A stretch of 48,872 nt of DNA from Paenibacillus sp. 598K (lineage in GTDB: Bacteria; Bacillota; Bacilli; Paenibacillales; Paenibacillaceae). Every line of letters starts with the position of its first letter. Positions within the stretch are counted from its first letter, which is position 1. The stretch covers positions 1 to 48,872 of the forward strand of contig NZ_BFBX01000005.1 of NCBI RefSeq assembly GCF_003851045.1, in the 5' to 3' direction. Below the pieces are notes generated by a model. The model was not told the origin of the DNA, made no database searches, and saw only the letters and a list, made by a program, of their open reading frames with translations. The position numbers and the translations under genes were made by a program. This document shows positions 1 to 48,872 of this stretch, piece after piece.

Positions 1-828
1 TCACTTTGCTCCAGAAGGAGTAATTACCCAAGAATCCCCCACCTCAACCGGTTACGGCAGGTGGCGGGAGTGTTCAAGGCGTTGTTGGCTGTTTTTGCTT
101 ACTTCCCAGGACTGGGACGGCGGCAGTATGGAAAACGTGCGGTGGCTCGGCAATTGGTACGGCTATGAGCATCCGAGCGGCACGACGACGATCCAGTTGA
201 ACGCCAAGGGGGACATCCTCGAGCTGATCGATGACAGGGCATGCGATACTACACCAATGGCTTCGAAGGCTTTAACTATGAGAAGACGCCGGACGGCAAG
301 TTCAAGCTGACCGAGGTTGGGCAGACGGCCTTCCAGAACAATACGCCGGTGCCGGACGAATACGGGGGCGGCGGCTACCAGGACGGGCAGAGCAAGATCA
401 ACAGCATGATCATGAGCGACTTCGTCTATGATCCGGATACAGGAGAGTTCTACAACAACAACTACTGGAGCTCGACCATCGAGGCCAACAAGACGGCGCT
501 GACGACGGCGTGGCAGGAAGCCTACGGGGCGACCAATCCAACGGACTACTATATCAAAAACAACATGATCGACATCGTCCCGAATATCAACACAAGCCTT
601 GGCAGCGACTCGTCCGATGTTAAAAACAAACGCAGCCAGGTGTCCGATTATGTGAAGAACACGTCCTGGAAAATGATTTTCGCCAAAAACGAGGCGGAAT
701 ACAAGCAGCTCTGGGATAAAATGAAAACCGATGTCGTCGGACTCGGCTGGAACGAGGTCGTCGCTGCCGACAAGGCCAAGGCGGAAAAAATCGTCAAGCT
801 GCGGACGGAAGCGATGGCTAATCAATAA
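1..828 (+). pseudogene. Extracellular solute-binding protein (LplA-like ABC transporter SBP), C-terminal part. Reading frame switches from frame 2 (open from position 2) to frame 1 (stop at 166-168, ORF from 241) near 232-241. Probable 1-nt indel or pseudogene.
   Basis: Frame 2 reads ...NVRWLGNWYGYEHPSGTTTIQLNAKGDILELIDDRA and is open to the window edge. Frame 1 then reads MRYYTNGFEGFNYEKTPDGK...WNEVVAADKAKAEKIVKLRTEAMANQ, which is typical of large sugar SBPs. The gene is truncated by the window start. Confidence 0.5.
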
Positions 829-841
829 CGGCGGCAGTATT

Positions 842-1633
842 TCAAGAACCGTCTGACGCCATCCTCGTAAGCGGCCTTTGCAGCTGGAAGCTTCGCGGCG
901 TACTGCCTGTCACTTTTTTGAATTGCCGGCAGAAGTGCTCGACATGCTGATAGCCGCACTGGAAGGCGATCTCGGCGATGCTCTGGGAGCCGTGCAACAG
1001 ATACTCCTTGGCGAGCCGGATGCGGCAGTTGATGACATCCTCCATGCACGAGATGCCGAACGTTTTTTTGTAGAGGATTTGCAGATAGCCCGGGCTCAGC
1101 CGGAGGACATCGGCCATTTTTGGCACGCTCCACGGCTCGCCCGGGTTGTTCTGGATTGCGATGCGCAGCTTCAGCAGGTTGTAGTATTGGGCAGAGAAGC
1201 CCTCGTAGAAGTAGGCTTCGAGCAGCTTGTTGAACAGAGTGCGGAGCAGACAGTTGATGGAGGAGTCGCGGTAATCCCGATTGAAGTTATGCTCGACGAC
1301 CAGCAGCTCGAACAACTTGTGACAGTAGTCCGGGTCATCGAGGGCAAAGGGCGTGCCGAAGGGCAAGGATGTTTTGGTCACGTAAGCGTCATCGGAGTCA
1401 AAGCGAATCCAGTTGTTGACGAAGCTGTCGGCACAGGCGCGATAATAGATTTTCTGATAGGCCGGATACAGGACGGCGCTGTGGGCGGGGTACTGCTTGA
1501 GGGTACCATCGACCGAAAATAGCGCTGGGGTTTTCGTCATGACGAGCAGCCAGCAGCGATGACCTTGAGGCATATCAAAAACAAAATTACTCGCATGCGT
1601 GGCATCGCATTCAACGTAGTAAATCTGATTCAT
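842..1633 (-). CDS. AraC-family transcriptional regulator (N-terminal cupin/sugar-binding domain plus C-terminal HTH)
   Basis: C-terminus reads ...MADVLRLSPGYLQILYKKTFGISCMEDVINCRIRLAKEYLLHGSQSIAEIAFQCGYQHVEHFCRQFKKVTGSTPRSF, an AraC-type HTH. ATG at 1633 with a GAGGTGG RBS. Confidence 0.85.
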   Translation of the reverse strand: MNQIYYVECDATHASNFVFDMPQGHRCWLLVMTKTPALFSVDGTLKQYPAHSAVLYPAYQKIYYRACADSFVNNWIRFDSDDAYVTKTSLPFGTPFALDDPDYCHKLFELLVVEHNFNRDYRDSSINCLLRTLFNKLLEAYFYEGFSAQYYNLLKLRIAIQNNPGEPWSVPKMADVLRLSPGYLQILYKKTFGISCMEDVINCRIRLAKEYLLHGSQSIAEIAFQCGYQHVEHFCRQFKKVTGSTPRSFQLQRPLTRMASDGS

Positions 1634-1811
1634 TCCACCTCAATCTCCTCTCGCTCTATCATCTCCTCTATCATACCCAAATACTAGGCGATCGTACAGA
1701 ATGAGTAAATAGGTTTGCCAAGCGTGGACAGCCCGGCGGGCTTTGCGCTACTATGGAGGAAGAGAATGGAGGCTTCCATTCATCACGAGATACCCAGGAG
1801 GTAGTTAATTC

Positions 1812-2411
1812 ATGAGTTCAGACCAAGATGCGATTGCTCAAGTCCGCCCGACGTCGTATGACATCGACCCGATACATATTCAGCGCTGGTCGCCGCGCGC
1901 TTTTTTGGAGCAGGAGGTTCCGGAGGACAAGCTGCTCAGCGTGCTGGAGGCCGCTCGGTTTGCGCCTTCCGCTTTTAATTTCCAGCCTTGGCGGTTTATC
2001 GTCGCCCGTACGCCGGAGGACCGGGAGACGTTCCGCTCGTTCCTGGTCGAGTTCAACCAGGTCTGGTGCGAGAAGGTGCCGGTCCTTATCCTGATCGTCT
2101 CGCAGAGTACCTCGGAGAAGGGCGCCAATCTGACCCACGCCTTCGACGCGGGAGCGGCTTGGGGCGCGCTTGCTTACGAGGCCGTTCGTCAGGGCCTGGT
2201 CACGCATGCGATGACCGGATTCGACTTCGATAAGGCGCGCCAACTGCTCAACGTACCGGAGGAGTTCACGATCCAGGCGGCAGTCGCTCTGGGCTATCAA
2301 GGCGACAAGTCATCCTTGCCGCAAGCGATGGCCGATCGCGAAGGCCCGTCCCCTCGCCGTCCGCTCGACCAGTCCGTATTCGAGGGCAGCTTCGGCGCAG
2401 CGCTTCGCTAG
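1812..2411 (+). CDS. Nitroreductase-family protein
   Basis: Contains the motifs FNFQPWRFIVARTPEDRETF and GALAYEAVRQGLVTHAMTGFD. AGGAGG RBS lies 7 nt upstream of the ATG. Confidence 0.85.
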   Translation: MSSDQDAIAQVRPTSYDIDPIHIQRWSPRAFLEQEVPEDKLLSVLEAARFAPSAFNFQPWRFIVARTPEDRETFRSFLVEFNQVWCEKVPVLILIVSQSTSEKGANLTHAFDAGAAWGALAYEAVRQGLVTHAMTGFDFDKARQLLNVPEEFTIQAAVALGYQGDKSSLPQAMADREGPSPRRPLDQSVFEGSFGAALR

Positions 2412-2630
2412 TTGGACAGCGGCTTTGCCGATGTAACTGCAAGGTTACTATGTTCCTGGCATTTGCGTAATTGCGATTGACGACTCGTCCGATAGGATAC
2501 GCTAAGGGAGCCACTATGATCGCCAATACGAGAAGTTCAAGCGGATCTATCCTGCCATGGCCCCATTGTTCGCCGAATAAATCGGGGCGCAACGCGGGAC
2601 GCTATGCAGTACCGTCGTATTTGCCAAAGA

Positions 2631-2690
2631 GAAGAGCGAGACAACGGCGCGATATGCGCGTCGTCTCGCTCTTTGCCTTTTCAGATACCG
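2631..2690 (+). terminator. Rho-independent terminator-like hairpin (9-bp stem GAGCGAGAC/GTCTCGCTC, then TTTGCCTTTT)
   Basis: Perfect inverted repeat followed by a T-run inside the 400-bp nitroreductase-ABC permease gap. It invalidates the overlapping 85-aa ORF 2471..2728. Confidence 0.45.
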
Positions 2691-2816
2691 AAGACATTAC
2701 GGCTTACTATGTAATTGACTGCGGCTAAATAACCATGCTATGATCATTATAGACTGACGGTCGGTCAATGGATAAACAGACAAACAAAGAGGCGTCTACT
2801 TACGAGGGGGAACCTA

Positions 2817-5135
2817 ATGTACCGCAGAATTATCCGCCGCGACATCGCGCGGAACAAGCTGATCACGCTAACTATGACGCTTTTCGTCGCGGCGGCTGCG
2901 CTGTTGGTGGCGCTGGCTGCGCTGCTCATCGTCCATCTGGCGGGCTCCATCGATACGCTGATGACGCAAGCCCGTACGCCGCATATGACGCAGATGCATG
3001 CCGGCGAGCTGGACGCGGCGAGACTCGCCTCGTTTGCCGAGCAGAGCGAGCATGTCGAGCAATACCAAGCGGTCGAATTCGTCAACATCGATGGCGCGCG
3101 CATCCGCATCGGCGAGCAGACGCTGGCTGGCTCGGTGCAGGACAACGGCTTTGTCAAGCAAAATGAAAGCTTCGACTATCTGCTCGACCTCGATGGTCAG
3201 GTGATTCAGCCTCGCGACGGCGAGGTCTATATCCCGATCGGCTACTGGAGAGACGGCACGGCCAAGCTGGGCGACACCGTGACCGTGGAGGACAAGACCT
3301 TCACCGTATCCGGCTTCCTGCGCGATTCGCAGATGAACTCGCCGCTCGCCTCCTCCAAGCGACTATTGGTCAGCGACCAGGCGTTTTCCGAGCTGCGCCC
3401 GCTGGGCAGCATCGAATATTTGATCGAGTTCCGCTTGCGGGACCTGTCTACCTTAACGGCGTTCCAGACCGAATACACAGATGCGGGACTGGAGGCCAAC
3501 GGCCCGGCGCTCACCTATCCGCTCTTCCGGATGCTCAATGCGATCTCCGACGGCATGATGATCGGCGTGCTGTTGCTCGTCAGCCTGCTCGTCGTCGTCA
3601 TCGCCTTGCTCTGCATCCGCTTCACGCTGCTGGCGAAACTCGAGGACGACTACAGGGAGATCGGCGCGATGAAGGCGCTCGGCATGCGCGTAGCCGATAT
3701 CAAGAAGCTCTATCTGGCCAAGTATGCGGCGATCGCTGCCGCAGGCAGCGCGCTCGGCTTCGCCGCCGCTTGCGCGCTCCGGGGCGCGCTGCTGGACAAT
3801 ATCCGGCTCTACATGGGCGAGAGCGGGAACGGTACGCTTGCCTTGCTGATCGGCGCTCTGGGCGCGCTCCTGGTGCTGCTGGCGATCCTTGGCTATGTAA
3901 GCGGCGTGCTGCGCTATATCCGGCGCATCCCGGCGGCGGAGGCGCTCCGCTACGGGGTGTCGCAGTCGGACAAGGTCGGAGCCCGGCGCCTGCGGCTCAG
4001 CCGCAACCGGCTGCTGCCGGTGAACCTGTTCCTCGGCATCCAGGATGTGCTCTCGCGCAAGAGGCTGTATGCGACGATGCTGACGGTGCTCATCCTCGCC
4101 TCCTTTATCATGATCGTCCCGCATAACCTGCATCATACGATTTCGCAACGCAGCTTCAGCGGCTATATGGGGATCGGCGCTTACGATCTGCGTCTCGATC
4201 TTCAGCAAAGCTCCGACATCGCCGAGCGGGCGAGAGCGATCGCCGACAAGATGGCCGCCGACCCCGATATCTTGCGCTATACGGTGCTGACAACCAAGAG
4301 CTTCCAGGTGAAGACGGCAGAGGGTACGACCCAGACGATGCGGATCGAGCTCGGCGATCAAGGGGCGTTCCCCGTGCAATACAGCAAGGGGGACTCGCCT
4401 CAGACGCCGGACAAGATCGCGTTGTCGGCGCTTCAGGCTGAGGAGCTGAAGGTGACGGTCGGCGACCCGCTGGTGCTGGCAAGCGACGCGGGAGATGTCC
4501 GCCTGGAGGTTAGCGGCATCTACTCGGACATCACCCATGGCGGCAAGACGGCCAAGGCGTCGTTCGCTGACGACTCGGGGGACATCGTATGGGCGGTCGT
4601 CTATGCCGAGCTGACGGCTTCGGCCGATGCGGCCGCCAAGGCCGCAGCCTACAGCGACAGCTTCGGCTATGCCAAGGTGTCCGATATCGAGGCGTTCATC
4701 GACCAGACCTTCGGCTCTACGATCCGCGCGGTTGGTCAGGCGTCGCAGGGCGCGATTGCGGTCGCACTGTTAATCGCGCTGCTCGTGACATTGCTGTTCA
4801 TCAAGCTGCTGCTGGCCAAGGACCGTTATGCGATTGCCGTCATGCAGGCGTTTGGCTTTACCGGCCGCGACATCAAGCTGCAATACATTACCCGGTCCTT
4901 ATTCGTCCTGCTGCTTGGCCTGTTTGTCGGCACGCTGCTGGCCAACACGCTCGGCGAGCGGCTGGCTGGCGCGGTGATCGCTTCGTTCGGTGCGTCGTCC
5001 TTCGAGTTCGCGATCGATCCGCTATCCGCCTATGTGATCTATCCGGCCCTGATGGGCTGCGCAGTCGGGCTGGCGACGCTCATCGGCACCTCGGGCGCGG
5101 GCCGCATCATACTATCTGAACATATAAAGGAGTAG
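2817..5135 (+). CDS. ABC transporter permease, FtsX/MacB-like, with two permease modules (772 aa)
   Basis: N-terminal TM helix, a large extracytoplasmic domain and a 3-4 TM bundle, all repeated twice. GAGGGGG RBS. The partner ATPase starts 4 nt downstream. Confidence 0.85.
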   Translation: MYRRIIRRDIARNKLITLTMTLFVAAAALLVALAALLIVHLAGSIDTLMTQARTPHMTQMHAGELDAARLASFAEQSEHVEQYQAVEFVNIDGARIRIGEQTLAGSVQDNGFVKQNESFDYLLDLDGQVIQPRDGEVYIPIGYWRDGTAKLGDTVTVEDKTFTVSGFLRDSQMNSPLASSKRLLVSDQAFSELRPLGSIEYLIEFRLRDLSTLTAFQTEYTDAGLEANGPALTYPLFRMLNAISDGMMIGVLLLVSLLVVVIALLCIRFTLLAKLEDDYREIGAMKALGMRVADIKKLYLAKYAAIAAAGSALGFAAACALRGALLDNIRLYMGESGNGTLALLIGALGALLVLLAILGYVSGVLRYIRRIPAAEALRYGVSQSDKVGARRLRLSRNRLLPVNLFLGIQDVLSRKRLYATMLTVLILASFIMIVPHNLHHTISQRSFSGYMGIGAYDLRLDLQQSSDIAERARAIADKMAADPDILRYTVLTTKSFQVKTAEGTTQTMRIELGDQGAFPVQYSKGDSPQTPDKIALSALQAEELKVTVGDPLVLASDAGDVRLEVSGIYSDITHGGKTAKASFADDSGDIVWAVVYAELTASADAAAKAAAYSDSFGYAKVSDIEAFIDQTFGSTIRAVGQASQGAIAVALLIALLVTLLFIKLLLAKDRYAIAVMQAFGFTGRDIKLQYITRSLFVLLLGLFVGTLLANTLGERLAGAVIASFGASSFEFAIDPLSAYVIYPALMGCAVGLATLIGTSGAGRIILSEHIKE

Positions 5136-5138
5136 CCT

Positions 5139-5897
5139 ATGAACAAGATTATAGTGGGAGATCAGATCGTCAAGCGCTACGGCACTGGCGGAGAGTCACG
5201 TCAGGTGCTCGACCGCGTCTCGGTCGAGATCGGCAAGGGAGAGTTCGTGGCGGTGATGGGGCCGTCCGGTTCGGGCAAGTCGACGCTGATGTTTTGTCTG
5301 AGCGGGATGGATGCGATCGACGAAGGCGTGGTGCTGTATAACGGCAAGCCGTTGTCGCAGATGGGGGAGGTCGAGCTGGCCGACCTGCGCAGGAGACGGA
5401 TGGGCTTCGTCTTCCAGCAGCCGACCCTGCTGCGCAATCTCAATGTGCTCGACAACATCCTGCTGCCGTCGCTGCGCGACAACCGCAAGCGTGTCGCCGA
5501 GCTCACGGACAAGGCCCGCTCACTGATGAAGCGAGTGGGCATCGCCGGTCTGGAGTCGCGCGAGATTACGCAGGTGTCGGGCGGCCAGCTGCAGCGGGTA
5601 GGCATCTGCCGGGCTTTGATGGGAGACCCCGACATCATCTTCGGCGACGAGCCGACCGGCGCGCTCAACTCGGCCTCCGCTCAGGAGATGATGGAGCTGT
5701 TCACCGCGATCCATGCGGAGGGTACAGCGATCATGCTCGTCACCCATGATGCGCAGGTAGCGGCGCGGGCGGAGCGCGTCCTGTTCATGCGCGACGGCGC
5801 GATCGTCAGCGAGCTGCTGCTCTCGCGATACCGGCAGGAGGAGGCCGCAGCCCGTGTCAGCCGCATCACGGAGCGGATGACCTCGCTTGGGGTGTAG
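5139..5897 (+). CDS. ABC transporter ATP-binding protein (MacB/LolD-type)
   Basis: Walker A GPSGSGKST, Q-loop, signature LSGGQLQRVGICRAL, Walker B IIFGDEPTGALN and an H-loop. Confidence 0.9.
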   Translation: MNKIIVGDQIVKRYGTGGESRQVLDRVSVEIGKGEFVAVMGPSGSGKSTLMFCLSGMDAIDEGVVLYNGKPLSQMGEVELADLRRRRMGFVFQQPTLLRNLNVLDNILLPSLRDNRKRVAELTDKARSLMKRVGIAGLESREITQVSGGQLQRVGICRALMGDPDIIFGDEPTGALNSASAQEMMELFTAIHAEGTAIMLVTHDAQVAARAERVLFMRDGAIVSELLLSRYRQEEAAARVSRITERMTSLGV

Positions 5898-5906
5898 TTG
5901 CTGGCA

Positions 5907-6740
5907 TTAAGAGGTGCGCTCCTCTGTAGCGTCCGGACTCGCTTCTTCGGCATAGCGAGCCAGCGCCTTGGCCGAGGACTCCCGCATCCGGTGGATCAGA
6001 TAGTCGCCCTCGATGACGCGTACCCGCCTGCCGAGGAAACGGAGCTTGGAGAGCAGATACTCGATCTCGTCGCCGAGCAGCGAGACGCGCACGTGGTAGA
6101 TGTCTCCAGCGCTGTCGTAGTCGACCGTCTTCTCGAAGCTGGAGAAGGCGTACAGGATCCGCGAGAGCTCGGCGTTGTACATCGGTACGATCTCGATGAG
6201 CGCCTCGGTGCGGCGGGCGGCGATCGCCTCGACGATCCGCGCTTGGGCGCGCTCGGCGGTACGCGGGTCTAGCGGCTCTGCGGCGAAGGAGCGGATCTTC
6301 TGCAGCCGCGTGCTCATGAGCGACGGTTGGCGCAGACGATACCAGAGCAGGTACCACTCGCGCTTCACCATCGAGTATTCCAGCTTGTAGGGCAGTCCGG
6401 GGTGATCGGTATACTCGCGGTCGTCCCGGACCGCATAGGTGAGGCGCACCCCTTGGCGCTCGGCGATCAGACGCCGCAGCGGTCGCAGATGCGGATGGTA
6501 CACCTGCCGCTCGCGGGAGCGCGCCTTCTCGATGAGATGGCGGGAGACATCGAGCTCTTCCTCAGGGGCGAGCACCGCGCGCAGCTTGGCCAGCGTATCG
6601 GGCGCGAACGCTTCGGTAGCAGCCGGATGCGCCAGCATCGTCTTCAGCCAGGCCCGCTCATGCGAGGTGACGGTGAAGGTGCCGGCGTCCTCCAGACGCG
6701 TCATGATCTGGTGGTTGAATATTTTTTCAAACAGATTCAT
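5907..6740 (-). CDS. WYL-domain protein without HTH (WYL plus WCX-like C-terminal domain). Partner of the upstream regulator.
   Basis: ...DHPGLPYKLEYSMVKREWYLLWYRLRQ... is a WYL signature, and the C-terminus reads RVRVIEGDYLIHRMRESS. The start overlaps the upstream gene by 14 nt, which suggests translational coupling. Confidence 0.6.
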   Translation of the reverse strand: MNLFEKIFNHQIMTRLEDAGTFTVTSHERAWLKTMLAHPAATEAFAPDTLAKLRAVLAPEEELDVSRHLIEKARSRERQVYHPHLRPLRRLIAERQGVRLTYAVRDDREYTDHPGLPYKLEYSMVKREWYLLWYRLRQPSLMSTRLQKIRSFAAEPLDPRTAERAQARIVEAIAARRTEALIEIVPMYNAELSRILYAFSSFEKTVDYDSAGDIYHVRVSLLGDEIEYLLSKLRFLGRRVRVIEGDYLIHRMRESSAKALARYAEEASPDATEERTS

Positions 6741-8052
6741 AGGTCGATTGTATCTCCTTCCATTCCGCGATCATCTCTCTCCGCAGCTGCAGCGGCTCCA
6801 ACACCTCGCAGCTCGAGCCGAAGCTCCGCAGCCACGGCCTGATCTCCGTCGTGCCATTGACAGTAATCTCGTAGACGAACGCCTCTTCATCCTCCTCGAC
6901 GATCTGCCCCCACTGTCCCTGCAGCAGCACCCGCTCCTTGACGAAGTTCCGCTCCAGGCCCGGATGGTAGAAGCGGGCGCGCACGGTGACCGGCTTGCCG
7001 GTGTCGATGAGCCAGCTATACCGCATCTTCTCCGCCAGCTCCGCTTGCTTGTCCTCGTACGATGCCGCGTCCACGGCATCCTCCAGCTCGATCTGAGTCA
7101 GTCCCTCCAGCCTGTACTTGCGTATGCCCTCTCGGCCATGCGAGAGCAGGTACCAGCGTCCGTACTGATGGTCGTACACCAGCTTGAGCGGCAGCGCCCG
7201 CTGCTGCTTGCCCTCCGTCTCCCGCTCGAACAGCGGATTCGTGTTGCGCGAGGCGTAGCTGCGCTCGGACTTCGGCGAGAAGTACAGGAAGCGCACCCGA
7301 AGCCGCCGCTCTATCGCGTGCAGCAGCGTGAACAGATGCGCCTCGTCGAGCACCCGCGAGTGGTAGTGATACTTGTACAGGAATGGCTCCAGCTCATGCG
7401 TCTGCGCTTGCCCGCGCAGCAGATGCTTTTTGAGACTGTCGCGCAGCAGGTAGCCCTGGACCGAGGGGAGCTGCGTATTGGCCATCACATCGATATAGTC
7501 GTACAGGTCGAGCAGCTCCTCGGGCGACAGCGACTGGATCAGATCGTCGTTGACCCGATAGCGATAAGGGCGCGCCCCGCTCTCCCGGCGGATGACGCCG
7601 ACGCTCTCCAGATACTTCAGGTCGCTGCGGATCGTCTTCTCGTCCGGCATCGGCATCTCCTCGGTCGTCGCATTCTCGCCTTCGGGCGGGCTGCAGCAGA
7701 TGTCCAGCAGCTCCATCACCGTCAAGGCTTGCCCGTCCATCGCCGACAGCAGCAGCGAGAGCCGGTAGCTCTCGGACGCCTTGACCGACTTGGCGCGGAA
7801 CAGGAACAGCAGCAGCGGGTCGGCCGAATCGTAGTAGTTGTAGCGGATCGCCTCCGACCATTCCCGGCTCTGCTCTTGCGTCAGATGCTGATGCATCGAG
7901 CCCAGCACCTCCTTGAGCCGACGGATCGTCTTGTCGAACGTATGGACGGAGATGCCGAGCCGCTCGGCGAACTGCGTCCGCGTGAACGCCCCGCTCGTCA
8001 GCGCCAGCATCCGCAGGATCTGGATTTCCTTGTCGAAGCTTTCCTTGGCCAC
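6727..8052 (-). CDS. HTH-WYL-WCX transcriptional regulator (PafB/PafC/BrxR/CapW-like architecture). GTG start at 8052.
   Basis: N-terminal HTH (TRTQFAERLGISVHTFDKTIRRL), a second wHTH, then WYL (YDHQYGRWYLLSHGREGIRKYRLEGL) and a C-terminal WCX-like domain. AAGGAGG RBS 8 nt upstream of the GTG. Confidence 0.7.
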   Translation of the reverse strand: MAKESFDKEIQILRMLALTSGAFTRTQFAERLGISVHTFDKTIRRLKEVLGSMHQHLTQEQSREWSEAIRYNYYDSADPLLLFLFRAKSVKASESYRLSLLLSAMDGQALTVMELLDICCSPPEGENATTEEMPMPDEKTIRSDLKYLESVGVIRRESGARPYRYRVNDDLIQSLSPEELLDLYDYIDVMANTQLPSVQGYLLRDSLKKHLLRGQAQTHELEPFLYKYHYHSRVLDEAHLFTLLHAIERRLRVRFLYFSPKSERSYASRNTNPLFERETEGKQQRALPLKLVYDHQYGRWYLLSHGREGIRKYRLEGLTQIELEDAVDAASYEDKQAELAEKMRYSWLIDTGKPVTVRARFYHPGLERNFVKERVLLQGQWGQIVEEDEEAFVYEITVNGTTEIRPWLRSFGSSCEVLEPLQLRREMIAEWKEIQSTYESV

Positions 8053-8659
8053 GCGTCATCCTCCTTCAGGGGGCGATATGTACACAGTCTTTTTTTCATT
8101 GTAACAGGAGTCGTCATACTTCTGCCATGTTCGGATCGGTCGAGATGCGCGATGATAGATGCTGTAAGGCGCCGGTGCGGCGCTTTGCCATCATTACAAG
8201 CGCTTATGCGGCGGTCGTAACGAGGCGAGGATGTCAGACATCCTGCAGTGCCGGGCCTGGTAGGCTGCGGTATCCTGTACGGCTGGACCGGTAAGTGCAG
8301 GCGGGGTTCGATTCCCCAATCGCTTAGGGAGCGATCTATGGTATAGAGCTACTCGACTGCAAATCGAGCGATGCAACAACTCACAAGGGACCTGAGGATG
8401 GAATCCCGGGCGGCAAGGGCGTGCAGGCACGTCCTAGTACAAGCGCGCTGCCGACCGGCTATGCAATCTGCGGATACCGACGGGCGGGAAGCGGGAGCAA
8501 GACAGGAGAGAGACGAGGCGGGGGGATGGTCGAAGTCGGGCCGCGCCTCGCTCGGACCTCCTCTGCGAAGCTCTGGCGGACGCTCGTCTCAAGCGAGATT
8601 CCGCCGCTCCGGCAGGGGGATTCCGATCCGATGGCACGTATGAACAGGGGGAGTATGAC

Positions 8660-9775
8660 ATGTACAACAAGATCATCATCCAAGCCGACCAACGCGGTCT
8701 GCTGATGCATAAAGGAAGCTATGAGAAAAAGCTGATGCCAGGCACCTATCGCTATGCGCCTTGGTCGGAGCGGACCGTAGTCGTCATGAATACGTCGAAG
8801 CCATTCGTCGTCGAGGGCAAGGAGGTCCAGGTATTCCTGCAAGACAAGGCGCTGGCCAGCGAGCTCGACGTCGTCCGCGTCGCCGACCATGAGTATGTCC
8901 TGCACTACGAGGACGGCCAGTTCGCAGGGCTGCTGAAGCCTGGCGTTCATGCCTTCTGGAATGTGCTGAAGAAGCATACGTTCGTCCATGCCGATACGCG
9001 AAACCCCGAGCTGCCTGCCGAGGTGAGCCGGGCGGTCGTCGCCAAGCTGGGCGTCTACGTGCAGTCGCACGAGGTCGGCAGCGGCGAGGTCGGGTTCCTG
9101 TACTACGATCATGTGCTGCAGCGCCAGCTGTCGCCAGGCAAGTACAGCTACTGGAAGGGACCGGTGACGGTCGCGGTCCGCACGGTCGAGCTGCGCCAGC
9201 AGCAGATGGAGCTGATCGGGCAGGAGATCATGACTGAGGACAAGGTGACGCTGCGGCTTAACTTCGTCTGCCAGTACCGGATCGCAGAGCCGGAGCGCAT
9301 CCTGGAGATGAAGTCGCATGAGGAGCAGATCCACATCCTGCTGCAGCTCGCGCTGCGCGAGTATGTCGGCACGCTGCGGCTCGACGACTTGCTGAAGCGC
9401 AAGGAGGAGGCGGCATCGTTCGTCCTCTCCCGACTGCGGGAGCGGGAGGCGGAGCTGGGCATCCAGTTCCTGAATGCTGGCGTGAAGGACATCATCCTGC
9501 CCGGCGAGATGAAGGCGATCCTCAACACGGTGTTGATGGCGGAGAAAAAGGCGCAGGCCAACCTCATCACGCGCCGCGAGGAGACGGCCTCGACCCGGAG
9601 CCTGCTCAACACGGCCAAGCTGATGGACGAGAACCGCACGCTGTACCGGCTCAAGGAGCTGGAGTTCCTCGAAAAAATCTCCGAGAACATCGGCTCACTC
9701 TCGGTATCCGGCGGCGGCGATCTGCTCGAGCGGCTGACCGGGCTGCTTGGCGAGAGCCGGGGAGCGGAGCGATAG
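8660..9775 (+). CDS. SPFH/band-7 (stomatin/slipin-like) domain protein with an atypical soluble N-terminus
   Basis: SPFH core reads TEDKVTLRLNFVCQYRIAEPERI...IILPGEMKAILNTVLMAEKKAQANLITRREETA. No TM helix. The N-terminal 180 aa carry three PG-x-[YH]-x-[YF]-W repeats. Confidence 0.75.
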   Translation: MYNKIIIQADQRGLLMHKGSYEKKLMPGTYRYAPWSERTVVVMNTSKPFVVEGKEVQVFLQDKALASELDVVRVADHEYVLHYEDGQFAGLLKPGVHAFWNVLKKHTFVHADTRNPELPAEVSRAVVAKLGVYVQSHEVGSGEVGFLYYDHVLQRQLSPGKYSYWKGPVTVAVRTVELRQQQMELIGQEIMTEDKVTLRLNFVCQYRIAEPERILEMKSHEEQIHILLQLALREYVGTLRLDDLLKRKEEAASFVLSRLREREAELGIQFLNAGVKDIILPGEMKAILNTVLMAEKKAQANLITRREETASTRSLLNTAKLMDENRTLYRLKELEFLEKISENIGSLSVSGGGDLLERLTGLLGESRGAER

Positions 9776-9955
9776 CCATTGAAGCGTCTGTGGGAGGACG
9801 AGAAGACGAAGATGCAGAAGGTGCGGAGGGCTGGACATAAAGGGCCCGAAGGGGGCGGGCTTCCCAGGTGAAACCGCTGGGCAACTGACCGCCTCTTCGG
9901 AGCAGCGTCGGATGAGCGAAATAGAGGAACAAAGGCGCACTGGAGGGGGATAGGT

Positions 9956-10783
9956 ATGAAGAAGAGTGAACAAGAGGAGCGGGAAGCGAGCGTAATCCAG
10001 GTAGATCGGCATGCGGACATCGTTGCGGCGCTGGAGCGTATCGAGCGCGAGGAACGAGTCCGCATTCTGTACGCCTGCGAGTCGGGCAGTCGCGCCTGGG
10101 GCTTCCCGTCGAAGGACAGCGACTACGACGTCCGTTTTCTCTATGTACGGCGCCCCGACGACTATCTGTCGATTTTCGAGCGGCGCGATGTGATCGAGCA
10201 GCCGATCAGCGAGCTGCTGGACATCAACGGCTGGGACCTGCGCAAGGCGCTGCTGCTGTTCCGCAAGTCGAACCCGCCCTTGCTCGAATGGCTGCAATCG
10301 CCGATTATCTATCGTGAGAACGGGGCGGTTGCCGATCAGATTCGAGCGCTGGCTGCGGGCGCCTTCTCCGCTCGCGCCTGCACGTACCACTACCTGCACA
10401 TGGCTCGGGGCAACTACCGCGAGTATTTGCAGTGCGAGCGCGTCAAGATCAAAAAATACTTCTACGTCCTGCGCCCGATCCTGGCCTGCGAATGGATCGA
10501 TCGCTACCGGACAATGCCGCCGCTCGCCTTCGAAGCGCTGGTCGAGGCGATGGTACCGCAAGGCAGCGAACTGAGACGCACGATAGACGAGCTGCTGGCG
10601 CGCAAGAAGGCCGGAGACGAGCTGGACATTGAGCCGCGGATCGCAGTGTTGAATGACTATCTCGATGAGCAGTTGGCCCTGTATGATCAGCGGGCGGCGG
10701 AGCTGCCGACCTCAGGCGAGGGAGTGGACGAACGGCTGGATGCCTTGTTCCGATCGGCGCTGCGAGAAGCTTGGGAGAGCTAG
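9956..10783 (+). CDS. Pol-beta-superfamily nucleotidyltransferase (RlaP/YcgL-like, PF10127-type)
   Basis: The motif GSRAWGFPSKDSDYDVRFLYV is the nucleotidyltransferase hG[GS]...D.D active-site region. The C-terminus is helical. Assigned from memory of B. subtilis YcgL-like proteins. Confidence 0.65.
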   Translation: MKKSEQEEREASVIQVDRHADIVAALERIEREERVRILYACESGSRAWGFPSKDSDYDVRFLYVRRPDDYLSIFERRDVIEQPISELLDINGWDLRKALLLFRKSNPPLLEWLQSPIIYRENGAVADQIRALAAGAFSARACTYHYLHMARGNYREYLQCERVKIKKYFYVLRPILACEWIDRYRTMPPLAFEALVEAMVPQGSELRRTIDELLARKKAGDELDIEPRIAVLNDYLDEQLALYDQRAAELPTSGEGVDERLDALFRSALREAWES

Positions 10784-11388
10784 AGGTGACTTGGCAGACC
10801 GTGCTGATACATTGTAAGACTATTCGTATGCTGGCGCAGTACTGCGATCGTCTGTGGGTGGGGCTGTGCGTAGATGGTCGGATAGTCGAATTCGCCGTAC
10901 GCCTCCCTGATCGGAAATGCGAGACGTTCCTCGGTTAACGAGAATTCGGCACAGATGCCGGGCTTGTTGCCGCGCGCGTCCAGACGTATCCATTTGTTTA
11001 GGGAAGCGATATAGACAGCATTCAGGGCATGGATGCAGTAGCCGGTGTCCGGCTCATCTCCAAGCGTCAGCCGCTGATAGCAGAACCCGGCGGGGATCGC
11101 AGCTCTCCTCAGGATGGCGCAGAGCAGGTTGGACTTGGCATAGCAGATGCCTTCTCCGAACTCCAGCACCTCCGAAGCCGCGCATGTTACCCGAGTGCTC
11201 TGGATATCCCAGGCATGAGAGATGTTATCGCGGACCCATTCATAGGCGTGACGGATATATTCCTCCTGGCTCCGGGAGGCGGTCGTCAGCCTTTCGACCA
11301 GCTCGCCGATCCGAGGGTCGCTGTAGTCGACCTCCGTCGTTTCTTCCAGATAGTCCTGCAGATTGTCAGACTCGCAGATGAGTTGCAT
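10780..11388 (-). CDS. Transglutaminase-like cysteine-peptidase superfamily protein (202 aa). Start placed at the internal ATG 11388 with an AAAGGAG RBS.
   Basis: GEGICYAKSNLLCAILRRAAIPAGFCYQRL...H...D is a transglutaminase-like core. The longer ORF in the track (to 11535) runs through the tandem repeats and lacks an RBS. Confidence 0.65.
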   Translation of the reverse strand: MQLICESDNLQDYLEETTEVDYSDPRIGELVERLTTASRSQEEYIRHAYEWVRDNISHAWDIQSTRVTCAASEVLEFGEGICYAKSNLLCAILRRAAIPAGFCYQRLTLGDEPDTGYCIHALNAVYIASLNKWIRLDARGNKPGICAEFSLTEERLAFPIREAYGEFDYPTIYAQPHPQTIAVLRQHTNSLTMYQHGLPSHL

Positions 11389-11492
11389 AGGTGAGGCTCC
11401 TTTCGTGGATTGAGATTGAATTAATATACTATAAAACGAATTTTTATTCAATTCTAGATCGGCGACTCCATCTCCAACCTGTAATACCGCCC

Positions 11493-11648
11493 GGCGCGCC
11501 ACTGTAACTCTAGTTTGTAGAGTTATTCGGTCCACGGCCCGCCTGGCGCGCCACTGTAACTCTAGTTTGTAGAGTTAATCGGTCCACGGCCCGCCCGACG
11601 CGCCGCTGCAACTCTAGTTTGTAGAGTTATTCGGCCCACGGCCCGCTC
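11493..11648. repeat. 3 tandem copies of a ~52-bp unit, each containing the palindrome TAACTCTA-gtttg-TAGAGTTA
   Basis: Direct reading gives GGCGCGCCACTGTAACTCTAGTTTGTAGAGTTATTCGGTCCACGGCCCGCC x3 with a few substitutions. The array lies upstream of the AT-rich promoter region of the 10780..11388 gene. Confidence 0.85.
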
Positions 11649-11695
11649 GCTCGCACCAATAGCGCGCTCGATCGATGGGTGGCGATCGAAAAAGA

Positions 11696-11721
11696 ACCGC
11701 AACGCCAATTGGCGTTGCGGT
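11696..11721 (-). terminator. Rho-independent terminator for the methyltransferase gene
   Basis: Perfect hairpin CCGCAACGCCAATTGGCGTTGCGG. On the minus strand it is followed by TTCTTTTTC. Confidence 0.6.
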
Positions 11722-11742
11722 CCTGACTTGAAATATAAGTTC

Positions 11743-12492
11743 CTACCGTTTCGCGATAATACCGAAACGGTCTGCGGTAGTGCGGATGCCGCGGTTGGTG
11801 CGATGCGTCTCGATGTAGCGCTCGAGTATCCGCAGGTCGTCCGTTTCGCGGCCGAAGTCTGGGATGATCGGTGTATGCGTCAGCAGGAAGATCAGATCGT
11901 CGACGGTCTCATAATACTCCGTGACCGTGTAGTCGAACGCACGGATATCCCGGAAGCCCGCTGCCTCCAGCTCGGCGCAGCATCGCGCCTGGAGGGCGCC
12001 GGGCTGCTCGCCCCAGCTCTGGCCGCGTCCGAACGCTTCCTTGAGCTGGTGCTTGTCGCCTTCGCCGACCTGCTGCGTCACGAAGACGCCGTCGGCTGTC
12101 AGCACGCGGGCGATCTCCTCCGCATGCCACTCGGAATGGCGGGAGGAGACGAGGTCGAACAGGCCGTCCGGGAAGACGAGCCGCTCCGCCTCCATCTGCA
12201 GGAAGCGCGCGTGCGCGTGACCAGCGCGGGCGGCGTTGCGCTTCGCCGTCTCGATCATCTCGGACGAGCGGTCGATGCCGATGAGCAGACGCACCGTCCC
12301 GGCGATCGAGAGCGCTGCCTCGCCGCCGCCGGTGCCGATGTCCAGCAGTAGTGATGCAGGCGTAGCGTGCGCGGCCACTTCGTGGTACATCTCCCAGGGC
12401 GCGCCTTCGGTTACGCACTTCACTCGGCTGAAGTCCCAGCCGTTCGTGCGGCCGATCGCATTATAGAAGGTTTTGTAGTCAAAGTTGTTCAT
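11743..12492 (-). CDS. Class I SAM-dependent methyltransferase
   Basis: Motif I reads LLDIGTGGGEAALSIA, with acidic motif II and FDLVSS downstream. GAAAGGTG RBS. Confidence 0.85.
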   Translation of the reverse strand: MNNFDYKTFYNAIGRTNGWDFSRVKCVTEGAPWEMYHEVAAHATPASLLLDIGTGGGEAALSIAGTVRLLIGIDRSSEMIETAKRNAARAGHAHARFLQMEAERLVFPDGLFDLVSSRHSEWHAEEIARVLTADGVFVTQQVGEGDKHQLKEAFGRGQSWGEQPGALQARCCAELEAAGFRDIRAFDYTVTEYYETVDDLIFLLTHTPIIPDFGRETDDLRILERYIETHRTNRGIRTTADRFGIIAKR

Positions 12493-12723
12493 AGGATATC
12501 ACCTTTCCCGTGTTAGAGGTAGCAGACTAGACTGTGCTGTCGCAAATAGCTTACAATTCGTATAAGGGAAAAAGAGCAGACGTTCCCCTTGGTGGCGGGC
12601 ACGCTTTTTTTTGGAGCTTCAAGCGTAAGCCCAGCCCGAACTAGCTACTTCGAACAAAACGGTGTAACACACCTGTCACCTCGGCGGAAAGATTAGCATC
12701 AGTATAGTCCAAACCATCGCGGA

Positions 12724-14076
12724 GTGACAAGATCACAAGGGAAAGGCGGGCGTATCGTGGATGTCGTAAGCCAGTTGAGGATATTGAAGCAAATCTATAG
12801 CGAGAGCACAACATGGGATGAGGAGATGGGGGTGTCGGTGCATCGAATACCGTCAACCGTCACAGCACAGGAGCTGCAGGCGCTGGAGCAGGCGGGGCAT
12901 GCGCCGAACAACTGGGTCTATCCTGCGCATGACGAGACGTTGGCCGAGCTGAAGCGGCTCGTCGAGCGGTGGACGCTCGCCGAGGCTGCGGATGCCTTCG
13001 TCGCCTCACTCTGGTCGGCGCCGATGATCTGGCGCGCGCTGCTGCCGGGCAAGCTGCTGGCGGAGGCGATGCCTGAGCATGCGTACGAGCCGTATCCAAG
13101 CTCAGCCACCTGCCAAATCTGCGGCTTGGCGGACGGGGGTGGCGTCGACGCCAGTCTTCAGTGGTACTTCCGCATGATCGAGTCGACGCCGCTCGACGGC
13201 AACCCGCACGGGTACGTGCTGGCGCTGCGCGAGCTGGCGGCTGCCGGTCAGGTGCCGCAGCCGACAGCGTCGGACCGCTATGCGCTGCGTCGCCTGCTGA
13301 CGATACTGAGAGAGCTGCCGCCCAAGACGCGTTATAGCAAGATCGATCCGCTCCTCAAGAAGGAAGCGCTGCTGCCCGTACGCGACAAATATCCCTATCG
13401 CGGCCTGCTCGAGACGCTTGGTCTGATCGGCGTCCTCGACACGGAGGCGTACCCGGGACTGGCGACGACCTTCCTGCCGTACCGCAAGCGGGACGAACGT
13501 CCCAATACGAGGGTGGAAATCCAGGCCCCGCTCGCATGGTGGGACTCCTCGGTCGGCATCAATGAGCGTACGCTGGCACAGTTGTTCGGGGCCTACGACT
13601 TGACCGAGGTCTCGGCGTCGGACAAGCCCGAGCCCGTCCCCGCGCTGGCAGAGACGGTGACCGGAGCGCTGGCCAGCAGGAAGGCGCCGCGCGCCGCTAC
13701 GCCCAAGGCATCCCCGGACGCAGGCAAGGGGCCGGTGGAGGCGGGGGATGTGTATGCGGTGCGCATCCGCGAGGGCGCATGGGTGACCGTCTACTGCCAT
13801 GAAGTCAAGGACAATCGGGCCCGCGTCGAATACATGGACGGCATCTATGCAGATATGCCGTCCAAGGCAGAGCTGAGCCAGACATTCCGTCCGCGACGAG
13901 ACGGCAGATGGCAGTGCCGCTCGGCGTCGATCGACTCGACGAGTTGGGTCCGGCGTATCGCTCGAGGGATCGCTTGTCCGCAGTCAGAGCTGCCGGAGCC
14001 GGATCGCTTCCCCTTCCATGGCGCCAAGGATTTGGCGCATATGGCCAACTGGTGCTTTCCCGAGTTGAAATCCTGA
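12724..14076 (+). CDS. Hypothetical protein (about 440-450 aa). The start is ambiguous: GTG at 12724 or GTG at 12757.
   Basis: Long ORF with coding-like composition and no recognisable motif. Contains CQICGLADGGG. Confidence 0.5.
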   Translation: MTRSQGKGGRIVDVVSQLRILKQIYSESTTWDEEMGVSVHRIPSTVTAQELQALEQAGHAPNNWVYPAHDETLAELKRLVERWTLAEAADAFVASLWSAPMIWRALLPGKLLAEAMPEHAYEPYPSSATCQICGLADGGGVDASLQWYFRMIESTPLDGNPHGYVLALRELAAAGQVPQPTASDRYALRRLLTILRELPPKTRYSKIDPLLKKEALLPVRDKYPYRGLLETLGLIGVLDTEAYPGLATTFLPYRKRDERPNTRVEIQAPLAWWDSSVGINERTLAQLFGAYDLTEVSASDKPEPVPALAETVTGALASRKAPRAATPKASPDAGKGPVEAGDVYAVRIREGAWVTVYCHEVKDNRARVEYMDGIYADMPSKAELSQTFRPRRDGRWQCRSASIDSTSWVRRIARGIACPQSELPEPDRFPFHGAKDLAHMANWCFPELKS

Positions 14077-14079
14077 GGC

Positions 14080-15102
14080 TTAGGCCAGAATAGCCGCCTT
14101 CTTCTCATCGATCTCCCAGGCCAGCGTTTCGCCAGCCAGGTACCGGCTTAGCTCATCGGCCATATACATGCCCATCCGGGCAATCTCGTTGCCCATGCTG
14201 CCCGCGATATGAGGCGTCAGCACGACATTAGGCATCGTGTACAGCGGCGAGTCGTCGACCGGAGGTTCGGGGTAGGTCACATCGAGGATCGCAAATAAGT
14301 CGGGGCGCTCTTGCAGCGCCTCGATCATCTCCGGCTCGCGGATGATCGCGCCGCGTGCCGTGTTCAGGAACGTGGCCCCAGGCTTCATGCGGCGGAAATG
14401 CTCTCCGGTTATCATACCCACCGTCTCGTCCAGCCAGGGCGCATGGAGGGATACGACGTCGGAGCGTTCGAACAGCTCGTCGAGCGAGCACAGCTGCACG
14501 CCCAGGGCCTCGGCCTGTTCGCGAGTCGCGAACGGATCGTAGGTGATGACGTTCATATCGTAAGCCTGGAGCCGCTGGCACACTTGCCGGGCGATCATGC
14601 CCAGCGAGATCAGGCCAACGGTGCTGCCAAAGGTGCCTACGACAGGGACATCCGGCTGCGCAGAGCGGTTCGTATTGCGGCCCTGATAGGCGCGGGACAG
14701 CCGCCAGCCGTTCTTGAGCGCAAAGACGATCTGCGACACGGTGTACTCCGCGACAGGAATCGCGTTGGCTGCGTAGGCGCTGGTCAAGCGGATGCCGCGT
14801 TTCCAGAACGCCTCCGTGACCATGCCTTTGACCGAGCCTGCGCCATAGAACACCATTTTCAGATGTGGAGCCGCTTTCAAAAATGCCTCATCCAGCTTGG
14901 GCGCACCCCAGCCCGAAAACAACACCTCCACATCCTCCAGCACATCCAGTGATTCCGCGATCGATTCAGGCGTATAGGCTTGGGGAATCATGTGCACCCG
15001 CTGCTCTATCTTTTGGCGAACGCGCTCGGGGTAAATACTGGGGTATGCTTCCTCACTCAGAATATAGATTCCTTTATGCACGATAAGTCCTCCCGCTTCC
15101 AT
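14080..15102 (-). CDS. D-isomer-specific 2-hydroxyacid dehydrogenase family protein (NAD-binding)
   Basis: GTFGSTVGLISLGMIARQV is the GxGxxG Rossmann motif, and ...LTPHIAGSM is the catalytic His region. Start set at the internal ATG 15102 (MEAGGLIVHKG...). The track's 77-aa N-terminal extension is Arg-rich non-coding-like sequence. Confidence 0.85.
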   Translation of the reverse strand: MEAGGLIVHKGIYILSEEAYPSIYPERVRQKIEQRVHMIPQAYTPESIAESLDVLEDVEVLFSGWGAPKLDEAFLKAAPHLKMVFYGAGSVKGMVTEAFWKRGIRLTSAYAANAIPVAEYTVSQIVFALKNGWRLSRAYQGRNTNRSAQPDVPVVGTFGSTVGLISLGMIARQVCQRLQAYDMNVITYDPFATREQAEALGVQLCSLDELFERSDVVSLHAPWLDETVGMITGEHFRRMKPGATFLNTARGAIIREPEMIEALQERPDLFAILDVTYPEPPVDDSPLYTMPNVVLTPHIAGSMGNEIARMGMYMADELSRYLAGETLAWEIDEKKAAILA

Positions 15103-15244
15103 GAAGTCATGTCCATCCCGCCTATTATATAACGAACTGAACCCGGCCGTCAGTATCATAAAGCGAGAAGGCTCACGCACATCAAAATGTAAAAGCTCCC
15201 GCACGGGGAGCTTATGAGATTTATGGTAAAGCCCTCTTTTCTTC

Positions 15245-17512
15245 TTAGCCCTCGCCCCCCGAGAACAGCTTGCGGTATTGGATCGGCGTATGGCCGGTCT
15301 CCTTTTTGAAGCGGCGAATGAAGCTTGGCGCATCGTGATAGCCGACGCGCTGGATGATATCCTTGAGCGGATCGCTTGTTGTGGTCAAGTCGGTGATGAC
15401 GGCGGCCATCCGCTTCTTCCAGATGTACTGAACGAAGTTGATGCCGACCGTCTCCTTGAACGAACGGCTGAAGTAGGACATCGAGATCGAATACTTGTAC
15501 GAGATCTCCTCCAGGCTGAGCGTATGGTCCATATAGTGTTCGTCGATATACGTGATGATCTGGTCCATCAGGGAGTGCGCTTCCTTCTCTTCCTTCCACT
15601 CTACCTGGTCGCACACATGGCCGACCAGCTGCAGGCAATGCCGGTACAGCTCATCCAGCGAGGCGAAGCTGTCCGGCGCGGGCAGCTTGGCTCCGACATG
15701 GGCGACGCCGGCCTCCAGCGCGGTTTTGACGATTGTGTTGATCAGGTCCAGACTCATGTAGCGGACGAACTTGACCGACAACCCGGGCTGCTGCAAATAA
15801 TCGACTGCCTCGCGCACCGTCTGCTCCGCGACCTCCCGATTGCCTAGCTTCAGACTCTGATCGAGCGTCAGCAGCACGTTTTTGGGCAGCCAGCACGCCT
15901 CGTCGCCGGAGGCCGACAGCTTGCTGAAGTACGAGATCGTGCCGCCCGGAGCGAGCCGCGTCTCGTAAGCCGAGCAAGCCTCGATGAACGACTGGTTGAG
16001 TCGATCCGGCGAGTCGTAGCAAGCGCCGACGCCGATAACGGGATGGAGCTGGTAGATGTCGTGCAGATGATCGTGCGCCGCCTGGACGATGCCGTGCAGC
16101 TGGCGCTGCTCCTCCATCCCCGGCAGCGCGTTGAAGCTGGCGATCAGCGCGATCTGATCGGGTCGGGGCAGCTCCACGCTATAGATACGCGCCTCGTACT
16201 CCGGGAATTCCACCTCGAACAGCAGCTGCTGCATGGTCTGCCATTCGATCGCAGGCTCGGGCGCAGCGTCGCCGTCCTTGCGCCCGATCAGCATGACGAA
16301 GTGGCGGCTGCGCTCGAAGCTCAGGTCGAGCGTCTGCAGCAGCTTGGCCGGCAGCCGACTGACGTTGCCGTGACGCAATAGCATGAGCAGCAGATGGTTG
16401 CGAGCGTACGGCTCCTGCAGATCGACGCGATCGCCGTACTCCTCCAGCGCCGAGCGGATGCGCTCCAGCTCATTGCCCGGTGCGGGGGCATCCGAGGTCG
16501 GCTGCTCTGCTTTGAACCGGGTATTGGCGTATTCGAGCAAGCTGAAGATCGGATGATACTGACGACGCGCGAGCAGCAGGGCAAAGACGCCCCCGAGCAC
16601 GACGACCGCCGAGAAGAGCAGGATGATGACGCTGCGGATGTGCAGCACATTGCCGAAAAACTGAGCGCTCGGCATCAGCGTCACATATTGCCAGCCGTTC
16701 TGACTCGAGCGGACCGAGACGACCGAATGATCGACGCCGCTCAGCTTCAGATTATGGATGCCGGGCGTAAGCCCCACCAGCCCTTGCAGCTCGTCGGCGG
16801 TCAGCGGCGCCTCCCGATTGCTCTTGGACGCCAGGATCTGGCCCTCCGGACTGACGATGTAGGAGGAGCCCTGGTAGTTGCCAAGGATCGTATCGATGAG
16901 CCCGGTCAGCTCGGACTCCCGGATGACGTACATCAGGGTGCCGTGCGGGGTCGGGCTGTTCGGCGTGATCGGCATCAGATAGGCCAGCATCGATTGGTCG
17001 AAGCCTGGTTTGCGGTTGAACAGGTCGGCCGGACGCATCGTCGCATGCTGCAGCCCATTGAGATCGCCTACGATCGCATCGGCGCTCCAGTTGCGGAATT
17101 TGAACGTCTCGGCGAACACCTCCAGACTGTTCATGCCCTCCGTCGAGAAGATCTTCGTATCGCCGCGATAATACAGATACATCTCCTCGATGATTGGACT
17201 GGTCGCCTTGTACAGCTTCAGCGCCTCATTGGCATCGAGGACGAAGTACGGGTCGTTCACCCGATAACGTGCCAGCCGCTCGTCATAAGCCGCATAGGAG
17301 GAGATGTTGCCGAGCTGCTTCATATGACTATTGACGATCGTCTCGGCCTGCGTCAGCTGATTCAGATGCGACTGCTCGATCTCGGCGCGCAGATTGGTCA
17401 CGGCGTTGCGATAGATGAGCAATGTTAGACAGATGAGAGGTATGAGCAAGATGAGCAGATAAGATGACATATATCGCAGGAAGAGCCTGGATTTGAAATA
17501 GTTCAGCTTCAT
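15245..17512 (-). CDS. Membrane-anchored AraC-family regulator (two TM helices flanking an extracytoplasmic sensor domain, C-terminal AraC HTH), 755 aa
   Basis: TM helices near the N-terminus and around residue 290. C-terminal ...EEISYKYSISMSYFSRSFKETVGINFVQYIWKKRMAAVITDL...IIQRVGYHDAPSFIRRFKKETGHTPIQYRK. GGGGGT RBS. Divergent from the lplBCA-like operon. Confidence 0.85.
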   Translation of the reverse strand: MKLNYFKSRLFLRYMSSYLLILLIPLICLTLLIYRNAVTNLRAEIEQSHLNQLTQAETIVNSHMKQLGNISSYAAYDERLARYRVNDPYFVLDANEALKLYKATSPIIEEMYLYYRGDTKIFSTEGMNSLEVFAETFKFRNWSADAIVGDLNGLQHATMRPADLFNRKPGFDQSMLAYLMPITPNSPTPHGTLMYVIRESELTGLIDTILGNYQGSSYIVSPEGQILASKSNREAPLTADELQGLVGLTPGIHNLKLSGVDHSVVSVRSSQNGWQYVTLMPSAQFFGNVLHIRSVIILLFSAVVVLGGVFALLLARRQYHPIFSLLEYANTRFKAEQPTSDAPAPGNELERIRSALEEYGDRVDLQEPYARNHLLLMLLRHGNVSRLPAKLLQTLDLSFERSRHFVMLIGRKDGDAAPEPAIEWQTMQQLLFEVEFPEYEARIYSVELPRPDQIALIASFNALPGMEEQRQLHGIVQAAHDHLHDIYQLHPVIGVGACYDSPDRLNQSFIEACSAYETRLAPGGTISYFSKLSASGDEACWLPKNVLLTLDQSLKLGNREVAEQTVREAVDYLQQPGLSVKFVRYMSLDLINTIVKTALEAGVAHVGAKLPAPDSFASLDELYRHCLQLVGHVCDQVEWKEEKEAHSLMDQIITYIDEHYMDHTLSLEEISYKYSISMSYFSRSFKETVGINFVQYIWKKRMAAVITDLTTTSDPLKDIIQRVGYHDAPSFIRRFKKETGHTPIQYRKLFSGGEG

Positions 17513-17949
17513 ACTTACCCCCTGGAGTTTGCAATAATTTTCAATGTATGCGTTTTAGAAGATATGTGGTTTATGACCCTAACCGTACACTATTTTCCTT
17601 GAAATGAGAAGCTTCGCCGATATGCCTTTTTTTACTTTGCCTCCTCCAGCCCCATTCTGTCAAGTCAAGCAAGCCCAGTCGCGCCAGCGATGAAGGCGCT
17701 ATCTTGAGCTGTTTTCTCCAACCATGCCAGATCCTTATACCCCCATTCCCTGGTCAAAAAAAACATAGTCCGCATGACAACCCGCCGCTGGCCGATGTCT
17801 TGTGTCCGCGAAATCGTAAGGTAATCTAACATATCCGACCATGCCAGAATCCCCGTCTTTAGCGACCTGAGCCAAAATGACATGTTTACCGTCCGCTCCC
17901 CCTTTTATAGACTGTGGGTAATCACCAAGAGGGGAAAGGAGAGGGTCCT

Positions 17950-18927
17950 ATGACAGAAGGCAGCAGCACTCCTACGTTCGACGCGTCCGTTGCGCCGACA
18001 GGACAGCAGACAGGGCGCAGGAGAGGCAGGACGCTCCATAAGATCGTCCGCAACTGGCGTTTGTACGTATTTATGGCGCCGGCATTGCTGACGGTGTTAA
18101 TTTTCAACTATTTGCCGATGTACGGGATTCAGATTGCCTTCAAAAACTACATTCCCGCCTTCGGGATGGCAGACAGTCCATGGGTCGGTCTGGATCATTT
18201 CATTCGCTTCTTCAACTCGTATTACTTTTGGGACTTGCTCTGGAACACGCTCAGCATCAGCTTGTACGGTCTTGCAGTAGGCTTCCCGCTGCCGATCCTG
18301 CTGGCGCTGGCCTTCAATGAAGTGCGCGTCGGCTTCTTCAAGAAGACGGTGCAGACCGTCACGTATGCGCCGCACTTCATCTCAACGGTCGTCATGGCGG
18401 GGATGATCATCACGTTCCTCAGCCCGTCCTCGGGGATGCTCGTCAATCTGCTGGAGGCGCTCGGCATCTCGCCGCCGAACTTCCTCACCGATCCGCGCTG
18501 GTTCAAGACGATGTACGTCTTCTCGGATGTGTGGCAGGCGACGGGCTGGGGCACGATCATCTATCTGGCAGCGCTCTCGGCGGTCGATCCCGGCTTGCAC
18601 GAGGCTGCGATCCTGGACGGAGCGTCGCGGATGCAACGGATCCGGCATATTAACATCCCGGTCATCATCCCGACGATCACGATCCTGATGATCCTCAACG
18701 TCGGCAGTCTGCTCAGCGTCGGTTACGAGAAGATCCTGCTGCTGCAAAATCCGCTCAACATGTCGTCCTCGGACGTCATCGCCACCTTCGTCTACCGGAT
18801 CGGTCTGCTGGAGGCGCAGTACAGCTACTCTACAGCGGTCGGTCTGTTCAACTCGGTCGTCAATGCGATCCTGCTGATCGTCATCAATCAGGTCGTACGG
18901 CGGACGAGCGAGAACAGTCTTTGGTAG
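17950..18927 (+). CDS. Sugar ABC transporter permease (LplB-like, MalF-type)
   Basis: Six TM segments and the EAA-like motif DGASRMQRIRHINIPVIIPT. ATG 17950 with a GGAGAGGG RBS. The track start at 17914 lacks an RBS. Confidence 0.85.
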   Translation: MTEGSSTPTFDASVAPTGQQTGRRRGRTLHKIVRNWRLYVFMAPALLTVLIFNYLPMYGIQIAFKNYIPAFGMADSPWVGLDHFIRFFNSYYFWDLLWNTLSISLYGLAVGFPLPILLALAFNEVRVGFFKKTVQTVTYAPHFISTVVMAGMIITFLSPSSGMLVNLLEALGISPPNFLTDPRWFKTMYVFSDVWQATGWGTIIYLAALSAVDPGLHEAAILDGASRMQRIRHINIPVIIPTITILMILNVGSLLSVGYEKILLLQNPLNMSSSDVIATFVYRIGLLEAQYSYSTAVGLFNSVVNAILLIVINQVVRRTSENSLW

Positions 18928-18952
18928 GACAACGAAGAAAGGAGTGAAGCCC

Positions 18953-19858
18953 ATGGTATCGGCAATCAAGGAAACAAAGAGCGACAAGGTGTTCCTGGCG
19001 TGCGTCTATGTCGTGCTCACGCTGGCGCTCGCCGTCGTCGCCTATCCGCTCATCTATATTATCAGCGCCTCGATCAGCAATCCGAACGTCGTCGCCTCCG
19101 GCGAGATGTGGCTGCTGCCCAAGGAGATCACGCTCGAAGGGTACAAGCGGGTGTTCGACGATCCGGCGATCTGGAACGGCTACCTCAATACGATCATCTA
19201 CACAGCGGTCGGCACCGCGGTTAACCTCGCCGTCACCTTGCCTGCTGCCTACGCGATGAGTCGGCGCGACATGGTCGGCCGCAATCTGTTTATGATGCTG
19301 TTTATGGTGACGATGTTCTTCAGCGGCGGCCTCGTGCCGACCTATCTGATCGTCAAGAGCCTTGGGCTCGTCAACAGCATGTGGGCGCTCATCCTGCCGG
19401 GGGCGACGTCGGTGTGGAATCTGATCGTCTGCCGCACCTTCTTCCAGTCGACGATGTCCAAGGACCTGCAGGAAGCGGCAGAGATCGACGGCTGCAGCGA
19501 CTTCCGGCTATTCTTCCAGATCGTGCTGCCGCTCTCGACGGCGCTGATCGCGGTCATGGCGCTGTTTTTCGGGGTCGGCCACTGGAACAACTACTTCTCC
19601 GCGATGATCTATCTGAGCGATCAGGCCAAGTATCCGCTGCAATTGGTGCTTCGTCAGATCCTCGTGCTGCAGCAGATGTCGGCGCAGTCGGGAGCGATCA
19701 ATGCAGAGACGGCGACCTCGCTCAACAACAAAGCCGAGGTGGCGGCGCTCGTCAAATACGCCGTGATCATCGTCTCGACGCTGCCGGTTATCGCGCTCTA
19801 TCCGTTCCTGCAGCGCTATTTTGTCCAAGGTGTCATGATCGGTTCCGTCAAGGGCTGA
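18953..19858 (+). CDS. Sugar ABC transporter permease (LplC-like, MalG-type)
   Basis: TM topology and the motif EAAEIDGCSDFRLFFQIVLPLS. ATG 18953 lies 8 nt after GAAAGGAG. Confidence 0.85.
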   Translation: MVSAIKETKSDKVFLACVYVVLTLALAVVAYPLIYIISASISNPNVVASGEMWLLPKEITLEGYKRVFDDPAIWNGYLNTIIYTAVGTAVNLAVTLPAAYAMSRRDMVGRNLFMMLFMVTMFFSGGLVPTYLIVKSLGLVNSMWALILPGATSVWNLIVCRTFFQSTMSKDLQEAAEIDGCSDFRLFFQIVLPLSTALIAVMALFFGVGHWNNYFSAMIYLSDQAKYPLQLVLRQILVLQQMSAQSGAINAETATSLNNKAEVAALVKYAVIIVSTLPVIALYPFLQRYFVQGVMIGSVKG

Positions 19859-19927
19859 TCTTGCCATAGCATGCTCGCGATGTCGCGGGACCTACAAATG
19901 GGTTATGATGAAAGGGGAGGATTGTCT

Positions 19928-21544
19928 ATGAAGAAAAGGCACAAGAAGGGGACCATCGCGGTGTCAGCCTTGATGGCGATGGCGATGCTGACAGCGGCTT
20001 GTTCATCTGACAAAGGGGGGAGCGAGACGCCTGCTGCGGGAGGCGGCGATGGAGCTGCCAGCGTCAGCCGCGAGGGCTTCCCGATCGTCGAGGAGCAGAT
20101 CACGCTCAAGATGATGGCGCCCAGCGCCGAGATGGCCAACTGGAGCACGATGCCGACGGTGCAGGCGATGGAGGAGCTGTCCAATATCAAGGTGGAGTTC
20201 GAGACGGCGCCGATCGATAGCTTCCCGACCAAAAAAAATCTGACCTTCGCCGGCGGCGAGCTGCCGGACATGCTATACGCCGCCGATCTGACGCCAGCCG
20301 AGCAGGTCAACTACGGCAGCCAAGGACTGCTGCTGCCGCTCGAGGACTTGATCGACAACTATGCGCCGAACCTGAAGGCGGTGCTCGACGCCAATCCGGA
20401 TGTCCGCAAGTCGATCACGACGACGGATGGCCATATCTACGCGCTGCCTTTCATCGATACGACCGCCGTATGGTATCGCGGCCCGATGTGGTACAACGGC
20501 AAGTTCCTGGAGGCGCTGGGCGTCAGCGAGCCCAAGACGACCGAAGAGCTGTACACATACCTGAAGCGGGTCAAGGAAGAGGATCCGAACGGCAACGGCG
20601 AGGCGGACGAGATCCCGCTCACCTCAGTCAAGCTCGACGATCTGCGCATGTTCTTCCTCGGCTTCTGGGGCATCTACAATGAGGTGTACTATGCCGACAA
20701 GGAAGGCGTCGTCCATTATACGCCGCAGGAGGAGGGCTATCGGGGCTATCTGACCTTCCTGAACAAGCTGTGGCAGGAGGAGCTGCTCGATCACGAGACG
20801 TTCTCGCAGACCGACGACATGAAGAAGGCGAAGGGCGCCAAAAACCAGATCGCGCTCTTCAGCGACTACCATCCGTACTTCACGCTCGGCGGCGAGCCGC
20901 GGACGACCGATCCGCTCATGACGCCCGTTAGCAGCGAGATCGCCGGTACGCCGGTCTACGGCAAGCACCCGGGCATCTCGTCCAACGGCAACTTCGCGAT
21001 CACGGCGACCAACAAGCATCCGGAAGCGACGATGCGCTGGATCGACTACCAATACAGCTATGAAGGCGCGACGCTCTGGACGCAAGGGCCGGAGGGGCTG
21101 ATGTGGGAGTACGAGGACGAGGCCAACAAGGTGAAGCGCTACAAGGAGGTGCCGGGCGGCGGCGACCGTGAGGAGTACCGCGCCACCTTGACGCCGAACT
21201 ACGGCATCGTCACCCCGGGCGTCAACATCCCTGAGCTGACGAACGGTCTGCGCTCCGAGCTCGACGACTGGATCCGGGAGGAGAACGAGGCGAAGCTGGT
21301 GCCGATCGCCAAGTCCCCGTTCCCGCGCGTCTATCTCGACAACGAGCGGCAGACCGAGGTGTCGGCGCTCATGTCCGATCTCGATACGTATGTGAAGCAG
21401 ATGGAAGCCCGCTTCGTCACCGGCGCGGAGCCGCTGGCCAACTGGGATGCGTACGTCGCTCAATTGAAAAAGATGGGCAGCGACCGAATTGTCGAGATTT
21501 ACCAAGAGGCTTACGACCAGTGGGATAGCGAGAACGCCAGCTAA
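19928..21544 (+). CDS. Extracellular solute-binding lipoprotein (LplA-like) for a sugar or oligosaccharide ABC transporter
   Basis: Lipoprotein signal MKKRHKKGTIAVSALMAMAMLTAAC with lipobox LTAAC. About 540 aa, SBP size class. AAGGGGAGG RBS. Confidence 0.85.
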   Translation: MKKRHKKGTIAVSALMAMAMLTAACSSDKGGSETPAAGGGDGAASVSREGFPIVEEQITLKMMAPSAEMANWSTMPTVQAMEELSNIKVEFETAPIDSFPTKKNLTFAGGELPDMLYAADLTPAEQVNYGSQGLLLPLEDLIDNYAPNLKAVLDANPDVRKSITTTDGHIYALPFIDTTAVWYRGPMWYNGKFLEALGVSEPKTTEELYTYLKRVKEEDPNGNGEADEIPLTSVKLDDLRMFFLGFWGIYNEVYYADKEGVVHYTPQEEGYRGYLTFLNKLWQEELLDHETFSQTDDMKKAKGAKNQIALFSDYHPYFTLGGEPRTTDPLMTPVSSEIAGTPVYGKHPGISSNGNFAITATNKHPEATMRWIDYQYSYEGATLWTQGPEGLMWEYEDEANKVKRYKEVPGGGDREEYRATLTPNYGIVTPGVNIPELTNGLRSELDDWIREENEAKLVPIAKSPFPRVYLDNERQTEVSALMSDLDTYVKQMEARFVTGAEPLANWDAYVAQLKKMGSDRIVEIYQEAYDQWDSENAS

Positions 21545-21557
21545 ATAGCAAGCAGCA

Positions 21558-21606
21558 CAGGCGGCTGTTTCCCTGCCGGGATCGGCGGGGAACAGCCGCT
21601 TTTTTC
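21558..21606 (+). terminator. Rho-independent terminator or attenuator after the SBP gene
   Basis: GGCGGCTGTTTCCC...GGGGAACAGCCGC followed by TTTTTT. Confidence 0.65.
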
Positions 21607-21676
21607 TCGCAGCAATCACTACCGGTTGGTACAACTGCGGGTTCGAATCATGCCATCTTTAAAAGGAGGAATTGTT

Positions 21677-23047
21677 GTGGGAGAAGCTCAGGAGCCCGTC
21701 GTCCACGAGGGCGTGCATAATTACAGCAGCGAGCAGGATTGGGTCGAGCCGCAGGAGCCGCTGCTGCGGGATCGGCTGGAATGGTTTAAGGACCAGAAGC
21801 TGGGCCTGATGATGCACTGGGGGCCTTACTCCCAGCTCGGCGTCGTCGAATCGTGGGCACTCAGCGACGGCGATGCCGACTGGGCGCGCGATTGCATCGA
21901 CTGGGGCGTCGAGGGCGAGGAGCTGAAGCGCGAATACTTCGATCTGAACCGCACGTTTAACCCGATCCGCTTTCAGCCGCAGCGTTGGGCGGAGCTGGCG
22001 GCCGAGGGCGGCTTCAAGTATCTGAACTTTACGACCAAGCATCATGACGGCTTCTGCATGTGGGATACCCATACGACCGACTACCGGATCACCGGCCCTG
22101 AGACGCCCTTCCACCGGCACAAGTATGCAGATATTTGCCGCGAGCTGTTCGACGCGTTCCGCGAGCAGGGGCTGGCGATCTCGGCGTACTTCTCCAAGGC
22201 TGACTGGCATACCCCATCCTACTGGGCGCCGGGCATGGAGCGCGGCAGCCAGATGTGGCGCGGCCCGTCGTACGATCCGCAGCGCTACCCGTGGCTGTGG
22301 GAGCAGTTCGTCCAGTTCACCCACAGGCAGATCATGGAGCTGATGACCCGCTACGGCCGCATCGATATGCTATGGCTCGACGCCGGATGGGTCAACGCGG
22401 CGCAAGGTCAGGATATCCGGCTCGGCGAGGTGGTCGAGCAGGCGCGCCGCGTGCAGCCGTGGCTGCTGACAGCGGACCGGACGGTCGGCGGTCCTTACGA
22501 GAATCTGATCACCCCCGAGCAGACGTTGCCGGAGCGGCCGCTGTATGTGCCGTGGGAGAGCTGCATTACGATGGGCACCTCGTTCTCCTTCAATTATGAC
22601 GATCGCTACAAGTCGGTCCGCCAGCTCGTGCATCTGCTCGTCGAGATCGTCGCCAAGGGCGGCAATCTGGCGCTGAATGTCGGCCCGCAGCCGGACGGTC
22701 GTCTGCCAGCCCCGGCGATCGAGCGGATGAAAGGACTAGGCAAATGGCTTAGCGTCAATGGCGAAGCGATCTACGGGACGCGGGTGTGGGAGCCATATGC
22801 AGCAGGCGCCGTCCGCTTCACCCGCAAGGGCGAGGTCGGCTATGCGATCGTCTTGTGTCAGGAGGACGAGCGGCTGCAGGAGGAGCTGGTCCTGCCGCTT
22901 GCGACAGAGCCGACAGCCGTCGATCTCATCGGCAGCGCGGACGATCTCGAGGTGCGGCGCTGCGAGGACGGCTATGCAGTGCGTCTGCCCGAGGCGGTGC
23001 GAGTCGGCGAGATGCCGGAGGCGCTGGCCTTCCGTATCCGGAGATAG
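21677..23047 (+). CDS. GH29 alpha-L-fucosidase, cytoplasmic (no signal peptide)
   Basis: GLMMHWGPYSQLGV, FTTKHHDGFCMWDT and WHTPSYWAPG are GH29 hallmarks. GTG 21677 lies 7 nt after AAAGGAGG. An alternative ATG is at 21650. Confidence 0.8.
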   Translation: MGEAQEPVVHEGVHNYSSEQDWVEPQEPLLRDRLEWFKDQKLGLMMHWGPYSQLGVVESWALSDGDADWARDCIDWGVEGEELKREYFDLNRTFNPIRFQPQRWAELAAEGGFKYLNFTTKHHDGFCMWDTHTTDYRITGPETPFHRHKYADICRELFDAFREQGLAISAYFSKADWHTPSYWAPGMERGSQMWRGPSYDPQRYPWLWEQFVQFTHRQIMELMTRYGRIDMLWLDAGWVNAAQGQDIRLGEVVEQARRVQPWLLTADRTVGGPYENLITPEQTLPERPLYVPWESCITMGTSFSFNYDDRYKSVRQLVHLLVEIVAKGGNLALNVGPQPDGRLPAPAIERMKGLGKWLSVNGEAIYGTRVWEPYAAGAVRFTRKGEVGYAIVLCQEDERLQEELVLPLATEPTAVDLIGSADDLEVRRCEDGYAVRLPEAVRVGEMPEALAFRIRR

Positions 23048-23085
23048 CCGGGGAGTATGAGGACAAAGGATGGGAGGAAGAGACG

Positions 23086-24201
23086 ATGATGTGGAGCGCA
23101 GTACCGGAGCCTAGCATTGACTACGCGCCGAAAAGCTATCGCTGCCTGCGAGCCGAGGGGCCGCTCGAGCTGGACGGCCGACTGGACAAGCCGTTCTGGG
23201 CGCATGCGCCCTGGACCGAGGATTTCGTCGATATCGAGGGCGACCTGCGGCCGCTGCCGTCGAAGCGGACGCGAGTGAAGATGCTGTGGGACGACGAGTA
23301 TTTTTACATTGGCGCTGAGCTGGAGGAGGATGAGATCTGGGCGACGTTGACGGAGCGGGATTCGGTCATCTTCTATGACAATGACTTCGAGATCTTCATC
23401 GATCCCGACGGCGATACGCATCAGTATTACGAGTTCGAGATCAACGCGCTGAATACCGTCTGGGATCTGCTGCTCGTGACGCCGTATCGGGACGGCGGTC
23501 CGCCGGTCAACGGCTGGGATATCCAGGGGTTGCGGACGGCCGTCCATATCGACGGGGAGCTGAACAACCCTGCAGCGGCCAATCGGCGCTGGAGCGTCGA
23601 GGTGGCGATGCCGTGGCGCGCGCTCCAGGAATGCGCCCCGGACAAGCGGCCGCCGCTTGCCGGAGAGTTCTGGCGGGTTAACTTCTCGCGTGTGCAGTGG
23701 CGGGTCGAGGTGCAGGACGGTCAATATCGCAAGCAGGTGAATCCGGCTACCGGACGGCCGTATCCCGAGGATAACTGGGTCTGGTCGCCGCAGGGCGTCG
23801 TCAACATGCACTATCCCGAGCTGTGGGGCTATGTCGTCTTCAGCGACTCGGCAATGGCGACTGCTCCGACGGCTGCGGGAACGTCCGGTGATGAGAGAGC
23901 GGAAGACGCGGACACGACGACGCCCGTCAGCGGACCGCTACAGGCGGATGTCTTCGTATTGCCGCCGGACGAGCGGATCAAGTGGCTGCTGCGTCGGCTC
24001 TACTACAGACAGCGCAACTACTATGCCGAGCATGGACGATTCTCCGACGAGCTGGCGCTGTTGGCCCGTGGCGAGCGGGAGCTGGAGGAGCTGGCGCCTC
24101 GGATCGAGATCGGCAGCGGCCTGTTCCGTATCTCGGCGACATCGGCAGACGGCACGGCTGTCTACTGGATTCGCGAGGACGGCAAATTGTGGAGGGAGTG
24201 A
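23086..24201 (+). CDS. Carbohydrate-binding (CBM9-like/DOMON-like) domain protein, cytoplasmic
   Basis: YYEFEINALNTVWDLLL...WSVEVAMPW resembles CBM9-like sugar-binding modules. Assigned from memory with low-moderate certainty. GGGAGGAAGAG RBS. Confidence 0.5.
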   Translation: MMWSAVPEPSIDYAPKSYRCLRAEGPLELDGRLDKPFWAHAPWTEDFVDIEGDLRPLPSKRTRVKMLWDDEYFYIGAELEEDEIWATLTERDSVIFYDNDFEIFIDPDGDTHQYYEFEINALNTVWDLLLVTPYRDGGPPVNGWDIQGLRTAVHIDGELNNPAAANRRWSVEVAMPWRALQECAPDKRPPLAGEFWRVNFSRVQWRVEVQDGQYRKQVNPATGRPYPEDNWVWSPQGVVNMHYPELWGYVVFSDSAMATAPTAAGTSGDERAEDADTTTPVSGPLQADVFVLPPDERIKWLLRRLYYRQRNYYAEHGRFSDELALLARGERELEELAPRIEIGSGLFRISATSADGTAVYWIREDGKLWRE

Positions 24202-24206
24202 GACGG

Positions 24207-27200
24207 ATGAGCGCGCAGCAGACGATATTGTCGCTCGGCGAGGTTGAGCTTGGCGAGCTGGAGCGCAAGTACGAGCGCAGACGGGAGCTGGCGGGACATC
24301 GCGCAGGCCCGCTGTTCGGCGTGCTGGCGCAGGATCTGACGAACGAAGAAAGGGTCGCCTTGAAGTTCCTGTACGCCAATATGCCGGTATGCGATCTGGC
24401 GGATCATGACGGCGAGCTGTTCCTGACCCATATCCGGCAGGCGCTCGCGACGCGTAAGACAGCGCCCTGGGGGGCGAAAGTGCCGGATCGGCTGTTCCTG
24501 TATTATGTGCTGCCGATGCGGATCAACACGGAGAATCTGGAGGATTACCAAGCGATCCTGCACCGCGAGCTGGCGGCGCGGACGTCCAGGCTGACGATGG
24601 CCGAGGCGATCCTGGAGACCAACTACTGGTGCCACGAGAAAGCGACCTACATCGGCAGCGATCTGCGGACGCTGTCGCCGCTCGGCATGCTCCGCAACGC
24701 TCGCGGCCGCTGCGGCGAAGAGTCGACGCTTGCTGTGGCTGCGCTGCGCAGCATCGGCATCCCGGCCCGGCAGTGTTATACGCCGCGCTGGGCGCACTGC
24801 GACGACAATCACGCCTGGGTCGAGGCGTGGGCGGACGGGGAGTGGCATTATATCGGCGCCTGCGAGCCGGAGGCGGTGCTCGACGAGGGCTGGTTCAGCG
24901 CGCCGGCTCGCCGGGCGATGCTCGTCCATACGCGGGTGCCGTCCGGGTATGTCGGTCCCGAGCCGGTCACCGTGGCCGACCAGTGGCATACGGAGCTTAA
25001 TCTGCTGGACCTGTACGCCCCGGTCCGCACGCTGCGCGTGACTGTGCTGGACGCCGAGGGCTCGCGGGCGGCTGGGGCCGAGGTGCAGTTCCAGCTCTAC
25101 AACTACGCCGAGCTGTTCCCACTGGCGACGATCCGTACGGATGCGAGCGGAGAGGCGCTGTTCCGTACTGGTTACGGCGATCTGATCGTTCGCGCCGTGC
25201 GAGACGGCTATTGGGACGAGCAGTCGATCGCGGCGGATGTGCAGGAGTTGACGCTCACCCTTCGGCATAGCGGGCAGCCGGAGGGGACGGCGACGTTCGA
25301 TATGACGCCGCCTCCGGAGCGACCGGGCGAGCCGCGCGAGCCGCTCGCGGAGGAGCAGCTGGCTCGGCATCGCGAACGTGTCGCCGAGGGCGAGCGGCTC
25401 CGCCAGGCGTACGAGGCGAGCTTCCTCGGCGAGTCGCAAGCCCGCGAGCTGGCTGAGTCGCTCGATTTGCCGCCGGAGCGCGTATGGGCCGTGCTGGAGA
25501 CGGCGCGAGGCAATGCCCGAGAGCTCGCGGCGTTCCTGCGCGAGCGCAGTCCGCAGCATGGGCTGTGGCCCTTGCGGCTGCTAGAGACGCTGAACCCCAA
25601 GGATCTGACCGATACCGCTCGGGCGACGCTGGACGACTATCTGCAAGGCGGGCTGCGCTGGCTGGAGCGGGCAGTGTCAGCGTCTGCGTCTGAGATGCCG
25701 GAATCTGCACAGCCCGAGTCAGGGGAGCAGCAGCCTGCGATGCCGGGACCTGCGAGGTCCGAGTCCGGACCGCCGCAGCCTACGGTGTCGGCATCCAGTG
25801 GCGGGGGAGACGACTCGCCGGGCGGTCCGTCTGCTCGAGGTGAGCGAGGTGGCGTCATCGGGACCGACGATAAGGCGCAACAGGGACCGGGACAGGGCCA
25901 GGCGAGCGTCGTCCTGAATCCCGAGACACCCGCCGCGCAGCAGGACGCCTCGCCGGACTCGCCGGACGCGTCCACGCAGGCGGAGGAGGAGCGACTGCTG
26001 TGCTATGTGCTCTGTCCGCGCGTCCACTTCGAGATGCTCGCGCCTTACAAGGCTGAGCTGATGGCAGCCTTCTCGCCGGAGGAGGTCGAGGCCTTCCGCG
26101 CCTCGCCGTCGCTAGTGGCGGAGCGGCTCGCCAGAGACTGGACGATTACGCGAGAGCCGATGCATATGCAGGGCAAGGCGACGCCACTCGGCACCTTTCG
26201 CTTGCGGGCAGGGGACCGCCTCTCGGTCGATATCCTGCTCGTCGCCTTGCTGCGGAGCTTGGGCATCGCGGCCAGACTGCATCCGGCCACCCAGCATCCC
26301 GAATATTGGCAGGACGGCCAGTGGCGGGACGCGAGGGAGGCAGAGTCCGGCGGTCCAGTCCGTGGCGCTGCTGGCGGAGCCGAAGTCAGCTGTGCGGGGC
26401 GCAGTGCGGCTGATGGAGCCGAACTCGGCAGTGCGGAGCACGGCGATAATGACCTGACCGAGGGCAACGATGCAGAGCTCGATGAGGCTGATCTAGCCGG
26501 AGTCAGCGGTGATGATCGCGAGTCCTGCGAAGAGGTAGCTGCTCCGGCTAGTGTCTCGCATCGCGGCACGCTGCGGCTGCTGCGACGCGAGGTGTCCGGC
26601 GAGGGAGGGAGCGATACGCAGCTCGCCTATCGCGACAATTTCTCCTTTGGCCGGCTGGAGGACGGCTTCTATCGGACGCTGCAGTATCCGTTTGGCGAGA
26701 AGGATGTGTATGCTCGGCCGTTCGAGCTGGAGCCCGGCGATTACCGCCTTATCACCGGCGTCCGGCTGCAGGGCGGCGAGGTGCTCGGCCGCTTCCACTA
26801 CTTCCGCATCGCGTCTGGTCGGGAGACGGTGCTGACCCCTGAGCTTCGCCAGCCCGCGCTCACCTATCCTGCGCTCGGGGCGGCCGATGCCGAGAGCGTA
26901 TTGCATCGCTGGGATGAGCCCGGACCTGGCGTCCGCTTAGCAGAGCTCGCCGGCAGCAAGGGCGCGGTCGTGGCCTGGATCGACCCGCGGCGCGAGCCGT
27001 CGCGTCATCTGCTGCGCGAGAGCGGCGAGCTGCGGTCGGACTATGAGGCGGCTGGACTGCCGCTCTTGCTCATCGTGCCGGAGGGGGAGGAGGGCGCTGG
27101 CTTTGATCCCGAGGCGCATCCCGACCTGCCTGGCGTTGCGTTGCTGATGCGCGACCCGGATGGCGCGGCGCAACGTCGGATGACGGAGCGCGCGCATCCT

Positions 27201-27326
27201 GGCGAGACCGGCCATCCCTACTTGTATGTAGTGGACGGCGAGCTCGCGGTACGCTATGCGCAGTCGGGCTACAAGCCCGGCAGCGTCCGAGAGGCATTGC
27301 ACGTATTGCAGGCCGTCCGCGGCTGA
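24207..27326 (+). CDS. Large transglutaminase-like (PNGase-fold) domain protein, 1039 aa, with a central Pro/Ser/Gly-rich linker
   Basis: GRCGEESTLAVAALRSIGIPARQCYTPRWAHCDDNHAWVEAWADGEWHYIGACEPE is a Cys-His-Asp transglutaminase-like core. The low-complexity segment spans residues ~480-620. No signal peptide. GGAGGGAG RBS. Confidence 0.7.
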   Translation: MSAQQTILSLGEVELGELERKYERRRELAGHRAGPLFGVLAQDLTNEERVALKFLYANMPVCDLADHDGELFLTHIRQALATRKTAPWGAKVPDRLFLYYVLPMRINTENLEDYQAILHRELAARTSRLTMAEAILETNYWCHEKATYIGSDLRTLSPLGMLRNARGRCGEESTLAVAALRSIGIPARQCYTPRWAHCDDNHAWVEAWADGEWHYIGACEPEAVLDEGWFSAPARRAMLVHTRVPSGYVGPEPVTVADQWHTELNLLDLYAPVRTLRVTVLDAEGSRAAGAEVQFQLYNYAELFPLATIRTDASGEALFRTGYGDLIVRAVRDGYWDEQSIAADVQELTLTLRHSGQPEGTATFDMTPPPERPGEPREPLAEEQLARHRERVAEGERLRQAYEASFLGESQARELAESLDLPPERVWAVLETARGNARELAAFLRERSPQHGLWPLRLLETLNPKDLTDTARATLDDYLQGGLRWLERAVSASASEMPESAQPESGEQQPAMPGPARSESGPPQPTVSASSGGGDDSPGGPSARGERGGVIGTDDKAQQGPGQGQASVVLNPETPAAQQDASPDSPDASTQAEEERLLCYVLCPRVHFEMLAPYKAELMAAFSPEEVEAFRASPSLVAERLARDWTITREPMHMQGKATPLGTFRLRAGDRLSVDILLVALLRSLGIAARLHPATQHPEYWQDGQWRDAREAESGGPVRGAAGGAEVSCAGRSAADGAELGSAEHGDNDLTEGNDAELDEADLAGVSGDDRESCEEVAAPASVSHRGTLRLLRREVSGEGGSDTQLAYRDNFSFGRLEDGFYRTLQYPFGEKDVYARPFELEPGDYRLITGVRLQGGEVLGRFHYFRIASGRETVLTPELRQPALTYPALGAADAESVLHRWDEPGPGVRLAELAGSKGAVVAWIDPRREPSRHLLRESGELRSDYEAAGLPLLLIVPEGEEGAGFDPEAHPDLPGVALLMRDPDGAAQRRMTERAHPGETGHPYLYVVDGELAVRYAQSGYKPGSVREALHVLQAVRG

Positions 27327-27338
27327 TCTAACGAATGG

Positions 27339-27407
27339 ACAGACGGCTGGCTCCTCGTAACGCAGATCGAGACGTTATTTCAGGAGCTCACTATTACATG
27401 CCAGCCG
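27339..27407 (+). promoter_or_regulatory. Long intergenic stem-loop: 12-bp perfect outer stem (CAGACGGCTGGC/GCCAGCCGTCTG) with a nested 6-bp stem and no U-tract
   Basis: Inverted repeats read directly between the transglutaminase-like gene and the GH18 gene. Possibly an RNA processing or regulatory element. Confidence 0.4.
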
Positions 27408-27432
27408 TCTGAAGAGAGGAGCGCGAAGCGCA

Positions 27433-28470
27433 ATGAAACCCGACTACAAGACGATCGGCTACGTCGGCGACAAAGACCTGCCCGTAATGACGCAAGCGGA
27501 TCTGCTGAAGCTGACGCATATTAATATTGCATTCGGCCATGTCCGAGATGACGAGATTGTCACCGATCATTTGGCCCATCTTGGCCGCCTCAGCCATCTT
27601 AGAGCATGGCACCCGGAGGTGACGATCCTGCTGTCCGTCGGCGGATGGAGCGCCGGGGGATTCTCCGAGGCGGCATCGACGGCAGAGGGCCGACAAGCGA
27701 TGGCGCGCTCGGCCGTCCGCGCGATCGAAGAGCATGGGCTCGACGGCATTGATTTGGACTGGGAGTACCCTTGCTACGCCGCTGCAGGCATCGCTGCCAG
27801 CCCTGACGACCGCGCCAATTTTACGTTGCTGCTGCGCGATATCCGGGAGGCGCTGGATGCCAAGGGATCAGCGGATGGACGACACTATCTGCTGACGATC
27901 GCAGCAGGCGCAGACCAGTATTATATCGATGGCACGGAGATGGGCGAGGCGCAGCGGTACCTCGATTATGTGCAGCTCATGACCTACGACATGCGTGGCG
28001 GCTTCCAGACGCTCACTGGCCATCATACCAATCTGTATGCATCGACCGGCGACCTGTTCCGCATCTCGACTGACGCTTCGGTTCGACTGTTCGAGCAGGC
28101 GGGCGTCCCTCGAGAGAAGATCGTCATCGGCGCAGCCTTTTACTCGCGGATGTGGCGGGAGGTGCCGGGCGTCCAGGCGGGGCTGCATCAGATGGCTGGC
28201 ACGAGCGGCGGCTACGGACCGCACTATGACGAGCTGGCAACCGACTATATCGACCGCAACGGCTACGTCAGACACTGGGATGAAGAGGCCAAGTCGCCTT
28301 ACCTGTTCAACGGCAGCACCTTCATCTCGTACGATGACGAAAAGTCGATCGCAGAGAAGTGCGATTACATCCGACGCGAGGGGCTGCTTGGCCTCATGTT
28401 CTGGGAGTATGGCTGCGACCGCTCGGGGGTGCTGCTGGAGGCGATTCGCAAGGGACTGCATACTTCGTAA
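27433..28470 (+). CDS. GH18 glycoside hydrolase (chitinase/endo-beta-N-acetylglucosaminidase-like), cytoplasmic
   Basis: Catalytic motif DGIDLDWEYP (DxxDxDxE) and LSVGGW. No signal peptide. Confidence 0.85.
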   Translation: MKPDYKTIGYVGDKDLPVMTQADLLKLTHINIAFGHVRDDEIVTDHLAHLGRLSHLRAWHPEVTILLSVGGWSAGGFSEAASTAEGRQAMARSAVRAIEEHGLDGIDLDWEYPCYAAAGIAASPDDRANFTLLLRDIREALDAKGSADGRHYLLTIAAGADQYYIDGTEMGEAQRYLDYVQLMTYDMRGGFQTLTGHHTNLYASTGDLFRISTDASVRLFEQAGVPREKIVIGAAFYSRMWREVPGVQAGLHQMAGTSGGYGPHYDELATDYIDRNGYVRHWDEEAKSPYLFNGSTFISYDDEKSIAEKCDYIRREGLLGLMFWEYGCDRSGVLLEAIRKGLHTS

Positions 28471-28559
28471 AAGGGAAGAAAGCTCCATAGGCCGCAGCCA
28501 GCGATCGTGTTAGAATAAATCTAACAACTAATGCGCCAACTGCGGAGGAGAACAGAGCA

Positions 28560-30116
28560 TTGAGCCCATCAGAAGTGTGGATACCTGTCGTGTTTTATTG
28601 GCTGCCAATGCTTATTTTCTTCTATATGGGATTGGATGTGTTGCTGCGCAATCCAAAAAAGCTGGAGCATATTTTGGTCAGCTTGACGATTTTGTGCTAT
28701 TTCCTGTTATTCCTTGAAGAATACATCCGCTATATGCTGCCGATCGAGTACAGTCCGGCGCTTGCGGCGCTATGGTTTGCCAATGTCGGTATCGCCATCC
28801 CGGGGCTAGGCTTTCATCTGCTTGCCAAGCTGATCGGGCTGGACAAGCGGCTGCCGCGTCCATGGTATCCTTACATTTTTCATGTGCTGCTGCTGGCGAT
28901 CCCGGCAAGCTTCCTTAGTCGCGGCGAGCTGATCTCGGCGCAGGAGTTCGTCGCGGTCGGCGTCTGGAAGTGGCCAGTGGCCAACGCGGCCTATTACGGC
29001 ACGCTTACGGCAAGCCTGTCGCTGAGCCTGATCTCGATCGTGCTGCTACGCATCGCCCGCAAGCGCAACAATCGATATGCTCTCAAGGAGCATAACGGGA
29101 TTTTCACTCTACTGGAGTATGGCAGCATCATTACGTTTAGTTGGGTCGTGCTCTTCGGTTATTTCCAGCTGGGCGAGTTCGTGCCGCCGTATCCATACCT
29201 GTATGCGGGATTGATCTGGTGTTTCGTGTTGCGTCTGGCGATGCAGCGATACGAGTTTCTTAATTATAATGGTCACCGTTATGAGAAGCTGTTCCAGATG
29301 AATCCGCAGCCGATCCTGCTGGTCGCCTCGACAGGTAAGATCAAGGAAGCCAATCCGAGCGCCCGGCAGTTGTTCTACCAAGTGGATCTAGTCTCCGCGA
29401 CACTTCACACGCTGGGCGGCGAGGCGTTGCATTACCAACTGCTGCAGCGGAAGGACATCCACGAGCAGGAGATGACGCTGCGCAATGGCGACCGCTCCAT
29501 CGAGGCGCTCGTCAGCGGAGATTATGTAACCGTTAACGATGAACCGCATGCGATCCTGATCGTCCATGATATTGGCGCGCGCAATGAATCGCTGCGACGA
29601 ATCGCGCACATGGCGTATCACGATCCGCTGACAGACCTGCCGAACCGCAGACAGTTCTACGACAAGCTGAATCATGCTATCGAGACGGCTGACGATCGCG
29701 AGCTAGCTGTCATGGTCATCGACCTCGACGACTTCAAGCGGGTCAACGACCGTTACGGTCATGAAGCGGGAGATCTCGTGCTGCGGCGCGTGGCGGCTAT
29801 CCTACGGGAGACGGTGGGCGAGGCGGGCACGGCGGCGCGCATCGGCGGCGATGAGTTCGTGCTCTTCTTCGTCCGGGCTCAGGGATGTCCTGAGGCCGAG
29901 GCTGTGATCGAACGGATCGAAGGCGCTGCGACATCTACGGTGCTGGAGTATGGCGGCGAGCGCCTGCAGATCCGCATGAGCATCGGCATGAGCCGCTACC
30001 CTGCCGACGGCGCGACCCCAGACGAGCTGCTCAAGCATGCCGACCATACGATGTATACCTTCAAGCAAGGCCGCAAGCGCGACGCTGCCGTGGCGGAGGA
30101 GCAGGAGCGGGCTTGA
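28560..30116 (+). CDS. Membrane sensor diguanylate cyclase (multi-TM N-terminus, PAS-like domain, GGDEF). TTG start.
   Basis: RQFYDKLNHA...VMVIDLDDFKRVNDRYGHEAGDLVLRRVA...ARIGGDEFVLFF is a GGDEF active site. Five to seven N-terminal TM helices. GGAGGAG RBS before the TTG. Confidence 0.8.
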   Translation: MSPSEVWIPVVFYWLPMLIFFYMGLDVLLRNPKKLEHILVSLTILCYFLLFLEEYIRYMLPIEYSPALAALWFANVGIAIPGLGFHLLAKLIGLDKRLPRPWYPYIFHVLLLAIPASFLSRGELISAQEFVAVGVWKWPVANAAYYGTLTASLSLSLISIVLLRIARKRNNRYALKEHNGIFTLLEYGSIITFSWVVLFGYFQLGEFVPPYPYLYAGLIWCFVLRLAMQRYEFLNYNGHRYEKLFQMNPQPILLVASTGKIKEANPSARQLFYQVDLVSATLHTLGGEALHYQLLQRKDIHEQEMTLRNGDRSIEALVSGDYVTVNDEPHAILIVHDIGARNESLRRIAHMAYHDPLTDLPNRRQFYDKLNHAIETADDRELAVMVIDLDDFKRVNDRYGHEAGDLVLRRVAAILRETVGEAGTAARIGGDEFVLFFVRAQGCPEAEAVIERIEGAATSTVLEYGGERLQIRMSIGMSRYPADGATPDELLKHADHTMYTFKQGRKRDAAVAEEQERA

Positions 30117-30123
30117 GGCGGGA

Positions 30124-30588
30124 GTGTCATCGCGACAAATCGCACAAAATGTCCCGCATGCGGCGCCGTAGCCGGGAGATGTGCGAAATATCGCACAAAA
30201 TGTGCCACATACGGCGCCGTGGCCGGGAGATGTGCGAAATATCGCACAAAATGTCCCGCATGCGGCGTCTTGGCCGGGAGATGTGCGAAATATCGCACAA
30301 AATGCCCCGCATGCGGCGTCTTGGCCGGGAGATGTGCGAAATATCGCATAAAATGTCTCGCGTGCGGCGCCGTAGCCGGGAGATGTGCGAAATATCGCAC
30401 AAAATGTGCCACATGCGGCGCCGTGGCCGGGAGATGTGCGAAATATCGCACAAAATGTCCCGCATGCGGCGCTTTGGCGGAGAGATGTGCGAAATATCGC
30501 ATAAAATGTCTCGCGTGCGGCGTCTTGGCCGGGAGATGCGCGAAATATCGCACAAAATGCCCCGCATGCCGTTCATGCGATAGGCCAT
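30124..30588. repeat. Tandem array of about 9.5 copies of a 51-bp unit (GTGCGAAATATCGCACAAAATGTCCCGCATGCGGCGCCGTAGCCGGGAGAT). Each unit has the hairpin GTGCGA-aata-TCGCAC plus a second variable GC-rich hairpin.
   Basis: Exact 51-bp periodicity read directly from the sequence. Variation is confined to about 10 positions in the second hairpin. The all-frame ORFs 30113..30583, 30219..30590, 30127..30588 and 29996..30598 are periodicity artefacts (51 = 17 codons). Confidence 0.9.
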
Positions 30589-30593
30589 AGCGC

Positions 30594-30652
30594 GACAAAG
30601 GAGCTGCCCTCAGTCATCCAACGATGACTAAGTGAGCAGCTCCTTTTCCATT
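30594..30652 (+). terminator. Rho-independent terminator (11-bp stem AAAGGAGCTGC/GCAGCTCCTTT with a structured loop, then TTTTCCATTTT)
   Basis: It lies immediately after the 51-bp array. This implies the array is transcribed as the 3' UTR of the GGDEF gene. Confidence 0.5.
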
Positions 30653-30727
30653 TTAGCAACGGATATATATAGCAATGTGTCAGAGGTTGCGCACCAGTCG
30701 CCCACCAGCCGTCACCGGGCCTTCTTG

Positions 30728-30933
30728 CCGCGCTATACCGCAGCTTGCCGCCACCGCGCCTTGTTCCGTGCTATACCGCAGCTTCCCGCCACCGGGCCCG
30801 CTAACCTACACCGCCGCTTGCCGCCACCGCGCCTCGTTTCCGCGCTACATCGCAGCTTCCTGCCACCGTGCCGATTCCGCGCGACACCACCGCGCACCCT
30901 TCCGCGCTACGCCGCCGCAGCTCCTCACCTCGC
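30728..30933. repeat. Five to six degenerate GC-rich ~36-bp direct repeats (CCGCGCTATACCGCAGCTTGCCGCCACCGCGCC-like)
   Basis: Read directly. Located between the terminator and the 3' end of the GH92 gene. Confidence 0.6.
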
Positions 30934-33126
30934 TTAACGCTTCGTCAGCGAGAAAGGCAGCTCCTCGGCGCTGTAGCTCCGGTAAGTCGGAGCCAGACCG
31001 AGGCGGAAGTCAAGCGAGCGTCCAGCCATCAGGTCCTCATGCGTTACATACAGCTTGGTATAAGTCTCGCCGTCCTGCGCCACATGGCTGACGAAGTTCG
31101 ACTGCGAGTTGTTGTTGTCGGTCGTGATGCGCAGCTGATTGCCATTTGCCAGCTCGATCGTGACGCTGTCCAGCAACGGGATGCCCAGCACATACTGATC
31201 GGTGCCCGGGCAGACCGGATAGAAGCCCATCGCGCTAAACACGTACCAGCCTGCCATACTGCCGTTGTCCTCGTCGCCGGGGAAGCCGTCGAAGCCGCTG
31301 TTGAACAGATGTGTCATGATCTGCTTGATGACGACCTGCGACGACGCCGGCTGCCCGACATAGTTGAACAGATACGGGAGGTGGAAGCTTGGCTGATTGG
31401 AGATCGCCACCTGGCCAAAGTCGACCGCCGCCATCTCGCTCATCTCGTGGATCTCGAAGCCGTAGCCTCGCACATCGAAGTCCGGCGCCTTGTTGCACAG
31501 CTCGGTTAGCTTCTCGAAGAAACGCTCATCCGAGCCGTACGCCTCGATCAAGCCCTGGAAGTCATGGTAGACGGCAAAGCCGTTCTGCCAGGCGCTGCCC
31601 TCCGCATAGTCGAGTCCCCAAGCGGTGTCGTCGAAGTTCGGGCGGAACTCACCGTCCTTATCCTTGGCCCGCATGAAGCCGAGCTCGGCGTCGAAGATGT
31701 TGCGGTAATTGCGCGAGCTCTGCCGGTACTGCTCGGCCAGCTCCGGTTTGTCCTGCTGCTCCGCCACCTGACTGATGCAGAAGTCGCTGTACGCGTAGTC
31801 CAGTGTATGGTTGACGCTCTCGTGATGATCGAGCGGCACATAGCCGTGCGCGAGATAGTCTGTGGTGCCTTGACGACCGTAGCCTTGGACCTCGCTCTGC
31901 GTAGTTGCGGCCTTGATCATCGCCTCCAGCAGCTCCGGCATCAGATGCGGTGCGATCCCTTTGACGGCAGCATCGGCGATGACGGCATCGATCAGTGTCC
32001 CCGGCATGATGCCACGCTCGTCGGGAGAGAGCCATTTCGGCAGGAAGCCCGTCTCGCGGTAAGAGTTGAGGAAGCCCTCCAGCATCTCTGCATACTCGTC
32101 CGGCGCGATCAGCGAGTAGAGCGGGTAGACGGTCTTGTACGTGTCCCAGAAGCCGTTGCTCGTATAGAGGATGCCCGGCTTGACGGCCTTGGCCGTCGTG
32201 TCGTAGTGGATCGGCGAGTTGTGCTCGTCCAGCTCATAGAACTTCTGCGGGAACAGGAACATCCGATACAGACACGTGTAAAAGGTCCGCAGTTGCTCCT
32301 CATCGCGGTGCGTCACCTGGATCTTGTTCAGGTAATGATTCCAACGCTCGGCCGCTTGCACCTTCAGCTCCTCGAAGGTTGGCGTCAACTCGCGACTATA
32401 GTTCAGCCGGGCTTGCTCGAAGCTGATATAGGAGGTTGCCAGCTTGGCTTGGAGCGTCCCTCGCTCGCAGCCAACGAAGCGGATGACCAGATGCTGATTG
32501 TCCCCCTCCAGCTCAGTGGCTGTCGTGAAGTTGCCTTTGTCGTCATAGACGCCGGATGCGGCGGCATCGATCTCGCGGTCGAAGGTGAGTACGGCGTAGA
32601 TGCCGAATTTGTCGTCGCGGCAGCCGGCGAAGTTGTTGAAGAAGCCGCTAAGTGTGCGATTCTCAACGTCCAGCGTCAGCTTGCTTTTCTGCTTGCTATT
32701 GATGACCAGACCTGCCTGCTGAGCGGAATTGTAGCGGATCTGCAGCGCCGCGCCGTAGCAGGTTGGCGTCAGCTCGGAGACGATGTTGTACCGCTGCTGT
32801 TTGACCCGCACGTAGTGCGGCTTGAACACCGCTTCCTCCGGCCGATAGGAGCTCTGGCAGGTGAATACGATGCCTCGCACCTTGGTATCGGCGATTGGGG
32901 TCATCAGGAAGGTGGCGAAGTCGCCCATCCACGGACTCGGCTGATGCGTCAGACGGAAGCCCTGGAATATCCGGTCATTCGGGTTGAAAAACCAGTTGCC
33001 CTCGTTTTCGGTCTGAACGGCAAAGTGGTTCATGCCAAACGGCACAGCTGTGTAAGGCAACGTATTGCCGTTGGAGTACGTGTACTTGTTGTTGGTTCCT
33101 TGACGGGTATCGATGTAATGCAGCAT
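30934..33126 (-). CDS. GH92 alpha-1,2-mannosidase-like glycoside hydrolase, cytoplasmic (730 aa)
   Basis: N-terminus MLHYIDTRQGTNNKYTYSNGNTLPYTAVPFGMNHFAVQT and an overall length of about 740 aa are typical of GH92. Start at ATG 33126, 8 nt after AAAGGAG. The track start at 33165 has no RBS. Confidence 0.85.
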   Translation of the reverse strand: MLHYIDTRQGTNNKYTYSNGNTLPYTAVPFGMNHFAVQTENEGNWFFNPNDRIFQGFRLTHQPSPWMGDFATFLMTPIADTKVRGIVFTCQSSYRPEEAVFKPHYVRVKQQRYNIVSELTPTCYGAALQIRYNSAQQAGLVINSKQKSKLTLDVENRTLSGFFNNFAGCRDDKFGIYAVLTFDREIDAAASGVYDDKGNFTTATELEGDNQHLVIRFVGCERGTLQAKLATSYISFEQARLNYSRELTPTFEELKVQAAERWNHYLNKIQVTHRDEEQLRTFYTCLYRMFLFPQKFYELDEHNSPIHYDTTAKAVKPGILYTSNGFWDTYKTVYPLYSLIAPDEYAEMLEGFLNSYRETGFLPKWLSPDERGIMPGTLIDAVIADAAVKGIAPHLMPELLEAMIKAATTQSEVQGYGRQGTTDYLAHGYVPLDHHESVNHTLDYAYSDFCISQVAEQQDKPELAEQYRQSSRNYRNIFDAELGFMRAKDKDGEFRPNFDDTAWGLDYAEGSAWQNGFAVYHDFQGLIEAYGSDERFFEKLTELCNKAPDFDVRGYGFEIHEMSEMAAVDFGQVAISNQPSFHLPYLFNYVGQPASSQVVIKQIMTHLFNSGFDGFPGDEDNGSMAGWYVFSAMGFYPVCPGTDQYVLGIPLLDSVTIELANGNQLRITTDNNNSQSNFVSHVAQDGETYTKLYVTHEDLMAGRSLDFRLGLAPTYRSYSAEELPFSLTKR

Positions 33127-33166
33127 GGGATGCGCTCCTTTTGGATAGTTTTCAATACAAAGCAAC

Positions 33167-34291
33167 TTATAATGTACGGACCGAACCGCGTTCGACGAGC
33201 TTCACGGGGACGACGGCGGCGGGCTGGGTCAGATGCGGGTTGCGAATCTGTCGCAGCAGCGTCTCTGCGGCCAGGTAGCCGATCCGGGCGAAGTCCTGCG
33301 CCATCGTCGTCAGCCCAGGTGCGATATACTCGGCCAACTGGATGTCGTCGAAGCCGATGACCGACAGATCATCCGGTACGCTCAGACCGATCGACTGGGC
33401 GGCGCGAATGCACTCGATCGCAGTCAGGTCATTGGTCGCGACGATGGCCGTGATCCCCTGCTCCTGCAGCAGCCGGATCGCGCGGACGAAGAGTAGTGCT
33501 TCCTCGCCCTCGGCCACCCGGTCCGCCTCATTGAGTCGGAACAGCTCGATCGCCTCAAGGCTTGGCACCGCATGCTCGTGCATCGCCTTCAGATAACCCC
33601 AGTAACGCTCGCGCTCCGTATAAAAGCTGGCGGGCTCGTTGGTGGACAAGAAGGCGATCCGGCGATGGCCGCGCGCGATCAGATGGGCAGTCGCCTCGTA
33701 TGCGCCGCCCAGATTATCGGATACGACGGCAGGGAAGGGGAGACCTTCCAGCTGCTTGTCCAGGAGGACCACCGGGTATCGCCGCAGCGCATACTGATAG
33801 AGCAGATCGAGATCGGCGTTGCTTACCGGATAGAAGATCAGACCCTGATGCTTGCCGAGCAGCGCGTGCTCCAGCAGTCGGCGCTGGCTCGCAGGAGAGC
33901 TCGCCTGGATATGGAGCGTGTGCCCGGACGCGTCGAGACGTTCCTGGATGCCTTGTCCATAGTCGCCGAGACCAGGATTATGGCTGAATGGCAGCATCAG
34001 CAGCACCTCGTTGCCGATTCCTCCGGAGCCTGCGCCAGCGCTTGGACCCGTCCCGTCAGATGCAGCTCGCAGCTCACGCTCGCTGACGAAGCTGCCTTTG
34101 CCGCGGATGCGGTAGATCAGTCCTTCGTTTTCCAGCTCGCTTAGCGCGCGCTTCGACGTGATCCGGCTGACGCCGAATTGCTGCGACAGCTCGGCCTCCG
34201 TCGGCACCTGATCGCCGCTTTTCAGCTCGCCGGAGGCGATCTGCTTTCTTAGCGCTTGGACGATTTGTTGATACAGCGGGAGCTCTGTCAT
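33167..34291 (-). CDS. GntR-HTH plus LacI/PBP1-type sugar-binding domain regulator (AraR-like architecture)
   Basis: N-terminal YQQIVQALRKQIASGELKSGDQVPTEAELSQQFGVSRITSKRALSELENEGLIYRIRGKGSFV is a GntR wHTH. The C-terminal periplasmic-binding-fold domain reads ...AIVATNDLTAIECIRAAQSIGLSVPDDLSVIGFDD. Confidence 0.8.
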   Translation of the reverse strand: MTELPLYQQIVQALRKQIASGELKSGDQVPTEAELSQQFGVSRITSKRALSELENEGLIYRIRGKGSFVSERELRAASDGTGPSAGAGSGGIGNEVLLMLPFSHNPGLGDYGQGIQERLDASGHTLHIQASSPASQRRLLEHALLGKHQGLIFYPVSNADLDLLYQYALRRYPVVLLDKQLEGLPFPAVVSDNLGGAYEATAHLIARGHRRIAFLSTNEPASFYTERERYWGYLKAMHEHAVPSLEAIELFRLNEADRVAEGEEALLFVRAIRLLQEQGITAIVATNDLTAIECIRAAQSIGLSVPDDLSVIGFDDIQLAEYIAPGLTTMAQDFARIGYLAAETLLRQIRNPHLTQPAAVVPVKLVERGSVRTL

Positions 34292-34537
34292 ATGGATAAC
34301 ACCTCACACCAAAGAATATATCATATCTGTATTTGGTATATCAAATAAAAGATGACTGGCTGGATTTCTGTGACTCGTTGCTTGGAGGCTGCGATAAAGG
34401 GAGGAGCGATTAGCTAGTCATGGAGTGGAAAGTCAAGCAGCAGAAGCAGCATCAGTAGCATCAGCAGCAGAAGAAGAAGAGAGGATTATTGCGTATCGGA
34501 TGAGTATTGAGGTGATTGCGAGGTGGAACGAATGTAA

Positions 34538-34575
34538 AAACAGGACTGCCGGAGAAGTTCCGGCAGTCCTGGTGG
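34538..34575 (-). terminator. Rho-independent terminator (12-bp perfect stem CAGGACTGCCGG/CCGGCAGTCCTG, U-tract on the minus strand)
   Basis: On the minus strand it is followed by TTTTTACATT. It lies about 320 nt downstream of the Gfo/Idh/MocA gene end. Confidence 0.55.
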
Positions 34576-34589
34576 CTCGTTGGTTAGTC

Positions 34590-34860
34590 TAACGGTCACA
34601 TTTGCAGCTTGGAAGCAAAAATGGCGTGCTTTCGATTTTTAACGGACAAATGTGCGCCTTAGAGAGCAAAAGTGAAGGTGGATCGACGGGTTTGGGCGGC
34701 TAAGCGACAATTATGACCGTTACCTGAGAAGAGTGGCGGAAGCAGCCTGTAACGGGTAAATATGTCCGTTAGAAGTAGCGTGGAGCATCGCCATCTCTGG
34801 TCCGTGGTAATCGCCGCCCTAAGCGCCAACTGAGCAGCGACGTCCCGATCCGGCTCGGCC
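34590..34860. repeat. Five imperfect direct repeats, TAA(C/G)CG-N3-4-AA(A/T)T..., at 50-70 bp spacing in an ORF-free 3' region
   Basis: Units at about 34590, 34640, 34701, 34750 and 34820. Some form inverted pairs (TAACGG...CCGTTA). Confidence 0.4.
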
Positions 34861-34892
34861 CATCCGAGCGCCCGCCCTCCGCGTCCAGCTCT

Positions 34893-35903
34893 CTACAGCG
34901 TCACCGTCTCGCCGCCCTGATCGGCGGAGCGGACCTCGGCCTCGATGATCTCCAGCGAGCCGACGGCGCTCTCCGGGGTGCAGATCGCGACCGGCGTGCC
35001 GGCGCTCACCGAGGAGAGGAAGTACTTGATCTGACGGTAGTAGCCCATATCCGGCGACAGCTCGGCGGTATAGCCGGGCTCATCGTTCGGATGCACCTTG
35101 ACGACGCCTTGCTCGAAGACGAGATTGCCGCGCTCGAAGTTAACCCGATACGACATCGAGAAGCCAAAGTCGCCCTCCAGCGTCCAGTCGGCCTGGGCGT
35201 TGATCGCCTTGCCGTCCGGATAGATGTAGTTAGTGGAGACGGCATCGTAAGCGCTGCCCGGGATGACGTTGCGAGCAATCGAGGACACCTTGGCCGGCTT
35301 GCCGAACAGCCAGTGGATCATGTCGGTGTCATGGATGTGCATGTCGAGCATGCAGCCGCCGCTCTTGCTGCCGTCGAGGAACCAGCCCTTCGGCGCGCCT
35401 GAGCCGCGGAAGAAATAACCCGCCGTTGCTTCGCCAAAGGTTTTGTCCTCGACATAGGACTTGAGCAGCTCATAGGCTGGCCAGAAGCGCAGGCATTGGC
35501 CGATCATCAGCGTCTTGCCGGTCCGCTCGGCTGTCTCGACCATACGTCGGCCGTCGGCTGCGTTGCCGGCGACCGGCTTCTCGCAGAGCACATGATAGCC
35601 GCGCTCGAGCAGCGAGCAGGTCAGGTCGGCATGGAGATACGTAGGCAGCGTGATGTCCACGACATCGAGCTCCTCTGCGGCCAGCATCGTCTCGATGTCG
35701 TCATAGAGACGGTATGTGCTCAGATCGTACACCTCTTGGCCGGTGTCGATATTACCTGACGCCTTGCCTTCCTTGAGCTCGTCGATGAGCTTGTCGCAGA
35801 TGGCGACGAGCTCGACCGGCTCGCCTTCCTTCATCAGTCGTACATAGTTGTCGAAGTGCATCCGGCCCATAAAGCCGAATCCGATCAAGCCTACCTTAAG
35901 CAT
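34893..35903 (-). CDS. Gfo/Idh/MocA-family NAD(P)-dependent oxidoreductase
   Basis: MLKVGLIGFGFMGRMHFDNY is the Rossmann motif, and ...EKPVAGNAADGRRM is the family EKP motif. AAGGGAGG RBS. Confidence 0.9.
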   Translation of the reverse strand: MLKVGLIGFGFMGRMHFDNYVRLMKEGEPVELVAICDKLIDELKEGKASGNIDTGQEVYDLSTYRLYDDIETMLAAEELDVVDITLPTYLHADLTCSLLERGYHVLCEKPVAGNAADGRRMVETAERTGKTLMIGQCLRFWPAYELLKSYVEDKTFGEATAGYFFRGSGAPKGWFLDGSKSGGCMLDMHIHDTDMIHWLFGKPAKVSSIARNVIPGSAYDAVSTNYIYPDGKAINAQADWTLEGDFGFSMSYRVNFERGNLVFEQGVVKVHPNDEPGYTAELSPDMGYYRQIKYFLSSVSAGTPVAICTPESAVGSLEIIEAEVRSADQGGETVTL

Positions 35904-36023
35904 GAGAGAGCCTCCCTTAGTCTGTAAGTAATGGAATGAGTGAGCAAGTGACGGAGCGCCGCCGATCCCGCATCCGCGAGCCTACCCGACGCGCAGGTCC
36001 GGCCGAAGCCCGCATCTACGACG

Positions 36024-36878
36024 CTACTCGGCGCGCCGTGTCCGTCCGAGGATCGCATCCATAGCGCTCGACGTGTTGTAGATAATCTGCTCGCTATGAT
36101 GCGTGTACGGCGGGATCATCTCAGCTGTGACATAGCTGTCGTAGCCGATGCCACGCAGCGCGGTCATGACGGCGGGGTAGTCGACATCGCCGGCCAGCAG
36201 ATCGACGAAGCCGTGCAGTCCGCCGGCCTGGCGACGATAATCCTTGAAGTGCACCCGCTTGATCCGCTCGCCGAGGATACGGATCCACTGCTCGGGATAG
36301 CCGTTGTGCAGCGTGTTGCCGACATCGAAGTACGAGCCGACATACGGCGATTGGTGTGCGTCGAGGAAGTTGCGCATCTCCAGCGGCGTCAGCAGGAATT
36401 TGTTCCATACATTCTCGATGGCGATCGAGACGCCGGCCTTCTCCGCGTAGGGCACGAGCGAGCCGATCGCTTCCAACGCGCGGTCATAAGCGACCTCGTA
36501 ATCGACCACCTCGCTGCCCGGGATGAAGTCGACGCCGACGGCGCCGGGGATGACCAGGATGGCATCGACGCCAAGCGCGGCTGCTGCTTCCAGCTGCTTT
36601 TTGCACACATCGACAGCTTTGGTCCGCTTCGCCGCGTCCTCGCTCGTCATTGCATAATCCCAGTACAGACCGGTCGCCAGCCCTGCCAGCTCCAGCTGCG
36701 CATCCTCCAGACGCGCCTTGATGTCGGCCAGCTCCTTATCGGACGATTGCAGACTGAGCTCGCCGGTTTCGTTCAGTGACAGCTCAATGCCGTCAAAGCC
36801 GGCTTTTTTGGCCGTTGCGATCGCAGATGCGATCGTTGTTCCTTCTCCGAATGACCAGATATTGATTCCTTTTTTCAT
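36024..36878 (-). CDS. Sugar phosphate isomerase/epimerase (xylose-isomerase-like TIM barrel)
   Basis: MKKGINIWSFGEG...AGFDGIELSLNE...IAIENVWNKFL is typical of the AP-endonuclease-2/xylose-isomerase-like fold. AAAGGAGG RBS. Confidence 0.85.
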   Translation of the reverse strand: MKKGINIWSFGEGTTIASAIATAKKAGFDGIELSLNETGELSLQSSDKELADIKARLEDAQLELAGLATGLYWDYAMTSEDAAKRTKAVDVCKKQLEAAAALGVDAILVIPGAVGVDFIPGSEVVDYEVAYDRALEAIGSLVPYAEKAGVSIAIENVWNKFLLTPLEMRNFLDAHQSPYVGSYFDVGNTLHNGYPEQWIRILGERIKRVHFKDYRRQAGGLHGFVDLLAGDVDYPAVMTALRGIGYDSYVTAEMIPPYTHHSEQIIYNTSSAMDAILGRTRRAE

Positions 36879-37052
36879 GCGAGGAAGCCTCCTTTTCCGC
36901 TATGCGGAGGGGTTATTTTGACCATATCCGTGACTTGTGTCGATTTGGTGAATGGGGTAATATAGCTATAATTGTAGAGGATAATGGCGTAGATTGATTT
37001 AGCGGGATAAGAGAATAGTTGGACGAATCCGTGATGGCGGGAGTTGGTGAGG

Positions 37053-37958
37053 ATGAGCGAGCGCGAGACAGTCTATCCGCTTCGCCGCCCGGCCCAGCAA
37101 CGCGAGTGGCGACCAAGCATCCATTATGCGCAGATTCAACGGATGCCGACAGGCGTGCTGGAGCGGCGGCGGTTGTATGATTTCGAGCTGCTGTATGTCA
37201 GTCAGGGAGAGGCGGCGACGACGATCTACGGGGAGCGGCACCCTTTGGAGGCCGGGCAGCTGATCTTTTTGCCCTCGGGCGTTTATCATCAGAATGAAGC
37301 GATATCGGCGCCGTATACGAAGTTTATGGGCATTCATTTTGATTTTTTTGATGAGCTGGACATACAGACGGAGGCGGATATGGTCGTGCGGGAGGAGGAG
37401 GTGCAGCCGGAGAAGTTCGCGCGGGAGCCGTGGACCGAGGGGCTGCCGTTATTCTCCAGTATAACCGTCGTTACGCCGCCTCTGCCTTGCGTGCAGCTGA
37501 TGGAGCAACTGGTCGAGGAGTTCACGATGCGCTCGCCCGGCTATGAGGTGGCTTGTCAGGGGCTGATGCAGCAGATCCTCATCCAGTTGCTGCGGATGGC
37601 GATGACCGAGCAGCTGCAGCGGACCTCGGAGCATAGCGCGCGGCTCATGGAGCTGATGGCGCAGATCGAGGCGAGGCCGGAGGGCGGTTGGACAGGGGAG
37701 GTGCTGGCGCAGAGGCTGGATCTGAGCAGGGATCATGCGGCCAAGCTGTTCCGGCAGGCGGCCGGCGCGCCGCTGACGGTATATGTGCAGCAGGTACGCC
37801 ATCGCGAGGCGCGCAAGCTGCTGCGGGAGTCGGACTGGCCGATCGAGCGGATCGGCGAGGCGGTAGGCTATCAGGATATCCATTACTTCAGCCGACTGTT
37901 CCGCCGGCTCGAGGGCATCTCGCCGCGCGAATACCGCAAGCTGTCGCGGATACTGTAG
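37053..37958 (+). CDS. AraC-family transcriptional regulator (cupin plus HTH), divergent from the oxidoreductase/isomerase operon
   Basis: C-terminus reads ...LAQRLDLSRDHAAKLFRQAAGAPLTVYVQQVRHREARKLLRESDWPIERIGEAVGYQDIHYFSRLFRRLEGISPREYRK. ATG 37053 follows GGTGAGG. Confidence 0.85.
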   Translation: MSERETVYPLRRPAQQREWRPSIHYAQIQRMPTGVLERRRLYDFELLYVSQGEAATTIYGERHPLEAGQLIFLPSGVYHQNEAISAPYTKFMGIHFDFFDELDIQTEADMVVREEEVQPEKFAREPWTEGLPLFSSITVVTPPLPCVQLMEQLVEEFTMRSPGYEVACQGLMQQILIQLLRMAMTEQLQRTSEHSARLMELMAQIEARPEGGWTGEVLAQRLDLSRDHAAKLFRQAAGAPLTVYVQQVRHREARKLLRESDWPIERIGEAVGYQDIHYFSRLFRRLEGISPREYRKLSRIL

Positions 37959-38013
37959 CAGCCCATGGCAGTGTCGGGCACTTGTGAAGGTGAAGAAGCT
38001 TGGCTCAACACAA

Positions 38014-38052
38014 TAAGCCGCCACCAGCGCGATAAGCAGGTGGCGGCTTATT
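38014..38052. terminator. Bidirectional terminator-like hairpin (11-bp stem AAGCCGCCACC/GGTGGCGGCTT) between convergent genes
   Basis: Read directly. Weak U-tracts on both sides. Confidence 0.45.
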
Positions 38053-38154
38053 GCCGCGCAGAGCAAGAAAAAGCAGCTTTTCTCTATTCGGAAGGATGAA
38101 GCTTGGCAGTGCGCGCTATCTGTGCCTGCGACTGTTCTCCAGCACAAGCTCCAA

Positions 38155-39132
38155 TCAGCTCAGCTTCGACCAGTCTCCGGCTTGCGGCAGATAGCGTTCC
38201 ATGATGCGGCGATGCTCTGCCAGCACAGCGGCGAGAGTCCCCGCGCTCAGGCTTCCTGCACCCGGGATCGAGGTGCGGAACCGCAGCTCTCCGTCCTCGG
38301 CGTCGAGCTCGAATGCGCCGCCGGGTCCGTCATAATTCAGATTCATCAGCTGCACGGCGACCGCTGCATGCGCGCTCGTCGGCACGAGCTCGGGGAAGAC
38401 GGAGTAGACGCTGCACCAGTCGCTCTCGCTTATATGGATCAGCATCCGCCAGCTCCCGATCTCGGTACGGATATCGAGCCGCACGACGTCCGAGGCGAAC
38501 ACCTCGTAGCGCAGGTTCAACTGTTGCAGCAGCCGCTCTAGCAGCATAGTCTGCGCCCCGCTGTAGCTGGCGACTCCCGATGTCTCGTCTCTTGCATCGT
38601 CCGGCTTCCGATGACCTGTGTGATCCTCAGGTTGCGCCGCGGCTTTCTCCGACTGGAGCCAGGCCGTCTGCAAGCCATGGCGGACGACGCCTTCGCTAGC
38701 CAAGGCGTCCGGCAATGGGATCTGCTGCATCAGCTCCAGCGCCAGCCAGCACTCCGACTGGCGGAGGAAGGTGTGCTCCGTCGCTCCCGGGAGCAGGGCC
38801 GCGAGGATGGTCTGGCTGTCTCCGCCGCTGCTGGCGATGCGCCGGGCATAGCTCTGGCGTAGCCTGGCGCGGATGACGACAGGCTCATCCAGATCGAAGC
38901 TCGGCTCGGCATTCACCAGATCGGTGAACAGGTGGAACCGCTCGTCGGCGATCCATGCTTCGACCAGGTGTCCCTCAGCCTCAAAGGTAATCTCGCACCG
39001 GACGGCGGTTCTGTGATCAGCCGCCTCCCAGACTAGCCGGGTCAGCTCTACCGGCAATGCTTCGCCCTCGAGCGACAAGAAGCTTAAGGGATAGCGGGTT
39101 CGGATTGCATTAGCGTCTTCGCGTGCGGGCAT
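38155..39132 (-). CDS. Hypothetical protein (~325 aa), possibly a tandem YbjN-like/chaperone-like fold (very tentative)
   Basis: ATG 39132 follows GGAGAGGAGAGG. The track start at 39138 is a TTG two codons upstream. No diagnostic motif. Confidence 0.5.
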   Translation of the reverse strand: MPAREDANAIRTRYPLSFLSLEGEALPVELTRLVWEAADHRTAVRCEITFEAEGHLVEAWIADERFHLFTDLVNAEPSFDLDEPVVIRARLRQSYARRIASSGGDSQTILAALLPGATEHTFLRQSECWLALELMQQIPLPDALASEGVVRHGLQTAWLQSEKAAAQPEDHTGHRKPDDARDETSGVASYSGAQTMLLERLLQQLNLRYEVFASDVVRLDIRTEIGSWRMLIHISESDWCSVYSVFPELVPTSAHAAVAVQLMNLNYDGPGGAFELDAEDGELRFRTSIPGAGSLSAGTLAAVLAEHRRIMERYLPQAGDWSKLS

Positions 39133-39459
39133 TCGCAACCTCTCCTCTCCGATGTTCTCTCATTGCAAGCCACTGTTGGCTTTCGATCACCCCAACATCA
39201 GCCTGATCCGCCTATTGGCGTATTATACCTGTTTCGTACCTGTTTCGTACCATACCGTTTGGGCGCTTCTCCGTAATGCAGTGCGGGTGCATCGACATTA
39301 GGCGGACTTTGCACATGTGGAGCGTGTGCGGTTGGTAGGGCGTATTGTTACTAGTAGTTGTCCTGGACTGCGCAAGATGTCAGCATCCGCTCAAAGCATT
39401 CGATGTGTAGAGAGTCAAGTCGGCGCCAGTCGCTGTTGTAGCGGAGGGACAGAAACGTA

Positions 39460-39660
39460 GCAGGCATAGGAACATAGGTAACCTTATTTGGTGTAAAAAC
39501 GGGGATTTCGCCGATTTTAGGAACCTCAGTATCGTTATTTTGGCTTAATGAGGTCAAAACGGGCAGTTGGAGGGGAAATAACGATACTTATGTTCCTCTG
39601 GCCCCGCAATTAGACGGTTTTGAGCGAAATAGCGATACTCATGTTCCCAACGCTCGCGGT
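39460..39660. repeat. Cluster of a ~16-nt motif (CGATACTyATGTTCC, with AAATAACGATAC) present four times in both orientations, forming a ~19-bp imperfect inverted repeat pair 35 nt apart
   Basis: Copies at 39467 (reverse complement), 39509 (reverse complement), 39571 and 39624. Also GTTGTAGCGGA x2 (39433, 39659) and TACCTGTTTCG x2 (39225). Confidence 0.6.
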
Positions 39661-39741
39661 TGTAGCGGAAACGATGCGTCGAATCGCCAGAGTAGGGGAG
39701 GAGCCGCAGCGCTGGACCCACCGCTTCCGTACCCCCATCGC

Positions 39742-40040
39742 CCGCGCACCCGTCAGCCATGCGACGGCTCTCGTCAGCGTGGCGCGGCGCCCCGCGAAGC
39801 CGCAGTTCGCACCCACGGTGCCAGAGCGCCCCCTAGGCGTCCGCGCACCCGTCAGCCGTGCGACGGCTCTCGTCAGCGTGGCGCAGCGCCCCGCGAAGCC
39901 GCAGTCCGCGCCCACGGTGCCAGAGCGCCCCCATCGTCCGGCGCACCCGTCAGCCGTGCGACGGCTCTCGTCAGCATGGCGCAGCGCCCCGCGGAGCCGT
40001 AGACCGCGCCCACAATGCCAGAGCGCCCCCTGTGCGTCCG
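39742..40040. repeat. 3 tandem copies of a ~99-bp GC-rich unit
   Basis: CGCGCACCCGTCAGCCrTGCGACGGCTCTCGTCAGCGTGGCGCrGCGCCCCGCGAAGCCGCAGTyCGCrCCCACGGTGCCAGAGCGCCCCC... with periods of 99, 99 and 98 nt. The ORFs 39620..40057(+) and 39610..39915(-) are artefacts. Confidence 0.85.
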
Positions 40041-40107
40041 CTAGGTCAACGCCTTAGGCGCACGGCCGCTGCGCGCTACATGCTTGCGCTCCGTGGTGTC
40101 AGATCGA

Positions 40108-42948
40108 CTAGGTCTTCTCGATGCCGACGAGCCCGCCCTTGAGGCCGTAAGCGCCGTTTTCCTTGCTGAGGGCCAGCTTGCCGAGGCGCTTCGATTTCTC
40201 GATGGCGAGCGTCATGATGCCCGCTTCGATCTCAAGCCCCTTCGTCTGGCCGATCTCCAGCGACACCTCCCATTTGCTGAACTTGCCAGCGTCGTCCTTC
40301 TCTGCGCTAATATTGAGGGAGAAGTCCATCGTGCTGCTCAACGCAATCTTGTTGGACAGCTCGTCTGCGTCCAGCTCCTCGCTCGTGAACCAGCTGCGCA
40401 TCTGCTCCTGGATCTCGTCCTGATCCTGCAACTGCGAGGCGAAGCTCTCGCCCCAGGCGTCGAACTCCGGCACCAGGAAGAGCGTATCCGTCCCGATATC
40501 CGCAGCGGTGCCGGCATAGCTGGCGCCTTTTTTGTCCTTCATCGTATTCTGGACCGCGCCGACAGAGTTTTTCACAAGGCCGGAGATCGGCGCGACCAGC
40601 TTGGCCAGCGTCTTCGCCCATTCCGTCGTTTCCTCGCCGTACTGGAAGGGGAGGCCGGCCTCGACGGCGATCTCGACCTCCTTGAGCGTGCCGTCCATCC
40701 AGGCGAGCTCCAGCGCGATCCCGAAGTCGACGCCGGTGCCGGCGATCTCCAGCGACAGCGCGCTCTCGAACTCGAGGGTGCGGCGTTTGGAGCCGGAGAG
40801 CAAGGCGGTCGCCTTCTCGGCCAGCTTGGCCAGATCGGTCGAGTCGCCGAATGACCCGGCTTTATCCGTCACAGCGTCCTTGTCGTAGCGATTGAGCCGC
40901 TTGTGGCCGAGCGCCGCCTCCGCTTCGAACACACCCGCATTAACCTCGGCGGCGACTTGGCTGGTCAAGCCGACGTCGACGTGATTGTCCTCGTTGCTCA
41001 TCTCCTGTTGCTCGATCATCGCCGCCCACAGCTCGGCCTCCTCGAGCTTGCTCTTACCGGACTTGCCGCCATGGCCCCACAGCGAGTCGGCCGCTCCTGC
41101 GGAGAACTTGCGCATCTGTCGATACATCCCGTACGACATCAGGTTGACGGCGCTGTGCGAGTTGCTGCCCTGCGCTGCGAGGAAAAATCCGACCGACGCG
41201 TTCACGTCGAGACCAAAGCCGCCGAAGCCGCCGCCGATGCTCACTTGCGATTCCAGCGACAGCTCGCCTTCCTCCTTTTCCGCCTCCGCGCCGAGCGAGA
41301 TCAGGAAGTACGCGCCCGCCTGGATCGGAATCTTCAGCTCGAACTCGAGCGAGGCCGAATCGCCAGCCGCAGGCACGGCCAGATCGATGATTTTGGCGAC
41401 CTTGGCGAAGCCTTTGTTGAGCGAGTCTTCCTCGATCACATATTTGATCGCCTTGCCGGCGATATCGTCGGCCGTCACCTGCTGGCCGACCTGGGTGATC
41501 AGCTCGGAGCGCTTGATCAGATCCGGTCCGGCGCCCGTTTCCTTGTCGCCCTTCGTCACCTTGCGCGCTTCCGATTCGGCTTTTGGCATGATGATTTTGT
41601 AGAGCTCGGCCGCCTTGGCCTGCGCCCCGGTTTTGGAGGCTTTGGCGATCTTGTCTCCGGCGTCGGCATGACTTCTCGCTACGCTGTAGGCTGACGTCTG
41701 CGCCGCTTCCTTAAGCTGCTTGGTCGTCGGCTCCTGCGGCAGCAGCTGCGTGAGGATGCTGTCCGCGTGCGTGCCCATCACTTTGTCGACCGAGCTCTTG
41801 GAGGTGCTATGCGATTCAGCCTTGGCCAGCATGCCATAGTATTGCTTTCCTACGTTGCTCTTGCCGCTGGTGAGGCTGTTGCTGTCCAGTTGATTGTCGA
41901 TGTCGGTCCGGGCCTGCGTGCGTCCGGCTTCCTTGAGACTGTCGCGGAAGGCGTTGAGCTCGTCCGACCTGCGGAAGGCGCTGCGCCCGACGCCAAGCTT
42001 GAGCAGCACGACCTGACGGATCGGGTCGGCCAGACTGGCTTTATAGACCTGATCGATGACCGTGGCGTCGAACAGACTGTTCTCCAGTCGGCTTCGCTTG
42101 CCCGCTTCATCTGTTCCCAGCGTCTTGATATCGACATGGACGGAGAGGGCGCCGAGATCGTTTTGCATATCCTGCAGGATCGATTGCTTGCCGGCAGTCA
42201 GCGTCGCCTCGCCGATCTGCCGGGCTTCGCCGACCGTTTGCTTTTCGGCGCTTTTATCCGCTTCCTTGAGCTGCTTGCTCAGCTCGACGCCGGGCTTTGG
42301 AGCGACCATGGCGAAGCCTTCCTTGGCTTTGGTTTGCAGCTTTTCCTTTTGCGTATCGCCGAGCCTGGGAGTTGCGGTGCTCCCCGCATATTTTTTGAGC
42401 GTTTCGCCGAGTACATTTTGCGAGTCGACGAGTTGCTCCGCATACGACTTGGCATCCTTTTTTTGCTGGTCAGTGACGCTGCCTGTATTCTCCACTTGCT
42501 GTTGGACGGCACTAATGGCCGCTTGTCGCAAGCTGTTGCGTAACGCCGCCGTCTGCTTGTCCTTGGCTAGGAAAGTCGTCAGCTCGGTGGCTGTCGTACT
42601 TTGGAGCCCGGTGAAATACTTGTCGGCGAGCCGATTGGCGGTCGCATCCTTCTGCAGGTCAAGCTCGCCTTGCCGGATCTCCTCCTTGGACGGACCGCTC
42701 GGAGGCGGCGATCCGCTTCCGCTGGACTGCTGGCTGCGCGCGAGGTTGCGATTGCCGAGCGAGCGCTGCAGCGTGTTGCGCAGATCAAGAGGGGTGGGAG
42801 ATTGCGTGCCCTGAACGGGCGGCGATGTCGGGGTCTGCGTTGCAGTCTGCTGGGGAGCTTGCGTTTGGGTCTGCGTTTGCGCGGCAGTCTGTCGGTCTTG
42901 ATCGGAGGGTTTCTTTTTGCCGGTAAAGAGGGACGGGAAGGGAGCCAT
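40108..42948 (-). CDS. Large hypothetical protein (946 aa). It has a low-complexity Q/T/P-rich N-terminus, the leader motif TLQRSLGNRNLAR, and a Lys/Ala/Glu-rich body with a Gly-rich segment (GGGFGGFGLDVNASVGFFLAAQG).
   Basis: ATG 42948 (MAPFPSLFTGKKKP). No signal peptide or TM helix. It shares the leader motif with the divergent gene at 43180. Candidate injection-system cargo (inference). Confidence 0.6.
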   Translation of the reverse strand: MAPFPSLFTGKKKPSDQDRQTAAQTQTQTQAPQQTATQTPTSPPVQGTQSPTPLDLRNTLQRSLGNRNLARSQQSSGSGSPPPSGPSKEEIRQGELDLQKDATANRLADKYFTGLQSTTATELTTFLAKDKQTAALRNSLRQAAISAVQQQVENTGSVTDQQKKDAKSYAEQLVDSQNVLGETLKKYAGSTATPRLGDTQKEKLQTKAKEGFAMVAPKPGVELSKQLKEADKSAEKQTVGEARQIGEATLTAGKQSILQDMQNDLGALSVHVDIKTLGTDEAGKRSRLENSLFDATVIDQVYKASLADPIRQVVLLKLGVGRSAFRRSDELNAFRDSLKEAGRTQARTDIDNQLDSNSLTSGKSNVGKQYYGMLAKAESHSTSKSSVDKVMGTHADSILTQLLPQEPTTKQLKEAAQTSAYSVARSHADAGDKIAKASKTGAQAKAAELYKIIMPKAESEARKVTKGDKETGAGPDLIKRSELITQVGQQVTADDIAGKAIKYVIEEDSLNKGFAKVAKIIDLAVPAAGDSASLEFELKIPIQAGAYFLISLGAEAEKEEGELSLESQVSIGGGFGGFGLDVNASVGFFLAAQGSNSHSAVNLMSYGMYRQMRKFSAGAADSLWGHGGKSGKSKLEEAELWAAMIEQQEMSNEDNHVDVGLTSQVAAEVNAGVFEAEAALGHKRLNRYDKDAVTDKAGSFGDSTDLAKLAEKATALLSGSKRRTLEFESALSLEIAGTGVDFGIALELAWMDGTLKEVEIAVEAGLPFQYGEETTEWAKTLAKLVAPISGLVKNSVGAVQNTMKDKKGASYAGTAADIGTDTLFLVPEFDAWGESFASQLQDQDEIQEQMRSWFTSEELDADELSNKIALSSTMDFSLNISAEKDDAGKFSKWEVSLEIGQTKGLEIEAGIMTLAIEKSKRLGKLALSKENGAYGLKGGLVGIEKT

Positions 42949-43179
42949 GCACTGTCCTCCTTAAAGAGAGTATCGAATGTTAGAATCTGATCTGATTATA
43001 CATGACGCTTTCTTCCCTGTGTGACATTTTTTTGCGTGTGTCGCAATCGTTCGACATTTTTTTTATACATTTTGCAGGTAAAAGGGAGGAAGGTGTAGAA
43101 ATAAACAAAATTCCAGTATTTGAATCGGAACAGAGTGAAAGCAGCGGCGGGTCGAGGGCTGCAACGGGGAGGGCGAGGA
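42949..43179. promoter_or_regulatory. AT-rich divergent promoter region with the direct repeat GACATTTTTTT x2
   Basis: The 230-bp gap between divergent genes has the lowest GC content in the window. Repeats at 43021 and 43053. Confidence 0.4.
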
Positions 43180-44595
43180 ATGGCACGTAAATATGGCAAG
43201 CTGCCTCCGCTTGACTCGCATCCCGAGAAGCTGGACGAGGAGAAGACGCGACGTCCGGCGGCCAACCGCGAAGCGCCGCCGCTGGAGGAAGGGTCTCAGA
43301 CGCTGCAGCGATCGGTCGGCAACTCGGCGATCCGTCGGCTCGCCCGGACGGTAGCTGTCTCCGGCTCCGGCCCGCTGCTGCCCCGCGAGCCCAAGTATGC
43401 GCGATATGCCCGCTGGCTGCTGGCGCATGTAGAGGCGGACGGACGCCAGGAGCTGCTGCGCCGCTTTTACGCGCTGACGATGCCGCAGAAGCGGGCCGCC
43501 CTGGTCAATACAGTCGGCCGTCCGGCGCTGCAGAGCGAGCAGTACACGCTGGATCTGGACGACTTCGACCGCCAGGTAACCGCTGTCAAGCATGTACAGC
43601 TGCGACATGGCGAGTCGGAGAAGGAAGCGGACGAAAGCGAGCGGGGAGCGTTCCAGACGAAGGCAAGCCTCACCCCGGCCGGTCTGCTGCACCCGTACCG
43701 CGAACTCCTGTTGTGGCTCAACTACAAGGCCGTCAAGCAGGGCCAGGCCGCGCTGATGCTGCGGTTTGGCCGGCTGTCCGTCCCCCGCAAGCAGCTCGCG
43801 TTGCATCGGATGATGCGATTCCGCAGTATCACTGTCGATGCCTTCACCCGTCAGATGACGCTGCCGGTACTCGAGCGCGAGTGGGTCGACTGGGAGACGG
43901 TACGCGCGTCGATGGCGATGGCGGAGCGCGTGAAGGCCGAGGGCGGCCGGAGCGAGGCTGAAACTGGCGGAGAGCGCACAGACGGCGGAGATACAGCAGC
44001 CGACGAGCTGCTGGAGGGACTAGACGCCGGAGGACTGCCGACTGCGCTGCTATCGCTACTGGGGCTTGCGGACTCGGACGCCGGGACTGTAGGGATGGAC
44101 GATCGCAAGGGCGCTCGCGCCTCGGAGGAGCCTGCGACGGGTCAGGCTCAGGAGCGCCAGCCGTCGCCCGGAGCATCCAGGTCGGAGGCGATCAAGCCAG
44201 ACGCAGGCGGGGTGGCGCTGCTCGCCGGCAGGACCGCGGACTACTGGACGAGGCTGCTGCTAGGCGGCAAGGGCGCGCAGCCGCTCGCCGCCATCGCCGA
44301 GCGCTGTCGCAGCGGCGGCTTGGACAGGGAGGCAGTCGTCGACCGCTATCTCAACCTCGCGACCGCTCCTCCGGCAGGGCGGCGCAAGCAGCGCGACAAG
44401 CGGTTGCAGGCGTCGGGCTTCCGGACGGCGGCGGATTGCTTCGCCTTCCTCATCAGGGGCTTCGCCGCCTTCCTGATCCGGGGAGCGAAGGAGGGCAAGG
44501 ACAAGAGCTGCCGTCAGGCGCTCAAGCAATGGGACATCCCGGATGGCGCCGACGAGACGAAGGCGCAGGCGGCGATACTTGCAAGGCTCGGCTAG
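43180..44595 (+). CDS. Hypothetical protein (471 aa) with the N-terminal leader motif TLQRSVGNSAIRRLA. The C-terminal domain is Arg/Ala-rich and matches no known family.
   Basis: ATG 43180 lies 6 nt after GGGGAGGG. The motif sits at residues 41-55. The track start at GTG 43120 lacks an RBS. Confidence 0.55.
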   Translation: MARKYGKLPPLDSHPEKLDEEKTRRPAANREAPPLEEGSQTLQRSVGNSAIRRLARTVAVSGSGPLLPREPKYARYARWLLAHVEADGRQELLRRFYALTMPQKRAALVNTVGRPALQSEQYTLDLDDFDRQVTAVKHVQLRHGESEKEADESERGAFQTKASLTPAGLLHPYRELLLWLNYKAVKQGQAALMLRFGRLSVPRKQLALHRMMRFRSITVDAFTRQMTLPVLEREWVDWETVRASMAMAERVKAEGGRSEAETGGERTDGGDTAADELLEGLDAGGLPTALLSLLGLADSDAGTVGMDDRKGARASEEPATGQAQERQPSPGASRSEAIKPDAGGVALLAGRTADYWTRLLLGGKGAQPLAAIAERCRSGGLDREAVVDRYLNLATAPPAGRRKQRDKRLQASGFRTAADCFAFLIRGFAAFLIRGAKEGKDKSCRQALKQWDIPDGADETKAQAAILARLG

Positions 44596-44609
44596 CGGAT
44601 CGGCTAGGC

Positions 44610-47600
44610 GTGAATCTAGAGGCAGGATGGAGCGGCAGCGTGGCAGCACAATTACAGGCTTTTTTTAATCTCAGATACGAAGACCGCCGCAAAATCCTCG
44701 TCATGGGCCTTGTGTTCCTGCTGGCAGGCATCTCGGAGATGGTCAACTATACCGCTTATATGGGCATCTTCAACAGCAGGGTAGGCACGCAGTATTTGCC
44801 GATCATGTACATGATCGAGGCGCTTTTGCTGCCGCTCGAGGGCTGGGCGCTCGCCTATCTGTCGCAGCGCATCCCCAAGAAGCGCCTGATGATTACGCTC
44901 TACCTGTCCTTCGTCTCGATCGGTCTGATCGGCGGAGCGCTGCTGCTCCTCTTCCGCTGGACCGGCGCGGAGTGGACGTTCTTCTATTTCTTGCTGTTCC
45001 TGGGCTCCAGCTTTGTCGTCCGGCAGCAGACGCTGCTCATGTGGGCCACCGCCTTTGATCTGTGCCCGACCCAGCAGGCGAAGCGGGTCATGCCCGTCTT
45101 CGTGCTGCTGGCGATCATCGGCGGCATCGTCGCCGGCGTGCTCTCCCGGTTGCTGGCGCCGCTGCTCGGCGCAGAGCTGCTGTACCTGCTCGGGGCGATT
45201 ATCCTGTTGCTCGGCTTCCCTAACTTCCGCAGCGCGCTTCGCCAGTATTTGCTGCCCTCGGATATCGCGGACGAGGAGGGGGGAGAGGAGCTGGGCGCGG
45301 TCGGCCGTTCGATGAAGCTGATGCTGAGATCGCCCTTCCTGCTGGTCGTGCTCGGAGTGATGACCTTGATGCCGGCTGTGTATTATGTGATGGAATATCA
45401 ATACTTTACAGCCGCTCAGGCCGTGTTCCTCACGGAGGAGGAGTTGACAGCGTTCTATGGGCTGATGGTCATTGTGCTGTTTTGCGGCGCATTCGTCCTG
45501 CAGCTGTTCTCCGCGAGGCTGATGGCCTGGCTGGGCGCCAGCAACATGGTGCTCGGCATGACGGTCGTATTTCTCCTCTGCTTTGCGCTGGCGGCCCCGC
45601 TGGTGGGCTCATCCGGAGCGCTGTTCGCCGTATCGTTTGGCTATTGCCTCACCTATCTCCTTCTTTATTATTTCGCAGAACCAAGCTTTCAGCTGTTTTT
45701 CAAAATGTATCCCCAGCAGCAGCGGGACGGGCTGCGATTCACCGCCCAGAGCGTGTCGGCCTCGGCCGGCATCCTGCTCGGCTCCGGCGTCTCCCTGCTG
45801 CACTCCCGATTGGGCTGGAGTCTACCGGCCCAGGCGACGGTCGGACTGGCGATGGCAGCGCTGCTCGTCGCGCTAGCCTGGTCAATCCGCCGACTGTATA
45901 TGCAGCAGCTGTTGCATTACCTGCACGCGGCCGGAGGTTCGCTCAAGAACCGGTATCAGGACTTCGTCGAGTCGCTGCGCAGTCAGGATGCGAAGCGGGC
46001 GCTGATCGCCCGACTGGAGCAATCTGAGCCGCCGATCCAACGGATCACGCTGGAATGGCTGGCCGAAGCGCCGGACGCGGCCGCCTCAGAGGCGCTGCTG
46101 CGGTTCGCCGGGCGCCATCAGGGCGACGTATTGGCCATGGCGCTGACAGCGATCCATGCCGACGGCTGGCGCGAGATGGCGGCAGGCCGCGTCCGCGAGT
46201 GGGTGCAGGATGCGAGCGAGACGGTGCGGGCAGTCGCAGCGCGTCAGGCGATCGCCTCCGGGCGTCCGGACCGCGCGGAGTGGCTGCAGCTCGCATATCG
46301 CGATCCGGCGCTGCCGGTGCGACTGGAGGCGCTGCGCGTCTGGGAGAGCCAGGAGGAGGTGGAGCGGGAGCTGCGCGAGCTGCTGCAGCAAGGCGGCGAA
46401 GCGGCGCTCGCAGCTTGCCGGATGATCGGCGAGCGACGGCTCGCCTCGATGCTCTACGATGTCATGCTATGCATGCTGGAGCCTGCGATGGCGCTCAAGT
46501 ACGAGGCAGTGCGGACGATCGGCCGGATCGGCGACAGCGACATCGTCACCAGTCTGATGGACATGCTCGTCGGCGCGGATCGCGAGATGAGCCGGATCAT
46601 CGAGGAGGCGCTGCAGGAGGCGGGTGAGGTAACGGGCCTGACGCGCTTCCTTGACTCGCCCAATGAAGACATCTGGCGCGCCGCCGTCTTGACGGTCAAT
46701 GCGATCGGCGCCGATCGGGAGATCGCCGAGCTGGTCGTCCCGGCCTGTATCCGCAAGCTGATGGAGCTGTGCGCGGGCAACCGTATACTCGAGCTGATCG
46801 AGGAGGCGGGCCAGCCGGCGTGGACGGAGCTGGCGCGGCAGCGGCGCAACGAGGTGAACCGGATGCTGCTCGACACGATCTGGACCGTCATGGTCCGCTA
46901 CGGCGACGAGCGCTCGATCCCGCAGCTGCGGCGCGCGATCGAGGAGGGCGCCGAGGAGGCGCGCGACCACGGGCTGGAGATCCTCTCCGAGGGGATGGAT
47001 CACCCCCGCCTGGCGGGTGCGCTGCTCCTCTACTATCAGAGCATTCAGCACGGCGCCGCCAAGCGGACGGAGACGCACGCAGCGATCGAGAGCAGTCCCG
47101 AGCTTGCGGCGACGATGCCGACAGATCCATGGCTGCAGGCGATTCTCGTCAAGGCGAGCGCCAGGGAAGGAGAGGCGGAGTTGGCACAGACCTGGGAATA
47201 TTTGAGCGCGCTCGACAAAATCGTATTTCTGAAGCAAGTCCCGTTGTTCCACGAAATCTCGGTCGAGGAGCTCGGGCGCATCGCAAGCATCGCCGAGGAG
47301 CAGTCGTACGCGGAGGGCGAGTACCTGCTGCGTCAGGGCGAGCGCAGCAGCTCGCTCGTCATGATCGTCGACGGCGAGGTCGAGATGAGCGGGGTGGGCG
47401 ATGCCGGCGTAGAGGGCAGCCTGGCGAGACTGGGGCCGAAGATGACGTTTGGCGAGGCGGGACTGTTCGATGACCAGCCCTCGGCGGTCTCGGCGCAGGC
47501 GGTCCTGGGCGAGGTGCGGGTGCTGGCGATCGCGGGCGAGGAAGCGGCCAAGCTGGTGCGGCTCTATCCCGATATCGGCGTTGGTCTGCTCCGCTCCGTC

Positions 47601-47648
47601 AGCCAGCGCCTGCGCAGTCTGGAGCGGATGCTGCTGAAGCTGAGCTAG
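44610..47648 (+). CDS. Fusion protein: TLC-family (ATP/ADP-translocase-like, Npt) 12-TM transporter, HEAT-repeat region and C-terminal cyclic-nucleotide-binding (CAP-type) domain
   Basis: N-terminus FFNLRYEDRRKILVMGLVFLLAGISEMVNYTAYMG plus WATAFDLCPTQQAKRVMPVF match the TLC motifs FNYSILRD and FANEIT..EAKRFYP. Residues ~560-900 are HEAT-like (EALLRFAGRHQGDVLAMALTAIHADG...). The cNMP-binding domain reads FLKQVPLFHEISVEELGRIASIAEEQSYAEGEYLLRQGERSSSLVMIVDGEVEM...FGEAGLFDDQP. The start is uncertain: GTG 44610 or 44640, or ATG 44703. Confidence 0.75.
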   Translation: MNLEAGWSGSVAAQLQAFFNLRYEDRRKILVMGLVFLLAGISEMVNYTAYMGIFNSRVGTQYLPIMYMIEALLLPLEGWALAYLSQRIPKKRLMITLYLSFVSIGLIGGALLLLFRWTGAEWTFFYFLLFLGSSFVVRQQTLLMWATAFDLCPTQQAKRVMPVFVLLAIIGGIVAGVLSRLLAPLLGAELLYLLGAIILLLGFPNFRSALRQYLLPSDIADEEGGEELGAVGRSMKLMLRSPFLLVVLGVMTLMPAVYYVMEYQYFTAAQAVFLTEEELTAFYGLMVIVLFCGAFVLQLFSARLMAWLGASNMVLGMTVVFLLCFALAAPLVGSSGALFAVSFGYCLTYLLLYYFAEPSFQLFFKMYPQQQRDGLRFTAQSVSASAGILLGSGVSLLHSRLGWSLPAQATVGLAMAALLVALAWSIRRLYMQQLLHYLHAAGGSLKNRYQDFVESLRSQDAKRALIARLEQSEPPIQRITLEWLAEAPDAAASEALLRFAGRHQGDVLAMALTAIHADGWREMAAGRVREWVQDASETVRAVAARQAIASGRPDRAEWLQLAYRDPALPVRLEALRVWESQEEVERELRELLQQGGEAALAACRMIGERRLASMLYDVMLCMLEPAMALKYEAVRTIGRIGDSDIVTSLMDMLVGADREMSRIIEEALQEAGEVTGLTRFLDSPNEDIWRAAVLTVNAIGADREIAELVVPACIRKLMELCAGNRILELIEEAGQPAWTELARQRRNEVNRMLLDTIWTVMVRYGDERSIPQLRRAIEEGAEEARDHGLEILSEGMDHPRLAGALLLYYQSIQHGAAKRTETHAAIESSPELAATMPTDPWLQAILVKASAREGEAELAQTWEYLSALDKIVFLKQVPLFHEISVEELGRIASIAEEQSYAEGEYLLRQGERSSSLVMIVDGEVEMSGVGDAGVEGSLARLGPKMTFGEAGLFDDQPSAVSAQAVLGEVRVLAIAGEEAAKLVRLYPDIGVGLLRSVSQRLRSLERMLLKLS

Positions 47649-47922
47649 AGCTTGTGCAGCCTGTGGGCGCAGGAACAGGCGGGACAAAAAAATATGTGAC
47701 ATAGCTATACTCACGAATGAGGAGTATGCCGATAACCGTAGTGTACTCTCTCTCACGGGATCTCTCTCGCTTCAAAATGTCGAATGATGTCCCGATTTTT
47801 ACTGTTGAGGGGCCTTTGTCCTACGACTGTCCTGCCCAAAGAACGATCCCGTGACCGTAGGCATAGTTTTGAGGGCAGCCTGATGTATCGGGATCATCTG
47901 AATTCGGGAGAGTGAACTTGGA

Positions 47923-48872
47923 ATGACTTATACGCAAGAAGCTTCTCCTTATCAGAATGGGGCGGAGTATCTGTTCGATGAGTGGGTCCGGCTCGATGTC
48001 GTGCTGGAGATCGAGATGCAGCGGATGATGCAGGGCGCGCAAGAGCTGGATCAAGATAGCGGCGCATTCCGCGGCATGTATCTGTCCGATGCCGAGGCCA
48101 AAGCGCTCCTCGACGAGGACGAGCCGTACCTGCAGCTGACAACGGAGCAGGCCTATCTGCTGGACCAGCTCGAGGCGCGCATCCGGCATAATCTGGCTGC
48201 GACCTCCGGGGAGCGGCTGCCGCTGCTGCGTCTGCAGCAGGCGCTCGGGCTGAACGAGCAGGAGATACGGCTGCTGCTGGCAGCGCTTGCGCCCCATGCC
48301 AATCGCAAATACATACGATTATACGGATATCTGCAAGACGACATGTCCAGCCAGCATCTGTCGCTCGATCTGGCGCTGCGCATCACCAGCCGCAGTCCGG
48401 TAGAGCGAAGGGAACTGCTGAAGCGCTGGACGGATGACCACGGCTCGCTCCGCTCGCTGTTTGCGGATGGATCGGCAGCACATGCCCGCAAGGACGTATC
48501 GATGCTGACGGCGCCGCTCACGCTGAGGCCGCGCGTCGTCCACCTCCTGCTGGACCTGCCGTGGCGAGCGCGGGACACGCTCCGCGGACTGGCTCACTAC
48601 ACGCTGGACAGTCATCGCCAGCTGGAGCAGCCGCTCATCCAGACCGAGCTGCGCCGACGTCTGTCGGACTACGCGCGCGAGCGGGCAGCGTACCCCGTGC
48701 ACTGGAACCTGCACGGTCCCACAGGCAGCGGCAAGACGTTCCAGGCCAGACATCTGTGCGCCGACCTCGGCCTGGGGCTGCTGGAATGGGAGCTCGGTCA
48801 GGCTGCGCAGGAGCCGGAGGCGCTGCGCGGCGAGCTGGCGCAGCTGCTGCTCGAGGCGCGGCTGCAGGAGGC
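47923..48872 (+). CDS. AAA+ ATPase, 5' part (runs off the window). The N-terminal domain resembles the Afp15/Pvc15-type ATPase of extracellular contractile injection systems.
   Basis: GMYLSDAEAKALLDEDEPY and LGLNEQEIRLLLAALAPHANRKYIRLYGYLQDDMSSQHLSLDLALRI match the conserved N-domain pattern recalled for CIS ATPases (GL.ISDAEVD.LL and LLLaLAPELD.RYERLYGYLqDDvTRR.pTVgLALEL). Walker A reads NLHGPTGSGKT. GGGAGAG RBS. Confidence 0.65.
   Translation, partial: MTYTQEASPYQNGAEYLFDEWVRLDVVLEIEMQRMMQGAQELDQDSGAFRGMYLSDAEAKALLDEDEPYLQLTTEQAYLLDQLEARIRHNLAATSGERLPLLRLQQALGLNEQEIRLLLAALAPHANRKYIRLYGYLQDDMSSQHLSLDLALRITSRSPVERRELLKRWTDDHGSLRSLFADGSAAHARKDVSMLTAPLTLRPRVVHLLLDLPWRARDTLRGLAHYTLDSHRQLEQPLIQTELRRRLSDYARERAAYPVHWNLHGPTGSGKTFQARHLCADLGLGLLEWELGQAAQEPEALRGELAQLLLEARLQE

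Follow-up and report, generated by a model that had tools for sequence, protein, structure and literature searches.

The locus lies in a window of 48,872 nucleotides, the whole stretch of DNA analysed (positions 1-48,872 of contig NZ_BFBX01000005.1, assembly GCF_003851045.1), from Paenibacillus sp. 598K. Two genes encoding WYL-domain proteins, WYL-L and WYL-S, are divergent across a 607-bp gap from a gene pair encoding an SPFH protein and a nucleotidyltransferase of the RlaP family (Table 1). The first-pass annotation had called this gap leader-rich; it holds instead a promoter/operator region and the gene of a structured non-coding RNA.

Table 1. Features of the WYL/SPFH-RlaP locus, numbered from the first nucleotide of the window (domains by residue)
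Feature	Position	Strand	Description
WYL-S ORF	5907-6740	-	277 aa
WYL-S domains	residues 1-80; ~84-151; ~170-260		conserved helical N-terminus, no HTH; WYL; WCX
WYL-L ORF	6727-8052	-	441 aa
WYL-L domains	residues ~10-49; ~92-170; 239-322; 354-434		HTH_11; second winged-helix region; WYL; WCX
Gap WYL-L to SPFH	8053-8659		607 bp
Probable WYL operon promoter	8098-8106	-	extended -10 TGTTACAAT (minus-strand reading); conserved consensus
Motif A	8111-8132	+	TCGTCATACTTCTGCCATGTTC; 22 nt; family consensus TCGTAATACTTTCGCCATGTTC
Weak -10	8151-8156	+	GATGAT (family pattern GANNAT); 18 nt 3' of motif A
SPFH-associated structured RNA	8219-8479	+	from conservation and covariation; modelled core 8226-8373
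RNA hairpin H1	8228-8244	+
RNA long hairpin H3	8245-8278	+
RNA hairpin H4	8280-8290	+
RNA T-arm	8303-8317	+	GGGGTTCGATTCCCC
RNA loop-capped acceptor-like hairpin	8318-8336	+
RNA D-like segment	8337-8351	+
RNA anticodon-like arm	8352-8368	+	loop CUGCAAA
RNA conserved 3' domain	to 8479	+	ends GGATACCG
SPFH ORF	8660-9775	+	371 aa; Pfam Band_7/SPFH
RlaP ORF	9956-10783	+	275 aa; Pfam PF10127

A conserved pair of WYL proteins

The ATG of WYL-S falls within the final codons of WYL-L (ATGAATCTGTTTGA), with a 14-nt overlap and AAGGAG upstream. In a synteny sample of 80 Paenibacillaceae loci carrying the pair, each from its own genome, both genes were adjacent and intact in all 80 and overlapped by about 11-14 nt, in agreement with the coupling proposed earlier from the overlap in this DNA; WYL-L and WYL-S probably form an obligate, translationally coupled pair. 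WYL-L was matched in 381 species genomes, and orthologues at 69-94% identity occur in hundreds of Paenibacillus species.

WYL-L exceeds the Pfam cutoffs for HTH_11 (25.5 bits, cutoff 25), WYL (32.4 bits, cutoff 21.8) and WCX (53.5, cutoff 23.9). The PADLOC WYL model PDLC01457 aligns to it from residue 110 onward, pointing to an additional N-terminal HTH. The second HTH, at residues ~92-170, is only moderately supported because the AlphaFold model of WYL-L, for which Foldseek gave DriD and PafBC as best matches, is poor (pLDDT 56). In Pfam WYL-S has only a sub-threshold WYL match (19.6 bits, cutoff 21.8), but the PADLOC WYL model covers its residues 79-260 (4.4e-11), its AlphaFold model reaches a pLDDT of about 90 across residues 80-260, and Foldseek matched this model to the structures of DriD, PafBC, BrxR, CapW and WYL1 with E-values down to 1.4e-8 and a probability of 1.0, so that the WYL-WCX assignment of the 277-aa protein stands. 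A scan of 1.84 billion representatives showed the WYL-S family to be small (39 clusters at E<=1e-30) and its more distant relatives to be 315-345 aa long, with approximately 60-80 extra N-terminal residues. Since WYL-S lacks this N-terminal domain we consider it HTH-less, consistent with the earlier suggestion that only the first WYL gene encodes DNA-binding HTH domains.

PafBC, an actinobacterial DNA-damage activator, and DriD of Caulobacter, the top structural matches of the pair, share the HTH-WYL-WCX architecture; PafB and PafC are likewise encoded by two adjacent WYL genes, and form a heterodimer. By this analogy WYL-L and WYL-S would each supply one subunit of a hetero-oligomeric transcription factor resembling PafBC, presumably a heterodimer. 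No sequence similarity was detectable between the pair and the solved PafBC and DriD proteins, and unlike in these, one subunit has no HTH and the other has two. PafBC and DriD activate promoters without a normal -35 and sense single-stranded nucleic acid; the DNA motif found here is different from theirs and the target genes are RNA-repair rather than DNA-repair genes.

RNA-repair cassettes and their promoters

An RNA-repair cassette is divergent from the WYL pair in 73 of the 80 loci, or in 76 if truncated contigs that still show motif A are included, and the remaining four (L014, L026, L063 and L070) have the pair with no adjoining cassette or motif A. Cassette content, named by Pfam (TROVE/Ro60, RtcB, Hen1, Pnkp), is variable and comprises Ro60 or SPFH, RlaP, RtcB and Hen1-Pnkp. 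RlaP is present in 56 loci, divergent from the pair, and RtcB in 47; Ro60 (18 loci) and SPFH (16 loci) occupy the same operon slot and never occur together. The association of WYL genes with an SPFH-nucleotidyltransferase module, as put forward in the first-pass annotation, thus holds as a link to RNA repair and not to SPFH, without which the pair is often found. RNA repair is the conserved partner of the WYL pair, SPFH being one option. In distant metagenomic lineages, at 21-30% protein identity, a large and a small WYL gene also lie together beside RNA-SPFH-RtcB/RlaP.

Some 35-45 nt before the start codon of WYL-L, nearly all 80 loci conserve the sequence CCTG(T/C)TACAAT, and judged from this consensus the near-consensus extended -10 in the window is the probable promoter of the WYL operon. 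A palindromic operator, suspected earlier in 8053-8659, was not found there; the conserved site is motif A, which is asymmetric and near-invariant (almost no variation at positions 1-11 and 15-23). It matches once in the window against 0 matches expected by chance. At up to 4 mismatches, 92 matches were found in the 80 loci (1.6 Mb), all of them upstream of RNA-repair cassettes and in one fixed orientation. Second, unlinked cassettes 5-10 kb away are among these; motif A also precedes cassettes on other contigs unlinked to the WYL pair (L081-L083), and RtcB, Hen1-Pnkp and Ro60 cassettes in related genomes. Because it marks all such cassettes, including the unlinked ones, motif A defines a regulon, and its co-localisation with the WYL pair suggests that it is the binding site of the pair.

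Among 87 distinct cassette promoters, the second base of the -10 hexamer is A in 100%, the fifth is A in 94% and the sixth is T in 99%, and a conserved AAAT(g/a)AGC precedes the hexamer. These promoters have no -35-like hexamer and no TG extension, and motif A therefore fills about -52 to -31. In the window, unlike in most relatives, a deletion of approximately 45 bp leaves motif A 4 nt from the WYL -10, so regulation here may differ.

A tRNA-like RNA and its predicted protein partner

The gap also encodes a structured RNA, assigned to the plus strand because G-U pairs are frequent. Paired cells make up 91.1% in its alignment compared to 32-43% in slid-partner controls, and 24 of 38 pairs changed on both sides compared to 12 ± 1.8 in shuffles (0/500). 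The covariance model R1 scored 120 bits on the window, which belongs to its training set, and 114 bits on a 95%-identical relative outside that set (L084). It found 19 further matches in SPFH loci and no credible match in 64 SPFH-less loci, and it matched 51 metagenomic SPFH loci, always upstream and on the SPFH strand. In every SPFH locus, from relatives and metagenomes alike, the SPFH gene is preceded by the structured RNA, down to SPFH homologues of 44% identity. The RNA has no match in Rfam and is not called by tRNA finders (ARAGORN). Along the molecule, the T element is followed by acceptor-3', cap, acceptor-5', D and anticodon, indicating a circularly permuted tRNA-like domain. The size of the RNA is given as approximately 150-260 nt. 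It could serve solely as a 5' leader.

Band-7 proteins, RlaP and a tRNA-like RNA are already known as RNA-repair components (Burroughs & Aravind 2016, as cited in 10.1101/312249 and PMC6514570), and a Band-7-associated tRNA-like RNA was predicted next to RtcB (Burroughs & Aravind, NAR 2016). In the systems described there, as here, the tRNA-like RNA lies directly before the SPFH/Band-7 gene with RlaP alongside, and Ro60 with Y RNA is an alternative scaffold module; RtcB, which belongs to these systems, is also found in relatives. The RNA described here is probably this "b7a-tRNA", although at about 260 nt it is not tRNA-shaped throughout, having a permuted tRNA-like part with a capped acceptor stem. 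The window cassette also differs from the systems so described in having no ligase; none is encoded elsewhere in the 48.9-kb window either, so that RNA repair in Paenibacillus sp. 598K would need an unlinked ligase.

Likewise, the YrlA Y RNA, partner of Ro60 (Rsr), has a tRNA-mimicking domain with a capped acceptor stem, and within an RNA-repair operon its gene lies just 5' of the one for its protein partner. In sister Paenibacillus species, a Ro60 gene and a Y-type RNA occupy exactly this position behind motif A. Here, however, the predicted partner is SPFH, the break in the tRNA-like fold lies in the variable-loop region with the anticodon-like hairpin intact, and the flanking H1, H3 and 3' domains are specific to the SPFH-associated RNA.

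Pfam places Band_7 at residues 138-308 of the SPFH protein (3.8e-25) and assigns the next product to PF10127 (8.2e-95), in the Pol-beta nucleotidyltransferase family, confirming the divergent SPFH gene followed by a RlaP-type nucleotidyltransferase that had been read from the sequence. The SPFH protein, a soluble 'slipin', is extended by 137 residues at its N-terminus, shows no obvious membrane segment and is probably the protein partner or scaffold of the structured RNA. Members of the RlaP family extend damaged RNA at its 3'-OH by one or two NMP and restore aminoacylation of repaired tRNA (PMC12776372).

Proposed regulation by the WYL pair

Positions 5907-10783 are most likely a single RNA-repair regulatory unit with the WYL pair as dedicated regulator. 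WYL-L and WYL-S would be made from their own extended -10 promoter, and their complex would recognise motif A at the usual place of a -35, before the weak GANNAT -10. Binding of a nucleic-acid damage signal by the WYL domains, by analogy RNA fragments whose ends are unusual, or else single-stranded nucleic acid, would then most likely activate the divergent operon. This operon would yield the tRNA-like RNA, which SPFH would probably bind to form a scaffold RNP, the counterpart of the Ro60-Y RNA that sister species encode at this place in the operon, while RlaP would rebuild trimmed RNA 3' ends. As motif A precedes RtcB, Hen1-Pnkp and Ro60 cassettes, the pair probably controls a genus-wide RNA-repair regulon. 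We regard this model as a whole, in which the pair regulates the cassette via motif A in an RtcR-like role and probably as an activator, as likely though by no means certain.

Regulation of RNA-repair pathways has been ascribed to WYL/CARF transcription factors. RtcR, which senses damaged tRNA (PMC7790460), is a ligand-sensing regulator encoded divergently from the one RNA-repair operon that it serves (rsr-yrlBA-rtcBA in Salmonella/E. coli), as the WYL pair would be, and its operon, like the WYL-linked cassettes, can include RtcB and tRNA-like RNAs along with a scaffold protein. In P. aeruginosa an SPFH gene lies within the RtcR-controlled rtc locus. RtcR is a CARF-AAA+-HTH activator working with sigma-54, whereas the pair consists of two WYL/WCX subunits without AAA+ and the motif A promoter is not sigma-54-like. 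If the model is true, the WYL pair does in Paenibacillus what RtcR (CARF/sigma-54) does in proteobacteria.

The same architecture might also be explained by a ligand-released repressor that sits on motif A and blocks RNA polymerase until a damage signal arrives. Most characterised HTH-WYL-WCX regulators beside their target operons repress (see also PMC13622015), the repressors BrxR and CapW are among the Foldseek matches, motif A overlaps the -35 position, which by itself suits a repressor equally well, and in the window it abuts the pair's own -10, which would give autorepression. We infer activation rather than repression, and consider a repressor possible yet rather unlikely: both members of the pair have the WYL-WCX fold with the activators DriD and PafBC as closest structures, RtcR, their functional analogue, likewise activates, and the cassette promoter, with its GANNAT -10 only, should be weak unaided, leaving little for a repressor to repress.

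For an operator, motif A is unusual in its length and invariance; it is asymmetric, is spaced from a conserved hexamer as in a promoter, and also occurs before cassettes far from any WYL gene, as it might if motif A and hexamer were an alternative sigma promoter or another regulator's site and the WYL pair a bystander or self-regulating only. We judge this improbable, as no sigma-54, ECF or sigma-D consensus match held up when the sequences were inspected by eye, reading towards the repair genes, and an asymmetric bipartite site suits a complex with both HTH domains on one chain. Moreover, the WYL pair is the sole regulator consistently present and recurs beside RNA-SPFH-RtcB in distant lineages without motif A, which argues for the pair, and not one sigma factor, as the regulatory partner that is conserved.

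Defence systems are often under WYL regulators, some contain nucleotidyltransferases or SPFH proteins, and RNA repair itself is believed to protect against the ribotoxins of conflicts, but a novel anti-phage or abortive-infection effector pair of SPFH and nucleotidyltransferase under a WYL sensor is hardly credible, and the first-pass suggestion of an uncharacterised defence unit needs correction. Against it stand the strong RlaP match of the nucleotidyltransferase and the activity of that family in extending RNA 3' ends, the lack of a PADLOC defence match for SPFH or RlaP, the absence of the locus genes from plasmid and phage collections and the prior description of these components as RNA repair. 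RtcB, Pnkp-Hen1 and Ro60 use the same slot and motif A, and the genes of the locus lie on the chromosome and are conserved across the genus (60-78% identity).

The WYL gene pair and its RNA-repair neighbourhood

Open reading frame calling returned the genes as the first-pass annotation had given them, with the two WYL genes overlapping by 14 nt (ATGAATCTGTTTGA) and 607 bp separating the 441-aa gene from the SPFH gene. WYL-L, the larger protein, carries HTH_11 and a second wHTH-like region, and its WYL and WCX domains score 32.4 and 53.5 bits, both beyond the Pfam cutoff. Its partner WYL-S, which matches a Paenibacillus sp. 598K entry at NCBI with 100% identity, could be upheld as a WYL-WCX protein, though it stays just below the Pfam WYL cutoff (19.6 against 21.8 bits): the PADLOC WYL model matches residues 79-260 (4.4e-11), and an AlphaFold model with a pLDDT of ~90 across residues 80-260 retrieved DriD, PafBC, BrxR, CapW and WYL1 in Foldseek with E-values down to 1.4e-8. 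Searched by profile against 1.84 billion representative proteins, the WYL-S family proved small (39 clusters at E<=1e-30), and its remoter relatives are ordinary regulators of 315-345 aa with an N-terminus 60-80 residues longer. Because these relatives carry an extra N-terminal domain, the winged helix that is missing in WYL-S, the earlier label 'HTH-less' is justified. Sequence and profile searches of the PDB with both WYL proteins gave no detectable relative, and BLASTP of WYL-L against WYL-S gave no detectable mutual similarity.

Features in and around the divergent WYL and SPFH genes of the window
Feature	Position	Strand	Remark
WYL-S, 277 aa	5907-6740	-	WYL-WCX, without HTH
WYL-L, 441 aa	6727-8052	-	HTH_11, WYL and WCX, each over the Pfam cutoff
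Apparent extended -10 of the pair	8098-8106	-	TGTTACAAT, near-consensus
Motif A	8111-8132		3 mismatches
Putative weak -10	8151-8156		GATGAT
SPFH-associated RNA	8219-8479	+	tRNA-like
T-arm-like sequence	8303-8317		GGGGTTCGATTCCCC
Direct repeat of GATTCCG	8590-8640		AGCGAGATTCCG / AGGGGGATTCCG
SPFH/Band_7, 371 aa	8660-9775	+	Pfam
RlaP, 275 aa	9956-10783	+	Pfam, 8.2e-95
Transglutaminase-like gene	10780-11535
Methyltransferase gene	11743-12492		PADLOC 'mad2' match, 1.7e-16
450-aa ORF	12724-14076	+	no Pfam or PADLOC match

WYL-L relatives turned up in 381 species when one genome per species was scanned, and 80 loci were kept with 10-kb flanks; all their ORFs were clustered and the recurrent clusters annotated. 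WYL-S lies behind WYL-L with a like overlap in 80/80 loci. This adjacency with a 14-nt overlap, together with tandem pairs in distant lineages, recalls the two adjacent or fused WYL genes of the PafBC type, whereas PafBC itself is actinobacterial, is encoded in a Pup-proteasome neighbourhood and controls DNA-repair genes through the RecA-NDp motif, and the present pair belongs to Paenibacillus and has RNA-repair neighbours. Both proteins have the WYL domain followed by WCX of the HTH-WYL-WCX class (YafY, PafBC, DriD, BrxR, CapW); the N-terminal winged helix that this class has on every subunit is present in WYL-L and absent from WYL-S.

Divergent from the pair, at least one RNA-repair component is encoded in 73/80 loci: RlaP in 56, RtcB in 47, Ro60/TROVE in 18, SPFH in 16 and Hen1 with the kinase-phosphatase-ligase Pnkp in ~10. 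RtcB and Pnkp-Hen1 are RNA-repair ligase systems. Three of the seven loci without a cassette are truncated contigs that still bear motif A, a 22-nt site described below. Ro60 and SPFH share the first cassette position and never occur together in the 80 loci; SPFH is therefore an optional module, and the conserved association is that of the WYL pair with RNA repair. The cassette of the window is minimal (RNA, SPFH, RlaP); RtcB, Ro60, Hen1, Pnkp or any RNA ligase were found nowhere in its 48.9 kb. Its RlaP is a full-length family match (317.6 bits, positions 3-248 of the 249 of profile PF10127) and in relatives adjoins RtcB, Ro60 or Hen1. RlaP adds one or two nucleotides to damaged RNA 3' ends and restores the function of over-trimmed tRNA (PMC12776372).

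The association extends beyond these relatives. In distant metagenomic loci, with SPFH proteins 45-59% identical, a large WYL and WCX gene (430-455 aa) and a small WYL/WCX gene again stand beside the cassette; in three of them (L115, L124, L134) a pair 21-30% identical to that of the window flanks the RNA, SPFH and RtcB/RlaP genes, and lone large WYL homologues occur in at least eight further distant loci. Since the pair recurs where motif A is absent, the two-gene WYL unit, and not the DNA motif, would be the ancient regulatory partner of the cassette.

Motif A and the promoters of the cassettes

Aligning the DNA upstream of WYL-L from the 80 loci exposed motif A, whose 22-nt consensus in the direction of the repair genes is TCGTAATACTTTCGCCATGTTC (search form TCGTMATACTTNNNCCMTGTTC, halves TCGTAATACTT and CCATGTTCG). 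With at most four mismatches it has 92 copies in the 80 loci (1.6 Mb), all directly upstream of a repair cassette and in constant orientation relative to it; the single copy in the window compares with 0 expected by chance. The motif also precedes second cassettes several kb from the pair, namely Hen1-Pnkp cassettes in L006, L012, L013, L015, L042, L059 and L075 and, with MoxR-VWA genes between them and the pair, Ro60 cassettes in L016, L027, L030 and L069, as well as SPFH cassettes on contigs other than that of the WYL pair (L081-L083). It is limited to Paenibacillaceae-like sequences, and the RecA-NDp motif of PafBC is presumably unrelated to it.

Over 87 distinct promoters, columns 1-11 and 15-23 of motif A are essentially invariant. 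They are followed by nine variable bases, AAAT(g/a)AGC and a hexamer GANNAT, in which A2, A5 and T6 are conserved in 94-100%. Reading this hexamer as a weak -10 without a -35 puts motif A at about -52 to -31, and such a position at a poor core promoter favours activation over repression. The asymmetric bipartite site fits a predicted complex with both HTH domains on a single chain and none on its partner. The palindromic operator that had been expected in 8053-8659 did not materialise, the repeat finder giving just short chance-level pairs and the conserved site being asymmetric. Motif A was rejected as a sigma-54 (TGGC-N-TTAC), ECF (AAC-N15-CGA) or sigma-D promoter, as such promoters would face away from the repair genes or key bases or spacings misfit, and TACTTT within it was rejected as a -10 because its final base varies freely.

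In most species ~45 nt separate motif A from the -10 of the pair's own promoter, which in the window appears to be of the extended type. The window and its 95%-identical relative L084 have lost ~45 bp here, so that motif A lies within 4 nt of the -10; the stretch missing at window 8107-8110 is conserved elsewhere (L004 9919-9965, …AAAGTTTTCCATTTCAxCCAAxTCCCTCC…). Motif A was also seen before a 707-aa protein without Pfam match (cluster c114) or a second RtcB (L036:14130-16511, L055:13004-15382, L079:6775-7469); these loci have another conserved leader (…cttcaggctattgccatccttccttctac…), which may be a further RNA element of the regulon.

The SPFH-associated RNA

The T-arm-like sequence led to the gap being compared across SPFH-bearing loci, and ~260 nt of it proved strongly conserved. 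In order, this stretch has three hairpins (H1, the long H3 and the small H4), the T-arm, an acceptor-like stem capped with a loop of 7 nt, a GGTA segment resembling a D-arm (some homologues have the canonical D-arm GCTCAGTGGTAGAGC here), an arm like that of an anticodon with the 7-nt loop C-U-N-N-N-A-A, and a conserved 3' domain ending in GGATACCG. In an alignment of 34 sequences carrying a 38-pair structure, 91.1% of the cells are in standard pairs, compared with 32-43% after sliding partners by 1-3 columns; 24/38 pairs changed on both sides, compared with 12 ± 1.8 in shuffles (0/500 reached 24), and the covariation score was 0.259 against ~0.06. The many conserved G-U pairs place the RNA on the SPFH strand. 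We interpret it as a tRNA-like domain that would be circularly permuted at the variable region, reminiscent of the tRNA-like module in YrlA Y RNAs. A long-range pairing GGGGTTC/GAATCCC proposed by RNAalifold was discarded, divergent homologues keeping the local T-hairpin through compensatory changes. Candidate pairings of 5' GCAGTGC/GGTATCC with 3' GCACTGC/GGATACC segments show one clade-level compensatory change, cross each other, compete with the well-supported H3 hairpin and are broken in several sequences; they may represent an alternative conformation.

Covariance model R1, built for this RNA, was run on the first 83 loci and matches all intact SPFH loci among them, the exception being L043, in which a deletion has taken away the RNA together with ~68 codons from the start of SPFH; off SPFH, these loci gave a single 17.9-bit chance match beside a tRNA. 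In L043 (9851-10001) and also in L101, which has the same parts missing, the promoter leader is fused to mid-SPFH, an apparent natural deletion or pseudogene. Matches stand immediately before SPFH in 19 loci of Paenibacillaceae and in 51/70 metagenomic SPFH loci, there always on the SPFH strand and ending ~150-520 nt before the start codon, down to an SPFH identity of 44% and over a GC content of 27-62%; most metagenomic SPFH loci without a match are cut off by contig ends. The 120 bits of the window follow by construction from its place in the training set, which did not include L084 and many other matched loci.

The whole window at Rfam gathering threshold and the gap at E<=10 gave noise only, ARAGORN made no call in the window, and SPFH-associated RNAs in general were not recognised by the Rfam tRNA model, Rfam 15 or ARAGORN. 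[quoted passage not shown] The latter was predicted next to RtcB by Burroughs & Aravind 2016, as related by citing papers, and 10.1101/312249 states that it 'Strongly resembles an authentic tRNA'. Going by these descriptions, the SPFH-associated RNA is very probably this b7a-tRNA or a lineage form of it.

Several distant SPFH loci (L109, L112, L116, L120, L124, L152) have, ~300-480 nt ahead of SPFH, two tandem permuted T-arm/capped-acceptor modules that enclose a canonical D-arm (TAGCTCAGNNGGTAGAGCA), which looks like a duplicated tRNA-like RNA in more distant members. In the window, the GATTCCG repeat, which follows the RNA and precedes the ribosome-binding site of SPFH, may be a further conserved leader element; a similar GATTCCGCC...GGATTCC precedes SPFH in L082 and L083 and, more weakly, in L081. 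In Ro60-type cassettes (L001, L003, L006, L016, L022 and others) a Y-RNA-like sequence with T-arm GGTTCGAGTCC follows motif A at ~60-200 nt and has a CGAGGCG block in common with the SPFH-associated RNA; among the scanned Ro60 and SPFH loci, Rfam called one Ro60-cassette RNA, that of L016, weakly as a tRNA (31.9 bits).

A candidate regulatory circuit for RNA repair

The components and their folds, the synteny, the distribution of the motif, the structure of the RNA and its linkage to SPFH were obtained here, and on these grounds we think the following picture probable as a whole. WYL-L and WYL-S would form a heteromer that binds motif A via both HTH domains of WYL-L, senses through its WYL domains a ligand arising from RNA damage and thereupon brings RNA polymerase to the weak promoter. 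Transcription would yield the tRNA-like RNA, SPFH and RlaP, with SPFH and the RNA forming a scaffold analogous to Ro60-Y RNA, and a motif-A cassette at another genomic site would provide ligation. Whether the pair activates is, in our estimate, an even question. Repression of the same system by the pair would make use of the same synteny and site; with the position of motif A and the poor core promoter pointing the other way, we hold it to be unlikely. That motif A belongs to another factor seems quite improbable: copies do stand far from the pair or on other contigs, but the pair recurs beside the cassette in distant lineages without the motif, and the site fits the lopsided HTH distribution of the pair. 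The novel defence effector pair that the first-pass annotation had envisaged is barely conceivable, since PADLOC has no match to SPFH or RlaP and its generic WYL models alone match the regulators, no copy of these genes was found in plasmid or phage collections, conservation is vertical and genus-wide (60-78% identity), and slot and motif are common to classical repair enzymes.

In known systems, rsr-yrlBA-rtcBA is activated by RtcR in response to damaged tRNA (PMC7790460), an SPFH gene lies within the rtc locus of P. aeruginosa, and DriD and PafBC are, by the titles of their PDB entries, WYL activators triggered by single-stranded nucleic acid. RtcR combines CARF, AAA+ sigma-54-interaction and HTH domains; neither WYL protein has such domains, and by functional analogy only the pair may be seen as a WYL-based counterpart of the RtcR circuit. 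More tentatively, WYL-L/WYL-S could be the first case of RNA damage being sensed by WYL domains, a two-subunit, sigma-A-dependent RtcR counterpart switching on a motif-A regulon of RtcB, Pnkp-Hen1, RlaP, Ro60-Y RNA and SPFH-tRNA-like RNA, with SPFH and the permuted RNA as a previously unseen RNP scaffold equivalent to Ro60-Y RNA.

The cassette components are already known from comparative genomics, and regulation of RNA-repair pathways by WYL and CARF transcription factors is already stated, in a general way, in papers of the Aravind lab. In the searchable literature we found no description of an obligate large/small WYL pair with lopsided HTH distribution, of the 22-nt regulon motif and its promoter anatomy, or of a covariation-tested structure and search model of the SPFH-associated RNA with its permuted tRNA-like core. 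What the locus offers for experiment is a WYL regulator of two genes, a near-invariant 22-nt DNA site from which the whole regulon can be predicted across hundreds of Paenibacillaceae genomes, and a covariation-supported model for an RNA family that Rfam does not include yet lies beside SPFH genes across very different bacteria. If the proposed circuit is true, the reach of WYL domains, linked until now with signalling in DNA damage and phage defence, extends to RNA-integrity surveillance.

Regulation of the neighbouring ABC transporter genes by the pair was dismissed, as those genes are not conserved beside it. Neither are the transglutaminase-like gene, the methyltransferase gene (whose PADLOC match probably reflects generic methyltransferase similarity) and the 450-aa ORF downstream of both. 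In other genomes, a 520-570-aa protein without Pfam match (cluster c15) recurs between RlaP and RtcB (L006:4656-6221(-), also L007, L018, L040, L060, L066, L088 and L089); it is a candidate, so far uncharacterised, for a component of the repair system. Moreover, a pair of a MoxR-type AAA+ ATPase and a VWA/DUF2201 metallopeptidase-like protein is often divergent from Ro60 or Hen1 cassettes and shares the motif-A intergenic region with them (L016:6637-9650, L012:17503-20501, L027, L030, L069 and L078).

What the first reader, a model, noticed from the sequence alone, without database searches (positions are those of the whole stretch)
17950..34291. Entirely cytoplasmic glycan-catabolic island that mirrors eukaryotic free-N-glycan processing and includes a PNGase-fold (transglutaminase-like) giant protein
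An LplB/LplC/LplA-type importer, whose SBP is the only secreted component, is followed by enzymes that all lack signal peptides. These are a GH29 alpha-fucosidase, a CBM9-like binding protein, a 1039-aa protein with a Cys-His-Asp transglutaminase core (the fold used by peptide:N-glycanase), a GH18 with the DGIDLDWEYP motif (ENGase/chitinase type), a GH92 alpha-mannosidase and an AraR-like repressor. A membrane AraC sensor sits upstream. The set PNGase-like, ENGase-like, alpha-mannosidase and fucosidase is the enzyme complement needed to dismantle an imported fucosylated high-mannose glycopeptide in the cytoplasm. A bacterial cytoplasmic PNGase-like enzyme would be unusual.
Basis: partly seen in the sequence, partly recalled or inferred. 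Interest (0 to 1): 0.55.

Follow-up and report, generated by a model that had tools for sequence, protein, structure and literature searches.

The report
Cytoplasmic N-glycan-core operon with orphan transglutaminase-like enzyme
A Paenibacillus sugar-import operon pairs a fucosidase and a chitobiose-splitting enzyme with a large, uncharacterised transglutaminase-like protein that probably cuts the sugar off the asparagine of imported glycopeptides; if so, this would be a new, widespread kind of bacterial glycan-releasing enzyme.

Summary
The genes are real and mostly as described, with four corrections.

1. The conserved unit is sensor, two permeases, SBP, GH29, CBM9-like protein, 1039-aa transglutaminase-like protein (TGL) and GH18. 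GH92 and its GntR/PBP regulator are lineage-specific neighbours, separated by a PAS-GGDEF gene and repeat arrays.
2. The GH18 is not ENGase-type. It is 72% identical to the P. barengoltzii orthologue from the same operon, which matches PDB 6INX, 'N-acetylglucosaminidase', at 340/343 residues.
3. TGL keeps Cys169 and His202. The canonical Asp position is Gly in all 79 relatives checked, and the PNGase zinc site is absent. It is not a Png1/NGLY1 family member.
4. Its fold resembles PNGase no more than it resembles other transglutaminases.

TGL lies next to a translationally coupled CBM9-like gene in 47/54 Bacillota loci. It sits with GH18, GH29, GH38, GH130 and an M17 aminopeptidase in Bacillota. 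In Bacteroidota it carries a signal peptide and sits with GH92, GH29, GH20 and CutC.

Best reading: cytoplasmic breakdown of imported (Fuc)GlcNAc2-Asn glycopeptides, with TGL as the amidase. The pathway is well supported. The amidase step is inferred. No characterised member of the TGL family was found.

The parts
15245..17512 (-). Membrane-bound one-component regulator with a Cache-like sensor, a GGDEF_2-like middle region and an AraC HTH. It is the probable activator of the divergent operon.
   Evidence: Pfam HTH_18 1.5e-18, dCache_1 1.4e-4. A homologue lies beside the importer in 38 of 57 Bacillota loci.
17914..18927 (+). ABC permease 1 (LplB-like). The likely start is the ATG at 17950.
   Evidence: BPD_transp_1 9e-14. 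Syntenic in 41/57 Bacillota loci.
18944..19858 (+). ABC permease 2 (LplC-like).
   Evidence: BPD_transp_1 4.5e-11. Syntenic in 44/57 Bacillota loci.
19871..21544 (+). Extracellular lipoprotein solute-binding protein (LplA-like, about 540 aa). The likely start is 19928 (MKKRHKKG...LTAAC).
   Evidence: SBP_bac_1 3.3e-15 plus DUF3502. The nearest solved relative is 5g5y at 1e-47, and that match does not reveal the ligand.
21626..23047 (+). Cytoplasmic GH29 alpha-L-fucosidase.
   Evidence: Alpha_L_fucos 3.8e-83. Nearest PDB entry 6gn6 at 8e-59; AlfC at 5e-32. A GH29 is present in 36/57 Bacillota TGL loci, often as two paralogues.
23086..24201 (+). CBM9-like protein: a roughly 250-aa CBM9/DOMON beta-sandwich plus a roughly 80-aa alpha/beta tail. 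It is translationally coupled to the next gene and is the probable glycan-binding partner of TGL.
24207..27326 (+). TGL: a 1039-aa cytoplasmic transglutaminase-like multidomain protein, proposed to be the glycopeptide amidase.
   Evidence: Transglut_core 8e-22. More than 7300 homologue clusters and at least 583 matching stretches in the species-representative genome collection. No NCBIfam family. No characterised member was found in the literature searches.
24579..24986 (+). Active transglutaminase-like core of TGL (residues 125-260): GRC169GEES (24705-24725), NH202AWVEAW (24807-24830), IG217ACEPE (24852-24872).
   Evidence: Cys169 and His202 are invariant across Bacillota and Bacteroidota. 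Gly occupies the canonical Asp position in 76/76 loci scored. The GRCGE and (D/G)ACE motifs are shared with mouse and yeast PNGase.
25029..25271 (+). Transthyretin/carboxypeptidase-regulatory-like beta-sandwich of TGL (residues 275-355).
25983..26306 (+). Second, degenerate transglutaminase-like repeat of TGL (residues about 593-700) with no nucleophile Cys.
   Evidence: hhalign of core against this region: probability 97.6%, E=4e-12. Pfam Transglut_core 1.3e-3, below the family cut-off.
25656..25994 (+). Low-complexity insert 1 of TGL (residues 484-596, rich in Ser, Gly, Pro, Gln). It is lineage-specific.
   Evidence: Absent from most homologues, which are about 870 aa long.
26328..26558 (+). 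Low-complexity acidic insert 2 of TGL (residues 708-784). It is lineage-specific.
   Evidence: Alignment A1; coordinates.
27433..28470 (+). Cytoplasmic GH18 exo-N-acetylglucosaminidase (chitobiase-type).
   Evidence: Glyco_hydro_18 1.2e-71. 72% identical to the P. barengoltzii gene at the same operon position. That gene is 340/343 identical to PDB 6INX, 'N-acetylglucosaminidase'. A GH18 lies immediately downstream of TGL in 38/57 Bacillota loci.
28560..30116 (+). Membrane PAS-GGDEF diguanylate cyclase. It is a neighbour, not part of the conserved module.
   Evidence: GGDEF 3.2e-41, PAS_8. It occupies this position in the closest relative, L083, and not in the S150 or P. barengoltzii clusters.
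30132..30934 (.). Intergenic repeat arrays: 51-bp tandem repeats (30132 to about 30640, best copies to 30590) and 35-39-bp repeats (30728-30934), with a hairpin terminator-like palindrome at about 30600-30645.
30934..33165 (-). Cytoplasmic GH92 alpha-mannosidase of the alpha-1,2 type. It is thematically related but a lineage-specific neighbour. The likely start is the ATG at 33126.
   Evidence: GH92 6.5e-150. PDB 6dwo/7fe1, 'Alpha-1,2-mannosidase', 4.5e-260; 5swi 1.8e-205. Not beside TGL in any of the 57 other Bacillota loci.
33167..34291 (-). Repressor with GntR HTH plus LacI-type sugar-binding domain (AraR architecture), paired with GH92.
   Evidence: GntR 4e-20, Peripla_BP_3 1.9e-37.

Best explanation
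**What it is.** The conserved unit at 15245-28470 is a cytoplasmic pathway for the reducing-end core of N-linked glycopeptides. The likely substrates are (Fuc)GlcNAc2-Asn or short glycopeptides left after extracellular proteolysis and trimming.

**Proposed steps**
1. A membrane Cache/AraC sensor switches on the operon.
2. The lipoprotein SBP and two permeases import the substrate, presumably with a shared ATPase encoded elsewhere.
3. GH29 removes core fucose.
4. TGL detaches the glycan from asparagine. It would hydrolyse the GlcNAc-beta-N-Asn amide, as PNGase and glycosylasparaginase do. It would use a Cys169-His202 dyad on a transglutaminase/papain-like core. The translationally coupled CBM9-like protein would serve as its glycan-recognition subunit.
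5. The GH18 exo-N-acetylglucosaminidase splits the freed chitobiose into GlcNAc.

**Neighbour genes.** In this lineage a separately regulated cytoplasmic GH92 alpha-1,2-mannosidase sits next door and may handle mannose-bearing forms.

**Shown versus inferred.** Shown here: gene identities, the cytoplasmic location, the tight cross-phylum synteny, and orthology of the GH18 to PDB 6INX, which its depositors named an N-acetylglucosaminidase. Inferred: the identity of the imported substrate, and that TGL is the amidase. Overall, the pathway has the logic of the lysosomal reducing-end route (FUCA1, then AGA, then GH18 chitobiase) and of the L. casei alf-2 operon. An unrelated enzyme fold would take the place of the Ntn glycosylasparaginase.
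For: **Synteny**
- CBM9-like lies immediately upstream of TGL in 47/54 Bacillota loci with enough flank.
- GH18 lies immediately downstream in 38/57 loci and within 10 kb in 44/57.
- GH29 is present in 36/57 and the importer in about 41/57.
- The minimal trio GH18/CBM9-like/TGL occurs alone in Lederbergia and Sporosarcina.

**N-glycan and peptide context in other lineages**
- Holtiella L061 carries an M17 aminopeptidase, GH130 and GH38. L048 and L055 carry GH38, and L048 also GH130.
- L076 reads GH92, GH29, GH20, TGL.
- Two M16 peptidases lie upstream in L056 and L058.
- CutC is adjacent in 8/21 Bacteroidota loci. cutC also sits in the genomic region of the Xanthomonas nix N-glycan cluster (PMC6718126).

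**Compartment logic**
- Bacteroidota TGLs have signal peptides and the Bacillota ones do not.

**Likely catalytic competence**
- The core is 56-77% identical across phyla, with invariant Cys169 and His202.
- The GRCGE and ACE motifs are shared specifically with PNGases; profile E-values are 9e-4 to 2e-3.

**GH18**
- Its P. barengoltzii orthologue matches PDB 6INX, 'N-acetylglucosaminidase', at 340/343 residues.

**Coupling of CBM9-like and TGL**
- The gap between the two genes is 5-6 nt in the window and in L081, L083 and L084.

**Precedent**
- The L. casei alf-2 pathway runs permease, then GH29 AlfC, then glycosylasparaginase (PMC6960285).
Against: - No activity data exist for any TGL family member in what I could search.
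- The canonical catalytic Asp position is Gly in every relative checked.
- The PNGase zinc-binding 2xCxxC domain is absent. Only Cys142, Cys169 and Cys219 are invariant in the N-terminal half.
- By profile, the closest solved relative is a putative cysteine protease, 3isr (3e-7).
- The operon has no beta-mannosidase, so larger glycans cannot be finished by it alone.
- The SBP ligand is unknown.
- A conventional Ntn glycosylasparaginase could exist elsewhere in the genome.
Confidence: 0.45

Rival explanations
1. The pathway is the same (imported N-glycopeptide cores), but TGL is a glycopeptide-specific cysteine peptidase. It trims the peptide around the glycosylated Asn. The GlcNAc-Asn bond is then cut by an unlinked Ntn glycosylasparaginase, or not cut at all.
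Against: Dedicated aminopeptidases are already present in loci that also have TGL, so TGL would be redundant there. Without an amidase the GH18 chitobiase would have no free reducing-end chitobiose to act on, and no glycosylasparaginase gene lies in the window. The GRCGE and ACE motifs are shared with PNGases and not with 3isr.
Confidence: 0.2
2. The operon degrades chitin-derived or fucosylated lipo-chitooligosaccharides (Nod/Myc-factor-like) rather than N-glycans. GH18 would depolymerise the GlcNAc backbone, GH29 would remove the reducing-end fucose, and TGL would act as an N-acyl amidase or have another role.
For: The GH18 is in the chitinase clade and its orthologue was deposited as an N-acetylglucosaminidase. 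The SBP has a weak N-terminal match to chitobiose-binding NgcE (6e-8, far below the family cut-off). Paenibacillus species are soil and rhizosphere chitinolytic bacteria.
Against: Relatives in non-Paenibacillus Bacillota (L048, L055, L061) and in Bacteroidota, including gut-type genera (Alistipes, Prevotella, Rikenella), sit with GH92, GH38, GH130, GH20 and peptidases. These point to N-glycans and not to chitin. A fucosidase is not needed for chitin. No chitin-binding or chitin-deacetylase genes are present.
Confidence: 0.12
3. TGL is not a hydrolase in this pathway. It would be a scaffold or lectin-like protein, a transglutaminase or deamidase acting on proteins, or a regulator that merely travels with the glycosidase genes.
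For: The canonical Asp is missing. The second transglutaminase-like repeat is clearly inactive. The protein is large and multidomain, with a thioredoxin-like tail suggested by PF00578 hits in two homologues.
Against: Cys169, His202 and the surrounding 50 residues are invariant between phyla at 56-77% identity, which is typical of an active site. The gene order is fixed inside catabolic operons. The protein is relocated to the periplasm together with the glycosidases in Bacteroidota.
Confidence: 0.1

Closest known systems
Lactobacillus casei alf-2 operon for Fuc-alpha-1,6-GlcNAc-Asn (Becerra et al. 2020, PMC6960285)
   Same: A cytoplasmic route for the N-glycan core: import of a fucosylated glyco-amino acid or glycopeptide, defucosylation by a GH29, then cleavage of the GlcNAc-Asn amide, with an associated peptidase.
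   Different: alf-2 uses an MFS-type permease (AlfH), an Ntn-hydrolase glycosylasparaginase (AsnA2), a sugar kinase and an aspartate decarboxylase. Here there is an ABC importer, no Ntn enzyme, a TGL plus CBM9-like pair in its place, and a GH18 chitobiase. The chitobiase implies a GlcNAc2 core rather than a single GlcNAc.
Mammalian lysosomal reducing-end N-glycan pathway (FUCA1 GH29, then AGA glycosylasparaginase, then CTBS GH18 di-N-acetylchitobiase). This is textbook knowledge and was not tested here.
   Same: The same three chemical steps. Two of the three use the same enzyme families (GH29 and GH18). Fucose removal would be needed before amide cleavage.
   Different: The amidase is an Ntn hydrolase in lysosomes and a transglutaminase-fold protein here. 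The compartment, the organism and the evolutionary origin all differ. Reducing-end specificity of the bacterial GH18 is not shown.
Eukaryotic/archaeal cytoplasmic PNGase (Png1/NGLY1; PDB 1x3w, 2f4m)
   Same: A transglutaminase-like core. The nucleophile motif GRCGE is identical, and the H-x-W-x-E and x-A/S-C-E motifs are shared. Location is cytoplasmic. The proposed reaction is the same.
Streptococcus pneumoniae / Enterococcus faecalis intracellular high-mannose N-glycan processing (GH92 of PDB 5swi and 6dwo). The organism and pathway assignment for these entries is from my own knowledge; the PDB names say only 'Sugar hydrolase' and 'Alpha-1,2-mannosidase'.
   Same: ABC import of N-glycan fragments followed by cytoplasmic exo-mannosidases. 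The window's GH92 is very close to these enzymes (4.5e-260 and 1.8e-205).
   Different: Those systems import glycans released by secreted ENGases and contain no TGL, CBM9-like protein or GH29/GH18 core module. Here the GH92 is only a lineage-specific neighbour.
Bacterial secreted PNGases (PNGase F; PNGase H+, PMC4231336)
   Same: Bacterial enzymes that release N-glycans by hydrolysing the GlcNAc-Asn amide.
   Different: Their folds are unrelated: PNGase F is built of two subdomains with essential acidic residues (PMC9102325). They are secreted or periplasmic and use no Cys-His chemistry.

Membership tests
Cytoplasmic PNGase (Png1/NGLY1) family | Transglutaminase-like (papain-like) core fold | tested here: met
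Cytoplasmic PNGase (Png1/NGLY1) family | Intact Cys-His-Asp catalytic triad (yeast C191/H218/D235) | tested here: not met
   Cys169 and His202 are present and invariant. The Asp position is Gly217 in the window and Gly in 76/76 related loci scored.
Cytoplasmic PNGase (Png1/NGLY1) family | Zinc-binding domain with two CxxC motifs N-terminal to or within the core (PMC9102325) | tested here: not met
   The only invariant cysteines in residues 1-480 are C142, C169 and C219, and no conserved CxxC pair exists.
Cytoplasmic PNGase (Png1/NGLY1) family | PNGases are the closest relatives by sequence or structure | tested here: inconclusive
Cytoplasmic PNGase (Png1/NGLY1) family | Peptide-N4-(GlcNAc)Asn amidase activity | not testable with these tools
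   Needs an enzyme assay. Only genomic context supports it.
GH18 endo-beta-N-acetylglucosaminidase (Endo H/F/S type) | Sequence membership of the ENGase subgroup of GH18 | tested here: not met
   NCBIfam Endo H scores 28 bits against a cut-off of 300. The Pfam EndoS TIM-barrel match is 4e-3, below its cut-off. The best matches are chitinases and 6INX, 'N-acetylglucosaminidase'.
GH18 (chitinase-like) family | DxxDxDxE catalytic motif and TIM-barrel domain | tested here: met
   DGIDLDWEYP is present. PF00704 1.2e-71 over the full length. 72% identity to the 6INX orthologue.
GH29 alpha-L-fucosidase | Alpha_L_fucos catalytic domain | tested here: met
   PF01120 3.8e-83. PDB 6gn6 8e-59. Linkage specificity was not tested.
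GH92 alpha-mannosidase | GH92 N-terminal and catalytic domains; closeness to characterised alpha-1,2 enzymes | tested here: met
   PF07971 6.5e-150, PF17678 1.2e-30. 6dwo/7fe1 4.5e-260.
CBM9 carbohydrate-binding module | CBM9/DOMON beta-sandwich fold | tested here: met
alf-2-type GlcNAc-Asn pathway (L. casei) | Ntn-hydrolase glycosylasparaginase in the cluster | tested here: not met
   None of the 31 window ORFs scanned with Pfam matched an asparaginase/Ntn family.
CUT1-type ABC sugar importer (LplABC-like) | Two permeases, an SBP and an ATPase | tested here: inconclusive
   The permeases and the SBP are present. No ATPase gene lies in the island. The only ABC ATPase in the window (5139-5897) is paired with an FtsX-type permease. 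A shared ATPase encoded elsewhere is usual in Bacillota; that is my own knowledge.

The most novel reading that the evidence does not exclude
TGL and its CBM9-like partner define a large, uncharacterised family of bacterial glycoamidases. They would have a transglutaminase fold and a Cys-His dyad without the canonical Asp, and would release the N-glycan core from asparagine or peptide. They would act in the cytoplasm of Bacillota and in the periplasm of Bacteroidota. This would be an additional bacterial solution to the PNGase/glycosylasparaginase reaction, only remotely related to eukaryotic PNGase.
Probability: 0.38. Interest if true: 0.8.

Novelty: new variant of a known kind. Interest (0 to 1): 0.62.

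Why it matters
**An open gap.** How bacteria dispose of the last piece of an N-glycoprotein, the (Fuc)GlcNAc2-Asn stub, is known in only a few cases. These are Ntn glycosylasparaginases and secreted PNGase F-type enzymes.

**Scale of the family.** This family gave matches in at least 583 stretches of a one-genome-per-species collection and in more than 7300 protein clusters. It is fixed inside operons that include a fucosidase and a chitobiase. No member has a known function.

**If it is the missing amidase**
- It would explain the purpose of a common operon in soil Paenibacillus and in Bacteroidota, including gut-type genera.
- It would add a new enzyme class for releasing N-glycans, which could be useful in glycoanalytics. 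It might tolerate core fucose or short peptides.
- It would give a bacterial counterpart for asking how the transglutaminase fold was recruited to glycoamidase chemistry in archaea and eukaryotes.

**It is readily testable.** The neighbouring GH18 of P. barengoltzii has already been expressed and crystallised.

Tried and rejected
- **Foldseek of the TGL model against PDB.** The hits were dominated by the small transthyretin-like sandwich. The transglutaminase-core matches were weak (about 1e-3) and PNGase was not in the top 50. This run was not decisive, because the model has low confidence around the nucleophile.
- **NCBIfam.** No family exists for TGL or for the CBM9-like protein.
- **Literature searches for a bacterial transglutaminase-fold PNGase or for this gene set.** Nothing relevant was found.
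- **Searches for 6INX and for the PNGase-chitobiose contact residues.** They found nothing. The link between 6INX and the 2020 J Agric Food Chem paper on a P. barengoltzii beta-N-acetylglucosaminidase, and the roles of Png1 W220, W231, R210 and E238, rest on my memory only.
- **Promoter and terminator scan.** The counts were no higher than in shuffled sequence, so the operon boundaries rest on spacing and synteny.
- **Pfam on isolated TGL segments.** Only a sub-threshold second Transglut_core hit appeared. The thioredoxin-like C-terminus is suggested only by precomputed PF00578 hits in two homologues.
- **CBM9-like protein as a hidden enzyme.** I considered this because of its 70% conservation. 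I dropped it because its fold matches only binding and DOMON modules. It is not excluded.
- **GH92 and the regulator as part of the operon.** Rejected on synteny.

Full report
**1. What is in the sequence**

- 15245-17512(-): a 755-aa membrane regulator with a Cache-like sensor and an AraC HTH.
- 17914-18927 and 18944-19858: two ABC permeases.
- 19871-21544: an SBP_bac_1/DUF3502 binding protein with a lipoprotein-type signal.
- 21626-23047: GH29 (3.8e-83).
- 23086-24201: a CBM9_1-like protein.
- 24207-27326: a 1039-aa protein with a Transglut_core domain (8e-22).
- 27433-28470: GH18 (1.2e-71).
- 30934-33165(-): GH92 (6.5e-150).
- 33167-34291(-): a GntR-HTH/PBP regulator.

One is a membrane PAS-GGDEF gene (28560-30116). 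The other is about 800 bp of tandem repeats.

The rest of the window carries no further glycan genes.

None of the enzymes has an N-terminal hydrophobic signal. Homologues start at the same residues. 'Cytoplasmic' is therefore well founded, although I had no dedicated signal-peptide predictor.

**2. What the conserved unit is**

A genome-collection scan with an alignment of the large protein (TGL) found at least 583 relatives. They occur in Paenibacillus, Saccharibacillus, Cohnella, Sporosarcina, Lederbergia, clostridial lineages and Bacteroidota. The Bacteroidota relatives are 41-47% identical over the full length.

I scored the 80 fetched loci with tblastn and phmmer. Of these, 57 are Bacillota.
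- A CBM9-like gene lies immediately upstream of TGL in 47 of the 54 Bacillota loci with enough flank.
- A GH18 lies immediately downstream in 38 loci and within 10 kb in 44.
- A GH29 is present in 36 loci, often as two paralogues.
- The importer is present in about 41 loci and the AraC sensor in 38.

Lederbergia and Sporosarcina carry only the trio GH18/CBM9-like/TGL.

GH92 and the GntR/PBP regulator are absent from all 57 other Bacillota loci. They recur only in the closest relative, a metagenome contig whose TGL is 80% identical. That contig also has the GGDEF gene. Paenibacillus sp. S150 and P. barengoltzii end the cluster at GH18.

The CBM9-like stop codon lies 5 nt before the TGL start, and the RBS sits in its last codons. 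The same 5-6-nt spacing occurs in L081, L083 and L084. The two genes are therefore translationally coupled.

**3. The GH18**

The DGxDxDWE motif is common to all GH18 enzymes and does not indicate an ENGase. The protein matches chitinase-clade structures. It also matches PDB 6INX, 'N-acetylglucosaminidase', over its full length (345 aa, 4.6e-172).

I reconstructed the 6INX sequence from that alignment. It is 340/343 identical to the gene directly downstream of TGL in P. barengoltzii, which has the same operon order. The window's GH18 is 72% identical to that gene.

The Endo H model scores 28 bits against a cut-off of 300.

This component is therefore an exo-acting, chitobiase-type enzyme whose orthologue has already been crystallised. 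It is probably the beta-N-acetylglucosaminidase of Liu et al. 2020, cited in PMC8908422. That link is from memory.

**4. The large protein**

Alignment across phyla shows an extremely conserved core, 56-77% identical. The motifs are GRC169GEES, NH202AWVEAW and IG217ACEPE.

The alignments to yeast and mouse PNGase place the following.
- Cys169 aligns with the PNGase nucleophile.
- His202 aligns with the catalytic His.
- Gly217 aligns with the catalytic Asp (yeast D235).

This Gly is present in all 76 loci that I could score by motif.

There is no conserved pair of CxxC motifs. The zinc site that PMC9102325 describes as part of Png1 is thus absent.

A profile of the core ranks 3isr, a putative cysteine protease, first at 3e-7. 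Mouse and yeast PNGase follow at 9e-4 and 1.7e-3, ahead of all true transglutaminases. The GRCGE and ACE motifs are shared with the PNGases only.

The other modules are as follows.
- Residues 275-355 form a transthyretin-like sandwich that is 41% identical to the B. fragilis fragment 3e8v.
- Residues about 593-700 are a second, inactive transglutaminase-like repeat (hhalign 97.6%).
- Two low-complexity inserts (residues 484-596 and 708-784) are specific to this lineage.

Conclusion: this is a transglutaminase-like enzyme with some PNGase-like motifs, but it is not a member of the PNGase family. Krishnan et al. 2018 (PMC6222260) found the nearest non-eukaryotic PNGases in archaea. I found no paper describing a bacterial one.

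**5. The CBM9-like protein**

**6. What substrate**

Context outside Paenibacillus is informative.
- Holtiella (L061): permeases, SBP, YitT, GH18, M17 leucyl aminopeptidase, GH29, CBM9-like, TGL, LacI, GH130, GH38.
- L048: GH130, GH18, GH38, GH29, CBM9-like, TGL. L055 has GH29, GH18, CBM9-like, TGL and GH38.
- Bacteroidota: the TGL has a signal peptide.
- L076 (an uncultured bacterium): the operon reads GH92, GH29, GH20, TGL.
- L056 and L058: two M16 peptidases lie upstream.
- Eight of 21 Bacteroidota loci have CutC adjacent. The same gene lies in the genomic region of the Xanthomonas nix N-glycan cluster (PMC6718126).

Fucosidase, hexosaminidase or chitobiase, alpha-mannosidases, a Man-beta-1,4-GlcNAc-type phosphorylase family and peptidases together describe the N-glycan core attached to peptide. 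They do not describe chitin.

The window's GH92 is nearest to PDB entries 6dwo/7fe1 and 5swi. Those are enterococcal and pneumococcal enzymes that act on imported high-mannose glycans. That last point is my own knowledge.

**7. Mechanism proposed**

1. Import of (Fuc)GlcNAc2-Asn or short glycopeptides.
2. GH29 removes core fucose.
3. TGL, with the CBM9-like protein, cleaves the GlcNAc-Asn amide using Cys169 and His202.
4. GH18 splits chitobiose.

This reproduces two known routes. One is the L. casei alf-2 pathway of permease, AlfC, then glycosylasparaginase AsnA2 (PMC6960285). The other is the lysosomal order of fucosidase, glycosylasparaginase, then GH18 chitobiase, which is textbook knowledge. 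A different fold would sit at the amidase step.

I put about 0.7 on the N-glycan-core pathway. I put about 0.4-0.45 on TGL being the amidase.

The rivals are as follows.
- TGL as a glycopeptide peptidase: 0.2.
- Catabolism of chitin or fucosylated lipo-chitooligosaccharides: 0.12.
- A non-catalytic or unrelated role: 0.1.

**8. Verdict**

The 'PNGase-fold', 'Cys-His-Asp' and 'ENGase-like' labels do not survive testing, and GH92 is a neighbour rather than a member. The central idea does gain real comparative support: an imported, fucosylated N-glycopeptide is dismantled in the cytoplasm with the help of an unusual transglutaminase-like enzyme. The idea concerns a very widespread protein family without a known function.

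Noticed in passing
window 30132-30640 and 30728-30934: The intergenic region between the GGDEF gene and GH92 holds an array of 51-bp tandem repeats (7 overlapping 204-nt registers, 85-93% identical, with the last at 64%). A second set of five 33-nt repeats follows, spaced 35-62 nt apart. A strong palindromic, terminator-like hairpin lies between them at about 30600-30645. They are not CRISPR-like, because there are no spacers. Their function is unknown.
   Followed up: partly
window 28560-30116: A membrane PAS-GGDEF diguanylate cyclase sits between GH18 and GH92, on the same strand as the operon and 90 nt after GH18. The closest relative (L083) has it in the same place, but the Paenibacillus sp. 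S150 and P. barengoltzii clusters do not. It could couple glycan sensing to c-di-GMP signalling, or the position could be coincidental.
   Followed up: partly
L063-L068, L070, L072, L076, L078 (for example L067:9165-9902): In Bacteroidota a CutC-family gene ('copper homeostasis') is directly adjacent to TGL in 8 of 21 loci. cutC is also reported in the genomic region of the Xanthomonas nix N-glycan cluster (PMC6718126). CutC may have an unrecognised role in N-glycan-core catabolism.
   Followed up: partly
window 25656-25994 and 26328-26558: The window's TGL carries two long low-complexity inserts. One is rich in Ser, Gly, Pro and Gln; the other is acidic. Most homologues lack them (about 870 aa against 1039 aa). 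This stretch also has the highest GC content in the window (0.675 for 24001-26000).
   Followed up: partly
window 10780-11535 (-): A second, small (251-aa) Transglut_core protein (3e-13) lies about 13 kb upstream, next to an RlaP-family (PF10127, 'RNA repair pathway DNA polymerase beta family') gene and a methyltransferase gene. It is apparently unrelated to the glycan operon.
   Followed up: no
L061:5726-7144; L044 at about 7311; L056:2253-8227; L058: Peptidase genes are embedded next to TGL in some lineages: M17 leucyl aminopeptidase in Bacillota and paired M16 peptidases in Bacteroidota. This is consistent with peptide-bearing substrates.
   Followed up: partly
Loci L002, L009, L012, L013, L015, L019, L020, L025, L029, L034: Many Paenibacillus operons carry two GH29 paralogues that are about 30% identical to each other. 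The window has only one. The two may serve alpha-1,6 and alpha-1,3 core fucose.
   Followed up: no
window 40108-42948 (-), 43120-44595 (+), 12724-14076 (+): Three long ORFs (946, 491 and 450 aa) have no Pfam match. The adjacent 1070-aa ORF (44436-47648) combines MFS-like, HEAT and cNMP-binding regions. I did not check whether these are real genes.
   Followed up: no
window 21584-21600: A weak terminator-like hairpin with a T-run lies just after the SBP gene and before GH29. It might attenuate read-through so that the SBP is made in excess. The scan as a whole was no richer in such sites than shuffled sequence.
   Followed up: no

Follow-up and report, generated by a model that had tools for sequence, protein, structure and literature searches.

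Identity of the array

We lean towards explaining the 51-nt tandem array that follows the membrane-bound GGDEF diguanylate-cyclase gene of Paenibacillus sp. 598K as a lineage-restricted, locus-specific minisatellite (VNTR) that arose between the stop codon of that gene and its predicted terminator. The observation is real and ordinary in kind: the array is another bacterial intergenic minisatellite, not a new system. Its head-to-tail units in non-coding DNA (period 51, 0 indels) fall within the 10–100-bp range of minisatellites, and, as at VNTR loci, the copy number at the orthologous site differs between related genomes, with ~9 units here, 3 cores in the nearest known relative and none in more distant relatives.

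Anatomy and growth of the array

TRF reports one array at 30132–30569 (period 51, 8.6 copies, 88% matches, 0% indels, score 680), by far the strongest repeat of the window, the whole 48.9-kb stretch of DNA that was analysed. TRF and the unit register together bear out the coordinates, the 51-bp period and the position given by an earlier sequence-only reading, although its ~9.5 copies exceed the TRF count, its "about 5 helical turns" come to 4.86 turns at 10.5 bp/turn, and its "perfect 51-bp phasing" breaks down in the relative, whose array has periods of both 50 and 51. The register comprises one degenerate first unit (w0), seven full units (w1–w7) and one truncated last unit (w8; Table 1). 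A full unit opens with ATGTGCGAAATATCGCACAAAATG and is laid out as a 7-bp stem-loop (TGTGCGA-AATA-TCGCACA), AAAATG, a GC-rich spacer of ~19 nt and, last, GCCGGGAG. A 32-nt core, GCCGGGARATGTGCGAAAKATCGCACAAAATG, is present in five exact copies, the further ones beginning at 30222, 30273, 30375 and 30426. The 16-mer of the first hairpin, GTGCGAAATATCGCAC, when searched with up to 3 mismatches, gives 16 matches on both strands (8 positions), all of them in the array, where shuffles lead us to expect 0.49; it is exact in 5/8 units and carries one mismatch in the other 3/8, and so falls short of the "invariant" hairpin that had been claimed.

Table 1. Coordinates of the array, its parts and the features around it
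Feature	Position	Strand	Evidence and remarks
Minisatellite, 52 nt x 3.1	11487–11646		Perfect 8-bp hairpin
Membrane-bound GGDEF diguanylate-cyclase gene	28560–30116	+	518 aa, TTG start; Pfam GGDEF E=3e-41
w0, degenerate first unit	30128–30178	+	Hairpin weakened: TCGCGA-CAAA-TCGCAC
32-nt core GCCGGGAGATGTGCGAAATATCGCACAAAATG, first of five exact copies	30171–30202	+	Exact match
w1–w7, seven full 51-nt units	30179–30535	+	TRF, register, nhmmer 59–66 bits each
w8, truncated diverged last unit	30536–30571	+	nhmmer 36 bits; merges into pre-terminator sequence
Long GC-rich hairpin, predicted intrinsic terminator	30594–30655	.	A-tract upstream, T-tract downstream
Minisatellite, 35–39 nt x 4.8, GH92 3' UTR	30709–30933	-	TRF, composition; 48% C on + strand
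GH92 gene, convergent	30934–33129	-	Pfam
Minisatellite, 42 nt x 2.2	35967–36061
Minisatellite, 99 nt x 3.1	39732–40030

The units record how the array evolved. Identity between units peaks at a lag of 4 (94%), a 204-nt higher-order repeat is present, and w1 and w5 are 98% identical because a block of 4 units was duplicated. Degeneration is strongest in the edge units, at 65–82% identity to the others, as expected of an array that grew from the inside; w0, for example, is 76–82% identical to w1–w7 and 65% identical to w8, and scores 46 bits with nhmmer. Degenerate edges and the lag-4 peak are the traces that tandem growth should leave, and degenerate edges with block duplication argue for an origin in place over insertion of a mobile element. 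The w0 unit is orthologous to the first unit of the relative's array, and the 3' flank of w8 to the relative's 3' flank.

Position within a predicted 3' UTR

The encoded GGDEF protein matches WP_128655319.1 of Paenibacillus sp. 598K at 100% identity. Judged by the homologues of this protein, the gene belongs with those of Paenibacillus species close to P. daejeonensis; its surroundings are an ordinary chromosomal sugar-utilisation neighbourhood. Exact-protein look-ups gave no record for the GH92 and GntR-family proteins of the window. As the sequence-only reading had noted, the array comes directly after the diguanylate-cyclase stop codon, beginning 8–16 nt past 30116, with 11 nt separating the ORF from w0, and is followed by a strong terminator: the hairpin at 30594–30655 folds at -30.3 kcal/mol on the + strand (z = -7.0), is preceded by an A-tract and gives way to TTTTCCATTTT, features from which we predict it to be the terminator of the GGDEF gene. 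Since the opposite strand forms an equally good hairpin (-36.3 kcal/mol), this terminator is possibly bidirectional, also serving the convergent GH92 gene; it is conserved in the relative and recognisable in P. daejeonensis. Lying between stop codon and terminator, the array is probably part of the 3' UTR and, judging from that position, is most likely transcribed with the GGDEF gene. The predicted 3' UTR measures ~90 nt in P. daejeonensis, ~295 nt in the relative and ~535 nt here.

Neither a coding repeat nor a CRISPR array

ORFs of 123–200 aa cross the array in five frames, as expected of a 3 x 17-nt unit free of stop codons, whose frames stay open. A 17-residue repeat protein could be read into them, for example in the ORF at 30113–30583, which starts at a TTG overlapping the GGDEF stop codon TGA, and the divisibility of the period (51 = 3 x 17) together with the presence of such ORFs in several frames would fit it. 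We give this reading practically no credence. The 50-nt unit of the relative's array breaks every frame, so that successive units of its ORF are read differently (REMCERSHKM, then GKCAKDRTKCP); most differences between units in the TTG frame are non-synonymous (hand count); a stop-free repeat is expected to leave frames open on both strands; and no match of the array ORFs to Pfam reaches the cutoff. With the frame not preserved across homologous arrays, the coding interpretation is rejected and the array is non-coding, as the sequence-only reading had held.

That reading was equally right that this is not a CRISPR array. Identical, partly palindromic 32-nt repeats do alternate with short, more variable segments, as in a CRISPR array. 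A CRISPR array, however, would have unique spacers of ~26 nt or more, plus cas genes or a leader nearby; the spacers here are only 18–19 nt long and homologous to one another (53–98% identical), the array lies inside a 3' UTR, and a Pfam scan of window ORFs brought up no cas gene.

Occurrence at a single locus in the searched data

The gene order GH18 - GGDEF -> <- GH92 - GntR-family regulator is common to the window, the relative and P. daejeonensis. The only other array found occupies the orthologous site in the relative (represented by two ENA assemblies and one JGI assembly, virtually identical at 100% and 99.99%), whose GGDEF protein is 94% identical; it consists of a degenerate first unit and then three exact 32-nt cores at 50/51-nt spacing, after which come the same 3' flank and terminator as here. 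First unit, last unit and both flanks are orthologous between 598K and this relative, with seven interior units here and two in the relative. In P. daejeonensis the same GGDEF/GH92 spacer lacks the unit, the stop codon and the homologous terminator being ~90 nt apart. The GGDEF/GH92 spacer of Paenibacillus sp. 1P07SE is likewise without the unit; there the GGDEF–GH92 junction is kept, one additional gene separates GH18 from GGDEF, and an unrelated 52-nt repeat lies 3' of the terminator. Three additional GGDEF homologues, whose neighbouring genes differ, also have no such unit in their 3' flanks.

Broader searches gave a concordant picture. The exact 22-mer core has 0 matches in 185,579 species genomes, and a loop-degenerate core pattern produced 17 single matches there, mostly within genes, which is the number (~17) expected by chance from a rough estimate of our own. 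Plasmids and phages gave no match to the array by blastn in distant mode, and among viral contigs one phage lineage has a single chance-level match. An nhmmer profile of the unit detected no diverged copy elsewhere in the window or in ~390 kb of compared loci, its matches being confined to the two orthologous arrays and three metagenome sites of a 23-mer described below. In the JGI metagenome collection, which includes a 29.6-kb contig of the relative, the relative's array was the only multi-copy match. A full-text literature search returned nothing relevant on Paenibacillus intergenic tandem repeats or half-site strings. Within the accessible data, the unit is thus restricted to one locus in one shallow lineage, and the REP/BOX-like genome-wide element proposed as one candidate by the sequence-only reading finds no support in the window, the ~390 kb of loci, the 185,579 genomes or the JGI metagenomes.

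The 23-mer, TGTGCGAAATATCGCACAAAATG, occurs as an exact match, once in each of three soil-metagenome contigs, two of them mutually homologous. In those two it sits ~20 nt upstream of an IS1595-family transposase gene and, on the transposase strand, overlaps a promoter-like site, TTGACT-N17-GATATT; similarity to the 51-nt unit ends after 26–28 nt. Some 0.1 matches would be expected by chance, a rough figure obtained with the size of the collection not known. These sites count against the minisatellite explanation, but are probably a coincidence, unconnected to the array.

These data also bear on whether the units are a dispersed REP-, BOX- or MITE-like mobile element, spread by a transposase acting in trans and stacked at this site. 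Identical cores beside diverged short spacers would fit repeated insertion, the placement of the 23-mer core ahead of the IS1595-family gene in the two homologous soil contigs could be taken as a trace of such an element, and REP-like inverted copies of different sequences are present at other Paenibacillus loci. Yet the window, the contigs of the relative and the JGI metagenome collection show no second locus, matches in the species genomes stay at chance level, and the resemblance to the insertion-sequence region stops after 26–28 nt. The spacers share homology both among themselves and across species (~74%, hand count), from which we conclude that they descend by duplication and are not insertion flanks; the degenerate edge units are those of arrays born in place; and no transposase or RAYT gene was found among the Pfam-scanned ORFs of the window. 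We therefore regard a mobile element as very improbable.

Uneven conservation of core and spacer

Conservation within the unit is markedly uneven. Across the seven full units only 1/27 columns of the core segment (GAG-ATGTGCGAAATATCGCACAAAATG) is variable, against 12/24 in the remaining, GC-rich half (p = 0.0002). The contrast weakens when only G/C positions are compared (1/11 in the core, 9/19 in the remainder; p = 0.049), owing to a GC-to-AT mutation bias: 13/22 changes between units are C>T or G>A. The relative combines three identical 32-nt cores with spacers that are only 53–70% identical, a contrast with P ~1e-5 per pair if the rates were equal.

Between the two lineages, divergence amounts to ~10% in the GGDEF gene, 21% at third codon positions and ~16% in alignable spacer DNA. 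Against this background, the two lineages show 2 fixed differences in the 32 nt of the core, GAG/GAA and the loop change AATA/AAGA, with none in the 7-bp half-sites; at neutral rates of 16–21% so few would arise with P = 0.02–0.09, which makes conservation of the core between species suggestive only. The spacer, ~74% identical between the lineages by hand count, is close to neutral. The conserved part also takes in the unpaired flanks AAAATG and GGGAGATG. Because the cores stay identical while the 19-nt spacer drifts, this pattern suggests that the core is either constrained or preferentially homogenised, mutation bias explaining part of it, not all. A neutral minisatellite alone leaves identical cores beside diverging spacers unexplained, and a plain exonuclease barrier would not require conserved unpaired flanks.

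Iteron-like protein binding, one of the roles the sequence-only reading had floated, would be compatible with the conserved palindromic core. In its fullest form, nine 18-bp palindromes at 51-bp intervals would bind a dimeric protein and act as a decoy, a titration device or a nucleation site. The absence of fixed differences in the half-sites fits this, as do the two fixed changes, which affect only the 4-nt centre and a position outside the palindrome, sites at which change could be tolerated by a dimeric helix-turn-helix protein; identical cores among drifting spacers and an architecture like that of sopC (PMC3177203) point the same way. On the other hand, the Pfam-scanned ORFs of the 48.9-kb window include no partition, replication or plasmid gene, and the array stands in a chromosomal sugar-utilisation locus whose gene order persists in relatives without it. 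Close relatives differ threefold in copy number, and the analysis turned up no candidate for a binding protein. The palindrome has no occurrence in the window outside the array and is therefore not an operator at any promoter in it. To our knowledge, none of the CRP, Rex, cre, NrdR, Spo0A, DnaA, PadR, Noc or dif sites fits its 7-N4-7 geometry. A DNA-binding array strikes us as unlikely.

A further and still slightly less likely proposal combines several of these observations: the 32-nt core would be under purifying selection for a candidate protein that recognises DNA or mRNA, the array would serve as a multi-site decoy or sponge on the diguanylate-cyclase transcript, quickly tunable because its dose would follow copy number, and the metagenome 23-mer upstream of the IS1595-family gene in unrelated soil bacteria would be a second target of a related system.

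Folding and covariation

When units are folded singly, the 7-bp stem-loop TGTGCGA-AATA-TCGCACA always forms, while the remainder pairs differently in nearly every unit. The robust hairpin is thus the first one only, TGTGCGA-N4-TCGCACA; the second, GC-rich hairpin described by the sequence-only reading has no consistent structure, almost every unit folding into another pairing. TCCCG can pair with CGGGA on either side, and the two variants that had been cited as alternative forms of one hairpin, TCCCG/CGGGA and GCCAC/GTGGC, are separate helices, each with its own register, and do not represent co-varying states of a single one. The GCCAC variant is present in w1 and w5, and counts as a single event, these two units being copies made by the 4-unit block duplication.

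The claim that variants retain pairing, and hence that structure is under selection, fares no better in an alignment of 12 units from the two lineages. Across hairpin 1 and both candidate second helices, 0 pairs are altered on both sides, and the covariation scores of all three are no better than those of shuffles; we find no evidence of selection for a second hairpin. Single units fold only 1.4–2.4 SD better than shuffles. The whole array folds strongly whichever strand is taken (z = -9 and -11), mainly through pairing between units, and folding cannot pick a strand because both fold equally well. Rfam gives only sub-threshold chance matches at E <= 10 on 29500–31500, no match at the gathering score in the whole window, and none in two metagenome contigs. 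Neither a match to a curated covariance model nor compensatory changes, either of which would mark a structured RNA family, were found.

Could the array nonetheless be a sequence-dependent RNA element of the 3' UTR, in which the repeated stem-loop, its A-rich tail and the GGA and UCCC motifs would capture an RNA-binding protein or small RNA, as a sponge or docking site, and so tune expression of the diguanylate cyclase? It has the same stop-to-terminator position in both lineages, the single-stranded flanks of the hairpin are conserved too, and each unit carries GGGAG and UCCC/CCCC motifs (we take GGA to resemble the CsrA motif and UCCC to resemble an anti-Shine–Dalgarno sequence). Against it stand the lack of covariation, the modest 1.4–2.4-SD folding of single units, the equal folding of the two strands overall (z = -9, -11), which does not single out a sense RNA, and the lack of any matching Rfam family. 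The element is moreover absent from every other GGDEF homologue locus examined, which argues that it is not a conserved part of the regulation of the GGDEF gene. We consider such an element rather unlikely.

On the minus strand, the units might act as weak promoters driving antisense transcription into the GGDEF gene, or as back-up terminators against read-through from GH92. In each unit TGTGcGATATT resembles an extended -10 element, and in the IS1595-like contigs a 25-mer of the unit lies 17 nt downstream of TTGACT in what is a plausible transposase promoter; the terminator form, a GC hairpin with TTTTG that would stop GH92 read-through, draws on a consensus scan that found 3 terminator-like sites inside the array, where 1.0 +/- 1.0 are expected. 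A sigma-70 promoter scan of 29500–31500, however, finds 0 sites, the array contains no -35 element (best match 2/6), the relative's loop change (GATATT -> GATCTT) weakens the putative -10 element, and terminator-like sites are found in just 3/9 units. A minus-strand function thus seems to us highly unlikely.

Comparison with known repeat systems

Intergenic VNTR loci are used for MLVA typing, and the MIRUs of Mycobacterium tuberculosis are the classic 40–100-bp example. Like such minisatellites, the array consists of units tens of bp long, repeated head to tail in an intergenic spacer, differs in copy number among close relatives, has degenerate edges with growth by unit and block duplication, and has a period divisible by three yet is non-coding. 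MIRUs form one sequence family at ~40 loci and often carry short ORFs coupled to flanking genes; unlike them, the 51-nt unit is known from a single locus, lacks conserved reading frames, and has a core and a spacer that clearly differ in evolutionary rate.

The BOX element of Streptococcus pneumoniae is a dispersed composite, boxA-(boxB)n-boxC, with terminal inverted repeats, in boxA and boxC, that resemble those of an insertion sequence, and its transcribed tandem boxB modules affect neighbouring genes (PMC3049150). The array shares with it a tandem module (~45 nt in BOX) of variable copy number, stem-loops predicted in the transcript, a place adjoining genes with which it is, or here most likely is, transcribed, and the greater variability in length of longer arrays (PMC3049150). 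Unlike BOX, the 51-nt unit shows no dispersal and no sequence similarity to that element was found. By reading, each flank looks like a degenerate unit that passes directly into the stop codon at one end of the array and the terminator at the other, and no boxA- or boxC-like modules were recognised there; a repeat scan of 29900–31000 gave just three short inverted pairs, all inside the array.

REP/BIME elements of enterobacteria and Pseudomonas occupy hundreds of loci, usually in alternating orientation, and are associated with RAYT. The likeness lies in a ~35-nt imperfect palindrome in the 3' untranslated region between convergent genes and in a plausible role as a 3' exonuclease barrier; the hundreds of loci, the alternating orientation and the RAYT association were not found here in the accessible data.

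In architecture the array also recalls the sopC centromere of plasmid F, whose 12 direct 43-bp repeats each contain a 16-bp inverted repeat bound by SopB (PMC3177203). Both have direct repeats of ~43–51 bp, each with an inverted repeat of 16–18 bp, and in both the palindrome is better conserved than the remainder of the unit. In contrast to sopC and iterons, the array is chromosomal, has no partition or replication genes nearby, and lies in a gene order that is the same in relatives without it; unlike sopC, it has no known binding protein.

A general tendency of the genome

The window holds four further intergenic minisatellites, unrelated to the array (Table 1). The one on the other side of the shared terminator, in the GH92 3' UTR, is also present in the relative, which has shorter versions, or none, of several of these repeats. 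Among GC-poorer relatives, compared over ~21 kb each, P. daejeonensis has no minisatellite and 1P07SE has one, and the three further homologue loci have at most one short repeat. The presence of four unrelated minisatellites in the window, shorter in the relative, argues for a general tendency of the genome over a special device, and the 51-nt array seems to be its largest manifestation. A period of 51/52 nt recurs in unrelated arrays, namely at 11487 in the window, at one compared locus and in a cluster of 22-nt motifs at 39465; as no shared sequence was found, we take the recurrence to be coincidence.

Origin and implications

On our preferred explanation, the minisatellite would have arisen in place in the lineage of 598K and its nearest known relative and changed length as single units or multi-unit blocks were duplicated or lost, presumably by slipped-strand mispairing or unequal recombination between units, processes that the perfect hairpin in each unit may favour. 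The transcript would thereby have been lengthened, every unit contributing one stable 7-bp stem-loop. REP elements of other bacteria have stem-loops that are shown to slow decay and stabilise the upstream mRNA. Any effect of the array would likeliest be exerted in cis on the GGDEF mRNA, its stem-loops slowing 3'-to-5' decay or creating processing sites; the array may equally be a nearly neutral by-product.

Should the array be nothing more than a minisatellite, it would be of small practical value, as a possible hypervariable marker for typing strains of this Paenibacillus lineage and as a warning that ORF calls within it are artefacts and that its copy number may be wrong in short-read assemblies. 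If conservation of the core reflects selection, the array would be a natural copy-number-tunable cis element in a bacterial 3' UTR, on a c-di-GMP gene. The accumulation of unrelated minisatellites in many intergenic spacers is a property at the level of the genome that may merit study.

The unit core in soil metagenomes, and repeats at other GGDEF loci

The exact 23-mer core of the 51-nt unit recurs in three unrelated soil-metagenome contigs, two of which are mutually homologous; for such matches we roughly estimate a chance expectation of ~0.1. On the two homologous contigs the 23-mer overlaps a promoter-like site (TTGACT-N17-GATATT), and a transposase gene of the IS1595 family follows shortly downstream.

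Different repeats lie at the GGDEF loci of relatives and homologues (see table). That of Paenibacillus sp. 1P07SE, which is unrelated to the 51-nt unit and has the hairpin AAGCACC-AAAAY-GGTGCTT, occupies the same GGDEF/GH92 spacer, past the GGDEF terminator, while on an ENA metagenome contig direct and inverted copies of TAACGGTCACCAGCGC stand downstream of a GGDEF homologue. In P. daejeonensis, the two terminators are separated by an AT-rich spacer carrying CTTATTT and AAATAAA motifs, for which we found no sequence link to the 51-nt array. A Logan contig (L033, SRR25666307_80436) from a further relative, whose GGDEF protein is also 94% identical, stops 2 nt past the GGDEF stop codon, where the assembly may have broken at a repeat.

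Coordinates of repeats, motifs and genes
Feature	Sequence	Position	Strand	Remark
52-nt x 3.1 tandem repeat	Window	11487-11646
Methyltransferase gene	Window	11743-12492	-
450-aa ORF	Window	12724-14076	+	No Pfam match at E <= 1e-5
35-39-nt x 4.8 minisatellite	Window	30709-30933		48% C on + strand
22-nt motif AGGAACATAAGTATCGTTATTT	Window	39465-39650		Four copies
16-nt direct repeats TCGCKGTTGTAGCGGA	Window	39430 and 39654
99-nt x 3.1 tandem repeat	Window	39732-40030		C-rich
946-aa ORF	Window	40108-42948	-	No Pfam match at E <= 1e-5
491-aa ORF	Window	43120-44595	+	No Pfam match at E <= 1e-5
AGGAACATAAGTATCGTTATTT	L001 (closest relative)	20006-20027		One copy
Exact 23-mer core	L022 (soil metagenome)	2346-2368
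Exact 23-mer core	L023 (soil metagenome)	5803-5825
Exact 23-mer core	L025 (soil metagenome)	187-209
CTTATTT / AAATAAA motifs	L003 (P. daejeonensis)	11730-11880		Recurring at 51-nt spacing
52-nt x 2.2 repeat	L004 (Paenibacillus sp. 1P07SE)	11626-11742
TAACGGTCACCAGCGC	L030 (ENA metagenome)	11590-11790		REP/BIME-like

Further repeats in the window

Each unit of the window's 52-nt repeat combines a perfect 8-bp hairpin (TAACTCTA-GTTTG-TAGAGTTA) with a GC-rich half, an architecture similar to that of the 51-nt array but without sequence relation to it; the repeat is flanked on one side by the methyltransferase gene's terminator and on the other by the AT-rich region that holds the promoter of a transglutaminase-like gene.

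The copies of AGGAACATAAGTATCGTTATTT, two direct and then two inverted, each pair at 51-nt spacing, are bracketed by TCGCKGTTGTAGCGGA, a layout reminiscent of a MITE or of the paired ends of a transposon. The 99-nt repeat sits in the spacer between a YbjN-like gene and the 946-aa gene; this spacer spans ~970 nt in the window and only ~240 nt in the closest relative; the 946-aa ORF itself is conserved in that relative.

Across the shared terminator from the 51-nt array, the convergent GH92 gene has the 35-39-nt minisatellite in its 3' UTR; this repeat is found in the closest relative too. To any read-through transcript, its + strand would contribute an unusually C-rich, G-poor tract resembling a Rho-utilisation site.

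Follow-up and report, generated by a model that had tools for sequence, protein, structure and literature searches.

Two neighboring, divergently transcribed genes of Paenibacillus sp. 598K encode proteins with a common N-terminal motif on unrelated bodies, and they raise the question of whether both are cargo of the contractile injection system (CIS) whose genes begin beside them. We analyzed a stretch of 48,872 nt (positions 1–48,872 of NZ_BFBX01000005.1, assembly GCF_003851045.1), referred to here as the window. Gene A (40108–42948, minus strand) is an ORF for a 946-residue protein, and gene B (43180–44595, plus strand), the first gene on the strand of the CIS cluster, encodes a 471-residue protein of a narrow, lineage-specific family. 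The start of B was taken as the ATG located 3′ of a GGAGGG ribosome-binding site, where the ORF list has a TTG at 43120 instead. No sigma-70 consensus promoter was found in the 231-bp intergenic region that separates the two divergent genes (42949–43179).

A preliminary description of the locus had reported that A and B have TLQRS[LV]GN in common, and the ORFs together with a six-frame motif search confirm this. The motif of A, TLQRSLGNRNLAR, spans residues 59–71 (nt 42736–42774, minus strand), and that of B, TLQRSVGNSAIRR, spans residues 41–53 (nt 43300–43338, plus strand). Translation of the 48.9-kb window in all six frames yields no match to LQ[RQH]xxGN other than these two. BLASTP aligns A with B over the N-terminal leader stretch only (E = 4e-4), in agreement with the claim that the bodies are unrelated. 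The composition described for the bodies is also roughly right (A: 12% Ala, 9.5% Leu, 9% Ser, 8.6% Gly, 8.5% Lys, and 7.5% Glu, including a GGGFGGFG stretch; B: 14% Ala, 12% Leu, and 11% Arg). The Pro/Gln/Thr-rich sequence said to precede both motifs is found in A, which is Thr/Gln/Pro-rich upstream of the leader, but not in B, where this region is rich in Pro, Glu, Lys, and Arg.

The motif extends beyond this genome. It is kept in all eight close homologues of A, amid variable low-complexity sequence and with Q61 and G65 invariant, and in six close homologues of B as well as two others at 32% identity; it has decayed in P0007, P0008, and the B homologue of Ammoniphilus. Both leaders lie within the first ~100 residues, in regions predicted to be disordered (pLDDT across the motif below 35 in A and below 30 in B). 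In A, this N-terminal region comprises residues 1–86 (42691–42948, minus strand), with AF2 pLDDT values of 26–31 over residues 1–80. When the window was searched with an HMM built from 16 independent DUF4157-linked leaders, B ranked first (E = 0.036) and A only fourth (E = 0.44, non-significant by itself). The motif is short, and as a stand-alone profile match the leader is weak; its assignment in A depends on the relatives of A, which have a canonical leader at the same place. Our literature search found no paper that describes the motif. Neither protein matched Pfam (E ≤ 0.01), NCBIfam, or PHROG, and no signal peptide, Sec-type signal, or transmembrane helix was predicted in the Paenibacillus proteins.

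Elsewhere, the leader follows the consensus hLQRxxGNxAVxRLh, which the preliminary description had linked to DUF4157 (eCIS_core, PF13699), the domain that marks eCIS-associated toxins (Geller et al. 2021, PMC8213781). The link is real: in ORFs of viral and metagenomic contigs (L023, L069, L094, L100, L119, and others), PF13699 lies ~60–140 residues C-terminal to the leader. Some of these metagenomic proteins are encoded directly after CIS AAA+ ATPases, and in L094 and L100 a run of four leader-bearing genes directly follows a homologue of the ATPase type found in the window. Homologues of this ATPase occur in 32 of 80 DUF4157-anchored loci, directly upstream of the DUF4157 gene wherever the position was checked, and up to 13 of the longer loci also have Pvc16_N, sheath, and tube genes. 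In other phyla, some leader proteins have C-termini that match toxin-like or enzyme-like Pfam families (AHH nuclease, anthrax lethal factor-like, and DUF922), and several have OmpA-like domains. Most DUF4157 proteins in the metagenome sample have a Cys-rich LQRKCxCG N-terminus, unlike the leader of A and B. The type of leader tracks the ATPase subfamily: GN-type leaders adjoin the three metagenomic ATPases that most resemble the one in the window (380–402 bits, full-length alignment), and the Cys-rich N-termini adjoin the other 29 (301 bits or less), in counts that ignore shared ancestry and with a WHD domain in both ATPase groups.

A and B can be compared with the PF13699 proteins. They are alike in carrying the leader in a disordered N-terminus and in being linked on the genome to genes for the CIS AAA+ ATPase, sheath, and tube, and many PF13699 proteins have the body of A as their C-terminal part. 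They differ in that A and B have neither the PF13699 domain nor an HExxH motif, an absence already pointed out in the preliminary description and upheld by a Pfam scan and a motif check; a local HMM of the DUF4157 core gave no match in the window, nor in those parts of the related loci L001–L007 that were sampled.

The injection-system-type ATPase described downstream begins 3.3 kb after B. Its ORF (47923–48872, plus strand, 316 codons) encodes the 5′ part of an Afp15/Pvc15/Alg15-type AAA+ protein, with a PF22977 WHD domain (E = 1.8e-28) and the start of the AAA domain, and runs off the window; full-length homologues also have PF22977 and AAA. The encoded portion is 66% identical to the 722-residue ATPase of L004/L007, which in turn shares 83% identity with its L003 counterpart, and in both loci Pvc16_N and sheath genes come after the ATPase gene. 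Syntenic relatives continue in the order ATPase, Pvc16_N, sheath, two gp19 tube genes, and CIS_tube/LysM, which supports the proposal of a CIS cluster next door. Between B and the ATPase, as in most relatives, sits a gene (44640–47648, plus strand, start inferred at GTG 44640) for a protein with an MFS-like membrane domain, HEAT repeats, and a cyclic-nucleotide-binding domain, which probably serves the cluster as a regulator or sensor. In loci of its lineage, B nearly always stands at the head of the cluster; effectors are found at the 3′ end of most eCIS loci. Because L162 has the cluster and A without B, and L004/L007 has the cluster and B without A, both genes behave as variable accessories, not as core parts of the CIS.

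The body of A belongs to a far wider group than its eight close homologues. A profile search with this body, which is covered by no Pfam model, retrieved 338 representatives (50% identity clusters) at E ≤ 1e-3, 268 of them at E ≤ 1e-10. Among 139 full-length relatives, 63 (~45%) have an N-terminal DUF4157 core, which Pfam confirmed in each of seven relatives tested while finding nothing else there. The leader is present in 39 of the 139, and further relatives have degenerate versions of it (hQxxxGN). Thirty of these 39 are without the core, and leader and core are negatively associated in the family (odds ratio 0.26, p = 0.001, not corrected for phylogeny). Judged by sequence, A is a member of a large, cross-phylum, DUF4157-associated family and not an orphan new family. 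The earlier suggestion of a new cargo family holds in its linkage to CIS and DUF4157, but A is neither new nor stand-alone, and a leader without DUF4157 is common among its relatives.

The match ranges of these relatives place the start of the conserved body at residue ~295, from which it extends to residue 946. AF2 predicts an all-helical domain over residues 88–524 (41377–42687, minus strand; pLDDT mostly 80–95), followed over residues 530–945 (40114–41361, minus strand) by ~12–13 long amphipathic β strands with helical inserts. This C-terminal part is predicted, in a model built from eight sequences, to fold as a 12-stranded membrane-type β-barrel. In structural alignments, A is 6–13% identical to 12-stranded outer-membrane barrels (PcoB, the KdgM/NanC porins, and type Va autotransporter translocators), from which it differs in having large helical inserts between the strands, no sequence-family membership (no Pfam or NCBIfam match), and no signal peptide. 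Paenibacillus is normally single-membraned.

A is accompanied by a gene for a YbjN-like, type III secretion chaperone-like protein (38155–39138, minus strand; PF10722 at 33.1 bits against a cutoff of 22, with a weak CesT match), which follows A in 10 of 10 distinct contexts examined (L005 left out). The protein is a candidate chaperone of A. As in the chaperone-effector pairs of type III class I chaperones (CesT/SycE fold), the gene is strictly co-inherited with A; unlike those chaperones, it occurs with no type III system present, and its 327-residue product is about twice the typical length. CIS genes are lacking within 10 kb of the A/YbjN pair in three contexts (L001/L002, L161, and L163).

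Because the same tag precedes eCIS_core in other phyla and a CIS cluster adjoins, A and B are probably cargo, and we hold with moderate confidence that they are leader-tagged accessory cargo or effector proteins of the neighboring system. In such a scheme, the disordered, hydrophilic N-terminal region would recruit A and B to the CIS during assembly, with the leader as the putative element recognized by the loader; in both proteins the DUF4157 module is missing and the leader adjoins the payload directly. The most likely route would have the WHD-AAA+ ATPase of the cluster act as receptor and feed both proteins into the particle, while the YbjN-like protein may hold A soluble and loading-competent in the producer.

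This arrangement has published precedents. In AlgoCIS, loading requires the disordered region that precedes DUF4157 but can do without DUF4157 itself, the N-terminal region plus DUF4157 directs fused BlaM and Cre into the particle, and the AAA+ protein Alg15 is needed for loading (bioRxiv 10.64898/2026.05.27.728243). [quoted passage not shown] The AlgoCIS and PVC papers report no motif conserved between systems, whereas the leader of A and B spans Paenibacillaceae, an Acidimicrobiales genome, and unassigned metagenomic contigs. A second parallel is offered by Sle1/Sle2 of S. lividans (PMC13277306), where the gene of an effector without DUF4157 lies immediately upstream of the CIS structural genes in divergent orientation, and the effector has a dedicated partner. 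There, a small DUF4157 protein serves as this partner and forms the bridge to the spike (PMC13277306), whereas the partner here is YbjN-like and no DUF4157 is present; similarly, Sle1 is tape-measure-like (PMC13277306), whereas A combines a helical domain with a predicted barrel.

The alternative that survives best, although we give it clearly less weight, is that A, B, or both are membrane-associated accessories that, like CisA in Streptomyces, act on a cytoplasmic CIS of the producer cell by positioning, triggering, or releasing it; the leader would then dock them on the baseplate or spike, and the barrel of A would permeabilize the producer's own membrane. The predicted membrane-type barrel and the first position of B in most loci of its lineage fit this role, and in S. 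lividans the spike-complex proteins are bound by DUF4157 proteins (PMC13277306). The Streptomyces CIS is cytoplasmic, and its firing needs a membrane protein (PMC12237407). The B homologue of Ammoniphilus, moreover, has lost a recognizable motif and has hydrophobic segments resembling membrane helices, so that for this protein an anchoring or firing accessory fits better than cargo. Against such a role for the Paenibacillus proteins, neither has a predicted transmembrane helix or signal peptide, B is missing from the otherwise complete cluster of L162, A is often unlinked from the cluster, and the toxin-like, enzyme-like, and OmpA-like proteins that carry the same leader in other phyla look like cargo.

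It is unlikely that the leader of A and B is a functionless relic of shared ancestry or of domains shuffled between DUF4157-family genes, with A and its YbjN-like partner forming an independent toxin-chaperone pair that uses another export route. The three contexts in which this pair stands away from CIS genes and the decay of the motif in P0007, P0008, and Ammoniphilus would suit such an origin. However, the motif is the sole conserved element in fast-evolving, disordered N-termini, down to 32–40% identity, and its conservation in two unrelated families argues for selection; nor was an alternative export signal or secretion system found in the window. Marginally less probable still is the possibility that the leader, instead of serving in loading, is where the metallopeptidase-like DUF4157 domain recognizes or processes a protein, whether in cis or in trans. 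The leader does lie mostly on the same polypeptide as an HExxH eCIS_core, at a fairly constant distance, but the core is absent from the window and from the sampled parts of seven related loci, the two elements are negatively associated in the A-body family, and AlgoCIS loading dispenses with DUF4157. A type VII (LXG/WXG) or Sec/Tat signal, for which only the N-terminal position and the Firmicute host speak, is effectively refuted, since the Pfam scan of window ORFs revealed neither an LXG or WXG100 domain in A and B nor any EssC-type or other T7SS gene, both N-termini are hydrophilic and without a hydrophobic core, and the relatives of the motif are Pfam-confirmed eCIS_core proteins beside CIS ATPases.

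In the Gram-positive Streptomyces, CIS act inside the producer cell (PMC12237407), so that "injection into a target" may not apply here. Once delivered, A would insert into a membrane through its predicted barrel as a pore or channel, and B would be another accessory protein with the leader, restricted to this CIS lineage of the Paenibacillaceae.

In Paenibacillus sp. 598K, genes A (40108–42948, minus strand, 946 aa) and B (43180–44595, plus strand, 471 aa counted from the ATG downstream of a GGAGGG site) are divergently oriented with 231 bp between them, and their products are 100% identical to PA598K_00497 and PA598K_00498, respectively. No sigma-70 promoter was detected in the intergenic region. 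The shared leader motif reads TLQRSLGNRNLAR in A (residues 59–71, nt 42736–42774) and TLQRSVGNSAIRR in B (residues 41–53, nt 43300–43338), in exact agreement with the positions claimed in the preliminary description, and the HExxH signature reported there as absent is indeed found in neither protein. These two sites are the sole occurrences of LQ[RQH]xxGN in a six-frame translation of the whole window. Similarity between A and B is confined to the motif stretch (BLASTP, E = 4e-4), and the shortness of the motif limits the weight that its matches can bear. Neither protein matches any Pfam, NCBIfam or PHROG family, and sequence searches of the PDB found no solved structure related to A, to B or to one leader-DUF4157 protein.

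Among eight close homologues of A (39–100% identity), LQ[RQ]xxGN is the only conserved element within variable low-complexity N-termini, with Gln61 and Gly65 invariant. Six close homologues of B retain TLQRxxGNxAxRR, and two others at 32% identity, located via genomic context, retain MQQTYGNQAVERMV and LQRSLGNAAMRRIAR. AlphaFold2 (AF2) pLDDT values are below 35 over A residues 1–80 and below 50 over B residues 1–88; the motif therefore sits in predicted disorder. In Ammoniphilus resinae, the B homologue (22% identity; locus L006, 5221–6795) has lost the motif, with no clean leader, and its Gly/Ala-rich centre is hydrophobic and resembles membrane helices.

The window also contains the start of a contractile injection system (CIS) ATPase, an ORF that begins at 47923 and encodes a PF22977 WHD variant domain and the first part of an AAA domain. 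It shares 66% identity with the 722-aa ATPase of the related loci L004/L007, which in turn shares 83% with its L003 counterpart. In L003, L004/L007, L162 and L164, Pvc16_N, sheath and two gp19-type tube genes come after the ATPase, and these loci further encode a tail-assembly-chaperone-like protein, a CIS_tube/LysM protein and, at the tape-measure position, a very long disordered protein; the genes beyond the window ATPase are thus read from syntenic relatives and not from the 598K cluster itself. Given the ATPase in the window and the structural genes that follow it in relatives, a CIS cluster begins on the strand of B, which bears out the earlier proposal of an injection-type ATPase and a CIS beside this gene. 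The remaining window genes are sugar-utilisation and regulatory genes, and a type VII secretion origin of the motif, which had been raised as a possible refutation, finds no type VII component in the window. In L007, the two tube genes flank a small ORF (15441–15836) that matches PHROG 508, a tail assembly chaperone, and the tape-measure position between the second tube gene and CIS_tube/LysM is occupied by an Arg/Ala/Pro/Ser-rich protein of 1406 aa that matches no family (16590–20810).

Between B and the ATPase lies a gene (44436–47648), conserved inside the CIS cluster, whose large product combines an MFS-like membrane domain with HEAT repeats and carries a cyclic-nucleotide-binding domain at its C-terminus. 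The ORF list begins this gene at the TTG at 44436, but its likely start is the GTG at 44640 (1002 aa, matching relatives). A few kb upstream, Ammoniphilus encodes a Crp-type regulator as well as a CHASE2 adenylate/guanylate cyclase, a hint that the CIS may be under cyclic-nucleotide control. Most relatives carry a partner-switching module (HATPase_c_2 kinase-like, STAS and GAF-SpoIIE phosphatase) between this gene and the ATPase (L003 3107–5304; L004 14498–16699; L006 12955–15153; L162 4588–6744); the module is missing from the corresponding window interval (47649–47922), and L164 has neither the module nor the MFS-HEAT gene.

The divergent A/B layout recurs in five related loci (L003, L005, L164, L165 and L166). 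In L162 the cluster is accompanied by A without B, in L004/L007 by B without A, and in L001/L002, L161 and L163 A is located elsewhere, with zero CIS genes within 10 kb. A and B, being independently present or absent beside the cluster, therefore behave as variable accessories at its edge. A YbjN-like gene (PF10722) follows A in all 10 distinct contexts examined, and no link between YbjN and CIS was found in the literature. The 80 DUF4157-anchored metagenome loci contain no A-body or YbjN-like ORF. A 187-aa gene after the Ammoniphilus B homologue (L006 6808–7371), directly upstream of the ATPase, encodes a product that has no detectable family and shows no similarity to the YbjN-like protein. 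In the window, a 99-bp tandem repeat (39732–40030; 3.1 copies, 91% match) occupies a gap of ∼970 bp between A and the YbjN-like gene; the gap is only about 20–35 bp in relatives, so the repeat region looks like a strain-specific insertion.

DUF4157 is an established marker of extracellular-type CISs, located N-terminal to toxins (PMC8213781), and its association with the leader, as stated in the preliminary description, holds in viral and metagenome ORFs, where the leader precedes PF13699. A DNA pattern for LQRxxGNxA gave 73 matches in viral contigs, two of which are N-terminal leaders (LQRSIGNQATARLL and LQRGLGNQAVSRLL) followed by an HExxH domain, with PF13699 about 135–155 residues after; the other matches look like chance. 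Scanning metagenomes with the PF13699 core as anchor yielded the 80 loci, in which about 20 distinct ORFs carry hLxLQRxxGNQAVQRLh, typically 40–85 residues into the stop-to-stop frame and with the core 35–100 residues further on. The C-termini of these leader-DUF4157 ORFs match AHH nuclease, anthrax lethal factor-like, DUF922 and OmpA-like domains in Pfam. Four of five metagenome ORFs that appeared to have a leader without a core proved to contain PF13699, the regular expression for the core having been too strict, which leaves a single such gene (L081 1425–2501; the same gene at L082 1297–2373). Its 359-residue frame, with the canonical leader LHLQRTIGNQAVQRLLQA and no Pfam domain, lies directly upstream of a leader-plus-DUF4157 gene and is a DUF4157-less example from outside the Firmicutes lineage.

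Most other DUF4157 proteins in this sample have a Cys-rich N-terminus, LLQRKCACGN..GEC, followed by LQRKLAIGASNDPLE; the GN-type leader is thus one variant of an "LQR" theme. The fuller form of the Cys-rich block, LLQRKCACGNHTxAGGEC...(K)LQRKLAIGASNDPLExEAD (for example L084 150–1871 and L105 7478–9451), looks like a zinc-ribbon-like element plus a second LQR-containing block. No paper naming the leader motif was found in the literature.

A profile of the A family retrieved 338 representatives of 50%-identity clusters at a cutoff of E≤1e-3 and 268 at the stricter E≤1e-10, among them Paenibacillus species and an Acidimicrobiales genome; the conserved body, approximately A residues 295–946, has no Pfam model. 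A local HMM places an N-terminal DUF4157 core in 63 of 139 full-length relatives, confirmed by Pfam in all seven tested. The proposal that A founds a new, stand-alone family consequently does not survive: A belongs to a large DUF4157-associated family and itself lacks DUF4157. A GN leader occurs within the first 200 residues of 39 of the 139 proteins, in 30 without the core and in nine with it by regular expression (two of the nine spurious, at or after the core), and a degenerate leader, hQxxxGN, is present in at least 11 of the 46 remaining relatives. Leader and core are negatively associated in the family (odds ratio 0.26, p = 0.001, not corrected for phylogeny), suggesting a leader that is independent of DUF4157.

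Of the 80 metagenome loci, 32 encode a homologue of the window-type ATPase; wherever its position was checked, it immediately precedes the DUF4157 genes. Sheath, tube and Pvc16_N genes are also present in nine to 13 of the longer loci. The three metagenomic ATPases nearest to that of the window (L123, L094 and L100; 380–402 bits, aligned over their full length) adjoin GN-type leaders, that of L123 being the variant LERYLGNSYL; in L094 and L100, four leader-bearing genes in a row succeed the ATPase. The 29 other ATPases score at most 301 bits, align only from residue ∼209 onward, and adjoin Cys-type N-termini with no GN-type leader. Within the 80-locus sample, the Cys-rich N-terminus never occurs together with the window-type ATPase subfamily. 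The match of leader type to ATPase subfamily is consistent with the ATPase recognising the leader but could equally reflect shared ancestry, and both ATPase groups carry the Pfam WHD domain.

The AF2 model of A (mean pLDDT 73.8) comprises a disordered segment (residues 1–86), a helical region (88–524) and 12–13 long strands with helical inserts (530–945). Hydrophobic and polar residues alternate in 11 of the 13 strands, and A has neither a signal peptide nor a hydrophobic helix. A membrane-type barrel at residues 530–945 is thus a prediction from the model. B belongs to a very small family, with seven clusters among 5.8 billion proteins in a profile search plus the two homologues from context, and is confined to this Paenibacillaceae CIS lineage; its AF2 model is not good enough for fold comparison (pLDDT 46), with only the C-terminal helical residues 340–471 modelled with any confidence.

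Taken together, A and B are probably CIS cargo, which is the best-supported reading and likens them to known CIS-associated proteins with N-terminal loading regions. In AlgoCIS, a disordered region upstream of DUF4157 is needed for loading while DUF4157 itself is dispensable, loading requires the AAA+ protein Alg15, and the authors describe the loading sequence as differing between systems and not conserved (bioRxiv 10.64898/2026.05.27.728243); Danov et al. detected no specific conserved sequence. A Streptomyces lividans effector is likewise DUF4157-less and encoded divergently upstream of its cluster, and its partner, a DUF4157 protein, binds spike proteins (PMC13277306). The strongest rival, in which A and B, and B especially, act on the producer side as accessories or in firing, appears unlikely.

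Beyond the cargo assignment, we tentatively advance a broader proposal that is itself doubtful: that one CIS AAA+ ATPase subfamily reads the GN-type leader, a conserved short linear motif, with or without DUF4157, so that the leader would be the first sequence-defined cross-phylum CIS cargo tag, and that A is the first self-inserting 12-stranded β-barrel channel cargo, with a type III chaperone-like escort, in a host without an outer membrane. The papers searched describe neither a putative sequence-defined leader common to several bacterial lineages and independent of DUF4157, nor a membrane-type barrel payload, as predicted here, in a normally single-membrane genus, nor an obligate YbjN-like partner.

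As to how a CIS chooses its cargo, a motif that recurs in several bacterial lineages, with DUF4157 or without it, and that tracks an ATPase subfamily offers a hypothesis testable by mutation. The leader is a simple search handle for cargo without the DUF4157 marker and might serve as a tag with which to load foreign proteins into Gram-positive CISs. For a family that spans more than 300 sequence clusters and has no Pfam model, the A model is a first structural hypothesis, and the predicted barrel, with its type III chaperone-like partner, may point to an effector mechanism absent from the CIS papers searched.

Follow-up and report, generated by a model that had tools for sequence, protein, structure and literature searches.

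A Paenibacillaceae clade of NTT–HEAT–CNB-like fusion proteins is encoded in contractile injection system loci

Why does a locus for a contractile injection system (CIS) carry, between a candidate cargo gene and an ATPase gene, a membrane protein of about 1000 residues that resembles the nucleotide translocases of intracellular organisms? The question is raised by the stretch of Paenibacillus sp. 598K DNA analysed here (contig NZ_BFBX01000005.1, 48,872 nt; ‘the window’), in which the genes around the target are arranged as listed in Table 1. The remainder of the window consists of ordinary sugar metabolism genes. The longest open reading frame over the target gene spans positions 44436–47648 of the plus strand. 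Within this frame, the GTG at 44610 gives a product of 1012 residues and is co-directional with the leader-motif gene, 14 nt past its stop codon (44595), a spacing claimed in a sequence-only reading of the window and confirmed in the ORF list. The true start is probably the GTG at 44640, which has GGAG 7 nt on its 5′ side and gives 1002 residues; close relatives contain 1002–1003. The reading frame is a genuine gene: its dN/dS against the 97%-identical relative L084 is ~0.07, which marks strong purifying selection, with all three domains alike and a value of 0.056 for the membrane domain alone. Full-length homologues number 191, and the full-length AF2 model has a pLDDT of 82. Scans for promoters and terminators around the gene returned counts near shuffle expectation, with no terminator in the 275-nt spacer on its 3′ side.

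Table 1. Features of the locus in window coordinates
Feature	Position	Strand	Evidence
YbjN/CesT-like protein, possible cargo chaperone	38155..39138	-	PF10722 E = 8e-8; conserved in 11 clade-A loci
946-aa protein, N-terminal NTLQRSLGN, candidate cargo, divergent	40108..42948	-	no Pfam match; homologues in 11 clade-A loci
491-aa ORF, N-terminal motif QTLQRSVGN, candidate CIS cargo or accessory protein	43120..44595	+	no Pfam match
Target gene, NTT-like/HEAT/CNB-like fusion	44610..47648	+	ORF list, Pfam, 191 homologues, dN/dS 0.07, AF2 model
12-helix (6+6) MFS-fold domain, TLC/NTT-like, residues 1-450	44610..45959	+	motif W..A..CPTQQAKRxMP conserved
HEAT/alpha-solenoid arm, residues ~445-850	45942..47159	+	HEAT_2 above threshold; ~25 short helices in model
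CAP-type CNB-like domain, residues ~860-1012, degenerate phosphate-binding cassette FGEAGLFDDQPSAVSAQA, Arg -> Ser	47187..47648	+	PF00027 E = 4e-14
Spacer where clade-A relatives carry the switch module	47649..47922		blastn: only weak 59-nt match
N-terminal part of WHD + AAA+ ATPase, Afp15/Pvc15 position, runs off the window	47923..48872	+	PF22977 E = 2e-28

The three-domain architecture proposed in the sequence-only reading (TLC/NTT-like, HEAT and CNB) is borne out by Pfam and by profile comparisons, although the two methods differ in how they treat the first domain. The membrane domain is closest in sequence to the TLC/NTT ATP/ADP translocases and lies below the Pfam TLC threshold: cNMP_binding and HEAT_2 are matched above their cut-offs, but PF03219 (TLC) does not match the target protein at E ≤ 1, and the MFS_1 match is sub-threshold. 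The same is seen in close relatives, where only 5 of 26 match PF03219 (best E = 2e-6) and 20 match MFS_1. At the profile level the TLC-like assignment holds. A profile of the N-terminal domain compared with 177,635 PDB sequences finds AtNTT1 as its sole match (E = 3.2e-4), in an alignment that spans the AKR/AKK motif and pairs QQAKRVMP of the target with DEAKKFYP of AtNTT1. Alignment by hhalign to a stand-alone protein that matches only PF03219 gives 96.9% probability over 360 columns; PF03219 is matched by all three remote database relatives outside the fusion family and by 23 of 48 distant relatives within it. Homology to bona fide NTTs is thus preferred at the profile level over other MFS families. 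The three best Foldseek matches of the model are NTT1 structures (TM 0.77–0.79), with other MFS structures at 0.62–0.65.

The characterized translocases (PF03219, TC 2.A.12; AtNTT1, 9j3j–9j3m, and Chlamydia pneumoniae NTT1, 9j3n/9j3o) have a 12-helix MFS-type fold, as predicted for the target, and their conserved AK[KR] motif lies in the equivalent helix. The identity is only 14–17%, and the target misses the PF03219 threshold. Unlike these proteins, the target carries an extra cytoplasmic extension of 560 residues, and it comes from a free-living spore-former, not from an obligate intracellular organism or a plastid. Many invariant charged or polar residues are found in the helices (R138, D150, K158, R159, E262, E357, K365, R372, D373 and R376), and such charged residues within the membrane are equally compatible with true transport and with sensing.

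The extension begins with the HEAT arm of roughly 400 residues, which is predicted from the MFS topology to be cytoplasmic. HEAT_2 is matched above its curated cut-off (E = 8e-8) and is found in all 26 close relatives. The domain that follows is matched by cNMP_binding (PF00027) over residues 898–983 (E = 4e-14, 52.7 bits against a cut-off of 27.5) and adopts a CNB fold in the model, with a β-roll (strands in 895–975) and a C-helix (helices in 976–1011). NCBIfam gives only CRP/FtrB-like matches for it, far under their cut-offs. The domain has 96 relatives in the PDB, and alignments show that the cassette reads FGEAGLFDDQP-S-AV in the target where solved CNB relatives have P-R-T/S-A. The cNMP-binding core described in the sequence-only reading is thus retained in its Gly-Glu pair, but the phosphate-binding arginine is absent, with Ser958 in its place and Ala-Val in place of Ser/Thr-Ala. 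This substitution, unreported in the earlier description of the family (PMC5381601), is present in 78 of 80 Paenibacillaceae members; among 48 distant relatives, 40 have Arg at this position and 8 lack it. The cassette Glu is lost as well in ~22 of the 80. The cNMP pocket of the target is degenerate. Judged from the sequence, classical gating by cAMP or cGMP is unlikely, because the CNB-like domain does not have the arginine that holds the cyclic phosphate.

Fusions of NTTs to HEAT repeats, with or without a cNBD, are widespread and include examples from Chlamydia, cyanobacteria and oomycetes. The NTT–HEAT–cNBD fusion was described in 2017 as widespread and uncharacterized (Major, Embley & Williams, Genome Biol Evol, PMC5381601), which rules out the fusion itself as a novelty, contrary to what had been implied for this locus. 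The target is a member of this family. Its best remote matches are all fusion proteins, with HEAT in 48 of 48 remote homologues and cNMP_binding in 46; the three domains occur in identical order, and the motif W..A..QAKRxxP is shared. The target has a single cNBD, both in Pfam and in the model, whereas the domain is duplicated in the Bacilli sequences of Major et al. Relatives carry database labels such as ‘Npt1/Npt2 family nucleotide transporter’, ‘AAA family ATP:ADP antiporter’ and ‘ADP,ATP carrier protein’. The wider family extends over many phyla and unrelated gene contexts, commonly in bacteria without a CIS. What is new is the gene context of the Paenibacillaceae clade, a setting in CIS loci together with a partner-switching module, which is not reported in PMC5381601.

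CIS linkage was surveyed in 80 species-level loci of Paenibacillaceae (18 in clade A and 62 in clade B), with markers counted within 10 kb of the gene. Markers are present in 74 of the 80 loci, or in 66 if DUF4280 is not counted, and the linkage to injection loci suggested by the sequence-only reading is upheld. In clade A, genes for the WHD-AAA protein, Pvc16_N, the sheath and two tube proteins lie downstream in all 17 loci with enough flanking sequence. Clade-B loci contain DUF4280, Tail_P2_I or PF13699 eCIS_core genes within the same distance in 57 of 62 cases. The target could in principle be a housekeeping membrane protein that stands beside the CIS locus by chance; the spread of the wider family over many phyla and unrelated contexts would agree with this, as would the otherwise ordinary sugar metabolism of the window. 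We consider that explanation most unlikely, given markers in 74 of 80 loci from two clades whose target homologues are only 33–40% identical and whose gene orders differ. Relatives outside the Paenibacillaceae showed no injection-system linkage. The cNMP_binding domain is not enriched across eCIS operons overall (Geller et al. 2021, supplement), so the link is lineage-specific. The Paenibacillaceae-specific clade of the fusion is a fixed accessory gene of CIS/eCIS loci. A literature search that combined CIS with cyclic nucleotides or partner-switching found nothing relevant.

Both neighbours named in the sequence-only reading are present in the window, the 491-residue ORF with its QTLQRSVGN motif upstream and the start of a WHD (PF22977) and AAA protein 275 nt downstream. 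The full-length orthologue of this partial ATPase contains WHD and AAA domains, and genes for Pvc16_N, the sheath and the tube come after it. Homologues of the 491-residue ORF occupy the equivalent position in 11–13 clade-A loci, and in clade B the YbjN-like gene likewise adjoins cargo-like genes. The 491- and 946-residue proteins carry an LQRxxGN-type leader, as do PF13699 proteins from related loci; the leader-motif scan gave 43 matches, all within the first 120 residues, and none in shuffled sequences. The same scan finds no such leader in the target protein, as had been stated. The position of the target directly 3′ of a co-directional leader-motif gene, in the window and in 11–13 relatives, would suit a role in immunity or self-protection against that cargo, which the earlier reading had also considered. 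In clade B, however, the genes upstream encode a GNAT and a cyclase-like protein rather than cargo, and the target is conserved while adjacent cargo-like genes are variable. No known immunity protein has this architecture, and PADLOC run on the target and its neighbours returns only weak CNB-domain matches to PycTIR, a Pycsar effector, and assigns none of them to a defence system. We found no support for an immunity role and regard it as very improbable.

The genes on the 3′ side of the target in relatives point in another direction. An RsbW/RsbV/RsbU-like module (HATPase_c_2 and STAS) follows the gene in 53 of 80 loci, and GAF-SpoIIE is present in 58. The module begins ~18 nt past the target stop codon and is found in 18 of 18 clade-A genome loci (L001–L017 and L080, with Paenibacillus daejeonensis DSM 15491 as L001 and P. 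thalictri as L080; L084, with a short spacer like that of the window, is excluded from this count) and in 35 of 62 clade-B loci. In each of the 18 clade-A loci, a 2.3-kb HATPase_c_2, STAS and GAF-SpoIIE module fills the position of the window spacer, and the STAS protein of relatives keeps its phosphorylatable Ser. All three components of RsbU/RsbV/RsbW modules (SpoIIE-family PP2C, STAS antagonist and HATPase_c_2 kinase) are encoded in the relatives’ loci. Unlike modules of that type, they have no sigma factor nearby, and the loci examined contained no obvious candidate for an output protein. HATPase_c_2, STAS and PP2C genes are absent from the window and from L084, and the weak blastn match of the spacer falls in the sequence immediately 5′ of the ATPase gene in L001. 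This pattern points to a lineage-specific loss of the module in the window lineage. Purifying selection on the target gene continues after the loss (dN/dS 0.07 in every domain). The missing leader motif and the RsbW/RsbV/RsbU-like genes beside the relatives’ gene together suggest that the target is more likely regulatory than cargo, as the sequence-only reading had judged.

On the 5′ side, 57 of 80 Paenibacillaceae loci encode a GNAT together with a cyclase-like protein that is catalytically dead; both genes are absent from the window. The Syntrophomonas homologue, in a setting free of CIS genes, adjoins a HATPase_c_2-GNAT fusion. In the HAMP/Guanylate_cyc protein of clade B, the two metal-binding aspartates and the transition-state arginine are replaced in 58 of 58 copies, and this neighbour was rejected as a source of cNMP. 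The cyclic-nucleotide-gated nucleotide transport that had been proposed for the target is weakened on two counts: Ser replaces the binding Arg in 78 of 80 members, and the neighbouring cyclase of the relatives has neither the metal aspartates nor the catalytic arginine.

Transport as such is a separate matter. The target could be a working transporter of ATP/ADP, NAD or another nucleotide, its rate tuned by the HEAT/CNB tail; nucleotide import or export would then favour CIS assembly or loading through the AAA+ ATPase, or survival after the lysis of kin. This is consistent with the NTT-type signature and fold, with the many invariant charged or polar helix residues (R138 to R376), with a membrane-domain dN/dS of 0.056 and with the HEAT/CNB-tuned transport proposed for the whole fusion family (PMC5381601). 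ATP import is of no obvious use to a free-living, metabolically complete Paenibacillus, however, and the cNMP pocket is degenerate. The tight coupling to kinase, STAS and phosphatase genes and to a dead cyclase resembles signalling rather than nutrition, and similarity to characterized NTTs is weak, with no PF03219 match. Transport as the main function is rather unlikely.

The most likely role, to which we give about an even chance, is that of a sensor or signal transducer embedded in the membrane, through which the injection machine would be controlled in its production, loading or firing. Since no NTT–HEAT fusion has been studied experimentally or has demonstrated transport (PMC5381601), this role is drawn wholly from gene context, and since the window has no switch, cyclase-like or GNAT genes, the context argument is borrowed from relatives. 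We infer the regulatory role, the class of ligand and the direction of signalling as follows. The membrane domain would be a descendant of TLC/NTT nucleotide transporters that recognizes a nucleotide-like ligand at the membrane and may also translocate it. Its state would be relayed through the HEAT arm and the CNB-like domain to cytoplasmic partners, which in most relatives may be the RsbW-like kinase, phosphorylatable STAS protein and GAF-PP2C phosphatase encoded directly downstream. In the window lineage, where the module appears to have been lost, the target presumably acts directly or via partners encoded elsewhere.

A locus-encoded membrane protein in a Gram-positive CIS cluster has a precedent in CisA of Streptomyces coelicolor, a protein that the system needs, that is absent from the particle itself and that has a proposed sensor or checkpoint function (PMC12237407). 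By analogy, the target could be an adaptor that docks cytoplasmic CIS particles at the membrane and licenses firing. The HEAT arm would supply the docking surface, in keeping with the function of HEAT solenoids as scaffolds that bind proteins, and the gene is fixed in the locus beside baseplate or ATPase genes. The two proteins are not homologous and differ in architecture: CisA is bitopic, with a single pass and a periplasmic solute-binding-like domain, whereas the polytopic target has large HEAT and CNB-like domains on the cytoplasmic side. When engineered into a PVC particle, the receptor-binding part of a candidate tail fibre from a Paenibacillus eCIS targeted injection to human cells (PMC12923769), which points to an extracellular mode of action. 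The fusion family is also common in CIS-free bacteria, and we find the adaptor role distinctly unlikely.

The sensor reading can be taken one step further, at the cost of becoming rather unlikely in its particulars. An NTT-derived ‘transceptor’ might respond to a nucleotide-like signal, such as ATP or another nucleotide from damaged kin or prey, and license the CIS via the HEAT arm, a CNB fold put to new use, the dead cyclase and the phospho-switch. The licensed step would be the assembly, cargo loading or firing of the contractile injection system.

To our knowledge, the CIS regulators described so far comprise a few transcription factors and, in Streptomyces, CisA. Because the CNB-like and cyclase-like domains are degenerate, annotation of genes in these CIS loci as ‘cyclic nucleotide-binding’ or ‘adenylate cyclase’ should not be trusted literally. 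If the transceptor reading is true, an eCIS-type machine would for the first time have a defined sensory input pathway, and the widespread NTT–HEAT fusion family would gain its first function. The clade, locked into CIS loci alongside a partner-switching module, is found in culturable species of Paenibacillus and Cohnella and offers a genetically testable setting both for the control of CIS and for the function of NTT–HEAT fusions.

The fusion protein encoded at 44610–47648 (+) is composed of an N-terminal membrane domain, a HEAT-repeat solenoid and a C-terminal domain of the cNMP-binding type. In the full-length AlphaFold model (pLDDT 82), the solenoid spans residues ~445–850 and a β-roll with its C-helices occupies residues 895–1011. 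The HEAT repeats and C-terminal CAP-type domain anticipated by the sequence-only reading are both matched over threshold in Pfam (HEAT_2, E = 8e-8; cNMP_binding, residues 898–983, E = 4e-14). The membrane domain had been assigned to the TLC family of ATP/ADP translocases (NTT), but the protein has no match whatever to Pfam TLC (PF03219), and its MFS_1 match is sub-threshold (20.7 bits, cut-off 33.4). Grouping with TLC or with generic MFS transporters was therefore examined at the profile level. A profile built from the first 450 residues of 15 relatives has one significant match among all PDB sequences, the chloroplast ADP/ATP carrier AtNTT1 (9j3j; E = 3.2e-4), with LLWSTAFDLCPTQQAKRLMP opposite LFWGFANQITTVDEAKKFYP; no other MFS transporter is among these matches. 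Three remote matches lie outside the fusion family in an index of 5.8 billion proteins, and all three carry PF03219. The profile of the target domain aligns over 360 columns with one of these three, a stand-alone TLC protein of 463 aa (hhalign, 96.9% probability). The AlphaFold model of the membrane domain (pLDDT 85, pTM 0.83) contains twelve helices arranged 6+6, and its top three Foldseek matches in the PDB are all NTT structures (Chlamydia pneumoniae NTT1, 9j3n; AtNTT1, 9j3l and 9j3m). These three score TM 0.77–0.79, compared with 0.62–0.65 for the next MFS transporters. We read the domain as an MFS fold of TLC/NTT sequence ancestry, too diverged for the Pfam TLC definition, so that the TLC-like assignment holds at the level of profiles and fails for the Pfam family.

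The NTT–HEAT–cNBD architecture is already known, contrary to the novelty first implied. Major, Embley and Williams (2017; PMC5381601) described a monophyletic, broadly distributed NTT–HEAT clade that includes NTT–HEAT–cNBD variants, reported that its members were all uncharacterised, and suggested that ATP uptake might be tuned by cAMP. At E <= 1e-3 the membrane-domain profile matches 4166 cluster representatives among 1.84 billion; the best 150 are mostly 900–1100 aa long. Among 48 sampled remote members (18–41% identity), Pfam identifies HEAT_2 in all and cNMP_binding in 46, with TLC matched by 23 and MFS_1 by 24. Named hosts are Syntrophomonas, Pelotomaculum, Chloroflexi, Gemmatimonadota, Zixibacteria, Acidobacteria and others; database labels include ‘Npt1/Npt2 family nucleotide transporter’ and ‘AAA family ATP:ADP antiporter’.

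The target is a genuine gene, with 191 full-length homologues and a dN/dS of 0.07 against L084, a 97%-identical relative (membrane domain 0.056, HEAT 0.085, C-terminal domain 0.056). Translation from GTG 44610 yields 1012 aa and begins 14 nt past the stop of the upstream ORF, as originally noted. The true start is probably GTG 44640, since the nearest relatives are 1002–1003 aa long and GGAG precedes this codon at 7-nt spacing; this small correction would widen the gap to 44 nt.

Genomic context was surveyed in 80 species-level Paenibacillaceae loci with 10-kb flanks, in which all ORFs were clustered and cluster representatives annotated. The homologues form two groups, clade A (at least 42% identity, 18 loci) and clade B (33–40% identity, 62 loci). 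In all 18 clade A loci the target is followed by a partner-switching module of HATPase_c_2 (~150 aa), STAS (~115 aa) and GAF–SpoIIE PP2C (~450 aa) genes, and then, in 17 of 17 loci with enough flank, by genes for WHD-AAA, Pvc16_N, sheath and two tube proteins of a contractile injection system (CIS). In clade B, genes for a HAMP/Guanylate_cyc protein and for a GNAT directly precede the target homologue (57/62), with DUF4280 (PAAR-like) and MORN proteins farther upstream (54/62) and Tail_P2_I at the flank edge (18/62). The same kinase/STAS pair is found downstream in 35/62 and PP2C in 40/62; PF13699 eCIS_core proteins come next in 32/62 and more leader-bearing proteins in 17/62. One locus, L080, combines both layouts.

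A CIS marker lies within 10 kb of the target homologue in 74 of the 80 loci (66 if DUF4280 is disregarded), which bears out the proposed linkage to an injection locus, and we consider it very improbable that the target is a chance neighbour. The linkage is particular to the Paenibacillaceae branch, because six wider-family contexts (Syntrophomonas, Pelotomaculum, Chloroflexi, metagenomes) contain no CIS genes. Across eCIS operons overall, cNMP_binding is not enriched (Geller et al. 2021), and we found no literature tying CIS loci to cNMP domains or partner switching. On a Syntrophomonas wolfei metagenomic contig, in a region without CIS genes, a 492-aa HATPase_c_2 (RsbW-like)–GNAT fusion lies directly upstream of the homologue, hinting that the link between the transporter-like family, an RsbW-like kinase and GNAT predates the CIS association.

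The cNMP pocket of the Paenibacillaceae proteins is degenerate. In alignments to solved CNB domains, FGEAGLFDDQP-S-A-V of the target lies opposite IGELSLFDPGP-R-T-A (2pqq) and FGEMSLLDEGE-R-S-A (4ev0), which places serine where the cyclic-phosphate-binding arginine is expected. The claim of a retained cNMP core was thus half right, with Gly-Glu present and the arginine replaced. Serine occupies this position in 78/80 Paenibacillaceae genes, and the Glu of Gly-Glu is missing too in about 22/80; 40 of 48 distant relatives have arginine. Classical cAMP/cGMP gating in the Paenibacillaceae clade is therefore doubtful. The cyclase-like protein of clade B is similarly altered in all 58 copies: Asn (FNIRGF) and Ala (GAG for GDG) stand in for the first and second metal-binding Asp, and Met, Ala, Val or Glu replaces the transition-state Arg. 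Because these residues are replaced, the protein is predicted to be dead and cannot be a cNMP source in the usual way. At its N-terminus, two TM segments enclose a large extracytoplasmic region. The NTT ancestry would suit a true nucleotide transporter whose rate is tuned by its tail, a rather unlikely option; cyclic-nucleotide-gated transport finds no support in the substituted arginine and degenerate neighbour. The cassette combines a GAF domain and an NTT-like domain with two nucleotide-signalling folds that are degenerate, and looks like a nucleotide-related sensing device.

The reading we prefer, at about an even chance, is a membrane-embedded sensor/transducer controlling the injection system, with a ligand, signalling direction and output that we infer. 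It would normally act via an RsbW/RsbV/RsbU-like switch, whose STAS protein keeps the phosphorylatable Ser (EYVSSAGL). The target could also be a membrane adaptor like CisA (PMC12237407), which we judge quite unlikely.

In the 80 loci, 43 ORFs carry the leader motif [LIMV]QRx[hydrophobic]GNx[AS], invariably inside their first 120 residues, and shuffled sequences give no hit. The motif is common to Pfam-unmatched proteins and members of PF13699 eCIS_core (formerly DUF4157), and cargo of these loci seems to share it as a leader or packaging signature. YbjN/CesT-like proteins lie beside leader-bearing proteins in both clades and are possibly dedicated cargo chaperones. Since the motif was not found in the target protein, the target is predicted not to be cargo. 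Together with the switch genes beside its relatives, this favours a regulatory role, as first proposed; an immunity protein, the other role then suggested, is highly improbable.

Features of the window and of related loci
Feature	Position	Strand	Remark
Sugar-utilisation genes	1-37000		ordinary
PAS + GGDEF diguanylate cyclase gene	28560-30116	+	~14 kb upstream
YbjN/CesT-like gene	38155-39138	-	
99-bp tandem repeat	39732-40030		3.1 copies, 91% match
946-aa protein	40108-42948	-	no Pfam match; N-terminal leader motif, NTLQRSLGN
491-aa protein	43120-44595	+	QTLQRSVGN
Leader motif in 491-aa protein	43303	+	
Target ORF, longest form	44436-47648	+	from ORF list
Spacer between target and ATPase gene	47649-47922		275 nt
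WHD (PF22977) + AAA ATPase gene	3′ of spacer		continues beyond window end
HAMP + Guanylate_cyc pseudo-cyclase	L024:6671-9439		also in 57 further loci (ORF cluster 4); two genes upstream of clade B target
YbjN/CesT-like gene, L039	L039:18501-19022		
HATPase_c_2–GNAT fusion, S. wolfei	L085:8470-9948		

The diguanylate cyclase gene lies amid the sugar-utilisation genes, and no link to the CIS end is seen in the window. The YbjN-like gene and the 3′ end of the 946-aa gene are 900 nt apart, and the tandem repeat falls in this spacer; the corresponding spacer of L084 measures only about 240 nt. The repeat unit is divisible by 3, so the repeat could be coding sequence, either remnant or repetitive. 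The partner-switching module (2.3 kb) is missing from the window and from L084, and what remains in the spacer before the ATPase gene is at best a weak match of 59 nt, to sequence immediately preceding the ATPase gene of clade A locus L001. Because all 18 clade A genome loci (L001–L017 and L080) contain the module, 81–83% relatives among them, a lineage-specific deletion common to the window and L084 is the economical reading. Strong purifying selection on the target persisted after the loss, so its function is not strictly dependent on an adjacent switch module. What is new is a clade embedded in CIS loci, with a degenerate pocket and a partner-switching cassette; it provides a testable setting for an untested family.
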